Shown here: piece after piece, positions 1-64,000 of the stretch
How the letters are laid out: each line of letters opens with the position of its first letter
Position numbering within the stretch: the stretch's first letter is position 1
Virus record (IMG/VR): IMGVR_UViG_3300028364_000014
Location: 124,001 to 188,000 of that record
DNA length: 64,000 nt
Reading direction: 5' to 3' (one strand)
Translations under genes and position numbers: made by a program
Notes under the pieces: generated by a model
Told to the model about the DNA's origin: nothing
Databases searched by the model: none
What the model saw: the letters and a program-made list of their open reading frames with translations, nothing else

Positions 1-1
1 C

Positions 2-844
2 CCAGCACATATTACTAGATGGGAAAAATTTAGAATGTCTGTTCTTGATGTCCCGGCTGTAACAGAACATATGAGAAAAGTTAAAGATGCTATTGTTCAA
101 AAAAGTGGTGGAACCAAGTATGGGCTAGCTAATTATAAATTTTGTGGATTTGACAGTAGTGGACAAGTTAATAGACTACATGTTGAATTACGAGTAATGG
201 ATGGGTTATTGTCTCCAAGTGCTGTAGCCGCTTTTTCATGTCTATATTATGCACTATTCATAAAAGCTGTGGAATTATCTAGGTATGGTGTAATGGATGC
301 AGGTAACGAGGCTTGGCTAAAACAATCTACTATTATCAAGAATGCAATAATGAATGGTGCGTCTTCTTGGGATGAAGCGCGGGATACAGGAAGGTTTAGT
401 GATACTTCCGAATTACATAAATACACAGATATTTTAGTAGCTGAATCGTACGAGATGATTTCAATGCTTAAGCACATACTAAGTTCGATTGGTCCAGCTT
501 ATGAGGTTCTTGAAAAATTGGCAGAGGCTCCTTGTGGTATTAGAAGATGTGAAGGCAAATCTTGGGAGGATATTGAAAAAGATCTTGCTGTGGAGCTTAC
601 TGAAGAAGGAGCTACTGAGTATGAGATACAAAAAATTATTGCTACACGCGCAGTTATAAAATCCGCATCTCTTGAAGAGTGGACAAAATGTGTAGCTAAG
701 CTTCTTAAAGAAAAAAATGAGTTAGAAATTTCAAAGGAATCTGAAGAAGAAATAGCTGATAGAGTCGCTATACATATTGAAGATAGTTATGCTAATGGAA
801 ATATGTTGTGGGCTGATAAAATTGGTTCAGTTATAGCAGTTTAA
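2..844 (+). CDS. Putative amidoligase, C-terminal part (frame is open to the left window edge)
   Basis: KYGLANYK and HVELRVMDG resemble the amidoligase_2 family C-terminal motifs. The frame has no stop from nt 2 to the ATG at 35. First gene of a phiEco32-like ligase cluster. Confidence 0.6.
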   Translation, partial: PAHITRWEKFRMSVLDVPAVTEHMRKVKDAIVQKSGGTKYGLANYKFCGFDSSGQVNRLHVELRVMDGLLSPSAVAAFSCLYYALFIKAVELSRYGVMDAGNEAWLKQSTIIKNAIMNGASSWDEARDTGRFSDTSELHKYTDILVAESYEMISMLKHILSSIGPAYEVLEKLAEAPCGIRRCEGKSWEDIEKDLAVELTEEGATEYEIQKIIATRAVIKSASLEEWTKCVAKLLKEKNELEISKESEEEIADRVAIHIEDSYANGNMLWADKIGSVIAV

Positions 845-864
845 ATAATAAATAAAGGAATTAT

Positions 865-1719
865 ATGTGTTCAATATTTGGAATGGGGTTTTTCAAGAAA
901 GATAGGATAAACTCCTTTTTACTAAGAAATGCACTAAAGTCATTAACTTTGAATGCTCAAGCTCGTGGTAGAGATGCGACTGGCTTAGCATTCACTACTA
1001 AAACATCAACTGATGTTTTTAAACATAATGTGTCAGCTAAAAAATTCATTGAATTGGAAAATTATCGCGAAGTAGTACGAAAACATACCAAAGATAACAT
1101 ACCCCTTTATTCAATTCTTGGGCACTGCAGAGCTAAGACTTTAGGTACACAATTAAACCCTCTTAATAATCACCCGATCACTACCAATAATATAGTTGGT
1201 GTACATAACGGTGTAATAAGTAACCATGATGGTGTATTTACTACATTAGAAGCAACAGCAGCTAATTATGATGTCAAAAGAGCTGGGCAAGTAGATAGTG
1301 AGGCTATTTTTAGAGCCATTGACCTTTATGCTCATCAGTATAAAAACCCTACTGACTCAGCAGGAAAAGTATTACTTGGGCATATTGCTAATCCGGTAAC
1401 TAAAGCCATACAGTCCGCAACTAGACTACTGAATGGATCGTTTACTTGTGCTATAGTAGATATCGAAAATCCAGAGTGTTTATGGGTATTTAAGCACTCT
1501 AACCCAGTTACTATTTATTTGTATAAAAAAGAAGGATTTTTAGTATTTGCTTCTCTTGAAAATTTTTTAGAAGCTTCTTTAGGGTCTATAGGCTTATCAG
1601 TACCAGAAAAAATAGAACTTACTAATGATACTGGGATTTGTTTTAATTTAATGAAAGGGGTATTTAGTAAATTTAATTTAGCAGAAAGTAGTAATGACTC
1701 AAAAGTCTTAAGTAAATAA
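865..1719 (+). CDS. Class II (Ntn) glutamine amidotransferase
   Basis: N-terminal MCSIFG (Cys2 nucleophile), RGRDATG, GHCRAKT, NNHP, GVHNG and DSE motifs; RBS AAAGGA. Confidence 0.9.
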   Translation: MCSIFGMGFFKKDRINSFLLRNALKSLTLNAQARGRDATGLAFTTKTSTDVFKHNVSAKKFIELENYREVVRKHTKDNIPLYSILGHCRAKTLGTQLNPLNNHPITTNNIVGVHNGVISNHDGVFTTLEATAANYDVKRAGQVDSEAIFRAIDLYAHQYKNPTDSAGKVLLGHIANPVTKAIQSATRLLNGSFTCAIVDIENPECLWVFKHSNPVTIYLYKKEGFLVFASLENFLEASLGSIGLSVPEKIELTNDTGICFNLMKGVFSKFNLAESSNDSKVLSK

Positions 1720-1751
1720 ATAAACACTTTGGGTTATTAGGGAGTATTAAA

Positions 1752-2897
1752 ATGGAAATTAATAGATTATTAGGTATTAACGAGTCTTTAGTTGAGGTAT
1801 TCACAGCAGTAGAGTCTGGCATTGTAATTGATGATTTAGGTACTGGAATTCGAACCGGAACTCCTTGTTTAATTCTAACAACTGGCTCAGATAAAGATGG
1901 TGGGGAGATAAAGTCTTTAGGTAATAAAGCTGCGTTGTTTATAGGACCGCATTGTCCAGGGGCTCCTCCAAGGCATATATTTGATATCAATCCAGGCTGC
2001 GGTGGTCCAATTATTAAATCACAAGGACCATCTAATATATTAGATGAATTTTCGTCTATTGAGATTAAAAAAATAGACTTGAAAAAAATCAACAAGTTAA
2101 TAGAAAATGTTCAAACTAAAGGACCTGTGTCTTTAATGGTTACAGAAAACAAAGAAAAGTGTTTAGCTAAAGATATCGCTACTTTGTGTAAGGAATTTAA
2201 TAAAAAATTTAAATTTATTTCTGTAATGTCTCACCATAAACGTGGTAAAAGAAATTTAGTTCCCAACGATAAAGTGGTGTGTGCCCTTACTTTTTCAGAC
2301 ATTAAAAATAGTTTACCAGTGTTTAGTCCTGAAAAATCTAATGGTATCTCTATGCACTTAGCGATTCTTTACACCGAACAAAGTAATAAAAATAAACAAT
2401 TAGTTACTGCGCTTGAGACTACTGTAATATTTTCCTCTTTTAAAGAGAATTTTACAATTATTAAAGGACAAAAAACCGGTATAAGCCTTGTACCTATAAC
2501 TGCATTATTAGACAGTATTCTAGGAGACAGTACTTATTTAGAAGTCGGTAAAACGCAATCAAAAAGTAAACAAGATATAAAACAAGAAGTAAGGGAAAAA
2601 AAGAAACGAAAAAAATTAAAAGTAAAACAATCGAGTCCCTTTGATAATGAACGTCCATTTGTCCCGGTCGAAAACCCTTTTGACAACAAAGACCCATTTG
2701 AGATGGTTGAACGTCCATTTGACCCGGTCGAAAACCCTTTTGACAACAAAGACCCATTTGAGATGGTTGAACTGGATTATTCTGATTCAATTGCTGTACG
2801 TGAGGTGCCAACCACTGTACGTGCAACTATGCGTACAGTACCAACGGGTACAGTTTATGGAAAATATACTAGTTTAAATGATAGTGATGATTTTTAA
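1752..2897 (+). CDS. Hypothetical protein with C-terminal xPF repeat tract
   Basis: 381-aa ORF with a GGAG RBS, collinear within the cluster; no family recognised. Confidence 0.7.
   Translation: MEINRLLGINESLVEVFTAVESGIVIDDLGTGIRTGTPCLILTTGSDKDGGEIKSLGNKAALFIGPHCPGAPPRHIFDINPGCGGPIIKSQGPSNILDEFSSIEIKKIDLKKINKLIENVQTKGPVSLMVTENKEKCLAKDIATLCKEFNKKFKFISVMSHHKRGKRNLVPNDKVVCALTFSDIKNSLPVFSPEKSNGISMHLAILYTEQSNKNKQLVTALETTVIFSSFKENFTIIKGQKTGISLVPITALLDSILGDSTYLEVGKTQSKSKQDIKQEVREKKKRKKLKVKQSSPFDNERPFVPVENPFDNKDPFEMVERPFDPVENPFDNKDPFEMVELDYSDSIAVREVPTTVRATMRTVPTGTVYGKYTSLNDSDDF
2648..2772 (+). repeat. 60-bp tandem repeat (about 2 copies) encoding ERPFxPVENPFDNKDPFEMV
   Basis: Lines 2641 and 2701 align at a 60-nt period with very few differences. 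Confidence 0.95.
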
Positions 2898-2929
2898 AAT
2901 ATAAAATAATATTTAAGGAGAGGTTAGTT

Positions 2930-4816
2930 ATGTGTGGAATTCTTGGAGCACTTCGTTTCGGAGAACTTAATGATTCAACCAACGAAGAACATAATTGGAT
3001 GAGAAAAGCTAGTTTGCTAATTGCAGCTGATATTCTAGAAAAAACTGAAAAAAGAGGAAAAGATGCTACTGGAATATCGGCTCTTTTTAATGATGGAAGA
3101 TTTATTTTACAAAAAATGGGTACAGACGCTAAAACCTTTATGAGTCGCTTTGGTGGTAAAAAGGAAGATTTTCAAGGGTTTATGAAAATTCTTCGTGAAT
3201 ATGAGTCAACTCTAAAGATTATTACTGGACATTGCCGTAAAAAATCAGTAGGAGGTTCTTTTGACAATGTTAATAATCATCCAGTTAAAGCTAATAAAAT
3301 AGTTGGACTACATAATGGTACTCTAAAAAATCAAAACATCATTTTTGAAAATCTTAAATGTAAAAGAGACGGGGATGTAGACAGTGAAGCTATTTTTAGG
3401 CTTCTGGATTATTATACTAAAGGAGGAAAGGAACCTTTTACTATGGAAATGGTAGAAGATACTTTTAATAGGCTAGAAGGTACTTTTAGTATTATTGCTT
3501 ACAATATTGATAATCCTAATCAAGTAGTAGTTGGTCGTGACGGTAGACCAGCCGAATTTTGTCTTGTTAAACCACTAAAGACAGTATTTATTGCTTCAGA
3601 AAAAGCTTATATTGAACACGCTCTTTGGAGATATAATCAAACAGCAGCTTTATTTTATGATGGGCAGTATCCTAGAATTAAATCAGCAGACGCAGTGTTT
3701 AAAACACTAATAGATGATACTGCTGGTATTTTTGATCTTACAAAAGAAATTGATGAAAATTCTGAAATGGCGGATTTACTAGACACTAAAAAATTACCTC
3801 TAACAAGTCAAAGAATATGGAAAGTGCCTGTTAAATCGACTGTTTATCCTAATGATGCTTACAGAAATAGACAACAAACTGATGACAAAAAAAAAGTAAC
3901 AGTGGGTGGTCAGGGGGAACCCCTAAACACTGCAGCATCAGACAAAAGTATGACAGGAACTACCAAAACCAAGGATGCTGCGGAATCTAAAAGAAGATTT
4001 GTAGCAAGAGTATGGAATGAGGATTTAAATAAATTTATTCCAAAAACAGATATCAAAGCCATGGAAAGCACACAAGTAATTAATTTGGAAAAAAAAACCA
4101 TCAATGATTTAACATCAGTATTTAGAGAGGTTACAAAAGAACAAAATGATCCTTTTAATAAATCAGAACAAAACGCATTGGTGGAAAAGAAATTCACACA
4201 CGAGGTTGAAGAGTATAAAAGTGGAAAAACAGCTGTACTAAATAACATTATACCTATAGAGGCTAAAGCTTTAGAGGTCGAAGTAAACCAATTAAAAGTG
4301 ATTAAAGAAAAGACAGCTTCAGCACGTTTAGAAAGTAAAGATCATCTAGACGGGCTAAAGGCTACTATTCAAGCATCCAAAGAATTACTAAGATTGGACA
4401 CTATTGATGAAGTAGCTGAATTACTAAATGCGGATGTAGAAAATATTGAAAAACTATCATTACCTGCAATTACAAACAGACTCTTGAAAGCCCAATTTTC
4501 TAAAATGTTTCTTACTGGCTGGATGGCTAAATGTGATGCATTAAAAACACAAACAATCGATAAGCATATAGAAGCAATCGATAAACACGTGGAAGAAGAA
4601 AAAGAGGTGAAATCTAGAAAACATATCAGAGTATTAAAACATATTGTAAACGCGCTCGGCCAGTACGATGAAAAACAATTAGTTTCTGAATGGGCCAAAA
4701 AATGGGCTACTTCCTATTCTGAAATCAATACAGAGACTCTATCCGCGGTGTTTAATGAGGGAGACCTTCGTGATAATGACAAAGTTACTGAAATAATGAA
4801 ATACGTAAAAAAGTAA
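2930..4816 (+). CDS. Class II glutamine amidotransferase with long C-terminal extension
   Basis: MCGILG start, RGKDATG, GHCRKKS, NNHP, GLHNG, DSE and RDGRP motifs; about 330 extra C-terminal residues. Confidence 0.9.
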   Translation: MCGILGALRFGELNDSTNEEHNWMRKASLLIAADILEKTEKRGKDATGISALFNDGRFILQKMGTDAKTFMSRFGGKKEDFQGFMKILREYESTLKIITGHCRKKSVGGSFDNVNNHPVKANKIVGLHNGTLKNQNIIFENLKCKRDGDVDSEAIFRLLDYYTKGGKEPFTMEMVEDTFNRLEGTFSIIAYNIDNPNQVVVGRDGRPAEFCLVKPLKTVFIASEKAYIEHALWRYNQTAALFYDGQYPRIKSADAVFKTLIDDTAGIFDLTKEIDENSEMADLLDTKKLPLTSQRIWKVPVKSTVYPNDAYRNRQQTDDKKKVTVGGQGEPLNTAASDKSMTGTTKTKDAAESKRRFVARVWNEDLNKFIPKTDIKAMESTQVINLEKKTINDLTSVFREVTKEQNDPFNKSEQNALVEKKFTHEVEEYKSGKTAVLNNIIPIEAKALEVEVNQLKVIKEKTASARLESKDHLDGLKATIQASKELLRLDTIDEVAELLNADVENIEKLSLPAITNRLLKAQFSKMFLTGWMAKCDALKTQTIDKHIEAIDKHVEEEKEVKSRKHIRVLKHIVNALGQYDEKQLVSEWAKKWATSYSEINTETLSAVFNEGDLRDNDKVTEIMKYVKK

Positions 4817-4834
4817 CAAAGGAGAAATATTAAC

Positions 4835-6130
4835 ATGACTAGTAAAAAAGAACTAATTTTGGTAACTTCGGCTAGAATGGAAAAAAATAAAAAACCTAAC
4901 CGTAATGAAAATAACCTTATAAGATTATCTGCAGTTACTAGAAATAGTTTGGGCTTTGGAGACAGTGTTGAAGTCTCAGGAAAACATTTAAAGTCTTTAG
5001 ACACTTTTCAAGCTTTTTCTAAGGACATAAAAGATTTACGTGAACAGGGCTCATTTACAGATAGTGAAATGAAAAGAATTGGCTTCGTAACCCCTGAAAC
5101 TTTTCGAAGTCTTACTGGTAAAAACAGTCTATTGGAAAAAAATAATATTTGGATTTCCAAAACAATACAAACAACACTAATTGGTGCAGACCCAGAATTT
5201 CTTTTATTTGATAATAAAGGGGACGTAGTGCATGCAAATAACCACCTTTCTAAACCTGGACTAGTAGGATCAGATGGCGCTATGATTGAAGTACGCCCTG
5301 AACCTTCAACTACTCCTGAAGGGTTGGTTCAAAATATAAAATATATTTTTTCTAATCAAGAATTAATGCGTGATGTCCAAGATTTCCAGTGGTTAGCTGC
5401 AGTTTACTATAAAAATGATCAAAGAGACTACCCAGTTGGTGGACATATCCATCTTGGAAATCCTGTAAGCATCAAAAAGCTTTCTGGTCCTCAAAAACAT
5501 TTTATGTTTGGTGTTTTTAATAAAATACTTGACGAATTACTTTCCTTACCTATGATTAAATTGGATGGGCAAGACTTGGGTGAGTGTCGTAGATCAAAAT
5601 GTAAAATGGCTATGGGAAACCGGGGTTTTGGCTATTACGGAGAATGGCGTCCATGTGATGGAAGATTAGAACATCGCACATTAAGCGGTTTATGGCTTAT
5701 GCACCCTTCAGTAGCGGAGGCTGTATTAGGTACTGCCAAAGCCATAGCAGATGAAATGTTTAGTCTTGTGGATGATAAAGGGTATGATTTAAACTATATT
5801 AAAAGTCCTGGTATTGAATTTAATGATCATAAGTATTTATATAGGGCTGAGTTTGATGATTGGGACAAAATAGGCATTGCTAAAGATTTAAGATGTGTTC
5901 AATCCTCTGCTTATATGCGTTCTATGCTTAATACCTCTAAAGCAAGTAGTATTACCAAACCATTTCTTACTAAATGGTATAATAATATAAAAAAACTTAG
6001 TACTTATAACAAATACGCAAAGCACATTGACATGCTTTATGCTATTCTATCAATGCCCAAAAAGAAAATCTCTAGCATAGGGCTAGATTTAAAGAAAAAT
6101 TGGGTAGAAGAAAATGAACTTTTGTTGTAG
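4835..6130 (+). CDS. phiEco32-like COOH-NH2 ligase type 2
   Basis: IGADPEFLL, GSDGAMIEVRPEP, GGHIHLG and LEHRTLS motifs typical of this family. Confidence 0.85.
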   Translation: MTSKKELILVTSARMEKNKKPNRNENNLIRLSAVTRNSLGFGDSVEVSGKHLKSLDTFQAFSKDIKDLREQGSFTDSEMKRIGFVTPETFRSLTGKNSLLEKNNIWISKTIQTTLIGADPEFLLFDNKGDVVHANNHLSKPGLVGSDGAMIEVRPEPSTTPEGLVQNIKYIFSNQELMRDVQDFQWLAAVYYKNDQRDYPVGGHIHLGNPVSIKKLSGPQKHFMFGVFNKILDELLSLPMIKLDGQDLGECRRSKCKMAMGNRGFGYYGEWRPCDGRLEHRTLSGLWLMHPSVAEAVLGTAKAIADEMFSLVDDKGYDLNYIKSPGIEFNDHKYLYRAEFDDWDKIGIAKDLRCVQSSAYMRSMLNTSKASSITKPFLTKWYNNIKKLSTYNKYAKHIDMLYAILSMPKKKISSIGLDLKKNWVEENELLL

Positions 6131-6138
6131 AATCAGCA

Positions 6139-7296
6139 ATGTTTAAAAAAATTTTAAATTATATTAAAAAAGGACTTGACATGAATAAAAAAGATGTTTA
6201 TATTACGTACAGTAGTGCCACAAATGTAACTGGAGAAAAATTACAAGCAGCTTTAAAAATTGCAGGTGGTTTAAAAATTCCTTCAAAAAAACAAAAACTA
6301 ATTATTGGGTGGGGAGCTAAAACAGACGAAGACGTAACTTTTCCAAAAGATACTATTGTATTAAACCATCCAAACGCCATCAGGACTAACCGCAATAAAC
6401 TTGGGGCTCTCGCACTTATGCTTGCTGGGGATGTATCAATAGCCCCATTTTCACCAACTGAAACAGTAGAAACTGATATTGCTAGTGGAAAAATTACACT
6501 ACCGCTTATTGGAAGAACAAAATATCATCAAGGTGGTAAAGGGTTTTGGGTATGCCCTACACTTACACATGTTAAGGACGCTATCAAAAACAATGCTGCT
6601 TATTTTCAGGCAATGATTGAGATTAAAGACGAATTCAGGTTTCATGTTTTTGGAGATACTGTAATTTATGCTGTAAAAAAAGTTCAACGAACTCCAGAAG
6701 ATTTTGAAGTAGCATTTATAGAAGATGAGCTTGCACGTCAGAAAAAATTGTGGGAAAAGAATAATGAGGGACCATTTCAAGAGAATTTTGCAAAAGAAAT
6801 ACTACGTAGACAAGCAAAAAATGCTACGGCTGGGGGTGCTAATATGATGGTACGCTCCAATAAAATGGGGTGGAGATTCTCTAGAATTAGTAAGCTAGAT
6901 AAAGCAGTTGAAGTTGAAGCTATAAAAGCTGTAAGAGCACTAGGTCTAGATTTTGGTGCCGTTGATTGTTGTACTGATGCTAATGGAGTTCCTTTTATTA
7001 TTGAAGTAAATACTGGACCTGGGCTTGAGGGCACACCATTTGATAATTATGTAAAAGCTTTTGAAGCTTTACTAGCAGATAAACCAAAAGCTATTCCTAC
7101 CAAACCTATATCTCCAGCTGCAAACATGGCTGCTGCAAAAACTAAAATTGGAAACTCTTCTATGGGTGCTGCTAAAAAAGCACTACTTCAGCAACAGCTC
7201 GGGAGACTTTCTAGTATTCTAGAAGAGACCCCTGATGATGAAATCGACACTTTGGAACGACTGGCAAAACACGTTATATTCGGTTCCGACTCATAA
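6139..7296 (+). CDS. ATP-grasp peptide ligase (RimK/YheCD-like)
   Basis: RTKYHQGGKG, EFRFHV and LGLDFGAVD...IIEVNTGPG ATP-grasp motifs. The true start may be the ATG at 6181. Confidence 0.85.
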   Translation: MFKKILNYIKKGLDMNKKDVYITYSSATNVTGEKLQAALKIAGGLKIPSKKQKLIIGWGAKTDEDVTFPKDTIVLNHPNAIRTNRNKLGALALMLAGDVSIAPFSPTETVETDIASGKITLPLIGRTKYHQGGKGFWVCPTLTHVKDAIKNNAAYFQAMIEIKDEFRFHVFGDTVIYAVKKVQRTPEDFEVAFIEDELARQKKLWEKNNEGPFQENFAKEILRRQAKNATAGGANMMVRSNKMGWRFSRISKLDKAVEVEAIKAVRALGLDFGAVDCCTDANGVPFIIEVNTGPGLEGTPFDNYVKAFEALLADKPKAIPTKPISPAANMAAAKTKIGNSSMGAAKKALLQQQLGRLSSILEETPDDEIDTLERLAKHVIFGSDS

Positions 7297-7705
7297 ATTT
7301 GATAACGGACTGACTGAATACCAAATAGCTGGGCAAATAGCTGATTTATTAAATAGTTATAACCACTTAAAAACTAAACATACACCTAGCACTATCCTGT
7401 CCGATAAAGTCAAGTACTTCATTGAGCTTTACGGACAGGATGTAATAGGTTGTGTAGGATTATTATATGAATTAGCCTTAGACAAGATATGTCATTTAAC
7501 TATTAAACCAGAATTTAGGCGAAAAGGTTTTGGTAGAAAATTAATTTATAGAGCTAAAGAATTTTCACAGAGATCGGCTGTGTATATGTCAATTAGAGAA
7601 GATAATATAGGCAGTTTAAATTTGGCAACCTCACTTGGTTTTCGTGCAATAGCCTATAAAAGAACTAATGACTATAATTTGCTTATTTTATTTATGGAGA
7701 AATAA
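7235..7705 (+). CDS. GNAT acetyltransferase
   Basis: LTIKPEFRRKGFGRKL acetyl-CoA motif and a N..S..L...LGF motif. Confidence 0.85.
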   Translation: MMKSTLWNDWQNTLYSVPTHKFDNGLTEYQIAGQIADLLNSYNHLKTKHTPSTILSDKVKYFIELYGQDVIGCVGLLYELALDKICHLTIKPEFRRKGFGRKLIYRAKEFSQRSAVYMSIREDNIGSLNLATSLGFRAIAYKRTNDYNLLILFMEK

Positions 7706-7711
7706 AAACAC

Positions 7712-8497
7712 ATGGACAAGCTTACACAGATTAAATACATCGGCATTGAAGTAATTAAAAAGGATGGTACTGGTAAGGACGATATTACTTCTGGATTTTT
7801 TCTAGGGGTTTGGGATAATTGGAATAGGAAAGAAAAACAAAATTTTATTGTTATAATGGACTCTAAGACAACTGTACGTTTATTTAATACTCAATTTTAT
7901 AATGTACTAGCTCTTAAGATTCTAGATAATGAAACAGAATATTTAACAGTGTTTAAAAAAGAATTAGAAGATCAAGAGTCTGCTATTAAAATGCTAAATG
8001 GATTTGTAGAACTGTTTAGAACAGACAATAAGTTAATGACAACAGATGCAACTGGACAATTAATAGATCCTAATGAATACTTTAATTACCCAAAGGCTAT
8101 ACTAGAAGGAAAAGATCTTACAGATACAGCATGTGAAACTGATCCTATTGACAAAGTTACTAATCTTAAAAATGCCAATGGTAGTACTAAAACTAATAAC
8201 AATTATAACCATAACGCTAATGCAGTAAACAAAGGCTATGGAGCAGCTTATTCTGATCCTTATGGGTATGGATATGAATACGGTGAATATGGTACTACAA
8301 AAACAGCTACAGTAACTTATTTAACTAGAAAAGGAGCTCCGCTTTCTATAGCTACTTTAAATACTATGAAGGATAAAGTTAAACGACTAGCTACAGGGGA
8401 TTACACAGTTACAAACATTCCAGTACCTAAATGTGATGAATTAGATACTATTGCTGATGACTATGATAAAAAAAACCTACCCACAGTAGTAATGTAA
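7712..8497 (+). CDS. Hypothetical protein
   Basis: 261-aa ORF with RBS and a Tyr/Gly-rich segment; no family recognised. Confidence 0.7.
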   Translation: MDKLTQIKYIGIEVIKKDGTGKDDITSGFFLGVWDNWNRKEKQNFIVIMDSKTTVRLFNTQFYNVLALKILDNETEYLTVFKKELEDQESAIKMLNGFVELFRTDNKLMTTDATGQLIDPNEYFNYPKAILEGKDLTDTACETDPIDKVTNLKNANGSTKTNNNYNHNANAVNKGYGAAYSDPYGYGYEYGEYGTTKTATVTYLTRKGAPLSIATLNTMKDKVKRLATGDYTVTNIPVPKCDELDTIADDYDKKNLPTVVM

Positions 8498-8642
8498 ATT
8501 ATTTAAAAATAAACTCTAATACTGCAATAATACATGCTAAACAAAAAATGTTACATAATTTACCTATTCAGTGTCCGTGCGATAACTACGCACATCCTGG
8601 ATGTGGGTTGAATTGTCCATATAGAGATTAAAAGGAGTAAAT

Positions 8643-9632
8643 TTGGAATTAATAGGGCATGAAAATACAAAAAGGAGAATTGGTGTAGCTGTTAAATCAG
8701 CTATAATTAGAAATAAAGCCCTACCTCATATTTTATTATCAGGAGCAGCTGGTTGTGGTAAAACTACCACAGCTAGATGGCTTGCAACACTTGGAGGGTA
8801 TGATTTTACCCCAGTTACTCCGTTAAGTTTAAAAACAGTTAAAGATGTATATACATTATTAGAAAAAATGAACCATTCTGGGTATAATAACACAGGAGAT
8901 CGTATTGGAAAAATAACACCTACTATCTTATTTTTTGATGAAATTCATCAAATGCCTGTAATAGCGCAAGAAATACTTGGAGTAGCTATGGAACGTTTTC
9001 TTTTGGATTCTGATAAGTCTAAAAGTTACATTTGGTTACCTTATTTTACTATAGTTGGTGCAACTACAGACGATGGAATTTTAACTAAACCATTCAGAGA
9101 CAGGCTTAAAATGAAATTTATTTTTGAACCCTACTCTGATGAAGAGATGGAAGAGATTGTGAAATTTCATGCAATTCAACAAAAATTAATTATTACTGAA
9201 GGGGCTGTTACTGGGATTACCCAACGAAGTAGAGGTGTACCAAGAATAATGGTAAATAATTTAGAAGTTGTTAGGGATGTAATGCTTAGTAATGGAGCTA
9301 AAGTAATATCATCTAAGTTAGTTGATTTTGCGTTTAATTCCATAGACGTAGACCCTACTGGACTTACTAAAGTAGAAGTAAAAATTCTTAAGTCCTTATA
9401 TGAAACAAGCGGTCCAATAGGATTAGATAATTTAGCAATTATTACTAATGAATCGCCAAAAACAATCTCTCAATCACTCGAACCTTTTCTTATTAGGAGA
9501 GGCTTACTTTTAAGACAAGCAAAAGGAAGAGCTATAACCGAAAAAGGGAAAGAATATCTTGAAACTATGGGTCATATAACTAGTAAAAACACTGATAAAT
9601 CTTACATAGATGTATCCCATGTAAGGATGTAG
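8643..9632 (+). CDS. ruvB: Holliday junction branch-migration ATPase RuvB
   Basis: Walker A GAAGCGKTT, FFDEIH, FTIVGATT, PFRDR, SRGVPR and EPFLIRRG..RQAKGR; TTG start after AAGGAG. Confidence 0.93.
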   Translation: MELIGHENTKRRIGVAVKSAIIRNKALPHILLSGAAGCGKTTTARWLATLGGYDFTPVTPLSLKTVKDVYTLLEKMNHSGYNNTGDRIGKITPTILFFDEIHQMPVIAQEILGVAMERFLLDSDKSKSYIWLPYFTIVGATTDDGILTKPFRDRLKMKFIFEPYSDEEMEEIVKFHAIQQKLIITEGAVTGITQRSRGVPRIMVNNLEVVRDVMLSNGAKVISSKLVDFAFNSIDVDPTGLTKVEVKILKSLYETSGPIGLDNLAIITNESPKTISQSLEPFLIRRGLLLRQAKGRAITEKGKEYLETMGHITSKNTDKSYIDVSHVRM

Positions 9633-9638
9633 GTATTT

Positions 9639-10436
9639 ATGATAAAATACAAAGTAATAACAGAAAAAGACTTAACTAGCACTGATACAGAAGCATTCCC
9701 TAAGTATTTACTTGGAGATACACTAATTGATGCAGAAGAGACCTTTACTTGTTTTGAAAAATACATCAATAATCTTGCTACTTCTTACCATTTTATAACA
9801 GGAATAGATAAAAGTGAGTTTTTTGGTGATGCTGTAATAGCCTTAGGCAAAGCCAGAAGAGACTTTGATATTAAAAGAAGTAATAATTTTATAGCTTATG
9901 CAAAATTTCTTATCGTGGATTCTATGAATGAGTGTATAAGAAATAACATAGCCATTGTTAAAATACCTTCGTATATCTATAAAGCTCATAGAATTATAGC
10001 AAGGATCAAATTACTTGCTGTAAATAATTGTGCAAATATTACTGATGTATTATATAGTGATGATTATCTTGTTTCTGAATCGGTAAAATTAAAAATTAAT
10101 GAGGATAAAAATAAATTGAAAAGAGCCGCAGAGAGGGCAAATTTACCTTATAGAGAGCTTATTAAACGAGCCGAGTACCTTCCATTGACGTTGAGTAAAG
10201 AGGATGGTATGAAGAACTTAATACACTCTAACAAGACACACGACGCAATGTTAGCAAAAATTGTTGTTGATACAATAACCCCATTACTAGATAAAGATGA
10301 AAAATCTATTGCAGAAATGTTGATGAAGGATTTACCCAGATCAGAGATTAGTAAAAAGCTTGGAAGATCTGATGATTGGATTCTTAGTAGAATGGATAAA
10401 ATTAAAAATAAAATTACTGGTAAATTTTTAAAATAA
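9639..10436 (+). CDS. Phage RNA polymerase sigma factor (sigma70/FliA-like)
   Basis: Region 2-like segment (FDIKRSNNFIAYAKFLI..M) and a C-terminal HTH (EISKKLGRS...). Confidence 0.75.
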   Translation: MIKYKVITEKDLTSTDTEAFPKYLLGDTLIDAEETFTCFEKYINNLATSYHFITGIDKSEFFGDAVIALGKARRDFDIKRSNNFIAYAKFLIVDSMNECIRNNIAIVKIPSYIYKAHRIIARIKLLAVNNCANITDVLYSDDYLVSESVKLKINEDKNKLKRAAERANLPYRELIKRAEYLPLTLSKEDGMKNLIHSNKTHDAMLAKIVVDTITPLLDKDEKSIAEMLMKDLPRSEISKKLGRSDDWILSRMDKIKNKITGKFLK

Positions 10437-10467
10437 AAAAAAATAAACAATTAAAAGGAGACTAAAA

Positions 10468-11859
10468 ATGAGAACATTAGAAGCTTTATGTAAACTTAAT
10501 GATACAAAGGCTGAGGTGTATCTTGTTGGGGGCTTCGTTAGAGATTTCATAAGAAGAAAGAAAAATAAAGACCTAGATATAGTAGTACGCTATATGGCAT
10601 TGTCTCAAATTTCTGACTTTTTAAGTACACACGGTAAAGTAAAAGAATTAATAATACATCGTAATCATGGACCAAAAGCTGACCCAATTAAATTTTTGTC
10701 TTTTTTCGGAAGTGATGGTGTAGAAGCTCAAATTACAACTGTGAAGGGTTCCGGTGAAGATCGAAACCCAAATGCGACGCTAAAACAAGACGGAAAACAT
10801 AGAGATTTTACAATAAATTCAATGTATCTTCCTGTTAATAATATAACATCAAAAGCAGTTATTGATCATTTTGGTGGAAAAAACGATATTGCTGCAAAAC
10901 AAGTCTTAACCGTAGGATCAGCAAAAGCAAAATTTGTAAAATCTCCAATTCGTATATTACGAGCATTTTCCATAGCCGCTCGAACAGGCTACAACATACA
11001 TGATCATGTTAAAGTAGCCATAAGTGCAAATGTACATCTATTAGCCGGAGTGCCTATGGAGGCTATTAGGGCTGAATTTGAGGACATACTTTTAAGTGCT
11101 AAACCATCAAAATATTTTAAAATGATGCAAAAACTTGGGGTATTAAAAATGATACTTCCAGAGCTAGAAGCTACTGTAGACTGCAAACAAGACAAAAGAT
11201 ACCATAAATACAACGTATTTGAACACTTGTTATACTCATGTGATAATATCGAGCCAGATTTAATTTTACGTTTAGCAGCAATTCTACATGATATTGGAAA
11301 GCCTGCTTCACGAAATAAAATTAATAATCACGTTACCTTCTATAAACATGAGGTTTATGGGGCTAGACTAGCTCGCGTTATACTTAAACGATTAAGGTAC
11401 GACAAGGTAACTATCAACAAAGTAACTCATTTAGTAAGAATGCATATGTACCACTATACCAGAGAATTTACTGATGCAGCTGTACGTAGATTCATTGTAA
11501 ATGCAGGTATTACTAAAGATAATATAGAAAATTTGGCGGATCTTCCATTATTTAAAGTAAGAGCAGCAGAACGGCTTGGAAATGGGTTTAAGAAAACCAA
11601 AAAAACCCAAAAGCAGTATGATTATGAGGATAGAATTAAATCAGTGTTTGAATCTAGTGCTGGATTCTCTATAAATGATTTAGCTATTGACGGTAATGAC
11701 CTAATGGACACTTTTAGTATGCCTCCTGGTAGAAATATCGGAGAACTTTTAAAGTATTTACTTAGTCTTGTAATGAGTACACCGGATATTAATAATAAAA
11801 AAGATCTTCTTAGGGCATCACTTGAATTTATTATAAATGAAAAAGAAAAACATGAATAA
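10468..11859 (+). CDS. cca: CCA tRNA nucleotidyltransferase with HD domain
   Basis: YLVGGFVRD, DLDIVV, RDFTINSM and IRILRAF motifs, plus H..HDIGK and HM HD-domain residues. Confidence 0.9.
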   Translation: MRTLEALCKLNDTKAEVYLVGGFVRDFIRRKKNKDLDIVVRYMALSQISDFLSTHGKVKELIIHRNHGPKADPIKFLSFFGSDGVEAQITTVKGSGEDRNPNATLKQDGKHRDFTINSMYLPVNNITSKAVIDHFGGKNDIAAKQVLTVGSAKAKFVKSPIRILRAFSIAARTGYNIHDHVKVAISANVHLLAGVPMEAIRAEFEDILLSAKPSKYFKMMQKLGVLKMILPELEATVDCKQDKRYHKYNVFEHLLYSCDNIEPDLILRLAAILHDIGKPASRNKINNHVTFYKHEVYGARLARVILKRLRYDKVTINKVTHLVRMHMYHYTREFTDAAVRRFIVNAGITKDNIENLADLPLFKVRAAERLGNGFKKTKKTQKQYDYEDRIKSVFESSAGFSINDLAIDGNDLMDTFSMPPGRNIGELLKYLLSLVMSTPDINNKKDLLRASLEFIINEKEKHE

Positions 11860-11960
11860 TGAGCATTCAAAAAATATTAAAAACGATAAAAATATCAGAA
11901 AAAACTTCAATAGCTATTGATGTGATTCTTAGTAAGATTAGAGATGGTATTTTTGAAGAT

Positions 11961-12443
11961 GGGAGGTAGGAGTTTGACGATCATTGTAACGCTTGTTACA
12001 GTGTTTATATAGAGTAAATATGAAAACTCTGTGGTTCCAGGCTATCAACAAGTAGGGTTCCGAAAAGGAATTGCAAACGTGTTCGCCTATAGTAACTAAA
12101 CATTAAAGCATATACCAGGAATTGATGCGGTATCAGCTAATGTAACTGATTAGGGAAATAACTTTTAGGGGTTTTAGTTGACACATCCTCTTGACAGCAA
12201 AAATTCAACTCCGATCTTTTTATTAGAAGCTCATCTGCAATAATAAAATAATACATTAGCACATATACGAAGTAAAGTTCAAATCTTACTAATGTTTGAG
12301 AATTTCATGTTTTCTTGATAAAGATAAACAGAGGTTAAATTAGAAATCTTTATCTAAAAGCACGGAGGGAAGTCCAAAGGGACGTTATTATATAGATGGG
12401 ATACCTCATTGATATAATAAGTGGTTCGAATCCACACCTCCGA
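11961..12443 (+). ncRNA. tmRNA-like RNA (atypical)
   Basis: 5' GGGAGGTAGGAGTTTGAC resembles a tmRNA 5' end. The 3' GTGG-TTCGAAT-CCAC T-arm is followed by ACCTCC, which pairs with GGAGGT. Internal GCA AAC GTG TTC GCC TAT AGT AAC TAA (12073-12099) would encode the tag ANVFAYSN. No G3:U70 pair. Confidence 0.55.
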
Positions 12444-12698
12444 TAAGGTACTTATAAATTATAAAATACGTTATATAAAAACTGAACAATCGCCGTTACA
12501 CTGCACAGACTATTATAGTCAATAAGTCAGTAAAAACCGCTACTTCTGTCACTGTATATAAAATTTTATAACTTGAATCTTAAGTTCGAGTGGGTTAGGG
12601 GTGGGAAATTATAAGTTATCTTAAAAGTGAGTACAATTGGTTTTGTATTTATTTCTCCTTGATTAAAGCAAAGAGTTGTCATGGGCTCTTTGCAAACA

Positions 12699-12766
12699 GT
12701 AAAGACTGACTTGTTTTGGGTTATCATACTGGATTAGTACTCCCTAAAACTATTACTTGTCTTTAC
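12699..12766 (+). ncRNA. Degenerate copy of the recurring CGAA/ACUU stem-loop motif
   Basis: gtaaagac/gtctttac stem with TTATC and ACTT elements; TGAC replaces CGAA. Confidence 0.45.
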
Positions 12767-12874
12767 ATAAGCTAAATACAAGCTTATTTTCTCCTTAAAT
12801 TGTATAGTAAGGTAATTGGGTTGGCTAATTACCTTACATAAGTAACTTAAACCTTTAATAGTTGAGGAATTCGT

Positions 12875-13291
12875 ATGATAGAGAATTTACCATTTCTTTT
12901 TGATTCAGATAAAGATAGTCCTTTCGATGATTGCTCTATGGCAGAAGATAATCTAAATAACCATGATCCTGACTTGTTTCAAGATTATGACACCTTGGAG
13001 TATGAAAACATCTATGATGATTGGGGAATAATTGACCCAATTAAAGATGGAATAAGACGAGGGGTTGACCGGGTAGGTGGTGAAGATTTCATGAAATATG
13101 TTATGCCATTTGCAGAAACAATGGCTGATTATAGCTCAGAAATCCTTAAAACTCAGTCAGAAGATAAACAACTTAAGTCAATGCATGAGGAATTGACAGA
13201 AAATCGGAAAGAGTCTTTACCAAAAAGATCTTTTGAGCGGTTAGTATCAAAAGTAATTTCTGGTGAAATAAAACGTAATAATGTCAATTAG
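12875..13291 (+). CDS. Hypothetical acidic protein
   Basis: ORF with GAGG RBS. Confidence 0.65.
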   Translation: MIENLPFLFDSDKDSPFDDCSMAEDNLNNHDPDLFQDYDTLEYENIYDDWGIIDPIKDGIRRGVDRVGGEDFMKYVMPFAETMADYSSEILKTQSEDKQLKSMHEELTENRKESLPKRSFERLVSKVISGEIKRNNVN

Positions 13292-13307
13292 TTAATAAAG
13301 GTAAGAA

Positions 13308-14075
13308 ATGAAGAACTTATCAATGATTGGTAGACCTGGTTCTAAATCCGTAAAAAATATAGTTAAAATTACTGGAATTCCAAAATACAGGAAGACTGCT
13401 AAAGTTCTTATTAATTATGGGTTGGCTGGTAAAAAAATGGAACAGTTTATTAGAAACTTCCCATCAGCTAGAGGAAAATATTTTATCAACCAGTATGTTG
13501 GATGTTCAAAATATAAAGCGGTGAAGGAAGCTGAAAAGCAAAAAATCAAAGTTCCAAAAACCTATATGGTACTTCCAAATTTTGTAGAAAGTTCTAACTT
13601 TCTTACCAAAAGATTACATTCCCAAGGTGGAATAGGTATTGCCAAAGTAATAGGTAAGACCAAAAAAAACAATGAGTATTTTCAAGAATTTATTAGTGAT
13701 CGTAGATATGAATTACGTGTTCATGCCTTCGCATGGATTCCCCAAGAAGAATGGGTTTTACAAAAACGTTTTGGGCTACCAAATGAAATTGCTTGGAATT
13801 TTCATAATGGTGGTAGATTTCAATCTATTAAAAGCACTAATGGTTATAATTTATTTAAAAAAGCTAAAGAAATTTCACAAAAGATTCTTAAAATACGAAA
13901 AATGGCATTTGGTGCTGTAGATTTAATAGTAAATTCTTCTGGGGAGATATATTTTATTGAAATTAATTCCGCTCCTGGGTTTACTGGATTAAGTCAACCA
14001 ATTTATGTAAACGCTTTTAATAAATTAAAATCTATGGCAGAAAATGATGTTTTGAAGTTGTGCAATAAAAGGTAA
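13308..14075 (+). CDS. Second ATP-grasp ligase (RimK-like)
   Basis: KRLHSQGGIG, YFQEFI...YELRVH and AFGAVDLI...YFIEINSAPG. Confidence 0.85.
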   Translation: MKNLSMIGRPGSKSVKNIVKITGIPKYRKTAKVLINYGLAGKKMEQFIRNFPSARGKYFINQYVGCSKYKAVKEAEKQKIKVPKTYMVLPNFVESSNFLTKRLHSQGGIGIAKVIGKTKKNNEYFQEFISDRRYELRVHAFAWIPQEEWVLQKRFGLPNEIAWNFHNGGRFQSIKSTNGYNLFKKAKEISQKILKIRKMAFGAVDLIVNSSGEIYFIEINSAPGFTGLSQPIYVNAFNKLKSMAENDVLKLCNKR

Positions 14076-14080
14076 AAGAT

Positions 14081-14851
14081 ATGATATATGATTATGGTAG
14101 AATAATTAAACCTCCAAGATCAAAACATTGTTATAAAATTAATTTTGGTATGTCTCTATTGTCTATAAAAGACGAACAAATTTGTCGTTTTGTTTCTTGT
14201 AAAGACCGTCTTCAAGATTATTTTAAAACAACATATTACAAGGAACGTGAAAAAGATGATTATCACTCATTTTTTCCAGAAAATGAAGACCCTTTTCCTT
14301 GTACTGAAAAACTAAAACTATTGTTACTACTTGACACCACTAAACACACTGTCAGAGAGTTTTCTGGGGCATTAGATAATTGGCATGTGATTGAAGATTT
14401 TGCAGGTATTGAAAGAACTAAGTCCGAATTAGTGAAATACGATAATACCTCTAAAATAGGAAAAGAAAAACTAGTATTGCTAACTGGCGATAAAATGTAT
14501 ACAAAAAAACTACAGCTACTATCAGCAATGACTTTATTTTTAAGATTTGGGTTTTTTAATCCTACATTTAGTATAAAAAGTATAAAAGATTTAAATACTT
14601 CATTTAAAGAAGTAATACATAACAACAAAGCTTATGAAGTTAAAGATAAATATCATATGGGAGCAGTTATCAACTTAATACCTTCTATTTTTAAAAATAA
14701 AGATGAGTTATTTGAAGGGCTTGTTGAATCTGATCTATTTCCTTTAGGAAATCCTTTAATGTTTCATTCACGTTCTGGTATCGTCGCTTTGTGTGAAGAA
14801 ACAAGTGTCGTTAAGGAATTAAATACCAGGATGTGTAATTTAAAAAAGTAA
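14081..14851 (+). CDS. Hypothetical protein coupled to the ATP-grasp gene
   Basis: Starts 5 nt after the ATP-grasp stop; 256 aa. Confidence 0.7.
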   Translation: MIYDYGRIIKPPRSKHCYKINFGMSLLSIKDEQICRFVSCKDRLQDYFKTTYYKEREKDDYHSFFPENEDPFPCTEKLKLLLLLDTTKHTVREFSGALDNWHVIEDFAGIERTKSELVKYDNTSKIGKEKLVLLTGDKMYTKKLQLLSAMTLFLRFGFFNPTFSIKSIKDLNTSFKEVIHNNKAYEVKDKYHMGAVINLIPSIFKNKDELFEGLVESDLFPLGNPLMFHSRSGIVALCEETSVVKELNTRMCNLKK

Positions 14852-15009
14852 TTTGTAGTATTTCGATTAGTTACTAGATATAATACCACTAAAAATATAG
14901 GTATTAATTCTTTGATAACTAGTTTTAAACGCAAGAGGCCATACATGGTATGAGCCGATTGTTAAGATTTAATTCTTTGTTATTAATTAATAACACTGAT
15001 AACCTTGAA

Positions 15010-15120
15010 TTAGATGAGAGCGCGTGGGTTGGTGGGTGGGCGAGCCGGTGCCGGAGGCGGTAAATCCTTCGGCTTATTAAAAGCTTCATGAGAAGCAAAC
15101 GCATAAAGCGTGGTAGACAT
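15010..15120 (-). CDS. 36-aa proline-rich peptide (MSTTLYAFASHEAFNKPKDLPPPAPARPPTNPRALI)
   Basis: AAGGAGG RBS 6 nt before the ATG on the - strand; accounts for the local G-richness of the + strand. Below the ORF-track length cutoff. Confidence 0.65.
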   Translation of the reverse strand: MSTTLYAFASHEAFNKPKDLPPPAPARPPTNPRALI

Positions 15121-15140
15121 AACTAACCTCCTTTTGATGA

Positions 15141-15180
15141 GGGAGCTAAGATTATATTACAATTTTAGCTCCCATTTTTT
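15141..15180 (+). terminator. Intrinsic terminator
   Basis: GGGAGCTAA...TTAGCTCCC hairpin followed by a T-tract. Confidence 0.7.
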
Positions 15181-15208
15181 TATCTTATTTTATTAATTTG
15201 TATACACT

Positions 15209-15292
15209 AGTGAAAAACCGAATACAATGGGTTATCAAAATCCGGTCTTAAGAACCAGATCTCTATCCACTGTAATACACTTGTTTTTCACT
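15209..15292 (+). ncRNA. Recurring CGAA/ACUU structured RNA motif
   Basis: agtgaaaaac-CGAA-tacaatgg-gTTATC...ccactgta-ATAC-ACTT-gtttttcact; 10-bp P1. Confidence 0.7.
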
Positions 15293-15325
15293 ATATATAT
15301 TTAATTTTTGTAAAATTTATTGCCG

Positions 15326-15402
15326 GGCTAATTAACTCAATAGGTAGAGTATAAGGTTTAAAAAAAATCTTAATGTTTCTGGTTCAAATCCAGAATTAGC
15401 CA
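15326..15402 (+). tRNA. tRNA-like gene/pseudo-tRNA with an 11-nt A-rich anticodon loop
   Basis: GGCTAAT/ATTAGCC acceptor, D-arm and GGTTCAAATCC T-arm are intact; loop reads TTTAAAAAAAA. Confidence 0.6.
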
Positions 15403-15443
15403 CAATATAATAATAAACTTATCTTTAATTATGGAATTAAATT

Positions 15444-16067
15444 ATGAGAATAGACGAAAAAGGGTTTTTAGTTTTTGACGTCGAAACTTCTGGACTTTAT
15501 AATAACGATTATCCAGCATATGACAAACAACAAGCTTGGATTGTTCAATTTGCTGGGCAAATTCTTGATAACAACTTAAAACTAGTAAGAGAAATTTCTT
15601 TATTACTTAAACCACCTTTTCCTGATGCAGTAATAGAAGAGAAAGCCGAAGAAACACACGGTATATCTCTGGCTGAGTGTTGGAAAGATGGAGTAAGTCC
15701 AGGAAAAGTACGATTATTTCTTAAACCGGTATTTGAAGGTAAATTAAGACTAGTAGGACATAACGTCAATTTTGATAGTAAGTTCTTACATAGATTTACT
15801 GCCAACAAAGCTGAAAGAGCGCAATTAATTGAAGCCTTCAAACAAGGTATTTGTACTATGCGTTCTGGTACTAGTATATGTAAATTACCACCAACTAAGG
15901 CAATGCTTAAGTATAAAAATCTTAAGTATAAAAATCCAAAACTAGAAGAGTTACATGAGTTCTTATTCAATGAGAAATTTGTTGGTGCCCATGATGCTCT
16001 CAATGATGTTAAAGCCACAGTACGTTGCCTACGTGAGATGATAAAAAGGGGTGCGATAAGGCTTTAG
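15444..16067 (+). CDS. DEDDh 3'-5' exonuclease (DnaQ-like)
   Basis: FDVETSG, GHNVNFD and HDALNDV. Confidence 0.9.
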   Translation: MRIDEKGFLVFDVETSGLYNNDYPAYDKQQAWIVQFAGQILDNNLKLVREISLLLKPPFPDAVIEEKAEETHGISLAECWKDGVSPGKVRLFLKPVFEGKLRLVGHNVNFDSKFLHRFTANKAERAQLIEAFKQGICTMRSGTSICKLPPTKAMLKYKNLKYKNPKLEELHEFLFNEKFVGAHDALNDVKATVRCLREMIKRGAIRL

Positions 16068-16075
16068 GAGTTATT

Positions 16076-16222
16076 ATGAAATGTATTAAAAACACAAAAG
16101 GAAAGGTAATTAGAGTTACCAACTTACTTGCCGAAGAACGCGTAGATTCTGGAGATTATAAGTACTGCGGTAAAGCAGAATGGAAGAAACAATCTAAAAA
16201 GAAAGCTTCTGTATCAATCTAA
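16076..16222 (+). CDS. Small basic hypothetical protein (48 aa)
   Basis: AGGAG RBS; MKCIKNTKGKVIRV...EWKKQ. Confidence 0.55.
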   Translation: MKCIKNTKGKVIRVTNLLAEERVDSGDYKYCGKAEWKKQSKKKASVSI

Positions 16223-16284
16223 AGTAGAAGCTCTCCTATCGTGGTCGGACTCTTCTTTAGAGTTCAGAAATAAAATTGAATAAT

Positions 16285-16362
16285 GTCCGTATAGCTCAAT
16301 CTGAATAGAGCAATGACCTTCTAAGTCGTAGATTTTCGGAGGTTCGAATCCTCCTGCGGATA
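16285..16362 (+). tRNA. tRNA-Arg(TCT)
   Basis: Full cloverleaf; anticodon loop CTTCTAA. Confidence 0.9.
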
Positions 16363-16374
16363 CAAGGAAAAATC

Positions 16375-16599
16375 ATGAAAGAATACAAATTAGATTTACA
16401 TGGTGTTAGACATGTAAATGCTAGGCAATTAGTAATCTCTCTCATAGAAAAGTATTGGAATGTACAAGCAGAGTTAAAAATTATCACCGGTAACAGTTTG
16501 AAAATGAAAGGTATAGTTATAAAAGTAATTAAAGAATATGATCTACCTTATCAAGTAAGTGAAATGTGCAGGGGATTTTTAATTACTTGGACGGGATAA
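16375..16599 (+). CDS. Stand-alone Smr-domain protein
   Basis: LDLHG and IITG motifs in 74 aa. Confidence 0.65.
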   Translation: MKEYKLDLHGVRHVNARQLVISLIEKYWNVQAELKIITGNSLKMKGIVIKVIKEYDLPYQVSEMCRGFLITWTG

Positions 16600-16612
16600 A
16601 GGAACTTATACA

Positions 16613-17278
16613 ATGAACAGACCAATAATTGATTATAATACAACGGATGTTAGAATAATAAAACATAACGCATTACGTGCAGCCCTTAGAGGTGATGATG
16701 CTATGATGAATTGCACTACTTACATTGATACACATGCTGGACCCGGATGCCATAACAACTGTCCAGGTTCTCCGATGATTGCAAGTGACCATTTTAATGA
16801 ATTATTTTTATATGAAAATAATCCCGAAGATTTTAATAAATTAAAAAGAAACATGAAAGCTGGTTGTATTCTTAGAGAAGCCGATGGGTTTAAGTCGTAT
16901 TGCTATTCTGATAAGAAAACGTTCGTTTTCATGGACCCTCCATTCAAATCTATTAGAGATTATTTTAAAGTAGCAAACTATTTGCAGACTGTCCCTGGGA
17001 TAGGTGCTCTTATGCTTATGTATCCTGTTAGTGCCTTTTTTCCTATTGAAGATTTTCATTGTATGTTACAAAGACAAATAGGGGGTGTAAATTTCTTAAT
17101 AAAAAAAGCAAGAGTATCTGAAACGAAATATTATTGTATGTTTTCTTCAGATGTTTCGGTAATACCGGCATGGAAAGACATCCTTGATCATTCTAGTTTA
17201 ATTGACACTTATAGTATGCAAAATCATATTGGGGATTATTTATTTAAAAAAAGGAAACAAAATCAAAGTGGATACTAA
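16613..17278 (+). CDS. RlmJ-like adenine-N6 methyltransferase
   Basis: DVRIIKH...YIDTHAGPG, FMDPPF..RDY and LMYPV parallel the RlmJ motifs DVLKH, YLDTHAGAG, IDPPYE..DY and LWYPV. Confidence 0.7.
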   Translation: MNRPIIDYNTTDVRIIKHNALRAALRGDDAMMNCTTYIDTHAGPGCHNNCPGSPMIASDHFNELFLYENNPEDFNKLKRNMKAGCILREADGFKSYCYSDKKTFVFMDPPFKSIRDYFKVANYLQTVPGIGALMLMYPVSAFFPIEDFHCMLQRQIGGVNFLIKKARVSETKYYCMFSSDVSVIPAWKDILDHSSLIDTYSMQNHIGDYLFKKRKQNQSGY

Positions 17279-17457
17279 TAAATTAATAAATTTGATTTTA
17301 TATGGAGATGTTCATGAAACCCCTTTAAATATACTTGGTAATTTATATAAAGTCAACACTAGTGTGGTTTTTGATGATGAACAAAATACGAGATTAGCTA
17401 TTGCAGCTACACTAAAAGATCTAATCACTAAAGGAGAACTTAAAATTAGTTAAAATA

Positions 17458-17718
17458 ATGAAAAAATATTCTAAAAGAGTGTGGTTAAATCCAAAAACGT
17501 CACCGTCTACAGGAAGCATTGTTGCGTATAGGGGTCCTGCCCATTGGGTAGACCCTAAAAAAGTACAAATTCCATATACATTTCTTGAAATAGCGGATTG
17601 TCAAGTTAAAGTAAGACTTCATATGACTAAAACCGATTCCCATAGAGATTTTATTAATAAATTAGAAAAACTTGGAAATACGGCTCTTGAATTTGCAGAA
17701 TTTTTAAAAAAAATTTAA
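17458..17718 (+). CDS. Hypothetical protein
   Basis: ORF track; plausible phage protein. Confidence 0.55.
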   Translation: MKKYSKRVWLNPKTSPSTGSIVAYRGPAHWVDPKKVQIPYTFLEIADCQVKVRLHMTKTDSHRDFINKLEKLGNTALEFAEFLKKI

Positions 17719-17790
17719 GAAATAATTAACTAACTTCCTTATAATAATGAGACGAGTTTATTAATTTTCTTGTATTATAAAAAATTAAAT

Positions 17791-17856
17791 GTAAAGACCG
17801 AATTTCTATGGCTTATCAATTGGTGAAAATACCATGGATGATAAACTTGTCTTTAC
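17791..17856 (+). ncRNA. Recurring CGAA/ACUU motif, copy 1 of a tandem pair
   Basis: gtaaagac-CGAA-tttctatgg-cTTATC...ccatggatg-ATAA-ACTT-gtctttac. Confidence 0.7.
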
Positions 17857-17861
17857 AAACG

Positions 17862-17924
17862 CAAGGACCGAAGCATCTGGTTCATCCTTTTAAGATAATA
17901 CACCAGAAGCACCACTTGTCCTTG
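17862..17924 (+). ncRNA. Recurring CGAA/ACUU motif, copy 2 of a tandem pair, abutting tRNA-Thr
   Basis: caaggac-CGAA-gcatctgg-TTCATC...ccagaagc-ACC-ACTT-gtccttg. Confidence 0.7.
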
Positions 17925-17928
17925 TTAT

Positions 17929-18000
17929 GCCTATATAGCTGAGATGGTTTAGCACAGCCCTTGTAAGGCTGAGACGTGGGATCGTGACCTACTATAGGCT
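17929..18000 (+). tRNA. tRNA-Thr(TGT)
   Basis: GCCTATA/TATAGGC acceptor; CAGCC-CTTGTAA-GGCTG anticodon arm; atypical T-loop ATCGTGA. Confidence 0.85.
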
Positions 18001-18032
18001 CAAATATTAAATTTAAAAAAAGGAATTAACTT

Positions 18033-18224
18033 ATGCTTTTTAAAGCACACTTTAAGAAAAGAGATTACTGGACAGTAATGTGTCCTGAGTGCCAATGTTC
18101 TATAGATACTTATAAAGACCCTGAGAACTGTAAGTTTGTTAAATGTAGTTCTTGTGGTCAAATTTACAACTTAGAAAATCCTGCAAAAACAATATTAAAA
18201 ATAGACAATAATAATAATAACTAA
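18033..18224 (+). CDS. Small zinc-ribbon protein
   Basis: CPEC and CSSC pairs. Confidence 0.6.
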   Translation: MLFKAHFKKRDYWTVMCPECQCSIDTYKDPENCKFVKCSSCGQIYNLENPAKTILKIDNNNNN

Positions 18225-18660
18225 CATACTATAAGGTCTTTACTTTCTTGCACTTATAGTTTCTATTAATAACAGCTAAGGAGAATGAAAAATGAAAAAG
18301 TTCACATGGTGGTCACCAGGAGGAGCTACAGCCAAACTTACTGAAAAAGAAAAAATATGGTTAAAAGAGCACCCAGATTGGGAAATAAAATGGACAGCCT
18401 TTTATAGATGTAATTTTTTAAATAACTTGGAAGTGAGACGTTACGATAAGTATATGACTAGTAAAGGGTATATCAAGACAAATTAATATTCTAATAAACT
18501 AACCTATTAATAAGTAAGCACAAATAATTTAATTGGTACATATTAGCAAATATTAAAGGGATAACAGATTATACATAACTTTTTAAATAGTTAAGAATAA
18601 ATAAGATTATTTTAAGGGGAGCAGATGAAAACTTGCTTCCCTTCTTATTTTAATAAATTA

Positions 18661-18732
18661 TTCTCTATAGTGAAATTGGCATCACGTGTGGCTGTTAACC
18701 ACAAATTTCTGGTTCAAATCCAGATAGAGGAG
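18661..18732 (+). tRNA. tRNA-Asn(GTT)
   Basis: Cloverleaf with TGTGG-CTGTTAA-CCACA and G73. Confidence 0.88.
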
Positions 18733-18768
18733 CAAGTAAAGTGTCTTTTAAATAAAAGGATAAATAAG

Positions 18769-18951
18769 ATGAATTTTGAAGCATTAAAACAAGTTATTAC
18801 CTATATAGCTAAAATAACCTGTGTTATTATTGCTATTCCCTTTGTAATTATAATTATTGTTTTAGGATTACTTATGAGTGCGGTAAGTATTACCATTGAA
18901 GCTGGTCAGGAAATAATTAGAGAAATTAAAATTATTATAGAAGACATGTAA
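18769..18951 (+). CDS. Small membrane protein (start corrected to lie downstream of tRNA-Asn)
   Basis: AAGGA RBS before the ATG at 18769; one hydrophobic helix. Confidence 0.55.
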   Translation: MNFEALKQVITYIAKITCVIIAIPFVIIIIVLGLLMSAVSITIEAGQEIIREIKIIIEDM

Positions 18952-18961
18952 AAAATTTAAC

Positions 18962-19033
18962 GCGAGTATAACTCAATTGGTAGAGTGTTGGTTTTCCAAA
19001 TCAATGATCTTGGTTCGAATCCAGGGACTCGCT
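18962..19033 (+). tRNA. tRNA-Gly(TCC)
   Basis: GCGAGT/ACTCGC acceptor, loop TTTCCAA, U73. Confidence 0.85.
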
Positions 19034-19101
19034 CAAAGAGTATAAAGGTTTAATAAAAACCCTCTTGAATTCAATAAAAATGATAATAAGGAGTATTAAA
19101 A

Positions 19102-19449
19102 ATGGTGAACGACGTAAAACAATTTGAAGGAAAAACAGTAAGGGAGCTTAATGATGAGCAGCTTACATCAATAGAGCTTTTGGAAAATGAAGATCGTATT
19201 AAAAACAGTGTTCTTGACCCTAAGTGGCTACATTATGAAACCAGAAAGGATCTTGGGGTACTCTCAGACTTTAAAAACAATCAAGTACTTTGTTTCGAAA
19301 ACGATGAACTTGTTACCGCATTTATTTGTGATGGGCTTCGCTATGCCAGCTTCGATGATAAACTTAATGTAGCGAAGGCTAAAGGGAGTAAAACTACCCA
19401 TGAATATCATTTTGAAAGTGGTGAATACAAGGAGAGTACTATTAAGTAA
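19102..19449 (+). CDS. Hypothetical protein
   Basis: AAGGAG RBS; 115 aa. Confidence 0.65.
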   Translation: MVNDVKQFEGKTVRELNDEQLTSIELLENEDRIKNSVLDPKWLHYETRKDLGVLSDFKNNQVLCFENDELVTAFICDGLRYASFDDKLNVAKAKGSKTTHEYHFESGEYKESTIK

Positions 19450-19457
19450 ATGAAGTA

Positions 19458-19531
19458 CGGGCGGTGACCAAGTCTGGTATGGTACTGGCTTTGGATGCCA
19501 GGAATCGGAGGTTCAAATCCTCTTCGCCCGA
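19458..19531 (+). tRNA. tRNA-Pro(TGG)
   Basis: CGGGCGG/TCGCCCG acceptor; CTGGC-TTTGGAT-GCCAG anticodon arm. Confidence 0.9.
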
Positions 19532-19661
19532 ATTTTTATTAGTATGGTCTTTAGTCCGTAAAACCCAATGTCTTTAGCTCGGGCTACCTCGATGAATCAG
19601 AAATCTTTAAGCGCGATCTTTTAGAATCCCAATCCTTTAGGTTTGGGAGTATGTCAAATTA

Positions 19662-19736
19662 GCAGAAGTAATTCAATTGGTAGAAAATTATCCACCAAGA
19701 TAATAAATGCAAGTTCAATCCTTGTCTTCTGCTCCA
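19662..19736 (+). tRNA. tRNA-Gly-like RNA with a 6-nt anticodon loop (CACCAA) and encoded CCA
   Basis: GCAGAAG/CTTCTGC acceptor, U73, CCA; TTATC-CACCAA-GATAA. Confidence 0.7.
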
Positions 19737-19866
19737 TTTATGCGGTAATCGTAAAAGGCGATCACTTATCTTCAACGGTTTGTATTGACGATATCTATAC
19801 ATATATTTCTGTTATGAATGATAGAGAAAGAAAAAAAGTGAAATTCTTTACTACTGCCCATAAAAT

Positions 19867-19937
19867 GCGAGTATAGTTCACTTTGGTAGAGCAATAGCCT
19901 TCCAAGCTATGTGCCAAGGTTCGACTCCTACTTCCCA
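19867..19937 (+). pseudogene. Degenerate tRNA-Gly(TCC)
   Basis: D and anticodon arms intact (ATAGC-CTTCCAA-GCTAT); the T-stem and 3' acceptor strand do not pair. Confidence 0.6.
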
Positions 19938-19981
19938 CACACGCCCCCCTAATCCAGGCAAACGACTATAAAGGAATTATT

Positions 19982-20209
19982 ATGGCAAGTTTAGAAGAAA
20001 TTGAAAATACTTTAAATCTCATACGCATGATTTGGAGAGAACAGCCTCAACTTAGATTATGCCAGTTATTAAATAATACAGCACGCCTGTATAAATGGAA
20101 AGATACGGGTCTTTTTTACATATCAGACAAAGAATTAAGAGAAGGTCTACAACAGTATCTTAAAGATATGTTAAAAATGGATCTAAAACAACGCGGCAAA
20201 AGTAATTAA
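19982..20209 (+). CDS. Hypothetical protein
   Basis: RBS; W...PQLRLCQLL...FY..D motif common in small phage proteins. Confidence 0.6.
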   Translation: MASLEEIENTLNLIRMIWREQPQLRLCQLLNNTARLYKWKDTGLFYISDKELREGLQQYLKDMLKMDLKQRGKSN

Positions 20210-20403
20210 CATGAGTATTATGTGTACTATGGGCTTTCATGATTGGAAAATTATTGAAATACCAAAATGGTTGATAAAAATTGAGAGAGTAAGTGTTGTC
20301 CCTTATATGCGTGCTTGTAAAAGACCCGGGTGTACGGCTAAACAAAAACAAAAAAGTACAGGACCGAACAAAGGTCAATGGTATAATATAGCAGAGGTTT
20401 AGA

Positions 20404-20739
20404 ATGATTGAAATAGTTTATACAGATAATGGTAAAGTAGTACCAGATGAGCAACTTGAAAAATGGAGTGAACAAGTAATAAAAGAACATAAAAATTTTG
20501 GTTACTTAAACATTGAAGTTGGTTCCTCAATTATGGTAGATATGATAAGAGTGCTTATTGTAAGAGAAAAATTGAAACCAGAAGAAGTTACTTTTTTTAA
20601 TAGAAACAAAGAGGAACCTATAAAAATAAATAGTGCTGGAAGATTATCAGATTGGCCAAGTAATTTTTGTAGTAAAGGAAATGAACTTCTTTATGAACTA
20701 ATAACAGCCTGTTCCAAAAGTAAAAAAAGAAGTATCTAA
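20404..20739 (+). CDS. Hypothetical protein
   Basis: GAGG RBS; 111 aa. Confidence 0.6.
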   Translation: MIEIVYTDNGKVVPDEQLEKWSEQVIKEHKNFGYLNIEVGSSIMVDMIRVLIVREKLKPEEVTFFNRNKEEPIKINSAGRLSDWPSNFCSKGNELLYELITACSKSKKRSI

Positions 20740-20793
20740 AAATAATTTATATTAATACAAGGATAGTGGTGCTTGAACTAAAATTAAATAACA

Positions 20794-20867
20794 CGCTGCA
20801 TGGCGAAATCTGATATCGCACTCCGTTTGGGGCGGATGGATTGCTGGTTTGAATCCAGCTACGGCGA
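20794..20867 (+). tRNA. tRNA-Pro(TGG), divergent
   Basis: Cloverleaf with loop TTTGGGG; several mismatches and T-loop TTTGAAT. Confidence 0.65.
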
Positions 20868-21122
20868 CAAGAGCTAAGAGGTATTAAAAACATGTTTACT
20901 GGAAGTGATGCAAGGTACATGGCAGAACAAAATCATAGTAGATTACAAGAAATTATTATAATGGTTGAAAAAACTGCTTTAAAGGGAGAACTTACATTAG
21001 TTATACATAATGAACCGATAGATCCTACACTAGTTAATATGTTACGAGGATTAAATTATAGAGTAACTTGTGAGGTTAATACGCATGAAAACACTATACA
21101 TAAATTAATTATCGAATGGTAA

Positions 21123-21339
21123 AATAACAGGAAGTTGGCTTAAAGGCAGCCACTTATAATGAGTGAGGCGAAGACCTACTGCTAGTTCATTTGCTTGACA
21201 GGCTTGGTATCGGTTATTAATGTTAAGGTCTGGGCAAACCATGGTGTCCAATAGCGTAGGAGATATCTCGGTAAAGTAACGAAGCACCCCAGAAATGGTA
21301 AGGCGGGTTTCCTCTTTGGCGTAGCAGCACACTATTATT
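21123..21339 (+). ncRNA. 23S rRNA H42-H44 (L11-binding domain) mimic with an insert of about 150 nt
   Basis: CAGGAAGTTGGCTTAAAGGCAGCCAC...AATGAGT and GCGTAGCAGCACACT match 23S nt ~1054-1105 as recalled; closing helix AATAACAG/CTATTATT. Confidence 0.75.
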
Positions 21340-21349
21340 TTATCATTTT

Positions 21350-21422
21350 GGAGCCATCGTCTAATGGCTAGGACGTATCCCTTTCAAGGATAAAATGTTG
21401 AGTTCAATTCTCACTGGCTTCA
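21350..21422 (+). tRNA. tRNA-Glu(TTC)
   Basis: Cloverleaf with TATCC-CTTTCAA-GGATA. Confidence 0.88.
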
Positions 21423-21435
21423 TAAATAACTATAT

Positions 21436-21506
21436 TGCGGAATAGAGTAGTGGTTACTCGTAGGACTCATATTCCTAACACGGAGGTTCGAATCCTCCTT
21501 CCGCTA
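21436..21506 (+). tRNA. tRNA-Met(CAT) with a 1:72 mismatch (initiator-like)
   Basis: TAGGA-CTCATAT-TCCTA anticodon arm; T1.T72 mismatch. Confidence 0.85.
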
Positions 21507-21628
21507 ATAGCTACTTACCAAGTAGCTCTATTAATCCTTGAGCACTGACGTTATGGTAGTCAGTTAGTAAAAAAAATCATACTCGAAAAGGTATGCACGT
21601 GTTTATATGGTTTGGAACACAAACATAT

Positions 21629-21762
21629 GAAGATTGTAGCTCAACTGGTTAGAGCGGCTGACCCAAAAATCTTTTTGCATCCACTTGTCACCCATCTATG
21701 ACCGAAGTAAAAAGTTTATCATACTTCAGCGAGTTGAGGGTTCAAATCCCTCCAATCTTCCA
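21629..21762 (+). ncRNA. tRNA scaffold with a 64-nt structured insert in the anticodon loop
   Basis: AAGATTG/CAATCTT acceptor, canonical D and T arms, and a GCTGA/TCAGC stem enclosing 21662-21725; G-1:C73. Confidence 0.75.
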
Positions 21763-22341
21763 AGTAAACCCTCTAATTTTCTAAGTAAAAAAAAATTAAA
21801 AACATTAAAGGTTCAAAACTTTTAGGCACTAAAGGAGATATTTTATGCTTTCATTTAAAGAACTAAAACAGTTGAAAATAAAAACTGATTTTTTAAATAG
21901 ACAAGTGAAGAAATTTTTTCTTTCTTTAAGTGGCAGTTGTGAATATAGAAAATTAAAACATCACGATAGTGGGGATTGGTACAAATGTACACATAAAAAT
22001 TATCACTTAGCAAAATATAGAGACATAACTCCTTGTGATGAAAAAGAATGTCCTAAATTAAATTAAAGATAATAATGCAGTCAGAACTCTACTTTTCAAC
22101 ATAGATCCCAAACTGTATATTAATAGGTATGGATTAGCAGATGATTCATATCAAAATCAAGTATCATGGTCGACTTATTTTTAATGAGTTGAAATTAAAA
22201 TTTGATGAACAACTTTATGGAGCACACCCGTATAGCTCAGCCAGGTGGGGGCCATCCAATCACAACGGGTAGTCAAAGGATAACTGGAATGGTTATCTAT
22301 AAGTAAACCCTAGCCAGTACTAAACTACTCAGTGTTGGCAC

Positions 22342-22632
22342 ATGAAAAATATAAAATTACCAGTAAATTATAATGAACTCCACTATAAAGATAGACGTAT
22401 TGTACGTGAAGAGTATATTAAATTACAAGACGGTAAATGCTTTCACTGTAGTGTCTCATTAGATAAGAAGCCCAATTTAAGTGTAAGAAAATTATCAGTA
22501 AATAAAAACCTTTTCCCAAAAGGATTCTTTGATTATCCAATACATTTACATCATAATCACGATACTGGAATGACTATAGGGGCTGTTCATTGTTATTGTA
22601 ATGCAGTATTGTGGCAGTACTACCATAAATAA
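22342..22632 (+). CDS. Endonuclease VII-like (His-Me finger) nuclease
   Basis: QDGKCFHC ... HLHHNH.TG ... VHCYCN. Confidence 0.75.
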   Translation: MKNIKLPVNYNELHYKDRRIVREEYIKLQDGKCFHCSVSLDKKPNLSVRKLSVNKNLFPKGFFDYPIHLHHNHDTGMTIGAVHCYCNAVLWQYYHK

Positions 22633-22644
22633 AGAGGACTACTT

Positions 22645-22908
22645 ATGGAAAAACTTAGAACTAAATCGACTTTCATAAAAGATAAATTTTATGTTAGATT
22701 ACTAGAAGACGATTATGTAATAAACGAAATGGCATGCAAAGATAAAGTTGATATTACTTGGTGTTGTAACTATATGCTGCGATGGTTTGATAAGTTGGAT
22801 GGTAGTTCTAAAATGGCTTCAGCATCTAGGTCTCGTTGGTATAAGAATAAATATAAACCTACTGGAAAAATTTGGCACGAGAAAGATTTAAGAAGGGAAA
22901 ATATATGA
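22645..22908 (+). CDS. Hypothetical protein
   Basis: GAGG RBS. Confidence 0.55.
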   Translation: MEKLRTKSTFIKDKFYVRLLEDDYVINEMACKDKVDITWCCNYMLRWFDKLDGSSKMASASRSRWYKNKYKPTGKIWHEKDLRRENI

Positions 22909-23236
22909 AAAAAGATGGTGGAAATATAAAAAATTGGCAGTTACATAATCTTACATACAAAGACGACTCTTTAAAACAATTAAAAGAGATGTATCCTGAA
23001 GCAGTTACTAAACCAAACCCAATGATAGTAACTGGCACTGTAGTTAATGAACCTACTGGTAGATGGAAACCTGGAAATCACTTTAGATCTTCTATGATTG
23101 TAAAGATAAATCGAAAAAATAACACTATTGAAACTTTAAATACAATTTACCATTTTGATCCTGAAACTGAAGGGCAAGACACTATACCTGACTTAGGTAA
23201 TGGGGTACTTGGTATATTTTATTAAGGAAATATTAA

Positions 23237-23587
23237 ATGAATAAAATAAAAATATGCGATAAAAAAGGATGTAACAACATCACAAGAACGCCTGATGTAA
23301 AATATCGTAGCATAGTTTGTGCTGCCACCGACTATGATTTTTTAATCAATGATAAAAAAAAACAAAATAAAATACCTTTTATTTCCGTAGGTAATAATGA
23401 ACTTAAAGATAATAAAAAATTAAAAAAAGGTAATTTAATAGATTGTCCTCACTGTCTGAAGAAACATAAAGTAGAACTAGGAAAAACATCTGATGGTGTA
23501 GAAACTGATTCCTTAATGTTCTATAAGTGCGGAAAAAATTTATATCTTTGTGGAGTAGACGGGGTGTCTCTAAGTGCATCCAGCTGA
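23237..23587 (+). CDS. Hypothetical Cys-containing protein
   Basis: RBS; CPHC and YKC...LCG. Confidence 0.55.
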   Translation: MNKIKICDKKGCNNITRTPDVKYRSIVCAATDYDFLINDKKKQNKIPFISVGNNELKDNKKLKKGNLIDCPHCLKKHKVELGKTSDGVETDSLMFYKCGKNLYLCGVDGVSLSASS

Positions 23588-23897
23588 AACATTAATTCAT
23601 TGGAGTTGCAGTGATAAAGAACATAAGCAATTATTAAAAGAATACAAACAATTTTACGATGTTATTGTAAATAATGGATTTAAAAAAGAATTAGATGTAT
23701 TAATAAGTGCTTCTTACCGTGTAGGCAGTATGGATGAGTGGGATGCTAATGAGGAAATAATATGAATTTATATGAAATTTTAAATACGCTTCATAAAGTT
23801 GAAGACCAGGGACCTGCCTCTTTAGATAAAAAAGAAAAGGATCAGTTAATATACAATATGACTGAATTCATTAAAGCAATAGTTAAAGAGGACTATA

Positions 23898-24455
23898 ATG
23901 ACTGATTTTTTTACGTCCGATTGGCATATGTTTCATTATAATATTATTAAATATGCCAATAGACCATTTAAAGATGAAAATACAATGAAAAATGAAATCA
24001 TTAAGAGACATAATGAAGTAGTAAGACCAGAAGACACTACATATGTTCTTGGTGATGTAGCAATGATTGGTAGACACGGACTGAGTAAATTAGAACCTAT
24101 ACTTAAAAAAATGAATGGTACTTTTCATCTTATTCTTGGTAATCACGATGAGGGTAAGCCATTTACTTATGAAAGGATGGGGTTTACTACAGTACATACA
24201 GCACTTCAATATGATACTAATACAATCCTAAGACATGACCCAGCGTCTGCTATTATTATGCCTGATAAGTTGTGGCTTGTAGGGCATGTGCATAATCTAT
24301 TTAAAATTTCTCTTAAACATACTATATGCTATAACGTAGGGGTCGATGTTAATAATTTCTATCCTGTAACTCTTGCACATATACATAAAGAAATTATTGA
24401 AGCTAAAAAAGATAGGGAATTATTTAATCGATTTAGAGAAAAAGGAGGCAGTTAA
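23898..24455 (+). CDS. Calcineurin-like metallophosphoesterase
   Basis: SDWH, LGD, GNHD and GHVH motifs. Confidence 0.9.
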   Translation: MTDFFTSDWHMFHYNIIKYANRPFKDENTMKNEIIKRHNEVVRPEDTTYVLGDVAMIGRHGLSKLEPILKKMNGTFHLILGNHDEGKPFTYERMGFTTVHTALQYDTNTILRHDPASAIIMPDKLWLVGHVHNLFKISLKHTICYNVGVDVNNFYPVTLAHIHKEIIEAKKDRELFNRFREKGGS

Positions 24456-25668
24456 CATTAAAACAAAATACTACGGTGATACCCCACTAGTATCAGCTGA
24501 ACTACCAAAAAATAACACCACTGAAGCTGAAGTAGAATCAGGGCTTAATATCTGTTTATACAAGCTAAAAGAAAGTAAACTACCCTACAATAAAAAATTA
24601 TTTGGTAATGTTACAGTTAATGATCTAAGAAAAGTATTAAAGACCAGTGTTGACGCAATTAGTTTTACAAAAAGTGAACTAGGTGAAGCTTGGTTTAAAT
24701 AATTATTCATAAAACAAGAAAATTATGAGGAGAGTAACTTTATGTCAAATAAAGATAGATTAGGTAAATTAACGATATGTAGGAGTTGTGGGTGGTTTGG
24801 TTATAAAATAGAATTTGAAAACAATATATGTCCAAACTGTTTTAAATACATTTGAAATGTTAAAAAAATTTACTAGTTGGGTATTTGATAGTGACGGTAG
24901 AAGAAAACGTAAGAGAGAGTATAAGTCTTATGACTTAGGGTTTGGTTGGGCAATGGCTGAACATTTAATTCACAAAAAATCTATTATGGAACTTCAAAGT
25001 TACATTGTAGAGCACACTGATAGCTCATTTGATTGGGGAGCACAAGACGCTATAGAACTTATTATTGAATCAGGACTAGAATTAGAATAAATTATAAAAG
25101 TGGGAAGCTGATTGCTTGGCGCAGCCCTGAAAATCGCACTATAAATATAATTCTAAATGCGTCATAGCCTTATGAATATAAAATATCTTATATTTATAAG
25201 GCATAAGCTAATGAACGTGTACTAATTAATTTTATAAATTATAATATAGACACTTTCACAAATACTAATAATATTGGGAGAATTAATGCAAAGAAAAGTT
25301 TGGACATTGGATAAAAGAATAGCGTTATTTAAATTTCTTAAAGATCGATTTGGACCACTTAGTGCTTGGCCTGGATCGTCTCCAGTAGAAGGGGCAACTA
25401 ATTTACTAAATTTTTGTAATCATTTTGCTGGATTAGTAAAAGCAAAATCTGGAAGAGCGGTACTTAATCAAGTTAGGTGGGCGGTTACAAGTCAACCATC
25501 CGTTAAAAATATTTCTACATTTTTTGAATGTAAAGCTGCAGCGTTGGATGCGGGATTTATTACTAGCAAAGAAATGCCTACTAAAGTTGAATGTAAGTAT
25601 TAATTAAAGATATTTAACTAACTCTTATATTATTAGGATGTTTTAAAATTAAAGGAGGTGATACCTAT

Positions 25669-25836
25669 ATGCCTGGAAAAGACGGAACTGGTCCTAACGG
25701 TAATGGACCAAAAAAAGTAAAGCAGGGTGTTCCTACACCAAAAAACAATAAGAATAAACGAGGGTCTAAAAATGATCCCGGAGCCGGAAGAGGTGGGGGA
25801 GGTGGCATCGGCGGTAGAGGTAGAGGAAATAGATAA
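25669..25836 (+). CDS. 55-aa Gly/Arg-rich DUF5320-like peptide (MPGKDGTGPNGNGP...GGRGRGNR)
   Basis: Strong AAAGGAGGTGA RBS; the MPGxDGTGP N-terminus is typical of DUF5320. Missed by the ORF track. Confidence 0.7.
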   Translation: MPGKDGTGPNGNGPKKVKQGVPTPKNNKNKRGSKNDPGAGRGGGGGIGGRGRGNR

Positions 25837-25920
25837 AAAGGAGATCTTATGCAAGTAAAGCATAAGAAATTTATAGAAGACACCCTTTAAGTTACTTAGT
25901 GTAACTAAAGGAGGTGTTTA

Positions 25921-26238
25921 ATGCAATACAAAGATATTTTTTATTTATACACTTATCATTTTACTAAGAATTGGAAAATAGTAACAACAATAAGATCCCA
26001 CCCATTTAGGTTTCGATTTGATCAAGTACCTCACACTGGTGGAAGAAAGCCGTGTATTTATGGTGGTGTTAGACACATGAAGACTACACAAGAACGTAAG
26101 TGGTCTTTAGCTCATGGTAAATACGTGAGAGGTAGAAGGAGTTTTCGTATACTTCCTAATAGTTGGGATGATTATTGGCATGCACGCCGTGAAAAAGGCT
26201 GGAAGCGATCAAAAAATAAGAAAAGACAGTGGCAGTAG
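25921..26238 (+). CDS. Hypothetical basic phage protein
   Basis: GGAGG RBS; RGRRSFRILPNSWDD. Confidence 0.6.
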   Translation: MQYKDIFYLYTYHFTKNWKIVTTIRSHPFRFRFDQVPHTGGRKPCIYGGVRHMKTTQERKWSLAHGKYVRGRRSFRILPNSWDDYWHARREKGWKRSKNKKRQWQ

Positions 26239-26308
26239 TTTAGTTAAAAGTTCCTATATTCGTCGTGAATATAGGGACATAACAATTATATTTTAGGGAG
26301 AATTAATA

Positions 26309-26590
26309 ATGTTTTTTAGAACTGAAAATGGTGAAGAAAAAAAAGTAATGTTTCGGCATAATCGCGAAGAACGTCCAGATAAGAATGGTATTTATAGAGG
26401 TCATCCAGTTAATACTGAGTGTAGTATTTTTGTTGATGATACAGTGGTAGGGCATGGCATTGCGATGTGCAACCCTGTGGACCATTTTGATAAACGAATT
26501 GGTAGAAAGAAGTCTTTTGAACGAGCACTAAGAAATGCTGATTTTAATGTTAAAGACAGAACTTTAGGTTGGGCAGAATTCTGGAAGTAA
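26309..26590 (+). CDS. Hypothetical phage protein
   Basis: GGAG RBS; AMCNPVDHFDKRIGRKKSFERAL, a motif type common in phages. Confidence 0.6.
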   Translation: MFFRTENGEEKKVMFRHNREERPDKNGIYRGHPVNTECSIFVDDTVVGHGIAMCNPVDHFDKRIGRKKSFERALRNADFNVKDRTLGWAEFWK

Positions 26591-26613
26591 CGATATATAA
26601 AATAAAATAAAAT

Positions 26614-26702
26614 TGAGAGTTGCCCGAGTGGTTGAAGGGGTTCGCCTGCTAAGCGAATGAGGTTAGAAATAGTCTCCGAGGGTTCAAATCCCTCACTCTC
26701 AG
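26614..26702 (+). tRNA. tRNA-Ser(GCT)
   Basis: Type II cloverleaf; loop CTGCTAA; G73. Confidence 0.92.
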
Positions 26703-26716
26703 ACGGGAAAATTATT

Positions 26717-27115
26717 ATGCAATGGCTGTATAAGCTATACATTAAATTTATAAATTCAAGTACTTGGCATCATTTATATTATAAACACACTAAAGAATTT
26801 AAAAAAATGATTTCTAACGTAGAAAAAAATGCATTAGAATTTAGAAAAAAATGTGAGGAACTAGAAACTTATCCATGCCAATACTGCCTTGAATTAGGTA
26901 ATAAAGTATGTATTAAAACTTGTGACTTGATTGAGCATGATAATGAGGTATTAACAGCATTAATAAATAAAAATAAATGTTGTCCTGATTGTGGAAATAA
27001 GAACTCATTATGTAAAGGACCTGAAGCAGGAGCATCACAAAATATTTATTGTACCAACTGTAATCATTGGTTTAATTTCTGTCTTGGTACTTTTACGCAT
27101 AGAATTATTAAATAA
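26717..27115 (+). CDS. Cys-rich hypothetical protein (start corrected to lie after tRNA-Ser)
   Basis: CQYC, CPDC and CTNC pairs. Confidence 0.6.
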   Translation: MQWLYKLYIKFINSSTWHHLYYKHTKEFKKMISNVEKNALEFRKKCEELETYPCQYCLELGNKVCIKTCDLIEHDNEVLTALINKNKCCPDCGNKNSLCKGPEAGASQNIYCTNCNHWFNFCLGTFTHRIIK

Positions 27116-27127
27116 GGAATTATATAT

Positions 27128-27865
27128 ATGGATACAACAGTTGATTTTACTTTTCCTGTAGTGCCTTTTTGCGAAGCACAATTAAAAGACATAAACCCTT
27201 CAGATATACTTATGAATAATATGTTTAGGGTTTGTAATGTCTATAAGGGTGGTGGAGGATATGATAAGTTTCCTGATATTGCTTTTAGACGTACTGGATG
27301 TATAACAGATAAACAATTTATAGTACAACTTAAAGGATGCCCACTTAAATGTTCTTACTGTTATGTTACTCCTGCCGGTATTAATGGGGAAGCTACATAT
27401 CATTCTTCTGACCTTTTAGTTTCTATATTTAAAACCTCTATGGAATTAAATAAAACTAAGGTATTTCACCTAATGGGCGGAGCTCCAGCAATATATATAG
27501 ATAAGTGGCACCACATCATATCAAAACTACCTAAAGGCGCTATATTTCATTCTGATATCATGCTAATTGAAAAAGCATACAATAAAGTAGACTTTAGTGC
27601 TTTAAATAAACCTAATTGTCTATACGCTGTATCAATAAAGGGAAATAATGCTGAAGAATTTTTTAAGAAAACCAGTACCGAATTAAATGAGAGTTTATTC
27701 TGGAAAAATTTTGATATTGTTGTAAATAGCGGTATAAGTTTTTATATTACATTTACTGATATTAATCCAACTGAAATATATCAAAAAATTGCCGATAGAT
27801 ACGGACTTGGTGTGTTGAAAGACTCATTTACTATTAAAAAAATAGAATATGAAGCTATAAAATAA
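27128..27865 (+). CDS. Radical SAM superfamily protein
   Basis: GCPLKCSYC (CxxxCxxC) and a HLMGGAP (GGEP-like) motif. Confidence 0.75.
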   Translation: MDTTVDFTFPVVPFCEAQLKDINPSDILMNNMFRVCNVYKGGGGYDKFPDIAFRRTGCITDKQFIVQLKGCPLKCSYCYVTPAGINGEATYHSSDLLVSIFKTSMELNKTKVFHLMGGAPAIYIDKWHHIISKLPKGAIFHSDIMLIEKAYNKVDFSALNKPNCLYAVSIKGNNAEEFFKKTSTELNESLFWKNFDIVVNSGISFYITFTDINPTEIYQKIADRYGLGVLKDSFTIKKIEYEAIK

Positions 27866-27878
27866 TAAAATTTATTGT

Positions 27879-27968
27879 GTTGGGAGTGGCGAAATTGGCT
27901 AGACGCGCTAGGTTGTGGTCCTAGTATCCGTAAAGGATGTGAGGGTTCGAATCCCTTCTCTCACCCCA
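27879..27968 (+). tRNA. tRNA-His(GTG) with a long variable arm
   Basis: CTAGG-TTGTGGT-CCTAG; G-1:C73 and CCA; ATCC-GTAAA-GGAT variable arm; Leu-type D-arm. Confidence 0.85.
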
Positions 27969-28113
27969 AAAATAATAATAATTAAATAAGGATTTAATTT
28001 ATGAAAGTAATTAAAACTATATGGAAAAAACTAAGCAGTGTTCTGTGTAAAAATGAAATTAATACAGATATTTCTGAGTGTATTCCACGAACAACAATAG
28101 TAAGAAGATAGGG

Positions 28114-28420
28114 TATGTGGGAAGTGGGCTTAGAGGCAGCCAGCTTTTAAAGAGTGAGACAAATACGTATCGCGAATCGATGAACCTATAAGTTGCCATG
28201 AATACTTATAGCGGAGACTGAAACATGGCCAGAGTAAAGAATAGTAGCTACCTTCTTACGAGGTGATGCACGGTTGTGATTTATAAGCTATTATAAAATA
28301 TCATATACTGTAAGATGCAATCCTGCTCCTGATGATGCGAACGAAATAGATATGGCAAGTTGAAAGGAACCCCGTAAATGGTAAGACCTGACATCTCTTT
28401 GGCGTAGAAGCACACCACTA
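28114..28420 (+). ncRNA. Second 23S rRNA H42-H44 mimic with an insert of about 245 nt
   Basis: GGGAAGTGGGCTTAGAGGCAGCCAGCTTTTAAAGAGT ... TCTCTTTGGCGTAGAAGCACAC. Confidence 0.75.
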
Positions 28421-28560
28421 TTTATTAAATATTTATATAAACCTGTAGTTACGAAGGGTATTAGGGAACCTAAGAAATGCCTCACTTCATAAATTGGAGA
28501 TTAATGGCTGGTATAGATCTAATATATTATAGATATTTTTAACAGCAAAGGGCTTAAATA

Positions 28561-29130
28561 ATGAATATAAATAAACTTTTGGCTTGGTTAGCGATAATTA
28601 TCCTAGGAATTTGTACTTACCTAGTTCCTGTATCAGCAAATCAAAATTGGCATTCAGAATATGTAATAAATCTTCAAGGCAATAAACCAGTTGTTATTAT
28701 TACTAATGGTAAAAATAAAATTGTGTATACACCAACTGAAGAACAAACATTTATGGTTGCTGTTACGAGAGCTATAAAACAGGGCGCTGATGCTTGTGAG
28801 TGTATGAAGATAGCCATAGATATGAATTATACCCCATATCTCGTTTTAAAGACCATATACTCAATCGGTAGCTACATAAAACTCGATCAGTTGTGCATGT
28901 GCGCCACCGAAACAGGGATAATGAAAGCTATTATTGTAAAAGCCGCTATTGATGCCACCTTACCGACAGGAGAACATAGATTTAGTAGGGATGAAATTAT
29001 TCAATCACAATGTTTAAAATTAGAAAAGGAAATTGATTATATATTTGTTGTACCAGCATTGCCCACTCTTCCACCCATAAAAATAGATATAGATAGCGAT
29101 AAATCCTTTGCTACAAAAACAACTTTTTAA
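28561..29130 (+). CDS. Exported hypothetical protein
   Basis: N-terminal signal/TM segment. Confidence 0.6.
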   Translation: MNINKLLAWLAIIILGICTYLVPVSANQNWHSEYVINLQGNKPVVIITNGKNKIVYTPTEEQTFMVAVTRAIKQGADACECMKIAIDMNYTPYLVLKTIYSIGSYIKLDQLCMCATETGIMKAIIVKAAIDATLPTGEHRFSRDEIIQSQCLKLEKEIDYIFVVPALPTLPPIKIDIDSDKSFATKTTF

Positions 29131-29143
29131 AGTATATAAAAAC

Positions 29144-29247
29144 GTAAGAACCGAAGCAAATAGTTCATCAAACTAAAAAGATAATGATGTAGTAAATCAT
29201 TACGTAACAAAAAACAACTTAAACTATTGGCACTCACTTGTTCTTAC
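29144..29247 (+). ncRNA. Recurring CGAA/ACUU motif
   Basis: gtaagaac-CGAA-gcaaatagtt-CATC...aactattggc-ACTC-ACTT-gttcttac. Confidence 0.7.
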
Positions 29248-29292
29248 AAAAGTATTCTAAAAATTCTTAATGAATTAATACAGGAGCCTCGT

Positions 29293-30231
29293 ATGACAGT
29301 GCAAAAATTTAATAATAGTGAAGTGGTATTAAACACTGATGTGTATTCATTACATTTTTTTAATCATGGAGAAGGTACTCCCGTATTTATAATCCCACCA
29401 CACGCAGGAAGACATGGAAACATCGCTCAAAAAATGATTGATATGTGTGTTAATCAAGACAAAACTGTCTTTGCTTTTGAACTTAAATCAGCAACTCAGG
29501 CTACAAAAAATACATCAATAAGTAATCTCATTGAAGCACTGACTGAGTGTCAAAACTTTATAGGTAAAAAAGTAGATATAATTGGGCTATGCCAAGGTGG
29601 ATGGGTTTCTGCTATCTATACTGCTTTATATCAGGAGCGAATTGAAAGATTTGCAGCTTTTGCAACCCCAATTAATACTAAGACCGGAAAGAAAAATGCA
29701 ATAGAAGATTATGTATCAAGTAATTCTTTTATTATAGCGTATCATAAAAAAATTGTAGAAATGCACAACGGTATCCAGCCAGGATATATGCAATGGTTGG
29801 CTTTCTCAATGGTTAGACCTGAGTACGTTTATATGGAACGATGGATGCGTTTACAGCAACTAATGTTGTCTTGTGATTATAATGGGCTTAAAAAATGGAA
29901 GAAAAATAATGACTGGTATGATGAACCACAAGACTTAGCAGGGGTTTGGTTTCTACAAGCTTTTAAGAATTTATTTTATAATAATGATCTTTATGAAGGA
30001 AGATGGAAAGTATGTAATAAAATAGTAAATCTTAATAATATAACTTGTCCTTGTTTTTTATATGCAGGAGAAGATGATGATATTACTCACCCACAACAAA
30101 TGTTTGATATGAAAAATAAAATAGGGACAACAAATGTTAAATGTACTTGTTTTCCGGGAGCTGGACATACTAAAGTATTTGTAGGTGCCAGTGAGCTTAA
30201 ACAATTTAAGAAGGATTTCTTTGGTGAGTAA
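29293..30231 (+). CDS. PHA synthase/depolymerase-like alpha/beta hydrolase (Cys nucleophile)
   Basis: PPHAG, GLCQGG nucleophile elbow, EDDDIT acid and GAGH His. Start corrected to the ATG after AGGAG. Confidence 0.75.
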   Translation: MTVQKFNNSEVVLNTDVYSLHFFNHGEGTPVFIIPPHAGRHGNIAQKMIDMCVNQDKTVFAFELKSATQATKNTSISNLIEALTECQNFIGKKVDIIGLCQGGWVSAIYTALYQERIERFAAFATPINTKTGKKNAIEDYVSSNSFIIAYHKKIVEMHNGIQPGYMQWLAFSMVRPEYVYMERWMRLQQLMLSCDYNGLKKWKKNNDWYDEPQDLAGVWFLQAFKNLFYNNDLYEGRWKVCNKIVNLNNITCPCFLYAGEDDDITHPQQMFDMKNKIGTTNVKCTCFPGAGHTKVFVGASELKQFKKDFFGE

Positions 30232-30232
30232 T

Positions 30233-30802
30233 ATGTTTAGTAAAATAGAAAATTGGTTTCTTAATCACTCAGCTGTGGAGAACACGGAACTAGAACATTA
30301 CTATTTTTTTATTTGTAGAACTAAGAATAAACTTGAAGACTTGTATTGGTATGGTCCCAAGAATTTTATTAAAAATGTATGGTTGTATAGAGAATTTCTA
30401 TGGACTAATCATTGGTGGGATTACGTTTATCTATTAGAAATGATAAGGACTAAACTTACTATTGATAGGCAGTATTATGATAAGTATGGTACTTCAGTAA
30501 GTTCAAAAATATATGCACTTGAAATGAAGCTTTGTGCTCTTATACTGGAAAGACTAATTAGAGATGATTATGATTCAGAACTCATTAATAAACATGATAA
30601 AAAATGGCGAATTGATCAATGTAATGGTGATGATTTTATTGATTGTATTAATAATAGAAAAAACCATTTAACGGGGAGTGAAAAAACTCAAGAAAAATTA
30701 GAGTACCTTCAAACCATTAAACAGATTAATGAAAATAAAGATAAAGATTTTGAGAAGGTTTTTACTTATATTTACAAAAATGTACAGAATTGGTGGGATT
30801 AA
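30233..30802 (+). CDS. Hypothetical protein
   Basis: ORF track; ATG directly after the previous stop. Confidence 0.6.
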   Translation: MFSKIENWFLNHSAVENTELEHYYFFICRTKNKLEDLYWYGPKNFIKNVWLYREFLWTNHWWDYVYLLEMIRTKLTIDRQYYDKYGTSVSSKIYALEMKLCALILERLIRDDYDSELINKHDKKWRIDQCNGDDFIDCINNRKNHLTGSEKTQEKLEYLQTIKQINENKDKDFEKVFTYIYKNVQNWWD

Positions 30803-30821
30803 TAGTAAGATCTAGTATAAA

Positions 30822-31037
30822 GAGCGTGTGACGGCAAAAGGAAGCCGGCCTCAAAACGGAGGGGGTAAGGTTAATCACCTAAGAGTTAAATTTATACCCG
30901 TATGGTTGTGAAAGGTCACTGCTCTGTGGGCCTATAAAGGTTTGGTAAACACATCAGGAAGCCCGTTATCCAAGGGAAAAATGCTGGCGGTAATGTTCCA
31001 GTAACTCTAAATGCAGGTTCGAGTCCTGTCACGCTCA
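30822..31037 (+). ncRNA. Giant tRNA-like RNA (216 nt) with an expanded variable region
   Basis: Perfect GAGCGTG/CACGCTC acceptor with A73, CGGC/GCCG D-stem and GCAGG-TTCGAGT-CCTGT T-arm around a multi-hairpin insert of about 145 nt. Confidence 0.7.
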
Positions 31038-31058
31038 CTAATTTTAAATAAGGAATAT

Positions 31059-31148
31059 TCCAGAGTACTCTAATGGAAAGAGGCTTGCCTGTTAAGCAAG
31101 TGTAGTCCTTAATTTGGTATGGTGGTTCGAATCCACCCTCTGGAGCCA
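31059..31148 (+). tRNA. tRNA-Asn(GTT) with a long (20-nt) variable region
   Basis: TCCAGAG/CTCTGGA acceptor, G73 and CCA; CTTGC-CTGTTAA-GCAAG. Confidence 0.85.
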
Positions 31149-31158
31149 AAAAACATAA

Positions 31159-31233
31159 GCGGAAGTAATTCAATTGGTAGAAGCCTATCCTCCAAGATAG
31201 TTAATGCAAGTTCAATCCTTGCCTTCCGCTCCA
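31159..31233 (+). tRNA. tRNA-Gly-like RNA with a 6-nt anticodon loop (CTCCAA) and encoded CCA
   Basis: GCGGAAG/CTTCCGC acceptor, U73, CCA; paralog of 19662-19736. Confidence 0.75.
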
Positions 31234-31244
31234 TTAATTAATAA

Positions 31245-31330
31245 GCGTCGTTAACCCGTACATGGAAGCGGTCCAGTCTGTAAAACTGGTGGCCTAACGG
31301 TCTCGGGATGTTCGAGTCATCCACGGCGCA
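31245..31330 (+). tRNA. tRNA-Tyr(GTA)
   Basis: Type II cloverleaf; CCAGT-CTGTAAA-ACTGG. Confidence 0.9.
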
Positions 31331-31403
31331 CAATTAAGTTTCAAATTATTTTAGATAAAGTTCCACGAGATAGAAGTAAAATAAAACTTTAAAAGGAAAA
31401 ACG

Positions 31404-32624
31404 ATGAAACTATTGAAACTATATAGTCAATTCTATATAAAAAAATTTATTAATCTTTTAAATACTGAAGCCATCCCTCTTGAAATTGTGGATTTATCTG
31501 GTAAGGTATATAAAACCGCGTCAAATAGCATTAGCCATAGGTTAATTATAAAAGATCCTAGATTTTTTAAATCTTTACATTCCCCTAATGCTTTATCTTT
31601 AGGTGAAGCCTACATTAAAGAATACTTTGACATTGAAGGGGATGTTAGAACGCTATATACCATGCTTCATGATAGAATATTGAATACTGAGCAAAAGAAA
31701 AATAAACTAACCTCTTTCATAAAATCTTTTGTGGATGTAAGACAAAAGGAAAAAGAAAATATTGAGTATCACTATGACGCTCCTAGTACTTTTTATAGAA
31801 TTTTTTTAGGGCGAACAATGGGCTATACGTGTGGTTATTATCCTGATCAAACCACCACAATGAGTGAAGCACAAGAAAGAAAAATGGATATCATCTGTAA
31901 AAAATTAAAATTGAAAAAAGGTGAGCATCTTCTAGATGTTGGGTGTGGTTGGGGTAATTTTGCAATTTATGCTGCTGAACACTATGGAGTTACTGTCACA
32001 GGTATTACTTTAAGTGAAGAACAAAAAATATATGCAGACAAATTAGTAGAGGCAAGTCAACTCAGTGTTTCAATTAAAATTATGAACTACCGTGACCTTC
32101 CGTTAAATTATTATGATAAAATATCATGTATTGGGATGTCAGAGCATGTAGGTCAAAAACATATGCAGGAATTTTTTAATACTATATATAAAACACTTAA
32201 ACAAGGCGGATTATTTCTACATCATAGTATCACAACTAATACTAAAAGACAAAAAGGATTAGAAAATTCTTTTTTAAATAAATACATGTACCCTGGAGGG
32301 GAGTTAATGTTTGAGCACGATCTTGTTAAGTGTGCTGAAATAGCTAACTTTGAGTTACTAAATGCTGAGAACTTTAGACCTCATTATGTTACAACGTTGA
32401 ATGATTGGATAGATCGAATAGAGGATAGAAAGTCTGATATATTGAATGTTATTTCCGAACAAGTGTATAGAATATACCATACTTTTTTTATAGGGTCAGC
32501 AGCCTCATTCAAATTAAAAGAAATATCCTTATTTCAAAATCTTTTTTATAAGACTAGTGTATATGACACTGACAATTATTTTAATAGTATCTGTGACTAC
32601 TCCCCCTCTAAGCCGAAGCTATAG
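31404..32624 (+). CDS. cfa: Cyclopropane-fatty-acyl-phospholipid synthase (C-terminus replaced by IS end)
   Basis: IEYHYD, MGYTCGYY, LLDVGCGWG, GITLSEEQ, GMSEHVG, KYMYPGG and HYVTTL..W. Confidence 0.9.
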   Translation: MKLLKLYSQFYIKKFINLLNTEAIPLEIVDLSGKVYKTASNSISHRLIIKDPRFFKSLHSPNALSLGEAYIKEYFDIEGDVRTLYTMLHDRILNTEQKKNKLTSFIKSFVDVRQKEKENIEYHYDAPSTFYRIFLGRTMGYTCGYYPDQTTTMSEAQERKMDIICKKLKLKKGEHLLDVGCGWGNFAIYAAEHYGVTVTGITLSEEQKIYADKLVEASQLSVSIKIMNYRDLPLNYYDKISCIGMSEHVGQKHMQEFFNTIYKTLKQGGLFLHHSITTNTKRQKGLENSFLNKYMYPGGELMFEHDLVKCAEIANFELLNAENFRPHYVTTLNDWIDRIEDRKSDILNVISEQVYRIYHTFFIGSAASFKLKEISLFQNLFYKTSVYDTDNYFNSICDYSPSKPKL

Positions 32625-33874
32625 AGGAGGCTTCTTGGGGGATTAACCCCTGAGACTGTAGCCCCAGTCTCAAAATATTTATGGCAGCATTATGGTCTCT
32701 ATTTAGTACTAAATTGCAGTGAGGACACCTGTGAATTCTGGTTGAAAGGGTCTTTTTTACGACCCGCCCGCAAGCTGGATTTGAGCACATTTGGGATGTA
32801 TATGCTGGATTTACTGGTATTAATTGTTTGCCTAAAATTGATGCTTTATATTGTAGAAAAAGTATGAACTTATTCCAGCTTGCGTCAGCGATAGATTTAT
32901 TTAAACCAGATTTTACCGACGCACCATTAGGTAAATATCCATCAGAATTAGGATCTTTTATTGGAGTAGCTCGCTTAACCATATTCTTTACGTCAAGTTT
33001 TTCATAAACTATAACATTGGAGATAGACAAGAGCTTGTTGGCTGTTTTATGGAGAAAATCATTACGTTGGCACTTTATTCTGTAATGACATTTCCTAATT
33101 GCTTTTAACAGCCTGTAGTATTTCTTTGTTCTTTTAGTAGTTTTTGATAACTTTCTTTGTAGATTAGCGAGACTTTTTTCATTAGCTCTAAAACTTTTTG
33201 GTGATTTTACAGAATTTCCATCTGAATCATAATAGAAATCATTTAAACCTAAATCTATTCCTAAAAAGGTAGTTGGATTCTGCTTAATCTCTACTTTAAG
33301 ATGATTCTCAAAGGAGAAGCAGACAAACCATTTACCAGCTTCTTTGGATATAGTTAAGGTTTTAATTGTTCCATTTTCTGGAATTTCTCTGTGGTATTTA
33401 ATCTTAATATTACCTATTTTGGAGATTTTTAGTATACCATCGACAGGACGTTCTTTAAACTGTGGGTAAGTAATGCTGCTCCAGTCTTTAAACTTTTTAA
33501 ACTTTGGAAAACCCGCCTTAGCTTCCCCAGATTTAATTCTTCTGAAGAAAGATTTATAGGCTGTGTCTAAACGTTTTAGTGTATTTTGAAGCACCTGTGA
33601 ATGTACTGAACCAAACCACGGACGTTCTTTCTTTAGAAAAGTAAGTTCATTGCTTTGTTCAAAAAGACTGATTGAAATACTGTGGTTTTCATAAAGCCAG
33701 ATTCTGTCCTCAAGAGCCCAGTTATACAAATACCTACACATGGAGAACTGATTCTCCAGGCGTGTGGTTTGAGCTTTAGTAGGATAAATTCTGTATTTAT
33801 GTGTAAGTAGCATTTCTCTCCATAAGTAAAATAATTAGTTTCTAATACATAATATATCACAGCATGTGATGTAT
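32593..33874 (-). mobile_element. IS200/IS605-family tnpB-only element (IS1341-like)
   Basis: The - strand right end has a subterminal hairpin ending in TCAC at 32593; left end adjoins TTGAC; rejoining the flanks restores an in-frame cfa C-terminus. No tnpA is present in the window. Confidence 0.8.
32608..33813 (-). CDS. tnpB: RNA-guided endonuclease TnpB
   Basis: HKYRIYPT HTH, GIDLG (RuvC-I), VYEKL (RuvC-II), TSQMCS..C zinc finger and RDHNAAINI (RuvC-III). Confidence 0.95.
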   Translation of the reverse strand: MLLTHKYRIYPTKAQTTRLENQFSMCRYLYNWALEDRIWLYENHSISISLFEQSNELTFLKKERPWFGSVHSQVLQNTLKRLDTAYKSFFRRIKSGEAKAGFPKFKKFKDWSSITYPQFKERPVDGILKISKIGNIKIKYHREIPENGTIKTLTISKEAGKWFVCFSFENHLKVEIKQNPTTFLGIDLGLNDFYYDSDGNSVKSPKSFRANEKSLANLQRKLSKTTKRTKKYYRLLKAIRKCHYRIKCQRNDFLHKTANKLLSISNVIVYEKLDVKNMVKRATPIKDPNSDGYLPNGASVKSGLNKSIADASWNKFILFLQYKASILGKQLIPVNPAYTSQMCSNPACGRVVKKTLSTRIHRCPHCNLVLNRDHNAAINILRLGLQSQGLIPQEASSIASA

Positions 33875-33986
33875 GTCAACTAAAAACTTTAACTTATTTA
33901 TAAATAGGTTAAATAAACCAGTTCGGCCTATCCATCCACCACCAAACTTTGTTATGGTGGGGGTATTTCGGCCGGGGAAGATAAAT

Positions 33987-34068
33987 GCCGGAATGATGGA
34001 ATGAAGACATACAGGACTTAAAATCCTGTGACCGTAAGGTCGTGGGGGTTCGTATCCCCCTTCCGGCA
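33987..34068 (+). tRNA. tRNA-Leu(TAA)
   Basis: Type II cloverleaf; CAGGA-CTTAAAA-TCCTG; A73. Confidence 0.9.
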
Positions 34069-34148
34069 CATATAAATTTAGTTTAAAGAGCTTTTAACTT
34101 TTCTATAAATTGATGTTAAAGTGTGACAATAGTGTAAAGTAACAACAT

Positions 34149-34221
34149 AGGGCTATCGTCCAGCCTGGTAGGACAACACCCTTTGACGGTGTTGACATAG
34201 GTTCAAATCCTATTAGCCCTT
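34149..34221 (+). tRNA. tRNA-Gln(TTG)
   Basis: AGGGCTA/TAGCCCT acceptor; ACACC-CTTTGAC-GGTGT. Confidence 0.88.
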
Positions 34222-34239
34222 CACTAAAAAGGAAGAAAA

Positions 34240-34563
34240 ATGAATGACACAGTAGGTATATTTTACGAACTATCTGATGGAAGAATTGCTAAAACATATG
34301 GATTTTCAGATAAGGGGAATACTGTTTCTTATTATTTTGATAAGGAACAAGGTAGCCATAGCATTTCTAATAATAAGTTCCAATCTTGGAAGCCAAGACT
34401 AGATCTAAAAGATTTTCCAAATGCCTCTGACCCTAGGTTACCTTATATTTTTGATTTATATTATGATATTAAATATACGTCTGAACTTAAGAAAGAACTT
34501 AAAAACCACTTGTATGAAGATGAAATTAAAGAGTTAATGATTGAGCATAATATTGTATTATAG
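34240..34563 (+). CDS. Hypothetical protein
   Basis: AAGGA RBS. Confidence 0.6.
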   Translation: MNDTVGIFYELSDGRIAKTYGFSDKGNTVSYYFDKEQGSHSISNNKFQSWKPRLDLKDFPNASDPRLPYIFDLYYDIKYTSELKKELKNHLYEDEIKELMIEHNIVL

Positions 34564-34976
34564 AAGGGAGAAAGAGATGAATAATAACAACGGTGAAGTA
34601 AACACAAGTAAAAAATTAATGGAGCTTTCTTATAATAAAGAATATTATATTATGAATCTAAGTACTCCTGGGGGGCAAAGTGAGGTACTATCCATGTATA
34701 AACGAGCACATGTTATTTATAAAGATAAGACCATTACAGAATTTTCATTTCCTCCCCCTAACAGATCTCCCGTCCTTATAGAATGTGATGATGCAGGTGA
34801 AATTAAACACACTATCAGCTCTATGAGAGTTTATTACGATAAAGAAGCTGCTACTAAAGGAGTAATTCAAAAACGTATTGAACTTTATCAAAATAAAGCC
34901 GAAGATTACAGGTATAAAATTGATACTATAAATAGCGAAATTAATAAATTGATGAAATATATTTAAGGATAAAATA

Positions 34977-35390
34977 ATGCTAGAAAGAAATGTAATGCAT
35001 GTATTTACAGATGGGGCATGTTCTGGTAACCCTGGACCTGCTGGTGCTGGAGCAGTGCTACATTATAATGGAGAAGAATGTAATTTATTTAAGTATCTTG
35101 GTAATGCTACAAGTAATATTGCTGAATTGTCTGCTATTAAAATGGCATTAGAAATAATTAAATCAGAATCTCAAGTAAGAATTTACACTGATAGTAATTA
35201 TTGTATTGGTGTATTAAGTAAAAACTGGAAAGCAAAAGTAAATGTTGAACTAATAAGAAATATTAAAACTATGCTTAAAAATTTTAAGAGCATTCAATTC
35301 ATAAAAATAAAAGGACACTCAGGACACACATATAATGAAAGAGCGGACACATTAGCAGTTAAAGCATATCAACCATACCTAATCCATTAG
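34977..35390 (+). CDS. rnhA: Ribonuclease HI
   Basis: FTDGACSGNPGPAG, TSNIAELSA, YTDSNY and KGHSG..YNERAD. Confidence 0.93.
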   Translation: MLERNVMHVFTDGACSGNPGPAGAGAVLHYNGEECNLFKYLGNATSNIAELSAIKMALEIIKSESQVRIYTDSNYCIGVLSKNWKAKVNVELIRNIKTMLKNFKSIQFIKIKGHSGHTYNERADTLAVKAYQPYLIH

Positions 35391-35449
35391 AGATATTCTA
35401 GCCAAAGAAAAATAATAAAGTAACTATATAACTAGTAAAGGGGTGTCAC

Positions 35450-35920
35450 ATGGCAGCTACAATGGCACAACTACAAAACGCTATACTACTTTCAACAAAG
35501 GCTCACTACGGTCAGTACGACAAAGCAGGAGCTCCTTATATCTTACACCCTATTAGGGTAATGATGAGAATGCCGACCATTGAGGGGAAAATAGTGGCTA
35601 TAGGGCATGATATTATAGAAGACACGCCTATCACTATAGCAGATCTAGTTAGAGAAGACTGGCCTGATGAATGTGTTTATGCTATTGACAGTATGACTAA
35701 ATGTAAAAATGAGAAGTACTCAGATTATTTAGATAGGGTTATTAGTGATCCATTAGCTTCTGAATGTAAACTAGAAGATATGAGAGACAACTCAAATATT
35801 TATAGACTTCAAAAAGTAGCTAAACACCATCTTCGAATGATAGCAAAATACCATAAAGGAGCAACAAGAATATTAAAAGCATACCCTGAATTCGCTCCTA
35901 GATTTACATTAATAAATTAA
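35450..35920 (+). CDS. HD-domain hydrolase of the RelA/SpoT (small alarmone hydrolase-like) type
   Basis: AH.GQ.DKAG.PYILHP, HDIIEDT and KLEDMRDN (compare KLADRLHN). Confidence 0.7.
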   Translation: MAATMAQLQNAILLSTKAHYGQYDKAGAPYILHPIRVMMRMPTIEGKIVAIGHDIIEDTPITIADLVREDWPDECVYAIDSMTKCKNEKYSDYLDRVISDPLASECKLEDMRDNSNIYRLQKVAKHHLRMIAKYHKGATRILKAYPEFAPRFTLIN

Positions 35921-35934
35921 AAGGAAATGAACAA

Positions 35935-36339
35935 ATGTTTAAAAAACAATTATTAACGTTAGCACTAATGATTTTTACAGTCATGAGTTTTACAGCTTGT
36001 GCCCCTAAATCTTTTACTACTTCTGAAAAGGTTATTTACACATCGGTAAAATCTCTACAAGCCGCAAAAGAACTTAGAGTAACAGCTCTTAAAACTATTG
36101 GAGATATGTACAAAGCGGGTATCCTAATAGACACAGATTTTCAAAAAGATGTTATTAGAGTTGGGGACAATTTACAGGAGGCAATAAATACTACTTCAGA
36201 AACTATTTTAATATATTATAATGCGTCTACCATCAAAAATAAAGAAACCTTAGCAGAAAAAATATCTTTGTATCAAAAAATTTATGGCGAATTCTCGGAC
36301 TTAGTTATGCCTTATGTTCTTGAACATTTGGTAGAATAA
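35935..36339 (+). CDS. Lipoprotein
   Basis: Signal peptide with FTAC lipobox. Confidence 0.7.
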   Translation: MFKKQLLTLALMIFTVMSFTACAPKSFTTSEKVIYTSVKSLQAAKELRVTALKTIGDMYKAGILIDTDFQKDVIRVGDNLQEAINTTSETILIYYNASTIKNKETLAEKISLYQKIYGEFSDLVMPYVLEHLVE

Positions 36340-36579
36340 AGGAGGAAACTTATGGATGATTCAACAAAAATTCAAGTTGGTGTAGCTGGACTTGAGGCGT
36401 TATTTAAGTACGGTCTTCCTGCAATGATTAGCATGTTGACTATTCTTAATAACAAAGAAAAAATTACTATAGAAGATATTTTAGCCTTAAGAGGTGAACT
36501 TGATTCTGCTAGTTATTTTGAACCAGAACTTGAAATTCCACCAGTTTTAAAAAACTAGGTTTAATTGTTTAAAATAAAA

Positions 36580-36618
36580 GGCACGACCTAGTAAATTACT
36601 AGGTTGTGTCTTTTTTTT
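36580..36618 (+). terminator. Intrinsic terminator
   Basis: GGCACGACCTAG/CTAGGTTGTGTC hairpin followed by T8. Confidence 0.85.
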
Positions 36619-36861
36619 ATTCCAGGAGGTTCTGATGAAAAATAGAATTTTTCACTTCTATGAATGGAGAGAGTATTACTTAATTCTACCTAAAAAAATT
36701 AATAAGCATTGGAGATGGTTTGAAACTGTTGAAAGACGTAGAGCATTAACACCGGATTCTAATCAAACAGACACTCTATCATATAAATGGGTGTATCGAA
36801 TCAAGGAGTATAATAAAATACCTGGATGGGATAGACCTTTTGAATCAGGAATAGATGATAA

Positions 36862-37188
36862 ATGAACTATTGTATATACGCTTTTGTAGATGAAGAAGAT
36901 AATCCATATTACATAGGAAAAACTAAAAACTATAACAAACGCTACAAAGATCATTTATTTGAAGTTAAAACAAAAAACATGCTTCCAAAATATATACAAG
37001 CTAGAAAGTTATTTGGAGAAGGTCACAGTTTTAAAATGAAAAAATTGGCGGAAGTTGCTACTGAACAAGACGCTTGGTTAATTGAGCGTGTATTCATTAA
37101 AGAATATTTTAAACGTGGATATAAACTCACCAATTTAACTAAAGGCGGACCAAACGAAGAGCTATTTAAACCTAAAAACAAGGTATAA
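36862..37188 (+). CDS. GIY-YIG nuclease
   Basis: CIYAF...PYYIGKT..R...H ... E. Confidence 0.8.
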   Translation: MNYCIYAFVDEEDNPYYIGKTKNYNKRYKDHLFEVKTKNMLPKYIQARKLFGEGHSFKMKKLAEVATEQDAWLIERVFIKEYFKRGYKLTNLTKGGPNEELFKPKNKV

Positions 37189-37354
37189 TATGTCAATAAC
37201 AGGAATAATTTTATTTTGTATAATAATAGTGTGGATTTATGTAATAAAAAATCAAAAATATGAGCACCCAAAACAAATAGAATGGGAAATATTGGATTGG
37301 AATGAGATGCCTACACCTAAACAAGAAAAAACAATAAATAATAAAGGAAAATAA

Positions 37355-37825
37355 ATGCAATCAACCACTACTTGGACAACAACTTATGATACGTACTCAA
37401 TAAAAAAGGCGGCTCAAGACTGTCGTGATAATAATAAACTCATGTATGAAAATGAAGTATCCTATAGTCACCAACCTGAAACAACTCAGGGCATTAAAAA
37501 AGCTTCAAGAAAAAGCACCGATGAAATAATTGCAGGATTGAATAAAGCTGTAGAGGGCATTCACTTGGATATGCATGAAAATAATTACGATGAGCCTAAA
37601 ATAATACCTACTATTAGAAAATTCTTAAAAGAAAAAACACCAGGTCACTACGAAATTCCTATTGTATCTGCAGTAACAACAGAAAGTAAAAAAGAAGTAA
37701 AATCTTCTGAGAATATCTATAAAGAAAGGGCTGACACACGTCCTTTCCCGTCGACAAAAGCAAACAAAGAAAAAGAACTTCCATTTAAAGATCTTACACC
37801 GGAAGAATGTGCAGCGTTTATTTAA
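37355..37825 (+). CDS. Hypothetical protein
   Basis: AAGGA RBS. Confidence 0.6.
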   Translation: MQSTTTWTTTYDTYSIKKAAQDCRDNNKLMYENEVSYSHQPETTQGIKKASRKSTDEIIAGLNKAVEGIHLDMHENNYDEPKIIPTIRKFLKEKTPGHYEIPIVSAVTTESKKEVKSSENIYKERADTRPFPSTKANKEKELPFKDLTPEECAAFI

Positions 37826-37834
37826 GGAGATTAA

Positions 37835-38287
37835 ATGTATTTAGAAATAAAGGGACATGATAATGATTTCGGATGGCCGTTAGTAGAAGCTCTTGAAGAA
37901 TTGTGGAAATTTATAAGAGAAAATAATTCTGAGTGTTTTTTTGACACAGAGATAAATAATATTGAAGAAAAATTTATAAGTCCTAATGACTTATTTCAAT
38001 GCTTAAATAATAAAGGACACCTAGTACCATTAATACATAGAACATGGGTATTACGTACTTATTTACGAGATGTAGAAACTATGACCAGAAATCTTGATAA
38101 AGAAGGGGTTAGTAAATATATGAGAAAAGATTGGTTAACTAAGATGAAACCAATTGAGGATGAATACACTAAATATCTTAATGATTTTAGTATTGAATTT
38201 CATCAAACTAATAATTTTACTAGCAAAGATGAAAACGGAGAACATGCATGGTTAAATCTAACTAATGGTGAAGCAGGGTGTTTTTAA
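37835..38287 (+). CDS. Hypothetical protein
   Basis: AAGGAG RBS. Confidence 0.65.
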   Translation: MYLEIKGHDNDFGWPLVEALEELWKFIRENNSECFFDTEINNIEEKFISPNDLFQCLNNKGHLVPLIHRTWVLRTYLRDVETMTRNLDKEGVSKYMRKDWLTKMKPIEDEYTKYLNDFSIEFHQTNNFTSKDENGEHAWLNLTNGEAGCF

Positions 38288-38910
38288 TGGAAACAACTAT
38301 ACATAAGATAACAATGGTAAGACACTATATAAAAGAATGTAGTGTACAAATAACAGGCAATTATACATCTGATCAAGCTATGAAGAAAGGATTGGATTTA
38401 ATTGATAATCAACAATACAATGAAGGTCCCTTGGAGTACCTTGGAGATCTAGATGAATTTAGTATTAAAAAATTTAGTCCTAATTAGAACTAATTTTAAA
38501 AGTACTTTCAGATTTTCCCCATCTGAAAGTACTTATCACCTAAGAACAGGAGTACTAATTGTGGAAAAGAAGAAAAAAAGAAAACTAAATACAGATAAAC
38601 TAAACTTAACTGCTATACTAATAAATTGTAATACTAAAGATATTAATACTAATAAGAAATATAGATACTATAGGATAGAGAATACTTATATGTCTAGATA
38701 GATAGTTGTTTGTTTTGTTAAAAAATTTTTTTCACGCACACGCCGCCTAAGAACAGGGCTTCTATTTATACCTACGGTTTTTAAAACTAAAAACCCTTCC
38801 TAAGTAAATTAAAAAAACAATAATAAAAAAAGATTAAATACACATATAAGTATTAAATCAGGTTAAATTTACCTCATTTATCTATACACCCCCTCCCTAG
38901 GTATTTTATA

Positions 38911-39354
38911 CTATTGTTTTGGTGCTATTATTATTTTTCTAGCACGAGCTACGCTTGCACATTTAGAGGCAGCTAGTCTTACCACTTGATAAGAACATTC
39001 TGCCCTTAATTTCCACATTTTATCCTCTATACATACCTGTTTCATTAAAGAATCTACATAGCTTCTAAACGAATTAGGAATAAGTCCCAAACGCATTAAT
39101 TGATAAAGAGCATCGTGAATTAAACTAGCTCTCATCCAGTTAGGAGTATCTATTGAAGGACCTGATGGACCATCCCATGCGTACCCTTTTATACAAGTTA
39201 ATACCCCAATAGACGATAGTTTTAAAAATGAGTTATCTATAGTATACCCAATTATATCTGTTTTTATACTATAAGTCTCATATAATTGATATTTATAACC
39301 CTTTTTGTACTTAATTTGTTGCATAACTGTCCTCCATATTTTTAATGAAAACAC
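38911..39354 (-). CDS. DUF1353-family protein
   Basis: GYAWDGPS and ASLIHDALY. First gene of the - strand block. Confidence 0.75.
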   Translation of the reverse strand: MFSLKIWRTVMQQIKYKKGYKYQLYETYSIKTDIIGYTIDNSFLKLSSIGVLTCIKGYAWDGPSGPSIDTPNWMRASLIHDALYQLMRLGLIPNSFRSYVDSLMKQVCIEDKMWKLRAECSYQVVRLAASKCASVARARKIIIAPKQ

Positions 39355-39453
39355 CTAGTACAATTACTAGTAAGTTACTTAAAACAAAAAGAACCAGAAC
39401 ATAAATTAATACGTCCTGGTCCTTAGTATTAAATAAATTTAATACAAATAATT

Positions 39454-39825
39454 TTATTTATTGCTTTCAATATCTACAACTTCTATCACCTCATCCGGTT
39501 TACCAATAACGGCTAATTCAAATCCTGCTTTATCGAGGTCAAGCCCAAGAGTTACACAAATCTTTTCAGCTAGTCTAACCAATTCAGTAACAGATACTTT
39601 GTTATCATCTGCTATAAGAGCCAACTCATCAATAATTTCAGACACTAAATCAATAGAAGCTTGTACTTTAGCACTAACAGGTAGTTTAATTTCCTGTGAT
39701 AGTGTTTTATACATAGTCAACACCTCTTTAGCAGTCAACATATTATCATCCGCATAAGCCTTATTAATAGCTTCCCTTACTTTAAGTCCCCAGCTAATTA
39801 ATTGAAACATTCCTACTTTTTCCAT
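39454..39825 (-). CDS. Hypothetical protein with duplicated ADDN...E motif
   Basis: AGGAGG RBS; AYADDNMLTAKE and IADDNKVSVTE. Confidence 0.65.
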   Translation of the reverse strand: MEKVGMFQLISWGLKVREAINKAYADDNMLTAKEVLTMYKTLSQEIKLPVSAKVQASIDLVSEIIDELALIADDNKVSVTELVRLAEKICVTLGLDLDKAGFELAVIGKPDEVIEVVDIESNK

Positions 39826-39910
39826 AACGTCACCTCCTATTTAATTCCCGCCCACTCTAAATAAAATGAATTTAAATTAACTATCTTAGTCTTCAGTATA
39901 AAGATAGTGA

Positions 39911-41803
39911 TTATACATTACTAGTTTCTTCAAAGTCTGCATCAACTACGTCATCTTCCTGAGTTGTGTCCTCTTGGTCTGGCGTTGATCCTTCCTGCGA
40001 GGCTTGTTGATACATAGCTTCGGCAAGTTTGTGGGATGCTTGGGACAAAGCTTCACTCTTCTCCTTAATTGCAGCCACATCTGTACCGTCCTTGACCTTT
40101 TTCAAGTCTTCACAAGCTTCTTCAATTAAAATCTTAGTAGCATCTTCAAGTTTATCAGTATTTTCTTTCATATTCTTTTCTGTTTGATGAATAAGAGACT
40201 CCGCAGAATTCTTTGCTTCTACAAGTTCACATTTCTTTTTATCTTCGTCCGCGTGGAGTTCAGCGTCATTAATCATATTTTTAATTTCTTCGTCAGTAAG
40301 TCCGCTTGCAGCGGTGATACTAATAGATTGCTCTTTATCAGTAGCAATATCTTTAGCCGCAACATTTACTATTCCATTTACATCTATATTAAAAGTTACT
40401 TCTATTTGGGGAACCCCTCTTGGTGCCGCAGGGATATCAGATAGTTCAAATTGGCCAAGGGTTTTATTACCTGACGCCACATCACGCTCTCCTTGGAGTA
40501 CATGTATTGTTACTGCAGGTTGATCATCCGCCGCTGTAGAAAATACTTGGCTTTTCTTAATAGGGATAGTGGAGTTTTTTTCAATAAGTTTAGTCATAAT
40601 CCCGCCAAGAGTCTCAATCCCAAGACTTAAAGGTGTAACATCCAAAAGAAGCACATCATTTACATCTCCTTGAAGAACCCCTGCTTGAATTGCTGCCCCC
40701 ATAGCCACCACTTCATCGGGGTTAACACCCTTATGAGGTTTTTTTCCAAATATTTTTTCTACTCGTGCTTGAACTGCGGGCATACGAGTCATCCCACCCA
40801 CAAGTACCACCTCATTGATATTACCTATAGGAATTTTTGCATCTTTAAGTGCAGTATTACATGGTCCTTCTAAATTATCAAGAAGATCCGCCACAAGGGA
40901 TTCTAGTTTTGCTCTAGTAAGTTTTACATCAAGGTGCTTAGGTCCATTTGCATCGGCAGTGATGAATGGTAGATTGATATCTGTCTCAACAACTGAAGAT
41001 AGTTCCATTTTAGCCTTTTCTGCGGCTTCTTTTAGGCGCTGAAGAGCCATCTTATCAGTTCTGATATCTATGCCCTGACTTTTTTTAAACTCATCAGCAA
41101 CGTAGTCTATAATTCTGAGGTCAAAATCCTCACCACCGAGATGCGTATCACCATTAGTAGATTTTACTTCAAACACCCCGTCTCCAATTTCCAGTATGGA
41201 CACATCAAACGTGCCTCCACCAAGATCGAACACAGCAATCTTCTCTTCCCCTTTTTTGTCAAGACCATAGGCTAAAGAAGCGGCAGTGGGTTCATTAATA
41301 ATACGTTTTACATCCAGCCCTGCAATCCTTCCTGCATCTTTTGTAGCTTGTCGTTGGCTATCATTAAAATAAGCTGGTACAGTAATAACAGCTTCTTTAA
41401 CTTCTTCACCGAGATAATCTTCCGCCATTTTTTTAATATCCGCTAATATAAATGACGAGATTTCAGCTGGACTGTGTTGTTTTCCTCTGAGATTGATCCT
41501 AGTATCGCCGTTAGATGCCTCTTCAATTAAAAATGGGAGCACTTTTTTATCTTTTTGAATCTGAGGAGAGTTAAACTTCCTACCAACTAAACGTTTTACA
41601 CCGAATACAGTATTTTCAGGATTTGTAATGGCTTGACGCCTTGCTGTTTGTCCTACTAATCTATCACCACTCTCAGTTAGAGCTACTACGGATGAAGTTG
41701 TTCTATTCCCCTCTGAATTTGTAATTACTTTAGGTTCTCCTGCTTCCATAACAGCTACACACGAGTTCGTTGTTCCAAGATCAATTCCAATTATTTTAGT
41801 CAT
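39911..41803 (-). CDS. dnaK: Chaperone DnaK (Hsp70)
   Basis: [42 protein letters not shown] and QGER..; full length. Confidence 0.98.
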
Positions 41804-41839
41804 TTTTCCTCCAATCTATAAAAATTATTTAGTTTTACA

Positions 41840-42607
41840 TTACCCACTTATTGTAATGGGCAACTTTACTTCGTCTTCTACTTCTTTTACAATAGTGTCA
41901 TAATCTACACGCTTTTGATAAGTACCTTCTAATTCTTTTGCAAGTGCTAATTTAATCTTTTTCAAATCTCCTAATTTCATAAAAACCTCATCCAACTGTG
42001 AATCAGCAATTAAACCATTAACAGTAGTTTCTATTACTTCATCAGGATCAAATTTTCCAGCTTGTACTTTAGACCTACTCATAGCCTCTACTACATCACA
42101 CATCATTAAAACTGCGGCCTCTATAGTAGCAGGCTTAGGTGTTTTGTAGCGATAAAAGTCATCCACATTTGACTCAGACTTATTAAAAAAATATTTAAGC
42201 ACAGTCTGTCCATGGTGCGTTGATATAATGTCAATAATATCTCTGGAAAAATTTGGATCATTTAATAGTATGATCACAGAATCACTTACATGTCTAGTAA
42301 TGATTTGATAACTAATACGGGGGTCTAAATCTTTATGTGGGTCTTCGTTATCTTTTTGATTCTCTGTAAACATAGCAGGATTATAAATCTTTCCAACATC
42401 GTGGTAAGTAGCGGCTATTTTCATTGTTTTAACATTTAATCCTAGTGATAAACTAACCCCTTCTACCATAGATGCAAGGGCTTGACAATGTTTATAAGTT
42501 CCTGCCGCGAGATCTCTAAACTTAGCCAATAATGGATAAGTTGGGTCTAATAAGTCCACAGTATCTATACTAGATTCAGTTGAACTATTACCATTTTCTG
42601 TACTCAT
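41840..42607 (-). CDS. Soluble HD-domain phosphohydrolase similar to the 7TM-HD/PgpH C-terminal domain
   Basis: AAGTYKH, YHDVGK, FTENQ, HHG, YRY..PKP...EAA and CDVVEA. Confidence 0.8.
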   Translation of the reverse strand: MSTENGNSSTESSIDTVDLLDPTYPLLAKFRDLAAGTYKHCQALASMVEGVSLSLGLNVKTMKIAATYHDVGKIYNPAMFTENQKDNEDPHKDLDPRISYQIITRHVSDSVIILLNDPNFSRDIIDIISTHHGQTVLKYFFNKSESNVDDFYRYKTPKPATIEAAVLMMCDVVEAMSRSKVQAGKFDPDEVIETTVNGLIADSQLDEVFMKLGDLKKIKLALAKELEGTYQKRVDYDTIVKEVEDEVKLPITISG

Positions 42608-42849
42608 ATAATCTCCTAATATTCTACATTTTTTAACTACTTTTAATGATAAAAATAAATTACTCCTGATTATTTTCTATCATATATTTCCCACAGTCAC
42701 AAACAATTAGTTCTCCAAACTCAATATTAGCTAAAGATTTTTTTTTACCACAAACCGAACAAATAAATTCCTTGTAGTGCTTACTATCTTTTTTGTTACT
42801 TACTTCTTTTTTTACTCTCCCATTAACTTTAAACATTACTAATCTCCTT

Positions 42850-43335
42850 TTATGGCATATAGTCAAAGAACGATGGGTCTTTAGATAACAGTTGCCTAAT
42901 AGGCATGTTCTTTGCTATTATATTATCCTGAATAAGAAACTTATATTTAGGTAAATCATTCCACCTATCTATACGTTCTTTTATAATTCTATTTCCAAGC
43001 CCATCAGTCTCCAAAATATTAGAAAACTGAGCAGAATACTGAAACCTTAACCACTTCATATACCCTGATTTCATTAAAGCCCAAATAATCTCATAACGCT
43101 TCACATTTAAATCCTCTGAGTTGGTAACAAATACCTTTCTCCAACCTTTAAATGTACTATCTAAACGTTCATCGACTGTGGTATAATTCTCTGGCGAAAA
43201 TACACTAACTATTACACCAAAATCTTGTATAATAAATTGAGTAGTTACATTTTTAATAATGTTGGTTATTTTATAGGGCACCCTTAGTGCCCCCAAAAGC
43301 ACCCCAGTATCATACGAAAGTCTATCTATGGACAT
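42850..43335 (-). CDS. Hypothetical protein
   Basis: ORF track. Confidence 0.6.
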   Translation of the reverse strand: MSIDRLSYDTGVLLGALRVPYKITNIIKNVTTQFIIQDFGVIVSVFSPENYTTVDERLDSTFKGWRKVFVTNSEDLNVKRYEIIWALMKSGYMKWLRFQYSAQFSNILETDGLGNRIIKERIDRWNDLPKYKFLIQDNIIAKNMPIRQLLSKDPSFFDYMP

Positions 43336-43338
43336 AAT

Positions 43339-46300
43339 TTATTTACCTTCATGTAATAATAAGCATTTTTCTTTATGTGTTTTAGGTTCTACAACAGTAA
43401 GTTTTATTTTACCTTTCACCGCACTCACATTAACAGTAGATTCAGGAGAATAGTCATTACTTAACAACTCAGTGGCTATATCAGTTGAAATGAATTTTTC
43501 AATAGCCCTTGTAATAGGTCTAGCTCCAAATTTCTCATCCACTCCTTCTTTGTAAATAAAATTACGTACTTTATTATCAAAAATTAATTCTATGTCTTTA
43601 TAGTCAGTAGCACTAGTGTGAAGATTGTCAGATAGTTTAGTTAATTCTAAATCTATGATTTGCATATAGTCTTTCTTATTTAAATCTTTAAAGTGGACTA
43701 TTGAATCAATTCTGTTTAGAAATTCTGGTTTAAATTTACCCTTTAAAGCTGTGTCTAATGCAGAGTTCTTCTTAACCTCAGTAAGTAATGCTACATCACC
43801 AAACCCGATAGTTTTAGTAACTTCTTCTACTTCTTTTACGCCAATATTAGAAGTCATCAAAATAATAGTATCTTTAAATGATACAGAAACTCCTTTACCA
43901 TCAGTTAATCTACCCTCATCTAGGACTTGTAACAATAGGTCGTATACTTTAGTGCTTGCCTTTTCAATTTCATCAAACACTACTACAGAGAAAGGATTTT
44001 CAGCTATGGCATTAGTAAGAACACCTCCACTATCATGCCCTATGTATCCTGCCGGAGAGTTATGTACTGAGAACTCAATTACATATGAAGTGTCTTTTTC
44101 TACCGCAAGGTCGTAAACTTTTCCTGTATATTTTATTTTTTTTATGTCTTTAAGTTGAAAATATACATAATTATCATCTATCCAAGTCTTTCTTTGTATA
44201 TTAGTATTTTTAGTATCTTCAAAGTCTATATTAAAATTAAACTCACTATTAAGTTTTTCTACTTGATTACCACTAATATATAATCTATATCTTTTTCTGT
44301 GCTTAGGATTTTTAGGAGTTTCAACATTTTTATATGTTATATATCCAAGTCTTCTAAATAGAAGTTCCATTTGAGAAAATAAAGTCGAAGAAACTGTACT
44401 ATAATCCATTCTTCTTTTTATAACTGTACACCCATCACCAAATACTGCAGTCTCAAGAAATCCTTTTACTAAATTATCAGGTAAATCCTTAAACCAACTT
44501 GGAACTTTTTTTAAATAGGTATTACGCCCAAATAAATCACTCATCATTTTACATACTATTTTAGATGACATCCAAACTCTATGAGAATTATTATTAGATC
44601 TATCTTCGAGGCTAACTTTAACATCGTTACCAAAAACACATCGTATAAGTTTGACCACTTCTGTTATATAAGAGTGTTCTTTACTATTAAAAGTAAAGTT
44701 AATAGTTTTACTAGGTCCTGAACTTCCTCCTTCGCTTACATAGTATCCAGCTAATCTAGTAAAATTCTCATTCACTTCAATATATCTTGGTACTTTGACT
44801 TGCTTCTGGGCCCAAATATACTCATCGTCGTATTTATAGTAACTATCACTTTCAATATAATTAACAAGGTCTATTCTATTAGGGTATATCCCAGTAGATT
44901 TATATCTAGGGTATGCCACAATATCATTTTTTTCTAAGCTTGAAGCCGCTACCCAGTTTAATTTATAACCAGCATAAGGAGGATTAACACAGTATTCCTG
45001 TTTACAAGTAGGTTTACATACTCTATAAGAACGTTTTTCTCCTTTATCGCAATTATCGTGTTTGATTGCTAAAACCTCGTGGGTCTTAGTGGTTACTACA
45101 GGTACATTAGTATTGCTCATCACGAGCTCTACCATTTCACCGTCTTGGTCATATTCGTGTACAAATTCAACAGCCCGTTCGTTACCTGTATGTGAAATTA
45201 CTTTTTCCCCTATCTTAATAGCTTCTATGTTTTTTAAGCTACCATCTCCCATAAGAACCTTACTACCTGGCACAAAACAACCAATTAATTTTGCATATTC
45301 ATGATCCGAAGAGTACTCTGAGCAATCAATAATGATTCTATTTTTTTTAGACTTAATCAAAGAATCAGCCAGTACTTTACTAGCTAGTGTTTTACCAATA
45401 CCTGTTCTACCCGCAAATAAGAATGAACCAATAGGCTTCTTAGGGTCTTTGAGCCCTACACTTGCTCTTTTCACTGATTCAGATATCTTGTCAACAGCTG
45501 TGTCTTGTCCAATTAAAGACATTTTCATTTCAGAATTTAATTTAAGAAGCTCTGCTTTTTTAACTGCTTTAAAACTTAGTCCTTGCTTCTTCTTTTTACT
45601 ACTGTCATGTCCTTTAGTGTATGATTTTAATCCATTTTTTCTAGCAGGCTTCTCGTCTTGCTCATCAATTTCTTCATCTTTTTGATAAGAAAGTACTACA
45701 TCAAAATCAATGCCCTCATTAACTCCCTTACAAAGACTAAATAACTCTTTAATTATAGGAGCAGGACTTAATTTAACTCCCATACCATCAATAAGCTCAT
45801 AAAGTTCTTCCACATCTATAACACATTCTTGGACAATGAAAGTTTTAAAACTCATATTATTGTGAAAATATCTTTGTCTAATTAAATGCTCTACATCGTC
45901 AATCTCAAAATCTTTAACAAAAATGTACTCACCTATCCTATCCCACCAAACCTTGGTTTTGGTCCATTTTAATTCAGATAGTGATTTCACATCCTCTGAA
46001 GACGCTTCTTTCTTTTTTGGGTTTTCCATATAATTCTTAGTGGCTTCTTTGTCTGAACCATCAATAGGGGAATAGTTTCCCTCTGAATCATAGTAAGTTT
46101 TACTCCAGTGGGAGTTCTCATTTAATAAAGTACCTTCATCATTATCACTTATTTTAATTTTTAATACATTATTTTTATTAATGATAATATTACTAGCATC
46201 TAAACTAGGGTTATGATTTATAATAGCCTTAGTTAATTCTTCTCTTACTTTTAATAAATTAACTTCTTTTACTACAGCAGGAGAATTAAGATAAGCCATA

Positions 46301-46491
46301 AATTGGTTAAGATTAGCCACAAAATGGGCAATTAATACATCTTCATAATAACTTCTTGATATTTTACCCTTCTCACTAACAAACTGTGTAAGAAAGTCTT
46401 CTAAATCACTTTCAGGAAACCCTATAAGTAACAACTCATAGTCAATAGAGTCTATCATCTGGGGGTGTATTTTATAATCGGTATTAGACAT
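43339..46491 (-). CDS. ClpA/ClpB D2-like AAA+ ATPase with novel N-terminus and an intein
   Basis: LIGQD.AV, FLFAGRTGIGKT, IDCSEY, [intein] SPAGYIG, VVFDEIEKA, LQVLDEGRLTD, FKPEFLNRID and GARP. Confidence 0.9.
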   Translation of the reverse strand: MSNTDYKIHPQMIDSIDYELLLIGFPESDLEDFLTQFVSEKGKISRSYYEDVLIAHFVANLNQFMAYLNSPAVVKEVNLLKVREELTKAIINHNPSLDASNIIINKNNVLKIKISDNDEGTLLNENSHWSKTYYDSEGNYSPIDGSDKEATKNYMENPKKKEASSEDVKSLSELKWTKTKVWWDRIGEYIFVKDFEIDDVEHLIRQRYFHNNMSFKTFIVQECVIDVEELYELIDGMGVKLSPAPIIKELFSLCKGVNEGIDFDVVLSYQKDEEIDEQDEKPARKNGLKSYTKGHDSSKKKKQGLSFKAVKKAELLKLNSEMKMSLIGQDTAVDKISESVKRASVGLKDPKKPIGSFLFAGRTGIGKTLASKVLADSLIKSKKNRIIIDCSEYSSDHEYAKLIGCFVPGSKVLMGDGSLKNIEAIKIGEKVISHTGNERAVEFVHEYDQDGEMVELVMSNTNVPVVTTKTHEVLAIKHDNCDKGEKRSYRVCKPTCKQEYCVNPPYAGYKLNWVAASSLEKNDIVAYPRYKSTGIYPNRIDLVNYIESDSYYKYDDEYIWAQKQVKVPRYIEVNENFTRLAGYYVSEGGSSGPSKTINFTFNSKEHSYITEVVKLIRCVFGNDVKVSLEDRSNNNSHRVWMSSKIVCKMMSDLFGRNTYLKKVPSWFKDLPDNLVKGFLETAVFGDGCTVIKRRMDYSTVSSTLFSQMELLFRRLGYITYKNVETPKNPKHRKRYRLYISGNQVEKLNSEFNFNIDFEDTKNTNIQRKTWIDDNYVYFQLKDIKKIKYTGKVYDLAVEKDTSYVIEFSVHNSPAGYIGHDSGGVLTNAIAENPFSVVVFDEIEKASTKVYDLLLQVLDEGRLTDGKGVSVSFKDTIILMTSNIGVKEVEEVTKTIGFGDVALLTEVKKNSALDTALKGKFKPEFLNRIDSIVHFKDLNKKDYMQIIDLELTKLSDNLHTSATDYKDIELIFDNKVRNFIYKEGVDEKFGARPITRAIEKFISTDIATELLSNDYSPESTVNVSAVKGKIKLTVVEPKTHKEKCLLLHEGK
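44059..45279 (-). mobile_element. Intein (407 aa) with LAGLIDADG homing endonuclease
   Basis: Begins CFVPGSKV, ends SVHN before a +1 Ser; T.THEV block B; LAGYYVSEG and FLETAVFGDG motifs. Confidence 0.92.
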
Positions 46492-46502
46492 GTATTCTCC
46501 TA

Positions 46503-47522
46503 TTATTGTGCTTTAGGTTGATTCTTAGCAGTTTTAATTACCAGCACTGCTTCATCATAGCTTAAATCATTAACATTAGTTACTGCCCTACTAACCTCGT
46601 TGTCAGACTTTTCAACTAGAGACTTAATAAGTAACTCAGGTGTTTCGAAATTACCTAGTCTGGCTAAATTTTTGATAGCCATTTCTTGTACATTATTAAT
46701 AGACCCAGGCACATCTGCGTTTGGCTCATCTATCGGTGCAGTAGCCCCAAAAGGCTGATTATTAGAAGACATACTAGGTGGTGCCTGTGGAAAACCAGCG
46801 TCATTAATAGACTGGGTTACTGAATTATTTGTTGACGGCATCTCAGGAGGCATTCCAGGAGACGGCGGCAAATTTACTACAGGGGCTGGGCCTGCAGAAG
46901 GTGGTGATGGCGGTGATGGTGGTCCTTGCCGTGTATTAGGTGGAGCTGGAGCTGTCTCATAACCAGTAAACCCTGAAGGCATACTAGGAGGAATTCCCTG
47001 GCTTGGTTTAGCTGGGGAAGCTTGATTTGTTATCGGTCCTTTTGGTGTTGGTACATCTGGTGGCATTGACTGTGCCGGTGTCTGTGAAAGCGGTGCCGAT
47101 GGGGGCGCTGATTGAGAGGGAGGGGTCATTTGTTGTCGGTATCCTCCGTCTGAAGATTGGTTATCATCAACAAGATGCAATCCAATACCCCATTTTTTAC
47201 AAGCGTCCTTCAATGCCTTTGAGTATGCCCCTTTATGTGCTGAGCCAGCCTCATCAGAAGAGCGTAATACTGAACCACCAAACCCTTCTTGACAAAACAG
47301 CTCTTTAGATACAGGGTCTTTAGCACAAACACTGACTCTTATAATAATTTGATCATTAATGGTTTCTTGTTCCATAACACTACTTGACCAATTCATACCA
47401 AATACCTCGTTCATTCTATCTGCTACATCTTTCCAAGAAACATAATCATATGTTCCTCCACGACCTTTTCTAGATTTAATATCATCAAAAGACTCATATA
47501 ATGCTTCTTTAATATCTACCAT
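46503..47522 (-). CDS. Rad52/Sak-like ssDNA annealing protein with Pro-rich linker
   Basis: YVSWKDVADRMNEVFG.NWS and KGAYSKALKDAC..WGIG; long P/S/Q-rich tract. Confidence 0.8.
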   Translation of the reverse strand: MVDIKEALYESFDDIKSRKGRGGTYDYVSWKDVADRMNEVFGMNWSSSVMEQETINDQIIIRVSVCAKDPVSKELFCQEGFGGSVLRSSDEAGSAHKGAYSKALKDACKKWGIGLHLVDDNQSSDGGYRQQMTPPSQSAPPSAPLSQTPAQSMPPDVPTPKGPITNQASPAKPSQGIPPSMPSGFTGYETAPAPPNTRQGPPSPPSPPSAGPAPVVNLPPSPGMPPEMPSTNNSVTQSINDAGFPQAPPSMSSNNQPFGATAPIDEPNADVPGSINNVQEMAIKNLARLGNFETPELLIKSLVEKSDNEVSRAVTNVNDLSYDEAVLVIKTAKNQPKAQ

Positions 47523-47548
47523 TTAAATCTCCTTTATATCATCATTAT

Positions 47549-47578
47549 ATTATAATTATTAATTTTTGTTTGTCAAGT
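47549..47578 (-). promoter_or_regulatory. Sigma70-type promoter (ACTTGACA-N16-TATAAT)
   Basis: The same architecture recurs with -35 boxes at 47669, 49188, 50026, 50519, 59587 and 62894. Confidence 0.7.
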
Positions 47579-47719
47579 AATTATTTTGAAAAATATATTA
47601 TATTACTTAAATTCTCTCCGGTCAGTAATTATCTGGAATAGTATGTAATATAAACATTTATTTTAAATTGTCAAGTGTTTTTCTTTTGTGGGGTGTATTA
47701 ATTACACCCCTTTATTTAA

Positions 47720-48319
47720 TTAATTAATTTCTTTAATTTTTAGCGGCTTATTTTTAATAGCCTTATGGATATTTGATATAACAAATGTCTGTTTTATTGG
47801 CACTACTACATTCCCCAAAGTATCATCGACCCAATCTTTAAAAGATACTAAACTTCGTACATCTATATTTTTAGTTTTTATCGCTCTAGCGTTATCTACA
47901 ATCCATTTTCTGGCTTTTTCAGTGAACCCATTACCTTCCATTACAATGAATACATTCTTTTCTTCCATACAATTACAATCAAATAAAAGTTTTACTAATT
48001 TATCTTGGGCGGAACCTGGTACATGCTGTGCTCTACATTCAATTCTATAAACTCCTATATCATGGAGATACAATAAGAACTCCCCATAGGCATTAGCACC
48101 AAATTCATTAGTATAAGGTACATTTTTTAGAAGATAACCTCTTGGACTGCTTGCTATAACAGCCTGACTTTCTTCAGTATCAAGCTTACTATAATATACA
48201 GACTTAATGCCGTATTTAAGAAAATACTTTTCTACTTGATTCTCCAAGTCCTTGCCTGTTTTATTCGCATTATAACCTTGTTCGTCTACACCTTGAGTGA
48301 TTGCTTGTACATTTGTCAT
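47720..48319 (-). CDS. PD-(D/E)XK nuclease, putative restriction endonuclease next to dam
   Basis: GEF....IECRAQ..GSAQDKL; stop/start adjacent to dam. Confidence 0.6.
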   Translation of the reverse strand: MTNVQAITQGVDEQGYNANKTGKDLENQVEKYFLKYGIKSVYYSKLDTEESQAVIASSPRGYLLKNVPYTNEFGANAYGEFLLYLHDIGVYRIECRAQHVPGSAQDKLVKLLFDCNCMEEKNVFIVMEGNGFTEKARKWIVDNARAIKTKNIDVRSLVSFKDWVDDTLGNVVVPIKQTFVISNIHKAIKNKPLKIKEIN

Positions 48320-49159
48320 TTATTTAATACTCCTATTATATATTGCCAATAATTCAGTGACTTTTTTTCTTGAGTCACCATCAGCAGAAATAAATCTACT
48401 GACTTCTTTAGTTTCAATTCTATCCGCGTTCTTATAAAGCTCTCTGGTTACTTCATTGTCATGATTAGATATTAAAAATCGACACTTTGATTCCTCAGCT
48501 AATTTAACTAATAGTTTTTGTTGCTCCATATTAAAACCAGTAGCACTATAATCCGTAAATGCTGCTGTGTCTGACATAGGTACGTACGGAGGATCAGCAT
48601 AAATCACGTCGTTCTGGTTAGCTAGTGCTATTGTTTTCTCAAAGCTTTGATTATAAATATTAACATTATTCAATTTTTTAATTACTGTTTTAAATGCGTT
48701 CTCTGGAAAATTAACATTAGTGTATCTACCAAAAGGAACATTAAATTTACCAGACTTATTATATCTACATAACCCATTAAATCCATGACGATTTAAATAC
48801 ACAAAAAATGAAGCTCTTTTTACTATATCCTTAGTTTCATTAAATTGTTTTCTTATACTATAATATACTTCTTCTATATTATTTTCCTTCTTAAAAAGTA
48901 ATTTACATTCCTGTATAAAAGTTTCTCCATTTTCTTTTAATAAATTGTATATATTAGTTAAATCTTTATTAACATCACTGATTATATATTCTTTAAAATC
49001 CATATTCATAAATACAACACCAGAACCAACAAAGGGCTCAATAAAGCGCCCCGTTATTGTAGGAGAAAAATCCTCCCGATTATGTATATACCAATCTAAA
49101 AAATTTATACTCTGTGATTTTCCACCTGCCCATTTTAAAAACGATTTCGTTATTTTCAT
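48320..49159 (-). CDS. dam: DNA adenine methylase (D12 class)
   Basis: FLKWAGGK, FIEPFVGSG, YLNRHGFNGL.RYN..G.FNVPFG and YADPPY. Confidence 0.92.
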   Translation of the reverse strand: MKITKSFLKWAGGKSQSINFLDWYIHNREDFSPTITGRFIEPFVGSGVVFMNMDFKEYIISDVNKDLTNIYNLLKENGETFIQECKLLFKKENNIEEVYYSIRKQFNETKDIVKRASFFVYLNRHGFNGLCRYNKSGKFNVPFGRYTNVNFPENAFKTVIKKLNNVNIYNQSFEKTIALANQNDVIYADPPYVPMSDTAAFTDYSATGFNMEQQKLLVKLAEESKCRFLISNHDNEVTRELYKNADRIETKEVSRFISADGDSRKKVTELLAIYNRSIK

Positions 49160-49199
49160 ATTATTAATATAAACACTATTTATAATTTGTCAAGTTATT

Positions 49200-49969
49200 T
49201 TATTTATGATTAGCATTAATTCTTTCTATCGCTTTATTAAACCATTCAAGCTCTTTTTCAATACCGATAAAGTTCCTATTATTATGTAAGCAACTAATTC
49301 CAGTAGTACCACGCCCCATAGCGAAATCAAGAACAGTGTCCCCTTCATTAGAATAACATTTAATTAAGTAATCCATAAGCTTAATTGGTTTTTCTGTTTT
49401 ATGCCCATTTTTTACTCTTGGATTTGATATCTCTATAACACTAGTGGCGTGTCTATATCCGTTATTAATAGTTGTATTATTTCTTTGTTTACCATAAGTC
49501 CCACTAAAAGATAGCGCTTTTCTTGTTATTTTATAAGGAGTACCTTTGGTTTTTTGTTCGTTATAAGTTCCTGGTTTATCATAAAATATTAAAATATTTT
49601 CGTGCATCCTTAAAGGTTGCCGCTTTATATTAAGCTGTCCTGACCCTATGGCTTTCTTCCAAATAATGTCATATTTATACCAATCAGGGTTACTTAATAT
49701 CAACTGGCTTGTAAACGGTTGGGCTGAGGTTAGCACCACTAAACCTCTAGGTTTTAAAACCCTTTTAATATTTTCCCATAAAGGTTTAAATGGAATAACG
49801 ACATCCCATTTATTATTTGTTGTACAACTCAACCGTAAGGCGGGTCTGACAGCACTAAATCTACAGAATTATCAGGAATATTACTCATAACATCCAAACA
49901 ATCCCCATAGATAAGTAACCCAGGACCAATACGCCTTACAGCTTCGTCTTTTTTTATCGAGTCAGACAA
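49200..49969 (-). pseudogene. N4/N6 DNA methyltransferase (beta class) split into two frames
   Basis: The 49829-49969 ORF encodes ..GDCLDVM..VDLVLSDPPYG*. The 49200-49832 ORF in the -1 frame continues TTNNKWD, H.TEKP and VLDFAMGRGTT. Confidence 0.8.
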
Positions 49970-50019
49970 AGTAATCTCCTATCCCTTTTTTAACTTCATT
50001 AATAATATAATACTTTTTC

Positions 50020-50460
50020 CTAAGTTGTCAAGTAATTATTTTTACTACTAACGCAACGTTCCATAAGCACCAATCTAACTAAGTTCCCATCAGCACTTCC
50101 TTTTAGCTCTGACATAATAAAACCCATTGCTTTTATAGGAGTAGCATAAGAATCAAAGTCAACATTATTAAATATCCAACTCTCTATTTCTTTTTCTGTC
50201 ATCATAGCAGGTATAAAACTTTTCAATATATTTAGGTATTCAGATTTAGATTCATCAACCCCTGAATACTCTAAAACAATGAGCTCTGATTTAATTAACT
50301 TAGTAATAATACCATTAATGTCGTCTTTAGTTACTTCTTCCCCTTTCTTCTTATTTAACCTAGGAATTTCCCCTAAGATCATCCTCAATGTGTATTTCTT
50401 ATTAATATCTTTAGCCTTAGTAGCTTTTTTTAGCATCACCTTTAAATCTTTTTCTTTCAT
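50020..50460 (-). CDS. GatB/YqeY domain protein
   Basis: LRMILGEI and a MG.IM..LKG.ADG..V..V C-terminus. Confidence 0.75.
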   Translation of the reverse strand: MKEKDLKVMLKKATKAKDINKKYTLRMILGEIPRLNKKKGEEVTKDDINGIITKLIKSELIVLEYSGVDESKSEYLNILKSFIPAMMTEKEIESWIFNNVDFDSYATPIKAMGFIMSELKGSADGNLVRLVLMERCVSSKNNYLTT

Positions 50461-50532
50461 AATTATTCCTTTAGTATATATTTAAACTTTACACATAATA
50501 TAATACATTTATTCAACTTGTCAAGTAATTAT

Positions 50533-51069
50533 TTAAGAATCTGGGGTTTCAGAAACTACTGAGTTATCATCCGTATTTACTGAGTTATCATCTACTGCAC
50601 TCGAATGATCGTCTATAATAGTTGAATTATCATCGGTGTATTCTGACTTATCAGTTGTACTATGGTCTGAATGATTAGAACTATCTGGATTATAACTATC
50701 TTTATAAGTTGTGTCCCCACTACTAGCATTAATCACACGTTCTAAAGCCTTACCTCCCTCTCTAATACCAAACACAGTACCTACGGATGTAATAGCTGTA
50801 TTAACTGATTTCCAAGCTGGGTGTGGTGGAGGATTATAAGGAGCCAATCTAATAACCTTACGTTCAGGATACATTTTTATCCCTTCTATTCTCCCATCTT
50901 CCCCTATTTGAAGGTCAATTAACGGTTTTGGTTCTTGATTTATTTGAGTAAGCATGGCTTGTTGATACGCGGCATAATTCGGGTCTATTAATGCGGTATT
51001 TCTCGAAGTACATGATGGAAGTATAAATACAGATAATAAACAACCAATTAAAAAATAGTACCTTATCAT
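50533..51069 (-). CDS. Lipoprotein with Asp/Ser-rich tail
   Basis: Signal peptide ending LPSC. Confidence 0.65.
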   Translation of the reverse strand: MIRYYFLIGCLLSVFILPSCTSRNTALIDPNYAAYQQAMLTQINQEPKPLIDLQIGEDGRIEGIKMYPERKVIRLAPYNPPPHPAWKSVNTAITSVGTVFGIREGGKALERVINASSGDTTYKDSYNPDSSNHSDHSTTDKSEYTDDNSTIIDDHSSAVDDNSVNTDDNSVVSETPDS

Positions 51070-51522
51070 TTTATCACCCCCTTTCTTTTTGTAAGCTTTT
51101 AAATACTAACTTATTTCTCCTTCATATTGTCCCTCCCCAAAATGGTTTTTGTTTTTAGATCTTCTATGTTTACCGTCCGGAACAGTAGTCCCATCAGTAT
51201 CTTCAGACGGTCTATTTCCTGAATCAGCCTCATGAAAATGTTCTTTATTTAAATCAGCGTGATTATTAGTCTCCGCTTGTCTAGAAAATTCCCTCTTACG
51301 TATAGAAGGGTCTGTCATTTCATCTATATCACGCGTAGTTTTATCTACTGGATTCACTTTAGTATTACAATTTCCTCCTACTACTTTTGTATAATCATGT
51401 TGTTTTCGTTGAATACCTGTAGTGTGTTTTCTATTGCCACCAAAATCTCCATCACTAGAATCACTAGATGAATTATTAACTGGATTATCATTAGGACTTA
51501 AAAAATTCATAGTATTACTCCT

Positions 51523-52104
51523 TTATTTTCGTTCTATTATTTCTTTACACCACGATAAATCATCAATAAATTTTTTATAAACTTTGTGCTTAATTCCTCC
51601 CAATCTTACTAGATAAGATGGGTGATAAGTAACTACTATACTTATTTTCTCTGTGAATTTATATCGTTTGCCCCGCATAGAACTAAGAGAAGTAGAAGGT
51701 GTTTTATTTAATAGGGCTCTGCTTACGTCACCTCCAAGCGCTAGTATAATCATAGGCTCTATAGCATTTATTTGTTCTACTAAATAAGGAAAACAATTAT
51801 TTATCCATTCTTCTTCTAATTTAAAACCGGGTTGAATAAAGCATTTAATTAAGTTTGTTATATAAACATCCCGTAAGGATAATTCAGAATCAATTAATGC
51901 TTTATCCAACAACTTACCCGATCTTCCTATAAAAGGTAATCCAGCTTTATTTGTTATTGTATTTTCATCAGCTCCAGGACACATACCACATATCATTATC
52001 TTAGAATATGGATTTCCTTTAGCAAACACTAAGGATGCACGTGTTTTATATAAATCACATTTTTTACAAAATTTAATTTTTTCTTGTAGCTTGTTTAATT
52101 TCAT
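51523..52104 (-). CDS. Uracil-DNA glycosylase family 4-like
   Basis: C..C.L..R, PFIGRSG, YITNLIKC and TYHPSY; motif A reads GMCPG. Confidence 0.85.
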   Translation of the reverse strand: MKLNKLQEKIKFCKKCDLYKTRASLVFAKGNPYSKIMICGMCPGADENTITNKAGLPFIGRSGKLLDKALIDSELSLRDVYITNLIKCFIQPGFKLEEEWINNCFPYLVEQINAIEPMIILALGGDVSRALLNKTPSTSLSSMRGKRYKFTEKISIVVTYHPSYLVRLGGIKHKVYKKFIDDLSWCKEIIERK

Positions 52105-52127
52105 CTTACCCTACTTATAACAAATAA

Positions 52128-52676
52128 TTAAGAAAAGAATAACCCATAAAAAGGATTAACTAATTTTTCAGGTGTGCTCATATCCATCCAGCCTATTAAA
52201 ACGCCTTTGTTTGAAACACATCGTTTGGCCGCGGCTACTAAATCCGCAATCATAGGCAATGTTTCATTAGTAATACGAGAATAACAATCAAGAAAAATAA
52301 AATCAAATTTTTGTTTAGTAGTGTATAGATAAGTAATATAGTTTTCCCTTACAGCGGTTAGCCTTTCATCATAAATTATACCATAATCTACTTGACTGTT
52401 TATAATATCTAAAGACTCTTCAACTACCGTTAATTTTTTCACCTTATTTAAAGATAGAATATATTTAGTAGCAACCCCGAGACCTAAACCTAGTACTAAA
52501 CAATTACCAAAAGGCTTACTACTAATTTGCCATATATAGTCACTTAATTCTCGGTCGGAATAAATAAGTTGTTTATCTTGTTCCATGAATAACTCGTTAT
52601 TCATACTATAAACTTTAATATTACCGTGTTGTGACACTAAATCACCTTCTATGTAATGAAAACTACCTTGGTCCAT
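52128..52676 (-). CDS. Spermidine-synthase-like SAM-dependent methyltransferase
   Basis: CLVLGLGLG, VVE and FDFIFLD. Confidence 0.75.
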   Translation of the reverse strand: MDQGSFHYIEGDLVSQHGNIKVYSMNNELFMEQDKQLIYSDRELSDYIWQISSKPFGNCLVLGLGLGVATKYILSLNKVKKLTVVEESLDIINSQVDYGIIYDERLTAVRENYITYLYTTKQKFDFIFLDCYSRITNETLPMIADLVAAAKRCVSNKGVLIGWMDMSTPEKLVNPFYGLFFS

Positions 52677-53069
52677 AACGGTCTCCTACAAGTATTAAAT
52701 TATATTATTAAGTGAATTTCATTTCTTTTAGTTTTAAATTATCTGCAAATGTAAAAACTATACGTAACTCAGCACCGTTAGTTAAATCCTCATTATAAAC
52801 TGTGTATGACTCATATACTTCTTTAATTGGATTAAAATATCTGGTGCCCATATTACATTCTTTTGCTACACTCAATAAGTTATCAAGGTACTCATTAACT
52901 CGTTCCTTTACAGAGAGTTCCCATTGTTCCTCAGAAGTAAGTAAAGCCTCAGTTTCCACAATTTTTTCCTTTTTTTTAGGTGGTATTGTTTTAGCATAGG
53001 ACTCTTTAATTACTTTTTTCTTAGTAATATTCTCAGTATTTGATTCTTTAGATGTAAGTTTTGTCATAA

Positions 53070-53564
53070 TTAATTTCCTTTATTGGTTTTATCCAGTAAC
53101 TTTTTAGCTTTTTCTGTTTCTTGTTCTTGATCATACACATCTGTAGTCAAACGAACAAGTTTTCTAGCCCATTCCGGATCATCCTCATTTCTTTTTATTT
53201 CTTGATAAAAATCCTCAATTTCGTGCCCTACAATTTTAGCTTTGTCTTTTTCATCAATATAAATATGCTGCAATTCGTGAGAAATAATTCTTTGTTTGTC
53301 TTTTAAACTGGCTAAATCCCATGCCCTTTTATCTACAAATAAAATATAATCATATCCCTCTTCAGCAGTATTATCAGTAGTAAAAAATTTAATTTTAGCA
53401 GAGGCTAGCTCAATACAAGCTAGTACCATAGCGCCACCGCTCACTTTTTTCTTTAAGTCATAAACTAGTTTAAATTTTAAATAATTATACTGAGGGAATC
53501 TTTCAGCTAGTATATAATAAAATACTTTCTCTAGATCTTCATCCGATGTTTGATATCTTAACAT
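53070..53564 (-). CDS. Putative phage metallopeptidase
   Basis: IISHELQHI ... HEIEDF. Confidence 0.7.
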   Translation of the reverse strand: MLRYQTSDEDLEKVFYYILAERFPQYNYLKFKLVYDLKKKVSGGAMVLACIELASAKIKFFTTDNTAEEGYDYILFVDKRAWDLASLKDKQRIISHELQHIYIDEKDKAKIVGHEIEDFYQEIKRNEDDPEWARKLVRLTTDVYDQEQETEKAKKLLDKTNKGN

Positions 53565-53865
53565 AATTTAATACCTTTTAATTATTACTTCGTTGATTAA
53601 AATGCTCCGCCAAATTTATCAAACTGTCTGGGGAAGCAGGACCAAATTGTTTATTATTATTTCTATTATTTTTTTTATTACTATTTTTATAATGAGGATT
53701 TCCATTACTATCGTAACAAATTTTTACTGTTTTGCCATTTTTTAACTTTTTTATTACTATCTTTCCACCGTCTTTTGCACACTCACTAAAATTTTTAACC
53801 ATTTAGTTCTCCTTAATTAATAATAAAATCTTTTCTTACTGTATAAATATGTTTACTAACAAACC

Positions 53866-55659
53866 TCAAGGAAAATCTATATGGGTTAACTTATTTGCAA
53901 CCTCAGGTTCTAACACCCAATAAATTTTAGCTGTATCCGAACTTCCTTTTAGTAATTGAACATTGCCAGTAACTAGTCCACGTTTAATGAGATTAAGTAT
54001 AGAATCAGCACTTTCTGTACAATTATTTGCAAATCCTAATACATTAGTACACTCACCAAATTCATTAAATATAGGTGTTTTTCTTACTCTTAAAATAAAC
54101 CACTTTGAATTACCCTTTTTATGCTCAATGTATCCAGCTTCTATATAATCACAAGGACAGCCTTGATCAATGCAATGCTGATCAGTAATAATACTTATGT
54201 CTTTAAATCCGTGTTCCCTGCCGTTCTTTTTAAACGATTGTAATAACTCTGAGGTAGTTTTACCAACCACTTCTTTACAAGTAGGACCACTTGTTGTTTT
54301 AATACCATAAAAATCTGTACAAAAACTAGAATCTATAAAGGCATATTCAAATTCCTCATTAGCACCGCGCTCTTTATCCCATATATATCCATCCACCGCC
54401 TCTGTTAAAAAATTAATTCTATTATAGGCACTAACCATTTTATTATAATACACTTCTCTATTTAATTTTTCATTCTTTAAATCAGTAATATCTCTTAAAT
54501 GCTCAATTACTTTAACTACTTGACCTTCTTCGTTTAAAATAGGATAAGATCTACAGTCGTACCAACCTTCGAGCCTTTCAATATATCTTTCAAGTTTTTC
54601 TGGTTTCTTACTTATTTTACACTTAGCTGTTTGGCAGTCATCACAAGGAGCAGTACGACCTATTAACTCATAACACCTACGCTTAACTACAGTAGATTGG
54701 TCCTCACCAAACATAGCTAAACCGGCTTTATTATAGGCTAATATATTACTATGAGCATCTTGTACACCTATTACATCAGGTATAGCGTCTAATATTCCTT
54801 TTATTAGGGCACTTGTTTCATCGATTTCTTGTTGTATTAAAACACTCTTCGTAATATCTTGAACTGTACCTACGGATTTTATAGGGCAACCTTCTACAGT
54901 ATATTCTGTTTCACACCATCCTACAACATACTTCAAGCGTCCATCAGGCATTGCCAATCTGTATGTAGTAATATAAGGGGTTTTATTGTCTAAAGAATTA
55001 ATATAGGCATCAGATATTTTGTCCCGATCCTCATGATAAACTGATGTTACAAACATACTCCATAAATTTATAGAAGTGTCTTCTTCTACTTCAAATATTT
55101 TATACATTTCATCTGACCATATTAATTTACCGGGACATGCACCTTCTTTCCAAACATTATTTGGTGCAAGCAAAGACCAGCTACCTATCAAAGCCATTCT
55201 TTGTGATTCAGCTAGTAGATACGACATATCTTGAATTTTTGTATCCGCCTGTCTAATTTTAGTTATATCCTCAATAATAAACATATAACCAATTGTTACA
55301 TCTCTGTCATCCTTTATAGTAGACTTAGTCATATTAAACCATTTATTTATAGCTTGAATATAAAAGGAATCAAATGTATGTGGCTTGTTAATAGCAGGCT
55401 CAATTATTTCACACTCTTCAGTTATAATTTGATTATTATATAAACCACTTAATTTTTTATTTATGAGTTCTTTTTGGGGGATATCTAAAAAAGCTAAGAA
55501 GGGTTTATTAACAAATTTAATTTTACAAGAAGGATTAACAATGCAAATAAATTCCTTTACTGAATCGAATGCATATTTCCAGGAATCAGTCTGGTCTTTT
55601 AGATAACCATTAGTAGTTAGAGTTCTAGTTAGATCTCTAAGTTTATTTAATTCATCCAT
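53866..55659 (-). CDS. Multi-PAS/PAC sensor protein without an output domain
   Basis: Four PAS/PAC units (AFDSV..VN, GSW..WSDEMY..HEDR..QDIT, ILDAIPD..N..LRDITD, TPIFNE.G); no HisKA, GGDEF or REC motif seen. Confidence 0.8.
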   Translation of the reverse strand: MDELNKLRDLTRTLTTNGYLKDQTDSWKYAFDSVKEFICIVNPSCKIKFVNKPFLAFLDIPQKELINKKLSGLYNNQIITEECEIIEPAINKPHTFDSFYIQAINKWFNMTKSTIKDDRDVTIGYMFIIEDITKIRQADTKIQDMSYLLAESQRMALIGSWSLLAPNNVWKEGACPGKLIWSDEMYKIFEVEEDTSINLWSMFVTSVYHEDRDKISDAYINSLDNKTPYITTYRLAMPDGRLKYVVGWCETEYTVEGCPIKSVGTVQDITKSVLIQQEIDETSALIKGILDAIPDVIGVQDAHSNILAYNKAGLAMFGEDQSTVVKRRCYELIGRTAPCDDCQTAKCKISKKPEKLERYIERLEGWYDCRSYPILNEEGQVVKVIEHLRDITDLKNEKLNREVYYNKMVSAYNRINFLTEAVDGYIWDKERGANEEFEYAFIDSSFCTDFYGIKTTSGPTCKEVVGKTTSELLQSFKKNGREHGFKDISIITDQHCIDQGCPCDYIEAGYIEHKKGNSKWFILRVRKTPIFNEFGECTNVLGFANNCTESADSILNLIKRGLVTGNVQLLKGSSDTAKIYWVLEPEVANKLTHIDFP

Positions 55660-55665
55660 TTTTAT

Positions 55666-56157
55666 CTAAGCTCCTATCCAAGCTTTAATTGCATCTTTAA
55701 AGACCATTAACACCCCCGTAGCCATTACTCCTAACAAAGAAGTTACACCTATAGTAATCATAGCTATATAAGCGGTCAATTTAGTGCCTATTGCCGTTTG
55801 ATTAATCGATAATACATCCACTTTATTATCCAAACATTTAAAATCCTCTTTACAAAAAACATTTAATTGCCTTTCTACAGCCCTTATTATACATTGTAAC
55901 CTAGTTTCTAATTTTTCTAACTCTTTAGAACTAATAGCCGCATTAGCTTTCAAATCCAGTAAAAGATCTTCTTTAAGTTTTATAAGTTCTTGATGGATTT
56001 TATCTCTGTCTTTTTGTGATTGTCTAGAAGTTTCAGCTATCTGCTCATGAAGCCTATTAAGGGTTTCAAATACATAAGAAAACCATTGTTTTTTCATAAT
56101 CTCGGCTTCTTCTAAATGCATGTGCACAATTGGATCAGAGAAATGATCTTCCCTCAT
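55666..56157 (-). CDS. Coiled-coil protein with C-terminal TM segment
   Basis: Hydrophobic C-terminal helix. Confidence 0.6.
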   Translation of the reverse strand: MREDHFSDPIVHMHLEEAEIMKKQWFSYVFETLNRLHEQIAETSRQSQKDRDKIHQELIKLKEDLLLDLKANAAISSKELEKLETRLQCIIRAVERQLNVFCKEDFKCLDNKVDVLSINQTAIGTKLTAYIAMITIGVTSLLGVMATGVLMVFKDAIKAWIGA

Positions 56158-56396
56158 TACAGGTTATTTCCCCTTATGATTTGATTAACTTCTTACCACA
56201 ACAGGGACAAAACGACATGGGTATACAGTATCTACTCACGTGAGTTATCCCGTCCTGGTCTTCTAGGTGTGTCCATTGAATATACCATTTATTAACGTCT
56301 GGATACCAATAAAAAACCTCACTATAGTTTCTAACATAAGACTCAAAAATCTCACAACAAAAAGCATGTTTCATTTTTTTTTAATCCTTAATTATA

Positions 56397-56936
56397 TTAA
56401 TGTACACTTCCTCCACCAACATAAGGAGTAAAATCGTATTTGCCACCTAGAGAACGCCAACCTTCAGTAGGCCAATTCTTACCGGCAACCATACCACTTA
56501 TAGTAACATTAGTATCCATAACATCAAAGCCAGGAAGTTCCATAGTAGCTCCAGTAGTACCAGACCCGCTAACAGTAGTAGCTGACAAACCTAGTCTAAA
56601 AAACTGGTCATCTCTAACTCTATTTATTGTAGAGCCAACTATATAAGGATTATGATCAACATTGATCGCCCTACCACCAATATTTTGACCCATCCCAGTA
56701 TCCTCCGTAATAACATTGTGATCTAACAAGTTATCTTTTGATTCAAAATCAAGAACTGTTCTGGTATAATCCGCACCCATCCTATCTCCAACATTTAATG
56801 CGCCAAAATTAGCAATCTTTGAATCGAAAGTACGCCTGATAGAAGTACTTGTATCGGTTCTAGCAACACCAGACGCCGTAAGTTCAACCTCACTAACTCC
56901 TGTAGCATCTATTTGATAAAAATCATACTCACTCAT
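56397..56936 (-). CDS. Hypothetical protein (possibly virion-associated)
   Basis: AAGGAG RBS; Gly/Thr-rich. Confidence 0.55.
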   Translation of the reverse strand: MSEYDFYQIDATGVSEVELTASGVARTDTSTSIRRTFDSKIANFGALNVGDRMGADYTRTVLDFESKDNLLDHNVITEDTGMGQNIGGRAINVDHNPYIVGSTINRVRDDQFFRLGLSATTVSGSGTTGATMELPGFDVMDTNVTISGMVAGKNWPTEGWRSLGGKYDFTPYVGGGSVH

Positions 56937-57016
56937 AATATTTCTCCTTTATATTTTTTAATGAGGGCTACTCCCTCTATATATAGTATAGTACATAAAA
57001 CAATAAATCTCAGATT

Positions 57017-57988
57017 TTATTTAAAATTATACAGTCTTACTTTAACTTTACTATTATTTAATAAAAATTCTGAGTTATCATCATAAAAGGTTACACCGGT
57101 TACTACCACTTCTGAAATGCCGGCGTTAATTATCTTAATAATGCATCTAAAACACGGTATTCCGCAACTTAAATAAAGAGTAGCTCCTTTAGTAGCTATA
57201 CCATGCCAAGCAGCATTCAAGATTGCATTTTCTTCTGCATGACCTGCTATACATATGTCCAACATCTCACCGGATTTAGCGCCCATAGAGTGTCTAGGGC
57301 ATATTGGATTACATGGATCAATAGGTTTAATTACCTTATCTTTGTACTTATTTATAAAATTAGAATCTAACTCCCATCTACGCTCACAGCTTGGTATCCC
57401 TCTAGGAGGTCCATTATATCCAGTACTTACTATACTTTTATCTTTAACTAGGACAGCCCCTATTCGTCTAGATAAACACTTAGAATGTCTTGCTGCTTGT
57501 CTACACACATTAAAAAAATACTCATCCCAGTTTTTAACTGGAGGGTCGGTAATAGAATAAACATCTACTGGGTTATTTAATAATTTATCCTTATCTTCAT
57601 CAGTAACCAACTCAACCGGTAAATGTAGCTTCTGAGCAGTAACTTCTGCTACAAAATCCCTACGTTTTTGTATAAAAGCACTAATACCTGTTACTTTAGT
57701 CATTATTAAATATTTCAAAGTTAATGATAGTATAAATTTATCCAAAATTTCTTTGTCATCATGTAATCTTTCAATTAAAGTATCTTTAATTTCATTATAA
57801 GCTTCAGTAAAAGAATACCCTACTTCTTTTGATACTTTTAATATATTAGCTACGTCAATTATAACAGTAGAATCAAAAGTTAATATAAAACTATCGATTT
57901 TTTTTAAAGTTCTTTCTGTTACTGGACCTTTAAAATACTTATGAAATAAGGTCTTAAAAAAATCATCTAAAATTAATTGGTTTATCAT
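57017..57988 (-). CDS. dCMP deaminase with N-terminal extension
   Basis: WDEYF...S.C.SRRIGAV, GYNGPPRG, HAEENA and PCFRC. Confidence 0.9.
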   Translation of the reverse strand: MINQLILDDFFKTLFHKYFKGPVTERTLKKIDSFILTFDSTVIIDVANILKVSKEVGYSFTEAYNEIKDTLIERLHDDKEILDKFILSLTLKYLIMTKVTGISAFIQKRRDFVAEVTAQKLHLPVELVTDEDKDKLLNNPVDVYSITDPPVKNWDEYFFNVCRQAARHSKCLSRRIGAVLVKDKSIVSTGYNGPPRGIPSCERRWELDSNFINKYKDKVIKPIDPCNPICPRHSMGAKSGEMLDICIAGHAEENAILNAAWHGIATKGATLYLSCGIPCFRCIIKIINAGISEVVVTGVTFYDDNSEFLLNNSKVKVRLYNFK

Positions 57989-58256
57989 CTACTACTTATC
58001 CTTAAGTTATATTATTATCAATAATTATTGGCCAATAATAATCTACATCATTATTATCTTTACCTAGTCTTATTCTTTCTTCTTCCGTATCATACTGCAT
58101 AATCTTGAGTCTTTTTTTATCGTTACATATTGGGCAAGTAATATCTAACACCATAATCAAACTACCTGACCTTGGTCTGAAGATACACTCCCCCTGTACT
58201 CCACAATCACATGAGTATTTAATCGTGTCGCCGTCTGTTTTAATTATTTTTAGCAT

Positions 58257-59528
58257 TTAAAATCCTTTTTCATCTATTACAATATCTTTAGGTAACTTAT
58301 CTTCATGTTTTTTACTATAAGATGGAAACTGGTAAGCCCCTGTAGGAAATCTTTGTGAATAGGAAATCTCTATAACACACGGTAGTTCCCAATAATCTAT
58401 TTCGCATTCACCTTGTTTAATTTTTAGCCCTGAACCTACTCTACCTAGAGGAATTATCTTACCTACCTGATTATATTTACCTATTAAAAGACTACCGACT
58501 TTACCTTGTTTAGCACCAGTACCTTCCTTCCAATCATAAGCTACAACATCATCTTCTTTAACAGCTTTTACCTTCCAACATGCCCTTCTTGTGGGTTTTC
58601 CTGTGTAGGTAATTTCTGCATTCTCATGAGCGTGCCAAAGAACTAATCCTTCATATTGCATTTTATTTTTATCTACCCACCCATATGCCTCATTATACGA
58701 ATCAAATAGTTTCTCTTTGGGTAGTATTACAGAACTATTAGCTATTAAACTTTTTGTAAGAAATCCTAACGAATCCTCATAATTTTCTTCTGTAAAGTCC
58801 TCTCTATCTGAAAACAACACATTAAAAACTACAGCTATAACTTTATGTTTTTCCTGCAAAGCTAGTGATGTTTTAATATCTTCCTTCAATTCACCATTTA
58901 AAGTGTCAGATTTAGAGATACTTTGCATCAACTTAAACCCTTCCATATGGGATATTTTTAACTCAGGATCGATTACAAATTCAGCAATCAATAAGGTATT
59001 ATACGGCAATTTCATATCTTCTATGGTTTTTACAATGTTTAAGTACTTTTTAGTATGGTCATTAATACGTCTAGTATATATTTTAACTTCTCCTATAGAA
59101 GTTACTAAAATATAATGACACAAACCATTATATTTTAAAAAAAACCTTGCTAACTTATCCTTAATCAATTTATTACATTTTGTTTTAGAAATACTTGTAT
59201 TAGGTTTAGAACAACAAAACTGGACAGGTAAATTATTAAAATCCATTTGATTATTATTTAAGTCTGGTAAATCATCTAAAGATTTAGCTATTTGTAACCC
59301 TTCCTTTAATCTAGTTTCAATTAATCTAGTATAGTCAGCTTTAGCAGCCTCATCTGGGTTAAGTTCATTAGCTTTACCTCTATTAATGTAGCCATAGGTA
59401 TGAAAGGTGGTTTGAATTTTTCCACCAACTAGTCCCCACTTACGGGTAATTGTATCACCAACCAATGTTAAAATGACAAATTTTACTCTCCCAGTAGAGT
59501 GATTTTGTACTAAAATTATTTCTTCCAT
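58257..59528 (-). CDS. ATP-dependent DNA ligase with WGR-like N-terminus
   Basis: RKWG..GG, motif I KYNG, AEF, EGLVL, WKVK and an OB-fold with VGSG ... RFP. Confidence 0.8.
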   Translation of the reverse strand: MEEIILVQNHSTGRVKFVILTLVGDTITRKWGLVGGKIQTTFHTYGYINRGKANELNPDEAAKADYTRLIETRLKEGLQIAKSLDDLPDLNNNQMDFNNLPVQFCCSKPNTSISKTKCNKLIKDKLARFFLKYNGLCHYILVTSIGEVKIYTRRINDHTKKYLNIVKTIEDMKLPYNTLLIAEFVIDPELKISHMEGFKLMQSISKSDTLNGELKEDIKTSLALQEKHKVIAVVFNVLFSDREDFTEENYEDSLGFLTKSLIANSSVILPKEKLFDSYNEAYGWVDKNKMQYEGLVLWHAHENAEITYTGKPTRRACWKVKAVKEDDVVAYDWKEGTGAKQGKVGSLLIGKYNQVGKIIPLGRVGSGLKIKQGECEIDYWELPCVIEISYSQRFPTGAYQFPSYSKKHEDKLPKDIVIDEKGF

Positions 59529-59588
59529 TTTATAGCTCCTTTAATTTTCCTCAATCTTACACATAATATAGTACATTTTATGGATTTG

Positions 59589-60452
59589 TCAAGTAAATAT
59601 TTGATCCTTAACACATCTAAGTTCATAATACCCACAACCAGGGAGCTTGTGTACGTCCTTATGACATGTTTTGCATAAAGTAATGGTGTTAGCCACATCA
59701 TTTCCTAAACGTGGATTCTGGGTGTATCCTTCGATGTGATGGCAATGAAGCGGAGCTTCCTTTTGGATGGCTCCGCAAATTTGGCACTTCCAGTTGTCAC
59801 GCTCAAAACACATTTGTCTAACTAGAGGATTAACTTCGCGGGATGATGCAGGTTTGAATTCTTTAGGCCATAATTTTTGATTATACACAGGACAAGCTTC
59901 TTTACAATTATCTGAACAGTATAATGAACATTCACCTTCCATCTGTCCTTTAATTGTTTTAATTCTTGAACTTACTTCTATATTTGTAGGTATAAAGTAT
60001 TTACCACAGTACCTACATTTAACTTCTAAAGAGATACCATCTTTAGAAAGTCTGGGTGACTCATCAACAGTGAGTTTATCTTTATAAGTTTTATAAATAG
60101 CAAAATTATTATTGTATTCAATACTTCGTGCTTTTATTACTTCTTTATTCATTTCTTTATATATTTTATTTTGTTTGTTTATTTTTATTTTATTATGTGT
60201 TCTATATTTATATTTTCTACTGCTTATTTCTTTTTTATTGTTATTATAATATTCTTTGTGTTGTTTATTTATTTTTTCTTTGTTATTTTGATAATATAAT
60301 TTCATAAATAAAGAGTGTTCTTTTTTATTATTATAATAATAACCTTTCTTACAGTCTTTACATATTGTATAAATACCATCTTTGGAATTCTTATCCTTAC
60401 TGAACTCACTAGAATCTTTAACTTCTTTACATTTTGTACACATTTTTTCCAT
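59589..60452 (-). CDS. HNH endonuclease
   Basis: N-terminal CxxC zinc finger, YYxNNK repeats and CQICG..HCHHI..TLCKTCH. Confidence 0.85.
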   Translation of the reverse strand: MEKMCTKCKEVKDSSEFSKDKNSKDGIYTICKDCKKGYYYNNKKEHSLFMKLYYQNNKEKINKQHKEYYNNNKKEISSRKYKYRTHNKIKINKQNKIYKEMNKEVIKARSIEYNNNFAIYKTYKDKLTVDESPRLSKDGISLEVKCRYCGKYFIPTNIEVSSRIKTIKGQMEGECSLYCSDNCKEACPVYNQKLWPKEFKPASSREVNPLVRQMCFERDNWKCQICGAIQKEAPLHCHHIEGYTQNPRLGNDVANTITLCKTCHKDVHKLPGCGYYELRCVKDQIFT

Positions 60453-60669
60453 GTAATTTCTCCTTATAAGATATCTAGTTACTCCACTATCTATAAGAAA
60501 GTTAGTTAACTATCACTAAAAATAGGGTAAAGTTCTTGCATAATAACTATTAAATCATCTTGCATTTTTAGTTCCTCTATATTAGACCAACCCATACCAT
60601 CACTTATAATTACCACAGTGTAATCGTCGTAAGGTTCAAGACTTTTTATTAATTCTTTTTTTGTCATAC

Positions 60670-61446
60670 TTATTCCTTATAATTAGATGTAATATAATCA
60701 TACATAATTTCTTCTACTAGTTTTTCAACTTTTTCTGTCTCTGGTTTTTCTGGTAAATCACACTTTTGATAAATTTCTTTGGTTTTTTCAAATAACATAT
60801 CTGATTCACTTTTAACTTCGTCTAGAGTCCATTTACCATTCTTAATATCAATAAGTTCCTGAGAATCTTTAGTTCTATAAACAGTTAACTCGCCTGTGTC
60901 TAAGAACTCATAACCCATACGAAGTAACCTAATACTATGACTTGCCATTTTTGAATCGTAACCTACTTTATCGACCAACCTCTTTCTTTTAGCCCCCATA
61001 TAACCTTCAAATTTTAACTTATTAACCCTTGCTAGTTGCCCATGAGCATAACCTACATAAGCATTGTACGCTCTCTTAGACGAGAATAAATCCCTATTAT
61101 TTAGCAAAGCCTTACCATAAATATTTGTTTTTAAATAGTGGTCTTTGTGCAACCACAAAATAGGCATTACATTAGGGTTAGATTTTAATAACATACTTAT
61201 CATTTTTTTAAATTCATAATGAACTACGTCATATTGTCCTATAAAACTTTCTTGTACCTCTTTAATTTTTCCTAAACCAAGATACTCTAATACGGGAGCA
61301 AAGTATACACCCATAAGGTCAACATCATCAGAGCTGTTTGGTTGGTCAGGAGGTATAAACGTATTGTGGGAAACACTTCCTCTATATGTTGCCAATAAAG
61401 TTCTATCATTGAACATCTCCAACATCTTTTCTTTCTCTCCCATCAT
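60670..61446 (-). CDS. Predicted nucleotidyltransferase (Pol-beta fold, RlaP/PF10127-like)
   Basis: RGSVSHN..SDDVDLMGVY, LLKSNPN and K.ASHSIRLL. Confidence 0.8.
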   Translation of the reverse strand: MMGEKEKMLEMFNDRTLLATYRGSVSHNTFIPPDQPNSSDDVDLMGVYFAPVLEYLGLGKIKEVQESFIGQYDVVHYEFKKMISMLLKSNPNVMPILWLHKDHYLKTNIYGKALLNNRDLFSSKRAYNAYVGYAHGQLARVNKLKFEGYMGAKRKRLVDKVGYDSKMASHSIRLLRMGYEFLDTGELTVYRTKDSQELIDIKNGKWTLDEVKSESDMLFEKTKEIYQKCDLPEKPETEKVEKLVEEIMYDYITSNYKE

Positions 61447-61759
61447 TAATCACCTGTAATCCTTTACTATCTATTTTAAACCCATTATCCCTAGCCGCAA
61501 AAAACCGTGAGGTATGTTTAGATTTTTTTAAATTAGTAACATAATCAATTTTATCTTGAGACATTGCACTAGAACCAAAGAACAGTCCTTCGGGGTCATT
61601 TCTATAATCCCACACGCCTCCTAAACTTTCTGAACCATCTTCTTCAATAATTACTTCCAAAGCAAGACCCACGGGGTGAAAAAACTGTCTGTTAGCTTCT
61701 TGTAAAAACCCTAATTCTCTAAACTCCTTTATATTCATTCTTTTAATATCTTCGGGCAT
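61406..61759 (-). CDS. Hypothetical phage protein
   Basis: GFLQEANRQFFHPVGLAL. Confidence 0.65.
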   Translation of the reverse strand: MPEDIKRMNIKEFRELGFLQEANRQFFHPVGLALEVIIEEDGSESLGGVWDYRNDPEGLFFGSSAMSQDKIDYVTNLKKSKHTSRFFAARDNGFKIDSKGLQVINDGRERKDVGDVQ

Positions 61760-61761
61760 CC

Positions 61762-61908
61762 CTAATTCTCCTCATTTAAAATATCTATTGCGTAATCATA
61801 TCCTTCCCAGTTATCTACCCCCGCTTGTTCTAAAGCCCTCATAAAACTTGAATCCTCTAAAAGACTTTCATACTCTTTAACTGTAATTGTTATAGTTTTT
61901 TCCGTCAT
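61762..61908 (-). CDS. Small conserved-type phage protein (48 aa)
   Basis: MTEKTITI...ALEQAGVDNWEGYDYA; below the ORF-track cutoff. Confidence 0.6.
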   Translation of the reverse strand: MTEKTITITVKEYESLLEDSSFMRALEQAGVDNWEGYDYAIDILNEEN

Positions 61909-61946
61909 TCACCCGTCTCCCTACATTTAAAATTTCCATTTTAACC

Positions 61947-62585
61947 CTATACATAATCTTTACAAATACCAAAAGTTTTTCTATGTAGTTTATTTAAACC
62001 ATAAGTCTTAATTGCGTCTCTATGTTTTTGGGTACCATATCCTTTATTGTTAGCTATGTCCCAAATATTGTAGTAATCGATATCAGGTAAATTTAAAATA
62101 GCATTATCTCTATAAGTTTTAGCTATTATAGAGGCCGCGGCTATTGATAACACTAAAGCATCTCCACCTACAATCGGCTGTTGATACTCATTTACCATCT
62201 TAAGATTAATAGGACCGTCTATAAGCACACAGTCATAATTAATATCGTTATCCATATATAATTTAGAAAGAGCCAAAGCCATAGCCTGTTCTGTTGCTCT
62301 AAGAATATTTATATCATCTATAACATCAGGACCAATTTCACCTATACCATAAAAACAATTATCTTTAATTAAATCAGCAAGTTCATTTCTTTTTTTAGCG
62401 GTAAGTTGTTTAGAATCATGCACTTTATTTAATAACTTGGGAATGTTTTGTTGAGGTATGTATACAGATGCGGCTACAACACTACCCCATAAAGTCCCTC
62501 TAGCACACTCATCTATTCCTACCACACAGGAGAAACCCTTACCATACATCTCATTTTCTAAATCATATGTAGGATAAGCCTTCAA
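61947..62585 (-). CDS. rnhB: Ribonuclease HII
   Basis: GIDECARG, DSKQL, LIDG, GDA..SIAAASIIAK..RD and KGYGT..H. Confidence 0.93.
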   Translation of the reverse strand: MKAYPTYDLENEMYGKGFSCVVGIDECARGTLWGSVVAASVYIPQQNIPKLLNKVHDSKQLTAKKRNELADLIKDNCFYGIGEIGPDVIDDINILRATEQAMALALSKLYMDNDINYDCVLIDGPINLKMVNEYQQPIVGGDALVLSIAAASIIAKTYRDNAILNLPDIDYYNIWDIANNKGYGTQKHRDAIKTYGLNKLHRKTFGICKDYV

Positions 62586-63055
62586 TATAATTATCCAGCC
62601 ACATTGGATCTAAATCTGCTCAAAACATCTGGTTTGCTATAAGCATTAGAAACTGCTTCATCTCTGCGGTCAGCTGTATGTACAACTCTATCTGTTTTAT
62701 TTATTTCTCTCTGAACATCAAACACATAGTCATCGCACTTTCTACTCTTATTAAGTTTAATTGTTGTTTTTTTAATAAGGCATTTTCTATTAGATTCGTT
62801 CTTACAAAAAGCACATTTAATTTTCATTATCTATCTCCAATATTTAAAAATGTCATTTAATCTTATGTTATAATATAATACTTAAGTTTAATTTGTCAAG
62901 TATTTATTTTTTTTAATACCTCATAATATACACAGGTGAGTCATTCATAATACTAAAGTATAAAACAGGTAATTCTATAAACGCTATAAGAAACGTTAAT
63001 ACTAGTATAGCAATCAACACACTACATGCTTTAGTCATTAGAAATTTAACCCTCC

Positions 63056-63658
63056 TTACTTCAATCTATTACCAATCTCAATATTTCGTATAATATCTTG
63101 CCAAGTATTTACCCTAGTAATAATATCCGGGTTAAAATTAAGCCAACTATTCCAAGGACGAGTAAGCACCATTAACCCTTTACGCCATCTAAGCTGTGCT
63201 TGTGCCATTTCTTCTAAATTAGGAAGACAATCATCGACATAACAATCAAGTTTATATTTCTTAATATGTTGTCCTTTCTCATTACCGTCAGTCATAACCA
63301 ACTTAGTAAACGGTATATTATTATGACATAACCAAGTAGCAGTAGAGTCTTTAAAATCATGCTCACGTTTAGTTATAATATAAATTTTATGACCTGATTT
63401 ATTTAATATATTTAAACACTTAACTGCATTTTTATAGGGCTTTACTGTAGCCAACATATCCTCTGAGTGAACAGCCCATGTCATAGCACTACACATAGCT
63501 TTCTGTTTTTCCTCATTCGCTGTAAATATGTTTTTTTGAAACCAAAAATGATTCAAATCTTCTACCTTAGCATTTGTACCAAGCTCATAATTACAATAAT
63601 CTATAGCCATGTGAGCTGTCTTACTTATTACTTCATCCAAATCAAAACCTAGATTCAT
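63056..63658 (-). CDS. HAD-family 5'(3')-deoxyribonucleotidase
   Basis: GFDLDEV, IITKR and YVDD. Confidence 0.8.
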   Translation of the reverse strand: MNLGFDLDEVISKTAHMAIDYCNYELGTNAKVEDLNHFWFQKNIFTANEEKQKAMCSAMTWAVHSEDMLATVKPYKNAVKCLNILNKSGHKIYIITKREHDFKDSTATWLCHNNIPFTKLVMTDGNEKGQHIKKYKLDCYVDDCLPNLEEMAQAQLRWRKGLMVLTRPWNSWLNFNPDIITRVNTWQDIIRNIEIGNRLK

Positions 63659-63667
63659 TTAATCTCC

Positions 63668-63988
63668 TTAAACATCAGCGTTATAAATATTAGAACCATC
63701 TTCGTCTGCTACAACCAATCTACCGTTATATTCAATATTTCTTTTATAAGGTCTTGGGTTAAATGAATCTGTTTTAACAGCATAATGTATCTGACATCCT
63801 GCCACTAGCATGTTACCAATCTCAAGATACCAATTAGTTGACCCTTTATTAGTTTTAATTCCTAAAGTTTCTTCATCGTTTCTAATACCTTTAACCGTAC
63901 CGAATACAGCTCTGTACATTTGACCATCTGGAGCAAAAAACCAACCATCAGTAGTCACTACTGCTTTTTGTCCTTCTTCTATTTTCAT
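63668..63988 (-). CDS. Hypothetical phage protein
   Basis: TTDGWFFAPDGQMYRAVFG. Confidence 0.65.
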   Translation of the reverse strand: MKIEEGQKAVVTTDGWFFAPDGQMYRAVFGTVKGIRNDEETLGIKTNKGSTNWYLEIGNMLVAGCQIHYAVKTDSFNPRPYKRNIEYNGRLVVADEDGSNIYNADV

Positions 63989-64000
63989 TTTAATCCCTCT

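What the first reader, a model, noticed from the sequence alone, without database searches (positions are those of the whole stretch)
11961..12443. Atypical tmRNA-like gene directly downstream of the CCA-adding enzyme
Seen: a tmRNA-like 5' end, a terminal T-arm plus acceptor pairing, and an internal GCA-AAC reading frame giving ANVFAYSN*. It lacks the G3:U70 alanine determinant and the pre-T-arm GGAC, and the tag lacks the C-terminal Ala-Ala degron. Inference: a phage tmRNA derivative that rescues ribosomes with a non-degradative tag, or a decoy for SmpB.
Basis: partly seen in the sequence, partly recalled or inferred. Interest (0 to 1): 0.65.

Follow-up and report, generated by a model that had tools for sequence, protein, structure and literature searches.

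The report
Novel tRNA-shaped phage RNA, not tmRNA
The stretch after the CCA-adding enzyme gene of this 238-kb phage is not a tmRNA as drawn, but it does encode a previously undescribed, conserved RNA built from two tRNA-shaped modules, one of which carries a pseudoknot where the anticodon loop should be.

Summary
ARAGORN and Infernal/Rfam find no tmRNA. The proposed 5' end (11961-11979) is the tail of a 36-codon ORF followed by a terminator-like hairpin and is not conserved. In every relative the 3' acceptor strand pairs with a local partner 21-120 nt upstream, not with a distant 5' end. The 'tag' frame has no conserved stop or length and lies 5' of the tRNA-like domain.

The gap does hold a real RNA, found in 12 distinct related phage contigs, always after the CCA-enzyme gene. 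Its 200-nt core (12098-12297) has an acceptor-like helix, a D arm, a T arm and a long helix replacing the anticodon arm, capped by an H-type pseudoknot. Covariation is strong: 85% of cells paired against 40-51% in controls, and 24 of 32 pairs change on both sides. A second tRNA-like cloverleaf follows (12363-12442).

The core has tmRNA's order of parts but no tag template, no G3:U70 and no further pseudoknots. It matches no Rfam family.

The phage also encodes Ro60 and RtcB but no recognisable Y RNA. Distant relatives carry a YrlA-like RNA and Ro60 in the same slot. A tRNA-mimic partner of the phage RNA-repair set is therefore my leading, untested reading.

The parts
10468..11859 (+). CCA-adding enzyme gene. 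This is context only. It is the conserved upstream neighbour of the RNA in all 12 loci.
   Evidence: Pfam PolyA_pol, PolyA_pol_RNAbd, HD and tRNA_NucTran2_2. Gene order is conserved in relatives.
11859..11969 (+). Possible 36-codon ORF overlapping the CCA gene's stop codon (TAATG).
   Evidence: Translation. Several relatives have a called 60-69 aa ORF at the same place. No family match. Homology to those ORFs was not shown.
11982..12003 (+). Terminator-like hairpin (9 bp, 4-nt loop) followed by a T-rich run.
   Evidence: Consensus scan: 1 found against 0.3 expected. Not conserved in the alignment.
12040..12097 (+). 5' domain. It holds a conserved flank (UAUCAACAAGUAG), a covarying hairpin (GUUCC 12057-61 / GGAAU 12067-71), and a conserved single-stranded motif UGCAAACGUGUUCGCC.
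   Evidence: Alignments. The hairpin changes on both sides between loci (GUUCC/GGAAU, CAUC/GAUG, AUCC/GGAU, AUUC/GAAU, ACAU/AUGU), read by eye. RNAalifold on the loose alignment called nothing. The frame is not conserved.
12098..12105 (+). P1 5' strand (AAACAUUA), an acceptor-like helix. It pairs with 12290-12297.
   Evidence: RNAalifold. 6 of 7 pairs change on both sides. Own partner against swapped partner, p=1.3e-6.
12108..12128 (+). D-arm-like hairpin GCAU[AUACCAGGAAUUG]AUGC, preceded by AA. The loop is nearly invariant and contains the GG expected to meet the T loop.
   Evidence: Invariant columns. The stem is paired in 100% of cells, with a G:C to A:U double change in two loci.
12130..12156 (+). 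P2 5' strand: GUAU, GCUAAUGUA, CUGAU-AGGGA. This long irregular helix takes the place of the anticodon stem and starts one base after the D arm.
   Evidence: Duplex folding puts it within 0-1 nt of the D arm in all 11 loci tested, with unrelated sequences. Own against swapped partner, p=1.7e-7.
12167..12209 (+). H-type pseudoknot. Stem 1 is AGGGG 12167-71 with CCUCU 12187-91. Stem 2 is GUUGA 12177-81 (in loop 1) with UCAAC 12205-09. The third loop contains the conserved ACAGCAAAAA (12194-12203).
   Evidence: Stem 1 from RNAalifold. Stem 2 is present in all 11 loci, with full sequence changes such as GCUAU/AUAGC, GACGUA/UACGUC, GACUAA/UUAGUC, AAUCAC/GUGAUU. Own against swapped partner, p=5.5e-4. 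Pair counts including the pseudoknot.
12215..12268 (+). P2 3' strand: UCUUU-AUUAG, UACAUUAGC, AUAC. It includes a 25-nt unpaired internal loop (12227-12251) that is absent from the shortest relatives.
   Evidence: In L012 stem 2 runs straight into the P2 3' strand (0 nt between them), and L103 has only a 14-nt tail there that itself carries the P2 3' strand.
12269..12289 (+). GAAG (variable-loop position), then the T arm UAAAG-UUCAAAU-CUUAC. In this genome the stem has only 3 of 5 pairs. Relatives have 5-7 bp.
   Evidence: GUUCAAAUC is invariant or nearly so. 5 of 6 stem pairs change on both sides. The window's stem is weak.
12290..12297 (+). P1 3' strand (UAAUGUUU), directly after the T arm as in a tRNA. 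No encoded CCA.
12317..12354 (+). Hairpin (GAUAAAGAU / AUCUUUAUC) in the linker between the two modules. Present only in this genome; relatives have a ~20-nt linker.
   Evidence: Alignments.
12363..12442 (+). Second tRNA-like module, a cloverleaf. It has an acceptor-like stem (CGGAGG 12363-68 with CCUCCG 12437-42), a D-like arm (GUCC/GGAC), a 15-bp arm with a 4-nt loop in place of the anticodon arm, and a T arm (GUGG-UUCGAAU-CCAC, 12421-12435).
   Evidence: Fold z = -4.6. The local partner carries compensatory changes across loci. In relatives it ranges from a plain minihelix with a T-like loop (L103, L002) to a four-way junction.
12443..12459 (+). Conserved trailer AUAAGGUACUUAUAAAU (relatives: AAAAGAUnCUUAUAA).
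   Evidence: Alignments. It is not a recurring promoter motif: 32 matches against 27 expected in the window.
12460..12612 (+). Further conserved 3' domain. It has GAAAC..AAAGUAG-type repeats around a hairpin (AGACUAUUAUAGUC 12507-20), then GAAUCUUAAGUUCGAGUGGG (12575-94) and a G-rich end (12598-12607). Present in 10 of 12 loci. Whether it belongs to the same transcript is unknown.
   Evidence: Alignments. Absent from L102 and L107.

Best explanation
The gene-free gap after the CCA-adding enzyme gene encodes, on the + strand, a structured non-coding RNA specific to one clade of uncultivated huge phages.

SHOWN
- The 200-nt core (12098-12297) has the connectivity of a tRNA: a 7-8 bp acceptor-like helix, two unpaired A, a 4-bp D stem with a conserved GG-containing loop, one linking base, a 4-nt variable-loop equivalent, and a canonical T loop stacked on the acceptor helix.
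- The anticodon stem continues into a long irregular helix capped by an H-type pseudoknot instead of an anticodon loop.
- A second, shorter tRNA-like module follows (12363-12442).
- Conserved 5' and 3' flanking domains suggest a larger multi-domain RNA.
- There is no conserved reading frame anywhere in it.

INFERRED
- Neither module encodes CCA, and both present an acceptor/T-arm stack. The modules are therefore probably recognised by tRNA-maturation enzymes: RNase P, a 3' endonuclease, and the CCA-adding enzyme encoded immediately upstream.
- The RNA probably acts by occupying a tRNA-binding site on a protein partner.
- The leading candidate partner is the phage's own Ro60/TROVE protein, which would make the RNA a functional analogue of a Y RNA within the phage's RNA-repair set (Ro60, RtcB, CCA enzyme, about 19 tRNAs).
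- The partner and the function have not been tested.
For: Existence and structure:
- A homologous RNA lies in 12 distinct loci, always after the CCA-enzyme gene.
- RNAalifold independently finds P1, the D arm, pseudoknot stem 1 and the T arm.
- P2 and pseudoknot stem 2 are present in all 11 loci tested, at anchored positions, with different sequences.
- Own-partner duplexes beat swapped partners: P1 p=1.3e-6, P2 p=1.7e-7, stem 2 p=5.5e-4.
- 85% of cells are paired against 40-51% with slid partners. 24 of 32 pairs change on both sides. 0 of 500 shuffles reach the observed value.
- G.U pairs occur in several helices, which fits the + strand.
- The RNA is single-copy in its genome and absent from 185,579 cellular genomes as far as the motif scan plus model can tell.
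- The second module folds as a cloverleaf with z = -4.6 and has compensatory changes in its closing stem.

Not coding:
- No conserved frame.
- No ORF of 40 aa or more on the + strand in the gap.

Link to Ro60 and RNA repair:
- The phage encodes TROVE/Ro60 (123 bits) and RtcB (157 bits).
- No YrlA scores above noise in the genome and nothing structured flanks Ro60.
- A Ro60 orthologue at 63% identity sits on a contig of the same length (318,366 bp) as the one carrying L010's RNA.
- In the distant relative L006 the layout is CCA enzyme, ~1 kb without genes holding a full-length YrlA match (34.9 bits, E=2e-4), then Ro60.
- Only three T-arm-like hairpins in the 238-kb genome lie outside tRNA genes, and one of them is here.
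- Jumbo-phage RNA-repair kits of RtcB, CCA enzyme and TROVE 'with a tRNA-like partner' are described in PMC7824862.
- A YrlA is cleaved by RNase P and receives CCA in M. smegmatis (PMC4201824).
Against: - No expression data.
- Folding energy alone does not set the AU-rich core apart from shuffles (z = -0.8 and -0.6).
- In this genome the first T stem is weak, with 3 of 5 pairs, and L008 has a bulge in P1.
- Against the Ro60 link: the Ro60 gene is 38 kb away, the YrlA model does not match, the GNCGAAN0-1G motif is absent in 10 of 12 loci, and the topology is the reverse of YrlA's.
- Co-occurrence with Ro60 could be checked for only one other genome, and only by matching contig lengths.
Confidence: 0.5

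Rival explanations
1. A ~480-nt tmRNA derivative spans 11961-12443, closed by pairing of its two ends. It encodes the non-degradative tag ANVFAYSN and is used for trans-translation.
For: The three sequence features exist. L105 has a similar short frame, ANVLT*.
Against: - No tmRNA call by ARAGORN or Infernal at any threshold tried.
- The 5' end is not conserved and overlaps an ORF end and a terminator-like hairpin.
- The closing helix is unique to this genome and has a G.G mismatch, while a covarying local partner exists in the relatives.
- The aligned frame ends after 4 to 27 residues, and in five loci it reads on into the D arm.
- The 'tag' lies 5' of the tRNA-like domain rather than after the pseudoknot.
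- No G3:U70, and no SmpB in the phage.
Confidence: 0.03
2. A tag-less tmRNA relative. The redrawn core (12098-12297) is a reduced tmRNA: tRNA-like domain, P2 and pseudoknot 1 only. It would bind SmpB, EF-Tu or the ribosomal A site without adding a tag, either rescuing ribosomes or blocking host trans-translation.
For: - The order of parts is the same as in tmRNA, as recalled from established tmRNA structure: acceptor, D element, P2 5' strand, H-type pseudoknot with an A-rich third loop, P2 3' strand, T arm.
- Some members have a 20-25 nt unpaired stretch where the resume codon would sit.
- Huge phages do carry tmRNAs (PMC7162821, PMC12484599).
Against: - No sequence or structure match to any tmRNA model.
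- It has a full D stem, which tmRNA lacks.
- No G3:U70 in P1 in the strands listed, so charging by AlaRS is not expected under the established identity rule.
- The unpaired stretch is missing in L012, L103 and L102.
- No second to fourth pseudoknots.
- No phage SmpB.
Confidence: 0.15
3. One large ornate RNA of about 570 nt or more (roughly 12030-12612), in the manner of GOLLD or ROOL. The two tRNA-like modules would be embedded between a 5' and a conserved 3' domain, and the RNA would act as an RNA-only assembly or scaffold.
For: - Conservation runs through the whole gap in 10 of 12 loci.
- The RNA lies at the edge of the phage tRNA island.
- GOLLD and ROOL are phage RNAs near tRNA islands, and GOLLD can carry tRNAs in the linker between a variable 5' region and a conserved 3' region (10.1101/2024.12.08.627333).
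Against: - No match to ROOL, nor to any Rfam family in the all-family scans, which should include GOLLD.
- The 3' domain is missing in L102 and L107, so it is separable.
- There is no evidence for one continuous transcript.
- This reading is not exclusive of the best explanation.
Confidence: 0.17
4. Processing and stability signals only. The tRNA-like modules would be cleavage 'punctuation' that defines or protects the ends of the neighbouring mRNAs (CCA enzyme upstream, acidic protein downstream), with no role in trans.
For: - Position between two co-oriented genes.
- Acceptor/T-arm minihelices are sufficient substrates for RNase P and CCA-adding enzymes (established knowledge; the YrlA example is).
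- The second module is reduced to a minihelix in L103 and L002.
Against: A mere cleavage signal would not need a nearly invariant D loop, a pseudoknot with a conserved third loop, or covarying P2 segments. A terminator-like hairpin separates the upstream gene from the RNA in this genome.
Confidence: 0.1
5. Unusual tRNA genes interrupted by an intron or a large insert in the anticodon loop, which would be spliced to give working tRNAs.
For: tRNA connectivity, position next to the tRNA island and the CCA enzyme.
Against: - ARAGORN in intron mode finds nothing at its default threshold in any of 12 loci, and the tRNA model gives no match.
- P2 continues as a helix with no 7-nt anticodon loop.
- I estimate the insert to be as short as about 70 nt in L103, too small for a group I intron by established size ranges.
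- No group I or group II model matches.
Confidence: 0.03

Closest known systems
tmRNA (SsrA; Rfam RF00023 and the permuted forms)
   Same: The ends meet in an acceptor-like helix stacked on a T arm. The anticodon arm is replaced by a long irregular helix (P2). An H-type pseudoknot with an A-rich third loop comes right after the P2 5' strand, as pseudoknot 1 does in tmRNA. The gene lies in a huge phage that carries translation-related genes.
   Different: - No tag template.
- No G3:U70.
- No second to fourth pseudoknots.
- A full D stem is present.
- AU-rich acceptor helix.
- No encoded CCA.
- No model match.
- No SmpB gene in the phage.
YrlA-type bacterial and phage Y RNAs (Rfam RF02553), the partners of Ro60
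   Same: A non-coding RNA with tRNA-like D and T arms. The phage encodes Ro60 and RtcB. In distant relatives a YrlA-like RNA and Ro60 occupy the same position after the CCA-enzyme gene. [quoted passage not shown]
   Different: - Reverse connectivity. In YrlA the ends meet in the 'anticodon' stem and the acceptor is a closed stem-loop. Here the ends meet in the acceptor-like helix and the anticodon side is closed by a pseudoknot.
- No GNCGAAN0-1G motif in 10 of 12 loci.
- 38 kb from Ro60 instead of within 4 kb.
- No model match.
GOLLD and ROOL large ornate phage RNAs
   Same: Large, multi-domain, pseudoknotted RNAs of phages, sited at tRNA islands. GOLLD can carry tRNAs between a variable 5' part and a conserved 3' part.
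   Different: No match to ROOL, nor to any other Rfam family in the all-family scans. The tRNA-like modules here are not real tRNAs. The length of the transcript is unknown.
Canonical tRNA
   Same: An acceptor helix of 7-8 bp directly abutting the T stem, a T loop UUCAAAU, a D loop with GG, a single base between the D stem and the next helix, and a 4-nt variable loop.
   Different: No anticodon loop in either module. Position 8 is A rather than U. The tRNA model and ARAGORN do not call either module.

Membership tests
tmRNA | Recognised by dedicated detectors (ARAGORN; Infernal RF00023 and the related permuted models) | tested here: not met
   ARAGORN gives 0 tmRNA in the window, the region and 12 homologous gaps. 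Rfam gives no match at E<=10. On the whole genome the best RF00023 hit is 5 bits, elsewhere.
tmRNA | 5' and 3' ends pair into an acceptor stem next to a T arm, and this is conserved among relatives | tested here: not met
For the redrawn core (12098 / 12297), an acceptor-like helix next to a T arm is present and covaries.
tmRNA | G3:U70 alanine identity pair in the acceptor stem | tested here: not met
   The P1 strands are listed. The window has C:G at the third pair when counted as a 7-bp stem, and no conserved G:U at that position in relatives. The second module has G3:C70.
tmRNA | Tag reading frame with a resume codon and a stop, lying after pseudoknot 1 inside the P2-closed loop | tested here: not met
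No room for a template between pseudoknot stem 2 and the P2 3' strand in L012 (0 nt) or L103 (a 14-nt tail that is itself P2), and no shared frame in the others.
tmRNA | Pseudoknot 1 after the P2 5' strand | tested here: met
   An H-type pseudoknot is present in all 11 loci tested, with covarying stem 2 and an A-rich third loop. This is a resemblance in topology only; homology is not shown.
tmRNA | Works with SmpB | not testable with these tools
   No SmpB gene in the phage record, which is 87% complete. The host is unknown and binding cannot be tested here.
YrlA / Y RNA | Match to the YrlA covariance model (RF02553) | tested here: not met
   No match at the locus. The genome-wide best hits are 14 and 10 bits inside the tRNA array, at the level seen in control genomes. 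L006 and L003 score 35-38 bits.
YrlA / Y RNA | Encoded within about 4 kb of the Ro60 gene on the same strand (PMC4201824) | tested here: not met
   Ro60 is at genome 97788-98669 and the RNA at about 136,100, so 38 kb apart on the same strand.
YrlA / Y RNA | GNCGAAN0-1G motif near the 5' end (PMC4201824) | tested here: not met
   Absent from the whole gap in 10 of 12 loci.
YrlA / Y RNA | tRNA-like D and T arms | tested here: met
   Conserved D hairpin with GG, and a T arm with UUCAAAU.
YrlA / Y RNA | Permuted order: ends in the anticodon-like stem, T arm, then a closed acceptor stem-loop, then the D arm | tested here: not met
   The order here is acceptor 5' strand, D arm, P2 with pseudoknot, T arm, acceptor 3' strand. 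The YrlA consensus structure is shown.
YrlA / Y RNA | Bound by Ro60 | not testable with these tools
   Needs a pull-down or a binding assay.
tRNA | Cloverleaf with a 7-nt anticodon loop; called by the tRNA model or ARAGORN | tested here: not met
   No tRNA call at the locus and none in ARAGORN's intron mode at its default threshold. Both modules lack an anticodon loop.
GOLLD / ROOL | Match to the family covariance model | tested here: not met
   ROOL RF03087 gives no match in the genome, although that search also hit nothing in the control genomes. The all-family scans at E<=10 and E<=1 give nothing. I did not run GOLLD by accession, because the accession I recalled was wrong.

The most novel reading that the evidence does not exclude
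A new class of tRNA-shaped RNA in which the anticodon loop is replaced by a pseudoknot domain. It would be made by a clade of huge phages, matured by the phage's own CCA-adding enzyme, and serve as the missing RNA partner of the phage Ro60. That would make it a Y-RNA analogue reached by an evolutionary route other than YrlA's. Alternatively, it could be a tag-less tmRNA-like molecule that engages the ribosome.
Probability: 0.3. Interest if true: 0.8.

Novelty: new variant of a known kind. Interest (0 to 1): 0.6.

Why it matters
tRNA mimicry by non-coding RNAs is known in only a few forms: tmRNA, Y RNAs and viral tRNA-like ends. This would be another form, with tRNA's own connectivity and a pseudoknot at the anticodon end.

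It lies in a phage clade that carries a whole tRNA-repair and maturation set (about 19 tRNAs, CCA-adding enzyme, RtcB, Ro60) but no recognisable Y RNA. That gives a concrete, testable candidate for what phage Ro60 proteins bind when no YrlA is present, and for why these phages keep their own CCA-adding enzyme.

It also shows that standard annotation (ARAGORN, Rfam) is blind to this family.

Tried and rejected
- tmRNA detectors at every threshold available: negative.
- BLASTN of the gap against GenBank phages: no match. TBLASTN with the CCA enzyme found only relatives at 34% identity or less.
- Exact-pattern scans of the viral collection with the 3' arm, the D-loop motif and a 3'-domain motif gave 0, 2 and 7 loci. 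Only L093 (weak) and L094 (the same contig as L002) were relevant.
- The metagenome scan with the CCA-enzyme alignment returned mostly bacterial-type enzymes. The nearest ones (L013-L016) and the viral-collection loci L003-L007 lack the RNA.
- The D-loop motif in 185,579 cellular genomes gave 102 hits, about the number chance predicts by my estimate. None was confirmed by the model.
I used a model of the 5' half instead.
- RNAalifold on the 5' domain gave nothing because the alignment is loose.
- The trailer motif as a general phage promoter: not enriched.
- The downstream 138-aa protein as an SmpB-like partner: acidic, no family match.
- ARAGORN at a relaxed threshold gave inconsistent calls, which I disregard.
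- My recalled accession for GOLLD (RF01998) was wrong; it is a group II intron fragment, so says nothing about GOLLD.
- One batch fold failed on a length limit and was not repeated.
Full report
SETTING

The window is bases 124001-188000 of a 237,910-bp IMG/VR virus record, 33% G+C and estimated 87% complete. It carries all 16 tRNA genes that ARAGORN finds in the genome, plus three more that only Rfam calls. The gene at 10468-11859 is a true CCA-adding enzyme. It is followed by 1,015 bases (11860-12874) with no ORF of 40 codons or more on the + strand.

CHECKING THE OBSERVATION

- GGGAGGTAGGAGTTTGACG at 11961-11979;
- a T arm at 12421-12435, followed by ACCUCC(G);
- a 6-bp complement between 11962-11967 and 12436-12441, with a G.G mismatch at the outermost pair;
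- a frame reading ANVFAYSN* at 12073-12099.

The dedicated detectors do not call a tmRNA:
- ARAGORN finds none in the window, in the region, or in the homologous gaps of 11 relatives.
- Infernal finds no match to any of 4,227 Rfam families at E<=10 in the region.
- RF00023 run over the whole genome gives only a 5-bit hit elsewhere.

The CCA enzyme has many relatives at 50-61% identity on large metagenomic contigs. I fetched their loci. Gene order is conserved: RuvB-like ATPase, a sigma-factor-like protein, the CCA enzyme, sometimes a 60-69-codon ORF, a 650-1,100-base gene-free gap, a small acidic protein, then RimK-like ATP-grasp ligases.

Aligning the gaps shows four things.

1. In this genome it is the last three codons (GGG AGG TAG) of a 36-codon ORF that overlaps the CCA gene's stop. 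A terminator-like hairpin with a T-run follows at 11982-12003. The TTGACG inside it also scores as a -35-like hexamer, though promoter-like sites in the region are no more frequent than chance.

2. In the relatives examined, the 3' acceptor strand has a perfect partner 21-120 nt upstream. That pairing carries compensatory changes: window CGGAGG/CCUCCG, most relatives GGGAGG/CCUCCC, L105 GAGAGGU/ACCUCUC.

3. The 'tag' lies on a motif conserved at the nucleotide level (UGnGGAACAUAUUA) that carries single-base indels. Read in the aligned frame, the peptides end after 4 to 27 residues, and in five loci they run on into the D arm.

4. The tag's stop codon overlaps the first bases of a conserved helix.

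The tmRNA as drawn is therefore a coincidence of three unrelated pieces.

WHAT IS REALLY THERE

A profile built from the conserved blocks finds the same element after the CCA gene in 12 distinct loci. L009, L011, L111/L112 and L113/L114 repeat sequences already counted. L093 is a further weak match.

RNAalifold on alignment A3 independently predicts four helices with compensatory changes: an acceptor-like P1, a D-like hairpin, a G-rich stem and a T arm. Two more pairings vary in length and are misaligned by MAFFT, so I located them sequence by sequence with duplex folding between anchored segments:
- A long irregular helix, P2, starts 0-1 nt after the D arm and ends 0-1 nt before a conserved GAAN that precedes the T arm.
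- A second pseudoknot stem forms between the loop of the G-rich stem and the bases just after a conserved ACnGCAAAAA.

Both are present in all 11 sequences tested, with unrelated sequences. For stem 2 these include GUUGA/UCAAC, GCUAU/AUAGC, GACGUA/UACGUC, GACUAA/UUAGUC, AAUCAC/GUGAUU and GUCGAU/AUCGAC.

Each sequence's own partner gives much more stable duplexes than partners swapped between sequences: P1 p=1.3e-6, P2 p=1.7e-7, stem 2 p=5.5e-4. Counting the whole structure, pseudoknot included, on A3 gives these numbers:
- 85% of cells are paired, against 40-51% when the partners are slid.
- 24 of 32 pairs change on both sides.
- None of 500 shuffles reaches the observed values for four of the five measures.

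G.U pairs in several helices fit the + strand. Folding energy alone is unremarkable for these AU-rich sequences (z = -0.8 and -0.6), although L010's minimum-energy fold recovers the D arm, all P2 segments, stem 1 and the T arm. The case rests on covariation.

ANATOMY IN WINDOW COORDINATES

- P1: AAACAUUA 12098-12105 with UAAUGUUU 12290-12297.
- Two unpaired A.
- D hairpin 12108-12128. Its loop, AUACCAGGnnnUG, is nearly invariant.
- One linking base.
- P2: 5' strand 12130-12156, 3' strand 12215-12268.
- Pseudoknot 12167-12209.
- GAAG, then the T arm 12273-12289 with loop UUCAAAU.

This is the connectivity and spacing of a tRNA, with the anticodon loop replaced by an extended helix and a pseudoknot. 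In this genome the T stem is weak, with 3 of 5 pairs. Relatives have 5-7 bp.

After a linker, which here holds a genome-specific hairpin at 12317-12354, comes a second module at 12363-12442. It folds as a clean cloverleaf (z = -4.6), with a 15-bp arm and a 4-nt loop in place of the anticodon arm. In relatives this module ranges from a bare minihelix with a T-like loop (L103, L002) to a four-way junction.

A conserved trailer follows (12443-12459). It is not a recurring promoter motif. In 10 of 12 loci a further conserved domain runs to about 12612. Upstream of P1, a 5' domain (12040-12097) has a hairpin that changes on both sides between loci, plus conserved flanks.

COMPARISON WITH KNOWN FAMILIES

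tmRNA. The core shares tmRNA's order of parts: tRNA-like domain, P2, then an H-type pseudoknot with an A-rich third loop. It fails the defining tests, though:
- No model match.
- No G3:U70.
- No tag template. In L012 stem 2 runs straight into the P2 3' strand, and L103 has only a 14-nt tail there that is itself P2.
- No further pseudoknots.
- A full D stem.
- No SmpB gene in the phage.
Huge phages do carry ordinary tmRNAs that ARAGORN detects (PMC7162821, PMC12484599). This is not one of them.

tRNA. It is not a tRNA with an intron. ARAGORN's intron mode finds nothing at its default threshold, and I estimate the insert to be as small as about 70 nt.

Other families. No match to ROOL or to any other Rfam family, in this genome or in eight relatives. 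I mis-recalled GOLLD's accession, so for GOLLD I rely on the all-family scans.

Distribution. The RNA is single-copy in its genome. It is absent next to CCA enzymes at 50% identity or less. It was not found in cellular genomes by a motif scan followed by the model.

A LEAD ON FUNCTION

The phage encodes a Ro60/TROVE protein (genome 97788-98669, 123 bits) and an RtcB ligase (157 bits). Ro60 proteins work with Y RNAs. [quoted passage not shown]

In this genome:
- No YrlA scores above noise.
- The flanks of Ro60 are packed with ORFs, and the one 198-nt gap is unstructured.
- Only three T-arm-like hairpins lie outside tRNA genes, one of them in this RNA.

In relatives:
- In the distant relative L006 (CCA enzyme 45% identical), the CCA gene is followed by about 1 kb without genes that holds a full-length, sub-threshold YrlA match (34.9 bits, E=2e-4), and then by Ro60.
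- L003 has a partial YrlA match beside a tRNA.
- A Ro60 orthologue at 63% identity lies on a contig of exactly the same length (318,366 bp) and sources as the contig carrying L010's RNA. About 22 orthologues at 54-63% identity mirror the identity range of the CCA-enzyme clade.
- A comparative study of jumbo phages groups RtcB, the CCA-adding enzyme and TROVE 'with a tRNA-like partner' as one RNA-repair toolkit (PMC7824862).

I therefore take, as the most likely mechanism, a tRNA mimic that is handled by tRNA-maturation enzymes, including the neighbouring CCA enzyme, and that serves as an RNA partner in this toolkit, with Ro60 as the first candidate.

This is inference. The RNA fails the YrlA membership tests: model, distance, motif and topology.

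VERDICT

The letters are there; the feature is not.
It is not a tag-encoding tmRNA, but a tmRNA-like, tag-less, tRNA-shaped RNA does lie inside the interval.
- The RNA family itself is well supported by covariation and appears to be undescribed.
- Its function is open. I rank the readings as follows: Ro60 or RNA-repair partner, then one large ornate RNA (about 0.17), then tag-less tmRNA analogue (0.15), then a pure processing signal (0.1).

Noticed in passing
genome C1:97788-98669 (locus L115 1405-3051) and C1:83262-84509 (L116/L117), outside the window: The phage encodes a Ro60/TROVE protein and an RtcB RNA ligase. No Y RNA is detectable beside Ro60 or anywhere else in the genome.
   Followed up: yes
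L006 4363-5681, with the YrlA match at 5043-5159; L003 7303-7368: In distant relatives the CCA-enzyme gene is followed by about 1 kb without genes that holds a sub-threshold YrlA-like RNA, and then by Ro60. L006 also has a T-arm-like element near 4786 and two repeats of GGUGUA(A)UAGUUC(UC)AGUUACUUCAC at about 5200-5320 that could be further small RNAs.
   Followed up: partly
Present in 10 of 12 loci. Its structure was not worked out.
   Followed up: partly
L008 about 4500-4900 and L010 about 6260-6700: Tandem-like repeated units (AAAGACCGAAG..GGAUUAUCA..ACUUGUCUUU) fill the distal part of the gap in two relatives, and one degenerate copy is in the window at about 12700-12770. Rfam gives only a spurious nematode sRNA hit on them.
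   Followed up: no
window 12779-12838: A hairpin GUAAGGUAAUU...AAUUACCUUAC lies just upstream of the next gene and is conserved in L008 and L010. It may be a regulatory or terminator-like element.
   Followed up: no
window 19662-19733, 19867-19939, 21630-21760; T-arm-like hairpin at 21807: Three tRNA-model matches that ARAGORN misses. One spans 131 nt and so carries a long insert. An extra T-arm-like hairpin sits just after it. The tRNA island may hold more unusual tRNA-like genes.
   Followed up: no
window 31159-31233: ARAGORN calls a tRNA with an undetermined anticodon ('cc'). Rfam scores it 48 bits as a tRNA.
   Followed up: no
window 9639-10436, 12875-13291, 13308-14075 and upstream genes in relatives: The neighbourhood points to translation or ribosome modification: a sigma-factor-like protein (phrog_351), a strongly acidic 138-aa protein with no family, RimK-like ATP-grasp ligases (phrog_2599, ribosomal protein S6 modification type), and a GNAT acetyltransferase in relatives.
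   Followed up: partly
L003 5220-5589; L109 5046-5246: In phages that lack this RNA, the position after the CCA gene holds a cold-shock protein gene, and in L003 there is a cspA thermoregulator RNA match above the family threshold (79.9 bits).
   Followed up: no
genome C1:73013: A weak isolated T-arm-like hairpin (UUUAG-UUCAAUA-CUAGG) far from the tRNA island.
   Followed up: no

What the first reader, a model, noticed from the sequence alone, without database searches (positions are those of the whole stretch)
12699..29247. Unnamed recurring RNA motif (P1-CGAA-P2-UU(C)AUC...P2'-AYNC-ACUU-P1') in six copies, often next to tRNAs
Seen: copies at 12699-12766 (degenerate), 15209-15292, 17791-17856, 17862-17924, 21671-21725 (permuted) and 29144-29247. 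Stem sequences differ completely but stay paired, while the CGAA, ACUU and UUAUC elements are conserved, which is within-genome covariation. Two copies sit in tandem 4 nt before tRNA-Thr and one precedes a pseudo-tRNA. It does not fit the hammerhead, twister, pistol, hairpin or HDV consensus as I recall them. Inference: a new self-cleaving/processing element or a binding site for a phage RNA-processing protein.
Basis: partly seen in the sequence, partly recalled or inferred. Interest (0 to 1): 0.85.

Follow-up and report, generated by a model that had tools for sequence, protein, structure and literature searches.

The report
Phage Y RNAs among tRNA genes
The repeated RNA motif is the signature of Y RNAs, small RNAs that dock onto the Ro60 protein, which this giant phage also encodes; the kind of RNA is known, but here it sits inside the tRNA gene array and once takes the shape of a tRNA.

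Summary
All six copies exist at the stated coordinates, fold as described and covary. The motif is not unnamed. P1-CGAA-P2-UUAUC...P2'-ACUU-P1' is the Y RNA architecture: a terminal stem, a Ro60-binding helix with a bulged C, an upper stem and a UUAUC element. A covariance model built mostly from copies in other phage contigs recovers five window copies. In 76 further phage loci chosen only for carrying a Ro60 (TROVE) gene, it gives 56 hits. All are on the Ro60 strand and nearly all lie within about 700 nt of the gene. The window's own contig encodes a full-length Ro60 about 25 kb upstream of the window. The 'permuted' copy is the anticodon arm of a tRNA-shaped RNA (21630-21761). 29 homologues of that RNA, mostly just upstream of Ro60 genes, covary in every helix. 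The self-cleaving ribozyme idea is not supported. 'Binding site for a phage protein' is close: the protein is most likely Ro60. Possibly undescribed points: Y RNAs occupying 'tRNA slots' in phage tRNA arrays, 37-54 kb from their Ro60 gene; a tRNA-topology Y RNA, the inverse of the permuted YrlA; and a phage consensus close to nematode sbRNA. Binding, processing and function are inferred.

The parts
12699..12766 (+). Small Y-RNA-like hairpin, degenerate copy: UGAC replaces CGAA, while ACUU, P1, P2 and GGGUUAUC are kept. It stands alone between two hairpins, not next to a tRNA.
   Evidence: Fold; model R1 gives 21.2 bits, E 0.0037.
15208..15293 (+). Small Y RNA gene with an 11-bp P1, CGAA, P2, GGGUUAUC and a longer apical part. 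It follows an intrinsic-terminator-like hairpin (15141-15173) and lies 32 nt before a tRNA-like gene.
   Evidence: R1 gives 22.2-31.2 bits; terminator.
17790..17857 (+). Small Y RNA gene, first of a tandem pair.
   Evidence: R1 gives 37.9 bits, E 1.5e-7, although this copy was not in the seed.
17861..17925 (+). Small Y RNA gene, second of the tandem pair. It ends 3 nt before tRNA-Thr(UGU).
   Evidence: R1 gives 71.8 bits (seed member); RF01656 sbRNA gives 23.2 bits, E 0.0063.
17929..18001 (+). tRNA-Thr(UGU) immediately downstream of the tandem Y RNAs. RNase P cleavage at its 5' end would define the Y RNA 3' end (inferred). The same Y-to-tRNA-Thr arrangement occurs in locus L069.
21630..21761 (+). 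tRNA-shaped Y RNA. It has a 7-bp acceptor stem, D arm, T arm and a 5-bp anticodon stem. The loop of that stem is replaced by a closed Ro60-type module (21671-21725: P2'-AUCC-ACUU-P1'-loop-P1-CGAA-P2-UUUAUC).
   Evidence: Rfam tRNA 50.7 bits with a 63-nt insert; fold; aligns with Ro60-adjacent RNAs; R2 gives 98.9 bits; 29 homologues are 94.1% paired and 27/29 pairs have double changes.
29144..29247 (+). Small Y RNA gene with an insertion of about 40 nt (an extra hairpin) in the apical region.
   Evidence: R1 gives 29.7 bits, E 7e-5.
10468..11859 (+). CCA-adding enzyme gene. This is context only: it could finish the 3' end of the tRNA-shaped Y RNA, which does not encode CCA.
   Evidence: Pfam PolyA_pol, PolyA_pol_RNAbd, HD and tRNA_NucTran2_2. 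Any link to the Y RNAs is inferred.

Best explanation
The six elements are genes for Y RNAs, the small non-coding RNAs that bind the ring-shaped Ro60 (Rsr/TROVE) protein. In each, the two ends pair (P1). Next to P1, the 5' strand carries C-G-A-A and the 3' strand A-C-U-U. In known Y RNAs these give a bulged C followed by G.U and A-U pairs, the distorted helix that Ro60 grips. P2 and the UUAUC/GAUAA hairpin form the upper 'effector' module. The phage supplies its own Ro60, a 540-aa protein encoded at contig positions 97,716-99,335, on the same strand and about 25 kb upstream of the window. Five copies are simple hairpin Y RNAs of about 65-105 nt. The sixth is a whole tRNA scaffold whose anticodon loop is replaced by the same Ro60 module. 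The copies lie in the phage tRNA array on the tRNA strand. Several copies, here and in other phages, lie 1-12 nt from a flanking tRNA. They are therefore most likely co-transcribed with the tRNAs and released by tRNA-processing enzymes, with RNase P cleavage of the next tRNA setting the Y RNA 3' end. The resulting Ro60-Y RNPs most likely redirect RNA surveillance, decay or repair in the infected cell, as in the Ro60/Y RNA/PNPase machine of Deinococcus and Thermus phage phiLo. Shown here: the structure, the covariation, the family-wide co-location with Ro60 genes, and the Ro60 gene in this genome. Inferred: binding, processing route and biological role.
For: 1) The architecture equals the published Y RNA definition: a 5'-3' stem flanking a bulge with CGAA (PMC12135203); GNCGAA plus YUAY in bacterial YrlA and GGUCCGA in vertebrates (PMC4201824); and a UUAUC motif in sbRNA and vertebrate Y RNAs (PMC4726728).
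2) The best Rfam similarity is to nematode sbRNA RF01656, below threshold. A sibling in L115 reaches the gathering score.
3) An IMG/VR scan with the RNA pattern alone returned, among chance matches, true members with paired P1 and P2. Two of these loci carry a TROVE + vWA_Ro60 gene 0.5-4 kb away.
4) Model R1, with 5 of 6 seed sequences from other phages, recovers window copies 1-4 and 6. It hits 5 of 5 initial TROVE loci and 40 of 76 further TROVE loci with 56 hits at E<=0.01. All 56 are on the TROVE strand and nearly all lie within about 700 nt of the ORF.
5) Family covariation: 57 sequences, 93.9% paired, 321 double-change cells, and 0/500 shuffles reaching the observed score or percentage paired.
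6) The window's own contig encodes Ro60. It is a full-length homologue of D. radiodurans Rsr 2NVO (E 6e-104) and of Xenopus and human Ro60.
7) The tRNA-shaped form recurs immediately upstream of Ro60 genes and covaries in every helix.
8) Y copies occupy tRNA-like slots: 20 of 57 have a tRNA or another Y RNA within 20 nt on the same strand.
Against: No copy reaches the gathering score of any Rfam Y-RNA-type family, and the Rfam scans of the window listed no Y-RNA-type family other than the sub-threshold RF01656 hits, even at E<=10. In this phage the Ro60 gene is 37-54 kb from the copies, and no copy lies within 10 kb of it, unlike the usual adjacency. Copy 1 lacks CGAA. The base two positions before CGAA is A here, against G in the bacterial GNCGAA motif and U in vertebrates, although it covaries with its partner. 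There are no expression, end-mapping or binding data, and the host is unknown. The effector and the biological role are pure inference.
Confidence: 0.85

Rival explanations
1. The elements are a new self-cleaving ribozyme or an autonomous RNA-processing element that punctuates the tRNA transcripts.
For: The unpaired nucleotides are conserved within a covarying scaffold, and the elements lie next to tRNAs. No known ribozyme family is excluded by experiment.
Against: No ribozyme family in Rfam matches, even at E<=10. Every conserved element is accounted for by the Y RNA consensus. Many family members sit beside Ro60 genes with no tRNA nearby, so tRNA punctuation cannot be the primary role.
Confidence: 0.03
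2. The hairpins bind another phage or host protein (for example a nuclease, a tRNA-modifying enzyme or PNPase directly), or act as decoys for host tRNA-targeting defences, and their link to Ro60 is only genomic.
For: In this phage the copies are unlinked from Ro60 and are embedded among tRNA genes and RNA-enzyme genes: an RNase_T-family exonuclease at 15444-16067, an RlmJ-like methyltransferase at 16613-17278 and a CCA-adding enzyme. The UUAUC module is conserved as strongly as CGA, and no partner for it is known.
Against: The same covariance model hits the immediate flanks of Ro60 genes on the same strand in 45 of 81 loci. The conserved lower helix matches the part of Y RNAs that Ro60 contacts. 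Thermus phage Ro60 was shown to bind CGAA-bearing hairpins. A second partner for the upper module is compatible with, not contrary to, the Y RNA reading.
Confidence: 0.07
3. The 21630-21761 gene is an ordinary tRNA interrupted by a 63-nt intron that is removed to give a decoding tRNA. The Y-like motif there would be an intron feature.
For: It scores 50.7 bits on the tRNA model with the insert exactly in the anticodon loop. The acceptor, D and T arms are intact.
Against: The insert is far too small for a group I intron, the only intron type I know of in bacterial or phage tRNAs (established knowledge). The insert carries the Ro60 module and is conserved with covariation in 29 homologues, mostly just upstream of Ro60 genes. 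Most homologues lack a regular anticodon stem.
Confidence: 0.04
4. Some copies, especially copy 1 and perhaps copy 6, are decaying, non-functional duplicates.
For: Copy 1 has lost CGAA and scores only 21 bits. Copy 6 carries a 40-nt insertion and was not listed by the full-model scan without filters; it was found by the default search.
Against: Both keep perfect P1 and P2 pairing and the ACUU element. Copy 1 is retained in the ENA assembly of the same phage (L283).
Confidence: 0.3

Closest known systems
Small bacterial and phage Y RNAs without a tRNA-like domain: Salmonella YrlB, and Yrl1/Yrl2 of Thermus phage phiLo (PMC12135203)
   Same: Both are hairpins whose 5' and 3' ends pair, with an internal bulge carrying CGAA next to the terminal stem. 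Both are encoded on the Ro60 strand, family-wide right beside the Ro60 gene. Phage-encoded Ro60 is present in both cases.
   Different: In this phage the genes are scattered through a tRNA array 37-54 kb from Ro60. The family has a strongly conserved UUAUC/GAUAA apical helix and a consensus close to metazoan sbRNA. No sequence comparison with YrlB or Yrl1/2 was possible here, because no reference sequences were held.
YrlA, the tRNA-mimicking bacterial/phage Y RNA (PMC4201824; bioRxiv 10.1101/312249)
   Same: YrlA also combines a Ro60-binding stem (GNCGAA ... YUAY) with a tRNA-like D arm, T arm and acceptor stem. The Ro60 stem occupies the position of the anticodon stem, as it does here.
   Different: YrlA is a circularly permuted tRNA mimic: its RNA ends lie in the Ro60 stem and its acceptor stem is closed by a loop. 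The window RNA at 21630-21761 and its 28 homologues have the opposite topology. The ends lie in a 7-bp acceptor stem like a real tRNA, and the Ro60 module is closed by a short loop. The Rfam scans returned only the tRNA family for this RNA.
Metazoan Y RNAs and nematode stem-bulge RNAs (Rfam RF00019, RF01656)
   Same: They share the same order of elements: lower stem, bulged C in (G)GNCCGA, upper stem ending in GGGUUAUC, and a 3' strand ending in ACUUG(N)CC. They are partners of Ro60. RF01656 is the best Rfam match.
   Different: The phage RNAs are shorter and have a small apical loop. They are not RNA polymerase III products with a U-tail and La binding (established knowledge). They are phage-encoded and lie among tRNA genes. 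Scores are below threshold for the window copies.
D. radiodurans Yrn1 and the RYPER complex (Ro60 / Y RNA / PNPase)
   Same: It is the likely working model: the Y RNA tethers Ro60 to an exoribonuclease and gates its cavity (PMC4726728; phage version in PMC12135203).
   Different: No PNPase or other effector has been identified for this phage, and the upper module differs.

Membership tests
Y RNA (Ro60-binding ncRNA, broad class) | The 5' and 3' ends pair to form a terminal stem, with a second (upper) stem above an internal loop or bulge. | tested here: met
   Single-sequence folds. Covariation: 95.4% paired on the seed and 93.9% on 57 members.
Y RNA (Ro60-binding ncRNA, broad class) | A conserved Ro60-contact sequence on the 5' strand (vertebrate GGUCCGA; bacterial GNCGAA; 'CGAA motif'), with 3' partner residues giving a bulged helix. 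| tested here: met
   (G/A)ACCGAA ... ACUUGU(C/U) is present in copies 2-4 and 6 and in the permuted copy. In the 57-member family, C8 is 96% and G9 100% conserved, and the CUU on the 3' side 84-95%. Copy 1 does not meet this (UGAC).
Y RNA (Ro60-binding ncRNA, broad class) | Encoded next to, or in the same genome as, a Ro60/TROVE gene and on the same strand. | tested here: met
   Family level: 56/56 hits on the TROVE strand and 40/76 loci hit, plus 5/5 loci. Genome level: Ro60 is at contig 97,716-99,335 on the same strand. It is not adjacent: no copy lies within 10 kb of it.
Y RNA (Ro60-binding ncRNA, broad class) | Physical binding to Ro60 and stabilisation by it. | not testable with these tools
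   This needs EMSA or RIP with the phage Ro60.
Rfam Y-RNA-type families (RF00019 Y_RNA, RF01656 sbRNA, yrlA) | A score at or above the family's gathering threshold. | tested here: not met
   The best score is RF01656 at 23.2 and 16.3 bits against a threshold of 38. No other Y-type family is listed at E<=10. A Ro60-adjacent sibling in L115 reaches 38.1 bits.
YrlA (tRNA-like Y RNA) | A tRNA-like D arm, T arm and acceptor stem joined to a Ro60-binding stem at the anticodon-stem position. | tested here: met
   Window 21630-21761 scores 50.7 bits on the tRNA model and folds accordingly. In 29 homologues the D, T and acceptor helices are 99-100% paired.
YrlA (tRNA-like Y RNA) | Circularly permuted topology: the RNA termini lie in the Ro60 stem and the acceptor stem is closed by a loop. 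| tested here: not met
   The acceptor strands are the two ends of the element, and P1 is closed by a loop of about 2-10 nt in the five aligned seed sequences. The topology is therefore the inverse of YrlA.
Small self-cleaving ribozymes (hammerhead, twister, pistol, hatchet, hairpin, HDV and others in Rfam) | A match to the family's covariance model. | tested here: not met
   No such family appears in any Rfam scan, including permissive scans of short stretches.
Ro60 / TROVE protein (the partner, outside the window) | A TROVE HEAT-repeat ring plus a C-terminal vWA domain, full length. | tested here: met
   Pfam PF05731 + PF25045 on the 540-aa product. The gene is 99% identical in the window's own contig. 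It aligns over nearly its whole length with 2NVO, 1YVP and 9NEN.

The most novel reading that the evidence does not exclude
Three linked points may be undescribed.
(a) A widespread phage class of 'tRNA-topology' Y RNAs: genuine tRNA scaffolds with open acceptor ends, whose anticodon loop is replaced by a closed Ro60-binding module. This is the inverse permutation of YrlA. Such RNAs would be substrates for RNase P, RNase Z and the CCA-adding enzyme, and could be the ancestral or intermediate form from which permuted YrlA arose.
(b) Small Y RNAs that ride as passengers in phage tRNA arrays, matured by tRNA-processing enzymes and genetically unlinked from Ro60. Searches restricted to Ro60 neighbourhoods would miss them.
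(c) A phage small-Y consensus (GGGC-C-GAAG ... GGGUUAUC ... CUUGUCC) so close to nematode sbRNA and vertebrate Y RNA that the UUAUC element, assigned a DNA-replication role in animals, would be an ancient Ro60-linked feature.
Probability: 0.45. Interest if true: 0.65.

Novelty: new variant of a known kind. Interest (0 to 1): 0.5.

Why it matters
Ro60 and Y RNAs are studied as an RNA-surveillance machine and as a human autoantigen, but bacterial and phage Y RNAs are poorly catalogued. They have mostly been sought only beside Ro60 genes. This locus shows that a jumbo phage can carry six of them far from Ro60, hidden in its tRNA array, and Rfam-based annotation does not flag them. The two models built here (R1, R2) pick up more than 80 further examples in Ro60-bearing phage contigs, so the family can be catalogued. 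The tRNA-shaped form offers a direct test of how tRNA mimicry and Ro60 binding are combined, and of how permuted YrlA evolved. The near-identity of the phage consensus to animal Y/sbRNA bears on the origin of Y RNAs and on what UUAUC does. It also suggests that phages pair tRNA supply with a Ro60-based RNA quality-control or decay system during infection.

Tried and rejected
- MAFFT alignments of the copies (5 window copies, A1; 11 copies including other phages, A3) put the 3' strand of P2 out of register. I replaced them with a clean 6-sequence seed (A4).
- Rfam at gathering threshold, and at E<=10 over 18 kb, gave only tRNAs and noise. Only a 151-nt scan exposed the sbRNA similarity.
- Megablast and tblastn of window sequences against cultured phages gave nothing, so there is no close cultured relative.
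- A relative found through the exonuclease gene (L002) was not syntenic and had no tRNAs.
- Ro60 was not found in the window by Pfam scans of 20 of the 25 ORFs of at least 250 aa or by tblastn with two phage Ro60 proteins.
- One exact-protein look-up found no record. Walking along the assembly succeeded.
- The supplementary tables of PMC4201824 and the 2020 Annual Review were not available. I therefore could not check whether any of the 22 phage YrlA reported in 2014 have the tRNA topology.
- The GC-richer non-coding stretch 21125-21340 does not fold better than shuffles and matches no family.
- R1 and R2 on four cultured Ro60 phages gave one strong tRNA-form-like hit (Gordonia phage Cashline) and weak hits in Mycobacterium phage Turret. 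In Turret the sequence looks more like the classical permuted YrlA. This was left unresolved.

Full report
THE OBSERVATION. The window is an AT-rich stretch of a 237,910-bp viral contig, IMGVR_UViG_3300028364_000014. Window position 1 corresponds to contig position 124,001. It carries about 18 tRNA or tRNA-like genes on the + strand between 15 and 34 kb. Each folds on its own into P1, an internal loop and P2, with z-scores of -2.4 to -3.5. A minimal descriptor (CGAA, ACUU 25-140 nt downstream, at least 6 bp of P1) finds exactly four hits in 128 kb of both strands. Copy 1 (12699-12766) has UGAC for CGAA. The 'permuted' copy (21671-21725) lies inside a gene that the Rfam tRNA model matches at 50.7 bits with a 63-nt insert in the anticodon loop.

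WHAT THE MOTIF IS. The order of elements is: terminal stem, C-G-A-A, upper stem ending in GG(G)UUAUC, then the return strand, a few unpaired bases, A-C-U-U and the terminal stem. This is the architecture of Y RNAs. Published descriptions agree. Vertebrate Ro60 contacts GGUCCGA in a helix with a bulged C. Bacterial YrlA and YrlB carry GNCGAA near the 5' end and a conserved YUAY just after it (PMC4201824). Phage phiLo Yrl1 and Yrl2 were recognised by 'a 5'-3' stem flanking a bulge harbouring CGAA' and bind phage Ro60 in gel shifts (PMC12135203). A UUAUC motif is conserved in nematode stem-bulge RNAs and vertebrate Y RNAs (PMC4726728). A permissive Rfam scan of 17780-17930 gives as best matches, for both tandem copies, RF01656, a nematode sbRNA family. 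The scores are 23.2 bits (E 0.0063) and 16.3 bits, below the threshold of 38. This was a lead from resemblance, so I tested it by genomic association.

TEST BY ASSOCIATION. An exact-pattern scan of IMG/VR with only RNA features (GACCGAA ... TYATC ... ACTTGTC) returned 81 stretches, mostly chance matches. Filtering for P1 and P2 pairing left true members in six other contigs. In four of these the element lies inside a tRNA array on the tRNA strand. In L069 it lies 2-4 nt upstream of tRNA-Thr, as in the window. In two of them a gene with Pfam TROVE plus vWA_Ro60 domains lies 0.5-4 kb away. I built a covariance model (R1) from one window copy and five copies from other contigs. On this seed, 95.4% of cells are paired and 13 pairs have changes on both sides. 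The long copy 6 scores 29.7 bits in the default search. I then collected phage loci solely by their Ro60 gene. R1 hit all five of the first set. In 76 further loci it gave 56 hits at E<=0.01, every one on the Ro60 strand. Nearly all lie within about 700 nt upstream or downstream of the ORF, and 40 of the 76 loci were hit. One of these hits (L115) reaches the gathering score of RF01656. An alignment of 57 members is 93.9% paired, 17 of 23 pairs change on both sides, and none of 500 shuffles reaches the observed percentage paired or covariation score. The consensus is nncGGGC-C-Ga-A-g...aggGUUAuC...ga(n)aa...ccc...CUU-GuCC. The family is therefore the Ro60-adjacent Y RNA of phages, and the window copies belong to it.

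THE PARTNER PROTEIN. No Ro60 is encoded in the 64-kb window. Walking along an ENA assembly of the same phage reached a 540-aa TROVE + vWA_Ro60 gene. A direct search shows the same protein, 99% identical, on the window's own contig at 97,716-99,335. That is the same strand, 24.7 kb upstream of window position 1 and 37-54 kb from the six RNAs. It aligns end to end with D. radiodurans Rsr (2NVO, E 6e-104), Xenopus Ro60 (1YVP) and human RO60 (9NEN). Unusually, no R1 hit and no tRNA lies within 10 kb of this gene. In this phage the Y RNAs have moved into, or arose within, the tRNA array.

THE tRNA-SHAPED COPY. Just upstream of Ro60 genes in other phages, the Rfam tRNA model also reports matches of 120-126 nt. 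They align with window 21630-21761. The shared order is: 7-bp acceptor stem, D arm, then P2'-A/CCUU-P1'-short loop-P1-CGA(A/U)-P2-GUUAUCC, then the variable region, the T arm and the acceptor 3' strand. A second model (R2) finds 29 full-length members at E<=1e-8. Most lie immediately upstream of Ro60 on its strand. Two lie in the tRNA arrays of the window's relatives L069 and L079. Their alignment is 94.1% paired and 27 of 29 pairs have compensatory changes. The acceptor, D and T helices are 99-100% paired. Published YrlA is described as a circularly permuted tRNA mimic, with its ends in the Ro60 stem and a closed acceptor stem (bioRxiv 10.1101/312249). The RNAs here have the inverse topology. 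In the text searches I could run, I found no description of this form or of Y RNAs in phage tRNA arrays. I could not read the 2014 supplement or the 2020 review.

HOW IT MOST LIKELY WORKS. Shown: the structures, the conservation, the co-location with Ro60 across phages, and Ro60 in this genome. Inferred from the established behaviour of Ro60-Y RNPs: Ro60 binds the CGAA/ACUU helix, and the upper module (P2 plus the UUAUC/GAUAA helix, or the tRNA body) recruits or gates an effector such as PNPase, changing which RNAs are degraded or repaired in the infected cell. Inferred from anatomy: the RNAs are made as part of tRNA precursor transcripts and are released by tRNA-processing enzymes. Spacers to flanking tRNAs or Y RNAs are 1-12 nt in the window, L055, L069, L079 and L086, and 20 of 57 small Y RNAs have such a neighbour within 20 nt. 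Copy 2 follows a terminator-like hairpin and may start its own unit. The phage also encodes a CCA-adding enzyme, which the tRNA-shaped RNA would need because it does not encode CCA.

RIVALS AND VERDICT. A ribozyme is unsupported: no family matches, and every conserved base is explained by the Y RNA consensus. A different protein partner cannot be excluded for the upper module, but it does not displace Ro60 for the lower helix. A spliced tRNA is unlikely for 21630-21761, given the size and conservation of the insert. Copy 1 may be decaying. It is a Y RNA, a known kind, present here in a new genomic setting and, for one copy, in a topological variant that appears widespread among Ro60-encoding phages.

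Noticed in passing
window 15326-15403 (+): A tRNA-like gene called tRNA-Phe(AAA) by ARAGORN. Its anticodon loop is 11 nt long (UUU followed by eight A). The tRNA model scores 59.4 bits with 5 extra loop bases. This is the 'pseudo-tRNA' that follows Y copy 2.
   Followed up: partly
window 19662-19733 and 31159-31233 (+): Two paralogous tRNA-like genes with 6-nt anticodon loops (CACCAA and CUCCAA). ARAGORN reports a 2-base anticodon for one and misses the other. The anticodon stem of the first reads UUAUC/GAUAA, the same letters as the Y RNA apical helix.
   Followed up: no
window 27880-27968 and 31059-31148 (+): tRNA-His(GUG) and tRNA-Asn(GUU) genes of 89-90 nt with long variable arms. This class II shape is not usual for these identities.
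   Followed up: no
L079 7702-7846 (-): In a related phage tRNA array, a 145-nt element with a 9-bp terminal stem, CGAA, UUCAUC and an internal T-arm-like hairpin (GGUUCAAGUCC). It looks like a Y RNA of the classical type, with its ends in the Ro60 stem.
   Followed up: partly
L087 5569-5881 (+), upstream of the TROVE gene at 6001: An array of three Y RNAs with tRNA-like spacing: tRNA-shaped Y, 4 nt, small Y, 7 nt, tRNA-shaped Y. The Ro60 gene starts about 120 nt further on.
   Followed up: yes
L294 3764-3911 (Gordonia phage Cashline, MW534378.1) and L291 3614-3937 (Mycobacterium phage Turret): In cultured actinophages the intergenic gaps just upstream of the annotated 'Ro-like RNA binding protein' genes carry unannotated Y-RNA-like elements. 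R2 scores 59 bits in Cashline; hits in Turret are weaker. 363 cultured phage records encode a Ro60 relative.
   Followed up: partly
window 21125-21340 (+): A GC-richer non-coding stretch before tRNA-Glu. Positions 21128-21181 resemble the 23S rRNA GTPase-associated centre (LSU model positions 1094-1147, 12.7 bits, E 0.057). The whole stretch does not fold better than shuffles.
   Followed up: partly
window 19535-19650 (+): Five spaced repeats of a UCUUUAG-like heptamer in the spacer between tRNA-Pro and a tRNA-like gene.
   Followed up: no
window 43339-46491 (-); also L283 3731-6211: A ClpB-like AAA+ protein interrupted by an intein (Hint plus LAGLIDADG). Just upstream of the window, a helicase carries a faint LAGLIDADG hit, hinting at an intein.
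   Followed up: no
window 39911-41803 (-) and 32608-33813 (-): A full-length Hsp70/DnaK (868 bits) and an IS605-type TnpB (OrfB_IS605 plus Cas12f1-like TNB domain), both encoded in the phage genome.
   Followed up: no
window 865-7296 and 13308-14075 (+), continuing upstream in L283/L284: A large cluster of glutamine amidotransferase, phiEco32-like COOH-NH2 ligase and ATP-grasp genes. An ATP-grasp homologue also flanks the tRNA/Y array in the relative L079.
   Followed up: no
window 15444-16067 and 16613-17278 (+): An RNase_T-family DEDD exonuclease and an RlmJ-like RNA methyltransferase are encoded between the Y RNA and tRNA genes. They are possible RNA-processing partners. Streptomyces phage Comrade also has a DnaQ-like gene near its Ro60 and tRNAs.
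   Followed up: no

What the first reader, a model, noticed from the sequence alone, without database searches (positions are those of the whole stretch)
16613..17278. Phage RlmJ-like m6A methyltransferase inside the tRNA/ncRNA region
The motif order matches RlmJ (23S rRNA m6A2030 methyltransferase) rather than DNA methyltransferases. An rRNA methyltransferase homolog is unusual in a phage. It could act on host rRNA, on phage tRNAs or on the rRNA-mimic RNAs.
Basis: partly seen in the sequence, partly recalled or inferred. Interest (0 to 1): 0.6.

Follow-up and report, generated by a model that had tools for sequence, protein, structure and literature searches.

The report
Stripped-down RlmJ-family methyltransferase in a phage
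A 238-kb uncultured phage carries, among its tRNA genes, a rare and well-conserved cut-down relative of the bacterial ribosomal-RNA methylase RlmJ; it keeps the methyl-transfer machinery but has lost the parts RlmJ uses to recognise its ribosomal target, so it probably methylates something else, most likely another RNA.

Summary
The ORF at 16613..17278 (+, 221 aa) is real and belongs to the RlmJ/PF04378 family. Evidence: Pfam 27.1 bits (cut-off 27), phmmer E=4e-11 to cellular family members, RlmJ structures at Z 19-20 against Z<=12.5 for every other methyltransferase, and an independent ESM Atlas model (TM 0.74). DNA methyltransferases are not the closest fold.

It is not an ordinary RlmJ. All cofactor-binding residues and the catalytic K17/D108-P-P-F are kept. 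The 52-residue helical subdomain is reduced to 5 residues (43-82 in all 88 cellular homologues). Y4, H6, D15 and W195, invariant in the family and (except D15, not tested) required for E. coli activity, are replaced in all three phage copies.

The gene is under purifying selection (dN/dS about 0.11) and matches the phage in composition. No relative was found in 50,697 phage genomes, PHROGs or IMG/VR.

Synteny tRNA-Arg(UCU) / methyltransferase / 61-aa ORF / tRNA-Thr(UGU) is conserved. The phage also has a CCA-adding enzyme, an RNase T-like exonuclease, RtcB, an RNA ligase and three conventional DNA methyltransferases.

Best reading: an active, retargeted RNA N-methyltransferase, substrate unproven. 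No rRNA-like RNA was found nearby.

The parts
16613..17278 (+). Gene for the 221-aa minimal RlmJ-family (PF04378) methyltransferase, stop codon included
   Evidence: ORF. Pfam 27.1 bits against GA 27. RlmJ PDB chains are the only phmmer hits. Fold Z 19-20 to RlmJ/LPL1258. dN/dS about 0.11 against the 67%-identical ortholog.
16600..16603 (+). AGGA ribosome-binding site, 9 nt before the ATG
   Evidence: Read directly from the sequence.
16619..16666 (+). Rewired N-terminal 'motif X' (codons 3-18). K17-H18 are kept. The RlmJ positions Y4, H6, F8, H9, N12 and D15 are R3, I5, D7, Y8, T11 and R14.
   Evidence: Column mapping against E. coli RlmJ and 88 cellular homologues. Roles of these residues come from PMC3814359 and PMC9178011.
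16727..16747 (+). Motif I, D39-T-H-A-G-P-G45 (SAM adenine/methionine pocket, H41 = RlmJ H42)
   Evidence: Invariant columns in the 90-sequence alignment.
16748..16762 (+). Five-residue linker (codons 46-50) at the site where RlmJ carries its 52-residue helical subdomain (E. coli residues 47-98)
   Evidence: Insert length is 5 aa in the three phage proteins and 43-82 aa in all 88 cellular members. The model shows only a short beta-hairpin here.
16763..16774 (+). P51-G-S-P54 (S53 = RlmJ S100, contacts the methionine moiety of SAM)
16814..16816 (+). E68 (= RlmJ E118, binds the SAM ribose)
   Evidence: Invariant in 88/88 cellular members and kept in the phage proteins. Role.
16883..16891 (+). D91-G-F93 (= RlmJ D143-G144-F145, bind the SAM adenine)
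16934..16945 (+). Catalytic motif IV, D108-P-P-F111 (RlmJ D164-PPY). It reads D-P-Q-F in the 67%-identical ortholog.
   Evidence: The second position is S in 25 of 88 cellular members, so it is tolerant.
17018..17020 (+). M136 at the position of RlmJ W195, the base-stacking residue (W in 88/88 cellular members)
   Evidence: The W195A mutation abolishes E. coli RlmJ activity (PMC9178011).
17268..17453 (+). Conserved 61-aa ORF (GTG start) that overlaps the methyltransferase stop. It abuts the stop in both other lineages.
   Evidence: 64% identity between lineages. Gene order. No family match.
16375..16599 (+). 74-aa ORF with a weak Smr-domain match (DLHG motif), immediately upstream. Absent from the 67%-identical lineage.
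   Evidence: Pfam PF01713 16.1 bits, below GA 25.7. Gene tables.
16285..16363 (+). tRNA-Arg(UCU), the upstream flank conserved in both lineages
17929..18001 (+). tRNA-Thr(UGU), the downstream flank conserved in both lineages
15444..16067 (+). DEDDh (RNase T / DnaQ-like) 3'-5' exonuclease, conserved neighbour
   Evidence: Pfam PF00929 36.4 bits and phrog_192 E=6e-27. Present in L002 and L003.
10468..11859 (+). CCA-adding enzyme (tRNA nucleotidyltransferase with HD domain), 4.7 kb upstream
   Evidence: Pfam PF01743, PF12627, PF13735 and PF01966.
15141..15173 (+). Strong terminator-like hairpin (13-bp stem plus T-run) that probably closes the preceding transcription unit
   Evidence: consensus scan only.
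17865..17883 (+). Weak terminator-like hairpin after the 86-aa ORF and before tRNA-Thr
   Evidence: consensus scan only; the count is not above shuffles.

Best explanation
The gene encodes a phage-specific minimal derivative of the RlmJ methyltransferase family. Shown: it has the RlmJ variant of the class-I SAM-methyltransferase fold. It has an intact cofactor pocket: H18, DTHAGxG, S53, E68 and DGF. It has the catalytic pair that activates an exocyclic amino group: K17 and D108 of the D-P-P-F motif. It is basic and is maintained by purifying selection. Also shown: it has lost every element that RlmJ adds for recognising helix 72/A2030 of 23S rRNA. These are the 52-residue helical subdomain, the Y4-H6-D15 network of the N-terminal lid, and the stacking tryptophan W195. 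Inferred: it is an active SAM-dependent N-methyltransferase, most likely making m6A (m2G cannot be excluded). Its target is a nucleic acid, most likely RNA, and is not recognised the way RlmJ recognises A2030. My best guess for the target is a tRNA or another small structured RNA handled by the phage's tRNA-maintenance set (about 19 tRNAs, CCA-adding enzyme, RNase T-like exonuclease, RtcB, RNA ligase), with which it is probably co-transcribed. The methyl mark would tune decoding or shield the RNA from host nucleases.
For: Family and fold: PF04378 27.1 bits. RlmJ chains are the only PDB sequence hits. phmmer E=3.9e-11 and 1.3e-9 to cellular PF04378 proteins. Foldseek places 14 RlmJ/LPL1258 chains at E about 1e-9 and the next tier at E about 1e-5. 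VIA-align gives Z 19.7 and 19.0 over 205 residues against Z<=12.5 for all others. The ESM Atlas single-sequence model matches RlmJ clusters at TM 0.74. Active-site retention: K17, H18, H41, S53, E68, D91-G-F, D108-P-P-F, Y117 and P138 are all conserved. Their roles are described in PMC3814359 and PMC9178011. Retargeting: the helical subdomain is reduced to 5 aa against 43-82 aa in 88/88 homologues. Y4, H6, D15 and W195 are invariant in 84-88 of 88 homologues, but the phage copies have R, I/M, R/K and M there, and these replacements recur in all three copies. Selection: pN 0.19 against pS 0.69, dN/dS about 0.11. GC and GC3 equal the phage genome. pI is 8.4-9.3. RNA context: synteny tRNA-Arg(UCU)/gene/61-aa ORF/tRNA-Thr(UGU) holds in two lineages that are 67% identical. 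The CCA-adding enzyme and RNase T-like exonuclease are nearby. RtcB and an RNA ligase lie elsewhere in the genome. The phage already has three conventional DNA methyltransferases. E. coli RlmJ does not act on ssDNA, and a small hairpin is a sufficient substrate.
Against: No direct evidence for any substrate exists. The tRNA link is guilt by association inside a mixed accessory region that also holds a cyclopropane-fatty-acid-synthase-like gene, a hydrolase and a TnpB. In E. coli RlmJ the single mutants Y4A, H6D and W195A are inactive, so the phage protein could be catalytically dead. The Pfam score sits exactly at the cut-off. The AF2 model was built from an alignment dominated by RlmJ sequences, and its last 60 residues or so are of low confidence. 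RlmJ's active site is closer to DNA m6A methyltransferases than to other RNA methyltransferases, so a DNA target is chemically possible. No expression data could be obtained.
Confidence: 0.45

Rival explanations
1. It is a true functional RlmJ. It makes m6A2030 in host 23S rRNA so that ribosomes carry the mark during infection, for example in a host that lacks or down-regulates RlmJ.
For: The closest family by sequence and structure is RlmJ. Catalytic K/D and the SAM pocket are intact. A host lacking rlmF and rlmJ supports T5 infection less well (PMC11619597), so rRNA m6A can matter to a phage.
Against: The helical subdomain, Y4, H6, D15 and W195 are invariant in cellular RlmJ. Y4, H6 and W195 are individually essential for helix-72 methylation, and all five features are lost here. 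RlmJ acts early in 50S assembly, a process of limited use to a lytic phage. The phage clade sits on a stem of about 3 substitutions per site.
Confidence: 0.15
2. It is a DNA adenine-N6 (or cytosine-N4) methyltransferase that protects phage DNA from restriction. Loss of the helical subdomain would have opened the cleft for duplex DNA.
For: Motif IV D-P-P-F is shared with DNA m6A enzymes, and RlmJ's active site resembles T4 Dam and M.TaqI. Orphan DNA methyltransferases are common in phages. The ESM Atlas feature search that excluded PF04378 listed a viral D12-class cluster among its weak leads (score 0.79, below the reliable range).
Against: No Pfam, PHROG or PADLOC DNA-methyltransferase match. 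The nearest DNA methyltransferase, DpnM, is only on the generic plateau (Z 11.3, rank 29) against Z 19-20 for RlmJ. The phage already encodes two Dam-like enzymes and one N6_N4 enzyme elsewhere. No target-recognition domain is present. E. coli RlmJ is inactive on ssDNA.
Confidence: 0.12
3. It no longer transfers methyl groups to nucleic acid. It could be a SAM-binding or RNA-binding pseudo-enzyme, such as a SAM sensor or sink or an RNA chaperone, or it could methylate a protein or a small molecule.
For: Three residues whose single mutation kills E. coli RlmJ (Y4, H6, W195) are replaced. One ortholog has D-P-Q-F. The next structural tier includes protein-glutamine and small-molecule methyltransferases (Mtq2, HemK2, spermidine synthase).
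Against: Every cofactor contact plus K17, D108 and the aromatic residue of motif IV is kept under strong purifying selection, which a pseudo-enzyme would not need. The second motif-IV position is S in 25 of 88 bona fide family members. The protein is basic, with a KKRK-type tail.
Confidence: 0.18

Closest known systems
E. coli RlmJ (YhiR), 23S rRNA m6A2030 methyltransferase (PDB 4BLV, 6QE5, 7P8Q); Pfam PF04378
   Same: Same fold variant (Z 19.0, 205 residues aligned). Same order of motifs X, I, II, III, IV and VI. Identical SAM contacts (H19, H42, S100, E118, D143-G-F). Same catalytic K18/D164 pair. Similar N-terminal length and basic pI.
   Different: About 20% identity. The helical subdomain (residues 47-98) is replaced by 5 residues. 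Y4, H6, D15 and W195 are replaced, and F8, H9 and N12 are changed. It is 221 aa against 280 aa, with a different C-terminal tail. It is phage-borne, whereas RlmJ is a housekeeping gene mainly of Pseudomonadota.
Legionella pneumophila LPL1258 (PDB 2OO3), an RlmJ homologue
   Same: Best structural match (Z 19.7, rmsd 2.9 over 205 residues).
   Different: 267 aa with the helical subdomain. Only 18% identity.
Short divergent RlmJ proteins of Neptuniibacter and related Oceanospirillales (P0004, P0005, P0008; 251-258 aa)
   Same: Nearest sequences outside the phage clade (E=4e-11, 26-33% identity). They group with the phage clade in the tree (98% SH-aLRT), but with a long-branch warning.
   Different: They keep the helical subdomain (46-residue insert), Y4, H6, D15 and W195. 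In the Neptuniibacter MAG this protein is the only PF04378 match, so it is probably that organism's own RlmJ. They are acidic (pI about 5).
Other (D/N)PP(F/Y) RNA N-methyltransferases: RsmD/YhhF (16S m2G966, D-P-P-F), TrmM/TrmN6 (tRNA m6A37), METTL16
   Same: Class-I fold and the same motif-IV chemistry on exocyclic amines. They are compact enzymes without an inserted subdomain. They form the second tier of Foldseek hits (E about 1e-5), and there is a weak PF03602 match (E=0.11).
   Different: Much weaker similarity than to RlmJ. They lack RlmJ's N-terminal K-H lid and its C-terminal extension.
Phage orphan DNA adenine methyltransferases (Dam/D12 class, N6_N4 class)
   Same: SAM-dependent N6 chemistry and the D-P-P-aromatic motif. 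They are frequent in phages.
   Different: No family match for this protein. The phage's own Dam-like and N6_N4 genes are separate genes at window 48401-49787 (- strand) and genome 213390-214136.

Membership tests
RlmJ family (Pfam PF04378 RsmJ/RlmJ, formerly DUF519) | Score at or above the Pfam gathering threshold | tested here: met
   27.1 bits against GA 27, so barely. The orthologs P0001 and P0003 score 27.8 and 25.9 bits. The six-frame genome search gave 23.9 bits, below the cut-off. Independent support comes from phmmer E=3.9e-11 to cellular members.
RlmJ family (Pfam PF04378 RsmJ/RlmJ, formerly DUF519) | RlmJ-type variant of the class-I methyltransferase fold, closest to solved RlmJ structures | tested here: met
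   Z 19.7 (2OO3) and 19.0 (6QE5) against <=12.5 for all other chains. Foldseek E about 1e-9. The ESM Atlas's own model gives TM 0.74 to RlmJ clusters.
RlmJ family (Pfam PF04378 RsmJ/RlmJ, formerly DUF519) | SAM-binding residues H19, H42, S100, E118, D143-G144-F145 | tested here: met
   All are conserved, as H18, H41, S53, E68 and D91-G92-F93. Only L119 differs (N69).
RlmJ family (Pfam PF04378 RsmJ/RlmJ, formerly DUF519) | Catalytic K18 (motif X) and D164 of motif IV D-P-P-Y/F | tested here: met
   K17 and D108-P-P-F111 are present. One ortholog has D-P-Q-F.
RlmJ family (Pfam PF04378 RsmJ/RlmJ, formerly DUF519) | Helical subdomain inserted in the beta2-beta3 hairpin (E. coli residues 47-98), including E60 | tested here: not met
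   5 residues in the phage proteins against 43-82 in 88/88 cellular members. The subdomain is defined in PMC3814359.
RlmJ family (Pfam PF04378 RsmJ/RlmJ, formerly DUF519) | Strictly conserved N-terminal lid residues Y4, H6 and D15 (also H9 and N12) | tested here: not met
   They are R3, I/M5 and R/K14 (and Y8, T/I11), whereas 84 of 88 homologues have Y, H and D (the other 4 have gaps).
RlmJ family (Pfam PF04378 RsmJ/RlmJ, formerly DUF519) | Motif VI tryptophan W195 that stacks on the target adenine | tested here: not met
   M136 in all three phage proteins. W in 88/88 cellular members.
RlmJ orthologs (function: m6A2030 of 23S rRNA) | Methylates A2030 / the helix-72 hairpin | not testable with these tools
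   Needs an in-vitro assay or complementation of an rlmJ deletion.
DNA N6-adenine/N4-cytosine methyltransferases (PF02086 D12 class, PF01555 N6_N4, PF13651 and others) | Family profile match, or closest structural neighbours are DNA methyltransferases | tested here: not met
   No such Pfam, PHROG or PADLOC match at E<=10 or E<=1. DpnM scores Z 11.3 at rank 29. None appears in the Foldseek top 50.
TcmP (NCBIfam TIGR04474, three-Cys-motif partner protein) | Score above the curated cut-off | tested here: not met
   13.6 bits against a cut-off of 53, covering only the motif-I region.

The most novel reading that the evidence does not exclude
The phage has turned an rRNA methyltransferase scaffold into an RNA-level counterpart of anti-restriction DNA methylation. 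On this reading, the minimal enzyme N-methylates a base in the anticodon loop or another exposed loop of phage or host tRNAs, or of rRNA in mature ribosomes. That would make the RNA resistant to host tRNA- or rRNA-cleaving defence nucleases, and it would complement the phage's RtcB/RNA-ligase/CCA-enzyme repair set. The conserved 61-aa partner ORF might supply the missing specificity module.
Probability: 0.1. Interest if true: 0.8.

Novelty: new variant of a known kind. Interest (0 to 1): 0.5.

Why it matters
RNA-modifying enzymes encoded by phages are poorly documented. Current reviews assume that phage tRNAs are largely modified by host enzymes (PMC13191261). Here a phage keeps, under strong selection, a catalytic core taken from a ribosomal m6A methyltransferase and stripped of its target-recognition parts. 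This offers two things. First, it is a natural minimal RlmJ that can show what the helical subdomain and the N-terminal lid contribute to specificity. Second, it is a concrete candidate for phage-directed RNA methylation during infection, which can be tested with simple biochemistry. Host rRNA m6A is already known to influence infection by one phage, T5 (PMC11619597). The family is extremely rare: three sequences in collections of billions, and none found in cultured phages.

Tried and rejected
1. Complex prediction of the methyltransferase with the conserved 61-aa downstream protein gave no verdict (score 0.00, controls not run). It counts neither for nor against binding.

3. Relatives in phages:
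- megablast and tblastn against 50,697 phage records found none.
- A profile-pattern scan of IMG/VR found none.
- E. coli RlmJ against the phage records gave 5 hits, none a credible phage copy. Two are Salmonella chromosome contigs over 500 kb and one is an unannotated 3.4-kb fragment 92.5% identical to E. coli RlmJ. For one of the two 'Acinetobacter phage MD-2021a' records the neighbours were inspected and are mdh, miaB and slt.
- PHROGs has no family for RlmJ.

4. Origin of the phage clade: the quick maximum-likelihood tree puts it with the Neptuniibacter-type clade. However, it sits on a stem of about 3 substitutions per site and the tool warns of long-branch attraction, so I treat the donor as unresolved. 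The careful tree search did not finish.

5. Host or relatives through neighbouring genes: exonuclease and CCA-enzyme searches gave only hits of 34% identity or less, to unrelated phages. The single IMG/VR relative (L097) has neither tRNAs nor the methyltransferase.

6. 'rRNA-mimic RNAs': Rfam found nothing but tRNAs, both at gathering thresholds and at E<=1.

7. Defence-system membership: no PADLOC match for the gene or its small neighbours.

8. TcmP and phrog_24028 gave only sub-threshold partial matches, so I dismissed them.

9. Promoter-like sites are not enriched over shuffles (20 against 15.9 +/- 3.9), so I make no promoter claim.

10. The coordinates of the predicted model could not be read, so distances around the active site were not measured.

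Full report
**Provenance and observation**

The window is bases 124001-188000 of a 237,910-bp IMG/VR virus record estimated to be 87% complete. GC is 33%. No close cultured relative was found.

At 16613..17278 (+) there is an intact 221-codon ORF with an AGGA ribosome-binding site 9 nt upstream. It lies in a co-directional tRNA island. ARAGORN tRNAs and Rfam 18 between 15326 and 34222. tRNA-Arg(UCU) is 250 nt upstream and tRNA-Thr(UGU) 650 nt downstream.

**Family assignment**

- Pfam gives PF04378 (RlmJ) at 27.1 bits, exactly at the gathering cut-off of 27.
- The only PDB sequence hits are E. coli RlmJ chains.
- An exhaustive phmmer scan of 1.84 billion representatives found four proteins. 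One is the 98%-identical copy. The other three are cellular proteins (E=3.9e-11, 1.3e-9 and 1.1e-4) that themselves score 56-78 bits on PF04378.
- An AlphaFold2 model built on a 90-sequence alignment has mean pLDDT 73.7 and pTM 0.77. The core is above 85 and the last 60 residues or so are poor.
- Foldseek puts 14 RlmJ/LPL1258 chains first (E about 1e-9, TM 0.6-0.7). Spermidine synthase, RsmD, Bud23, TrmM and METTL16 follow at E about 1e-5.
- An all-against-representatives structural alignment gives Z 19.7 (2OO3) and 19.0 (E. coli RlmJ) over 205 residues. A flat plateau at Z<=12.5 lies below. The first DNA adenine methyltransferase, DpnM, is at rank 29 with Z 11.3.
- My model's alignment was dominated by RlmJ sequences, so an independent check matters. 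The ESM Atlas holds its own single-sequence model of this exact protein (pTM 0.74), and its nearest clusters are again RlmJ (TM 0.74).

**What is kept and what is lost**

I took E. coli RlmJ from the annotated K-12 record, added it to the family alignment and mapped the experimentally defined residues. The residue roles come from PMC3814359 and PMC9178011.

Kept:
- The SAM contacts H19, H42, S100, E118 and D143-G-F145 appear as H18, H41, S53, E68 and D91-G-F93.
- The catalytic K18 and D164 of D-P-P-Y appear as K17 and D108-P-P-F.
- Y173, P197 and M235 also have equivalents.

Lost:
- The helical subdomain (E. coli residues 47-98), whose position is unique to RlmJ among methyltransferases. The phage proteins have 5 residues there. 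All 88 cellular homologues have 43-82.
- The lid network Y4-H6-D15. The phage proteins have R3, I/M5 and R/K14, whereas all 84 homologues with a residue at these columns have Y, H and D (the other 4 have gaps).
- W195, which stacks on A2030. It is M136 in the phage proteins and W in 88/88 homologues.
- F8, H9 and N12 are also changed, to D7, Y8 and T/I11.

In E. coli, Y4A, H6D, K18A, D164A and W195A are each inactive. The phage enzyme thus keeps the chemistry and the cofactor site but not RlmJ's way of holding its substrate.

**Is it functional?**

Two phage lineages carry the gene. One is the window plus several contigs at 98% identity. The other is a 67%-identical copy in an NCBI metagenome assembly.

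- Between the lineages pN is 0.19 and pS is 0.69, giving dN/dS of about 0.11. dS is near saturation, so the ratio is approximate, but the direction is clear.
- The phage-specific replacements (R3, D7, Y8, M136) are identical in both lineages.
- GC and GC3 equal those of the genome, so the gene is an old resident.
- The protein is basic (pI 8.4-9.3) with a lysine/arginine-rich tail.
- One ortholog has D-P-Q-F. That position is S in 25 of 88 ordinary family members, so it is tolerant.

A decaying gene is excluded. A pseudo-enzyme that still needs a perfect SAM pocket and the catalytic pair seems unlikely but remains possible.

**Rarity**

- No relative was found in 50,697 phage records or in IMG/VR by a profile-pattern scan. 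PHROGs has no family that matches RlmJ.
- A search of the phage records with E. coli RlmJ returned five hits, none a credible phage copy. Two are Salmonella chromosome contigs over 500 kb and one is an unannotated 3.4-kb fragment 92.5% identical to E. coli RlmJ. For one of the two 'Acinetobacter phage MD-2021a' records I inspected the neighbours, which are mdh, miaB and slt.
- All cellular relatives found are Pseudomonadota, in line with the literature.
- A quick tree places the phage clade next to short divergent RlmJs of Neptuniibacter-type Oceanospirillales. However, it sits on a stem of about 3 substitutions per site and the tool warns of long-branch attraction. The donor is unresolved.
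- In the Neptuniibacter MAG that divergent protein is the only PF04378 match. It keeps the subdomain and the invariant residues, so it is probably an ordinary RlmJ.

**Context**

In both lineages the order is tRNA-Phe(AAA), DEDDh/RNase T-like exonuclease, small ORFs, tRNA-Arg(UCU), methyltransferase, a 61-aa ORF coupled to the methyltransferase stop codon, then tRNA-Thr(UGU). The 61-aa protein is 64% identical between lineages.

A strong terminator-like hairpin at 15141-15173 and a weak one at 17865-17883 bracket this block. Co-transcription of the tRNAs with the methyltransferase is therefore plausible, but it is only inferred.

Upstream lie a CCA-adding enzyme, two ATP-grasp proteins, a phiEco32-type COOH-NH2 ligase, a glutamine amidotransferase and a RuvB-like ATPase. 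Downstream lie a metallophosphoesterase, a weak radical-SAM match, an alpha/beta hydrolase, a cyclopropane-fatty-acid-synthase-like methyltransferase and a TnpB.

Elsewhere the genome encodes RtcB next to an Rnl2-type RNA ligase. It also encodes three conventional DNA methyltransferases: two Dam-like and one N6_N4. The phage thus invests heavily in tRNA supply and repair, and it already has ordinary DNA methylation.

**Interpretation**

- Shown: this is an RlmJ-family core with an intact cofactor and catalytic site. It lacks RlmJ's substrate-recognition additions. It is selected, rare and embedded among tRNA genes.
- Inferred: it is an active N-methyltransferase. Adenine N6 is most likely. N2 of guanine cannot be excluded, because the adenine-specific contacts have changed and D-P-P-F is also RsmD's motif.
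- Further inferred: it acts on RNA, but not on A2030 in the RlmJ manner. My best guess for the target is a tRNA or another small structured RNA. I give this composite reading a confidence of 0.45.
- Rivals: canonical m6A2030 (0.15), DNA methylation (0.12), and non-catalytic or non-nucleic-acid function (0.18). The remainder is unassigned.

The 'rRNA-mimic RNA' idea finds no support. Rfam at E<=1 over 11800-36000 shows tRNAs only.

**Limits**

- No expression data were obtained.
- The complex test with the 61-aa protein gave no verdict.
- The C-terminal third of the model is of low confidence.
- Only two independent lineages exist, so synteny evidence is thin.
- All translation used table 11. 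Nothing suggested another code.

Noticed in passing
window 15326-15403; also L002 297-377 and L003 4799-4876: A tRNA-Phe with anticodon AAA (A at the wobble position), 78 nt long, is conserved in both phage lineages. An unmodified A34 is unusual in bacteria. Rfam tRNA score is 59.4 bits.
   Followed up: no
window 21630-21760: Rfam matches the full tRNA model (50.7 bits) over 131 nt, but ARAGORN calls no gene here. It may be a tRNA with an intron or insert. Rfam-only tRNA matches also occur at 19662-19733 and 19867-19939.
   Followed up: no
window 31159-31233: ARAGORN reports a tRNA of undetermined identity with a two-base 'anticodon' (cc). Rfam gives it 48.4 bits as a tRNA. The loop may be abnormal.
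   Followed up: no
window about 16233-16317 versus L003 about 5705: A relative that is 99.7-100% identical in the flanking DNA (137.8-kb ENA contig) has a deletion of about 80 nt. It removes the 5' half of tRNA-Arg(UCU) and the sequence just upstream, so this tRNA is dispensable or polymorphic in the population.
   Followed up: partly
window 17264-17278: In the window the methyltransferase stop codon of its relatives (TAA) reads CAA. This extends the protein by 4 residues (221 against 217 aa) and makes it overlap the GTG start of the 61-aa ORF by 11 nt.
   Followed up: yes
window 16375-16599: A 74-aa ORF with a DLHG motif has a sub-threshold Smr-domain match (16.1 bits, GA 25.7). Smr domains are nucleic-acid nicking or RNA-cleaving modules. 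It is present in the window lineage but absent from the 67%-identical lineage, which has a YunG-like ORF instead.
   Followed up: partly
window 32608-33813 (- strand): A TnpB/IS605 OrfB-type gene (OrfB_IS605, Cas12f1-like TNB, HTH) sits on the opposite strand inside the tRNA island, between tRNA-Tyr and tRNA-Leu. Its 3' end overlaps the 3' end of the neighbouring gene.
   Followed up: no
window 31404-32624: A strong cyclopropane-fatty-acyl-phospholipid-synthase (CMAS) family match (278 bits) with an N-terminal DUF7884. This is an unusual auxiliary gene for a phage, and it sits within the tRNA island.
   Followed up: no
window 2930-7296 and 13308-14075: A cluster of a glutamine amidotransferase, a phiEco32-type COOH-NH2 ligase and two or three ATP-grasp proteins. 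This combination has been proposed to make peptide or base modifications in phages.
   Followed up: no
window 48401-49132 and 49230-49787 (- strand); genome 213390-214136: Two adjacent conventional DNA methyltransferases (Dam-like D12 class at 203 bits, N6_N4 class at 95 bits) and a third Dam-like gene outside the window.
   Followed up: partly
genome (G000:C1) 81950-82525 and 83262-84509, outside the window: An Rnl2-type RNA ligase (PF09414, 50 bits) lies next to an RtcB ligase. The RtcB match comes in two pieces, which may mean an insertion or an intein-like interruption in its 487-aa frame. Together they look like an RNA-repair pair.
   Followed up: no
window 11860-12874: About 1 kb after the CCA-adding enzyme has no ORF of 100 aa or more on the coding strand. 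Gene callers found nothing over most of the same stretch in the related contig L003 (its 1442-2348). Rfam found nothing there at E<=1.
   Followed up: no
protein P0002 (JGI 3.45-kb contig): A 231-aa copy is about 95% identical to the methyltransferase over the first 78% of it (about 175 residues) and then continues into an unrelated lysine/glutamate-rich C-terminus. This could be recombination or an assembly chimera. It is the only copy that a source names 'RlmJ'.
   Followed up: no
INPHARED records CAKLQH020000003.1 (inspected) and CAKLQF020000004.1 (L096): Contigs of about 240 kb labelled 'Acinetobacter phage MD-2021a' carry a canonical RlmJ. In the inspected record it sits among mdh, miaB, slt and RNase I, which looks like bacterial chromosome rather than phage.
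   Followed up: yes
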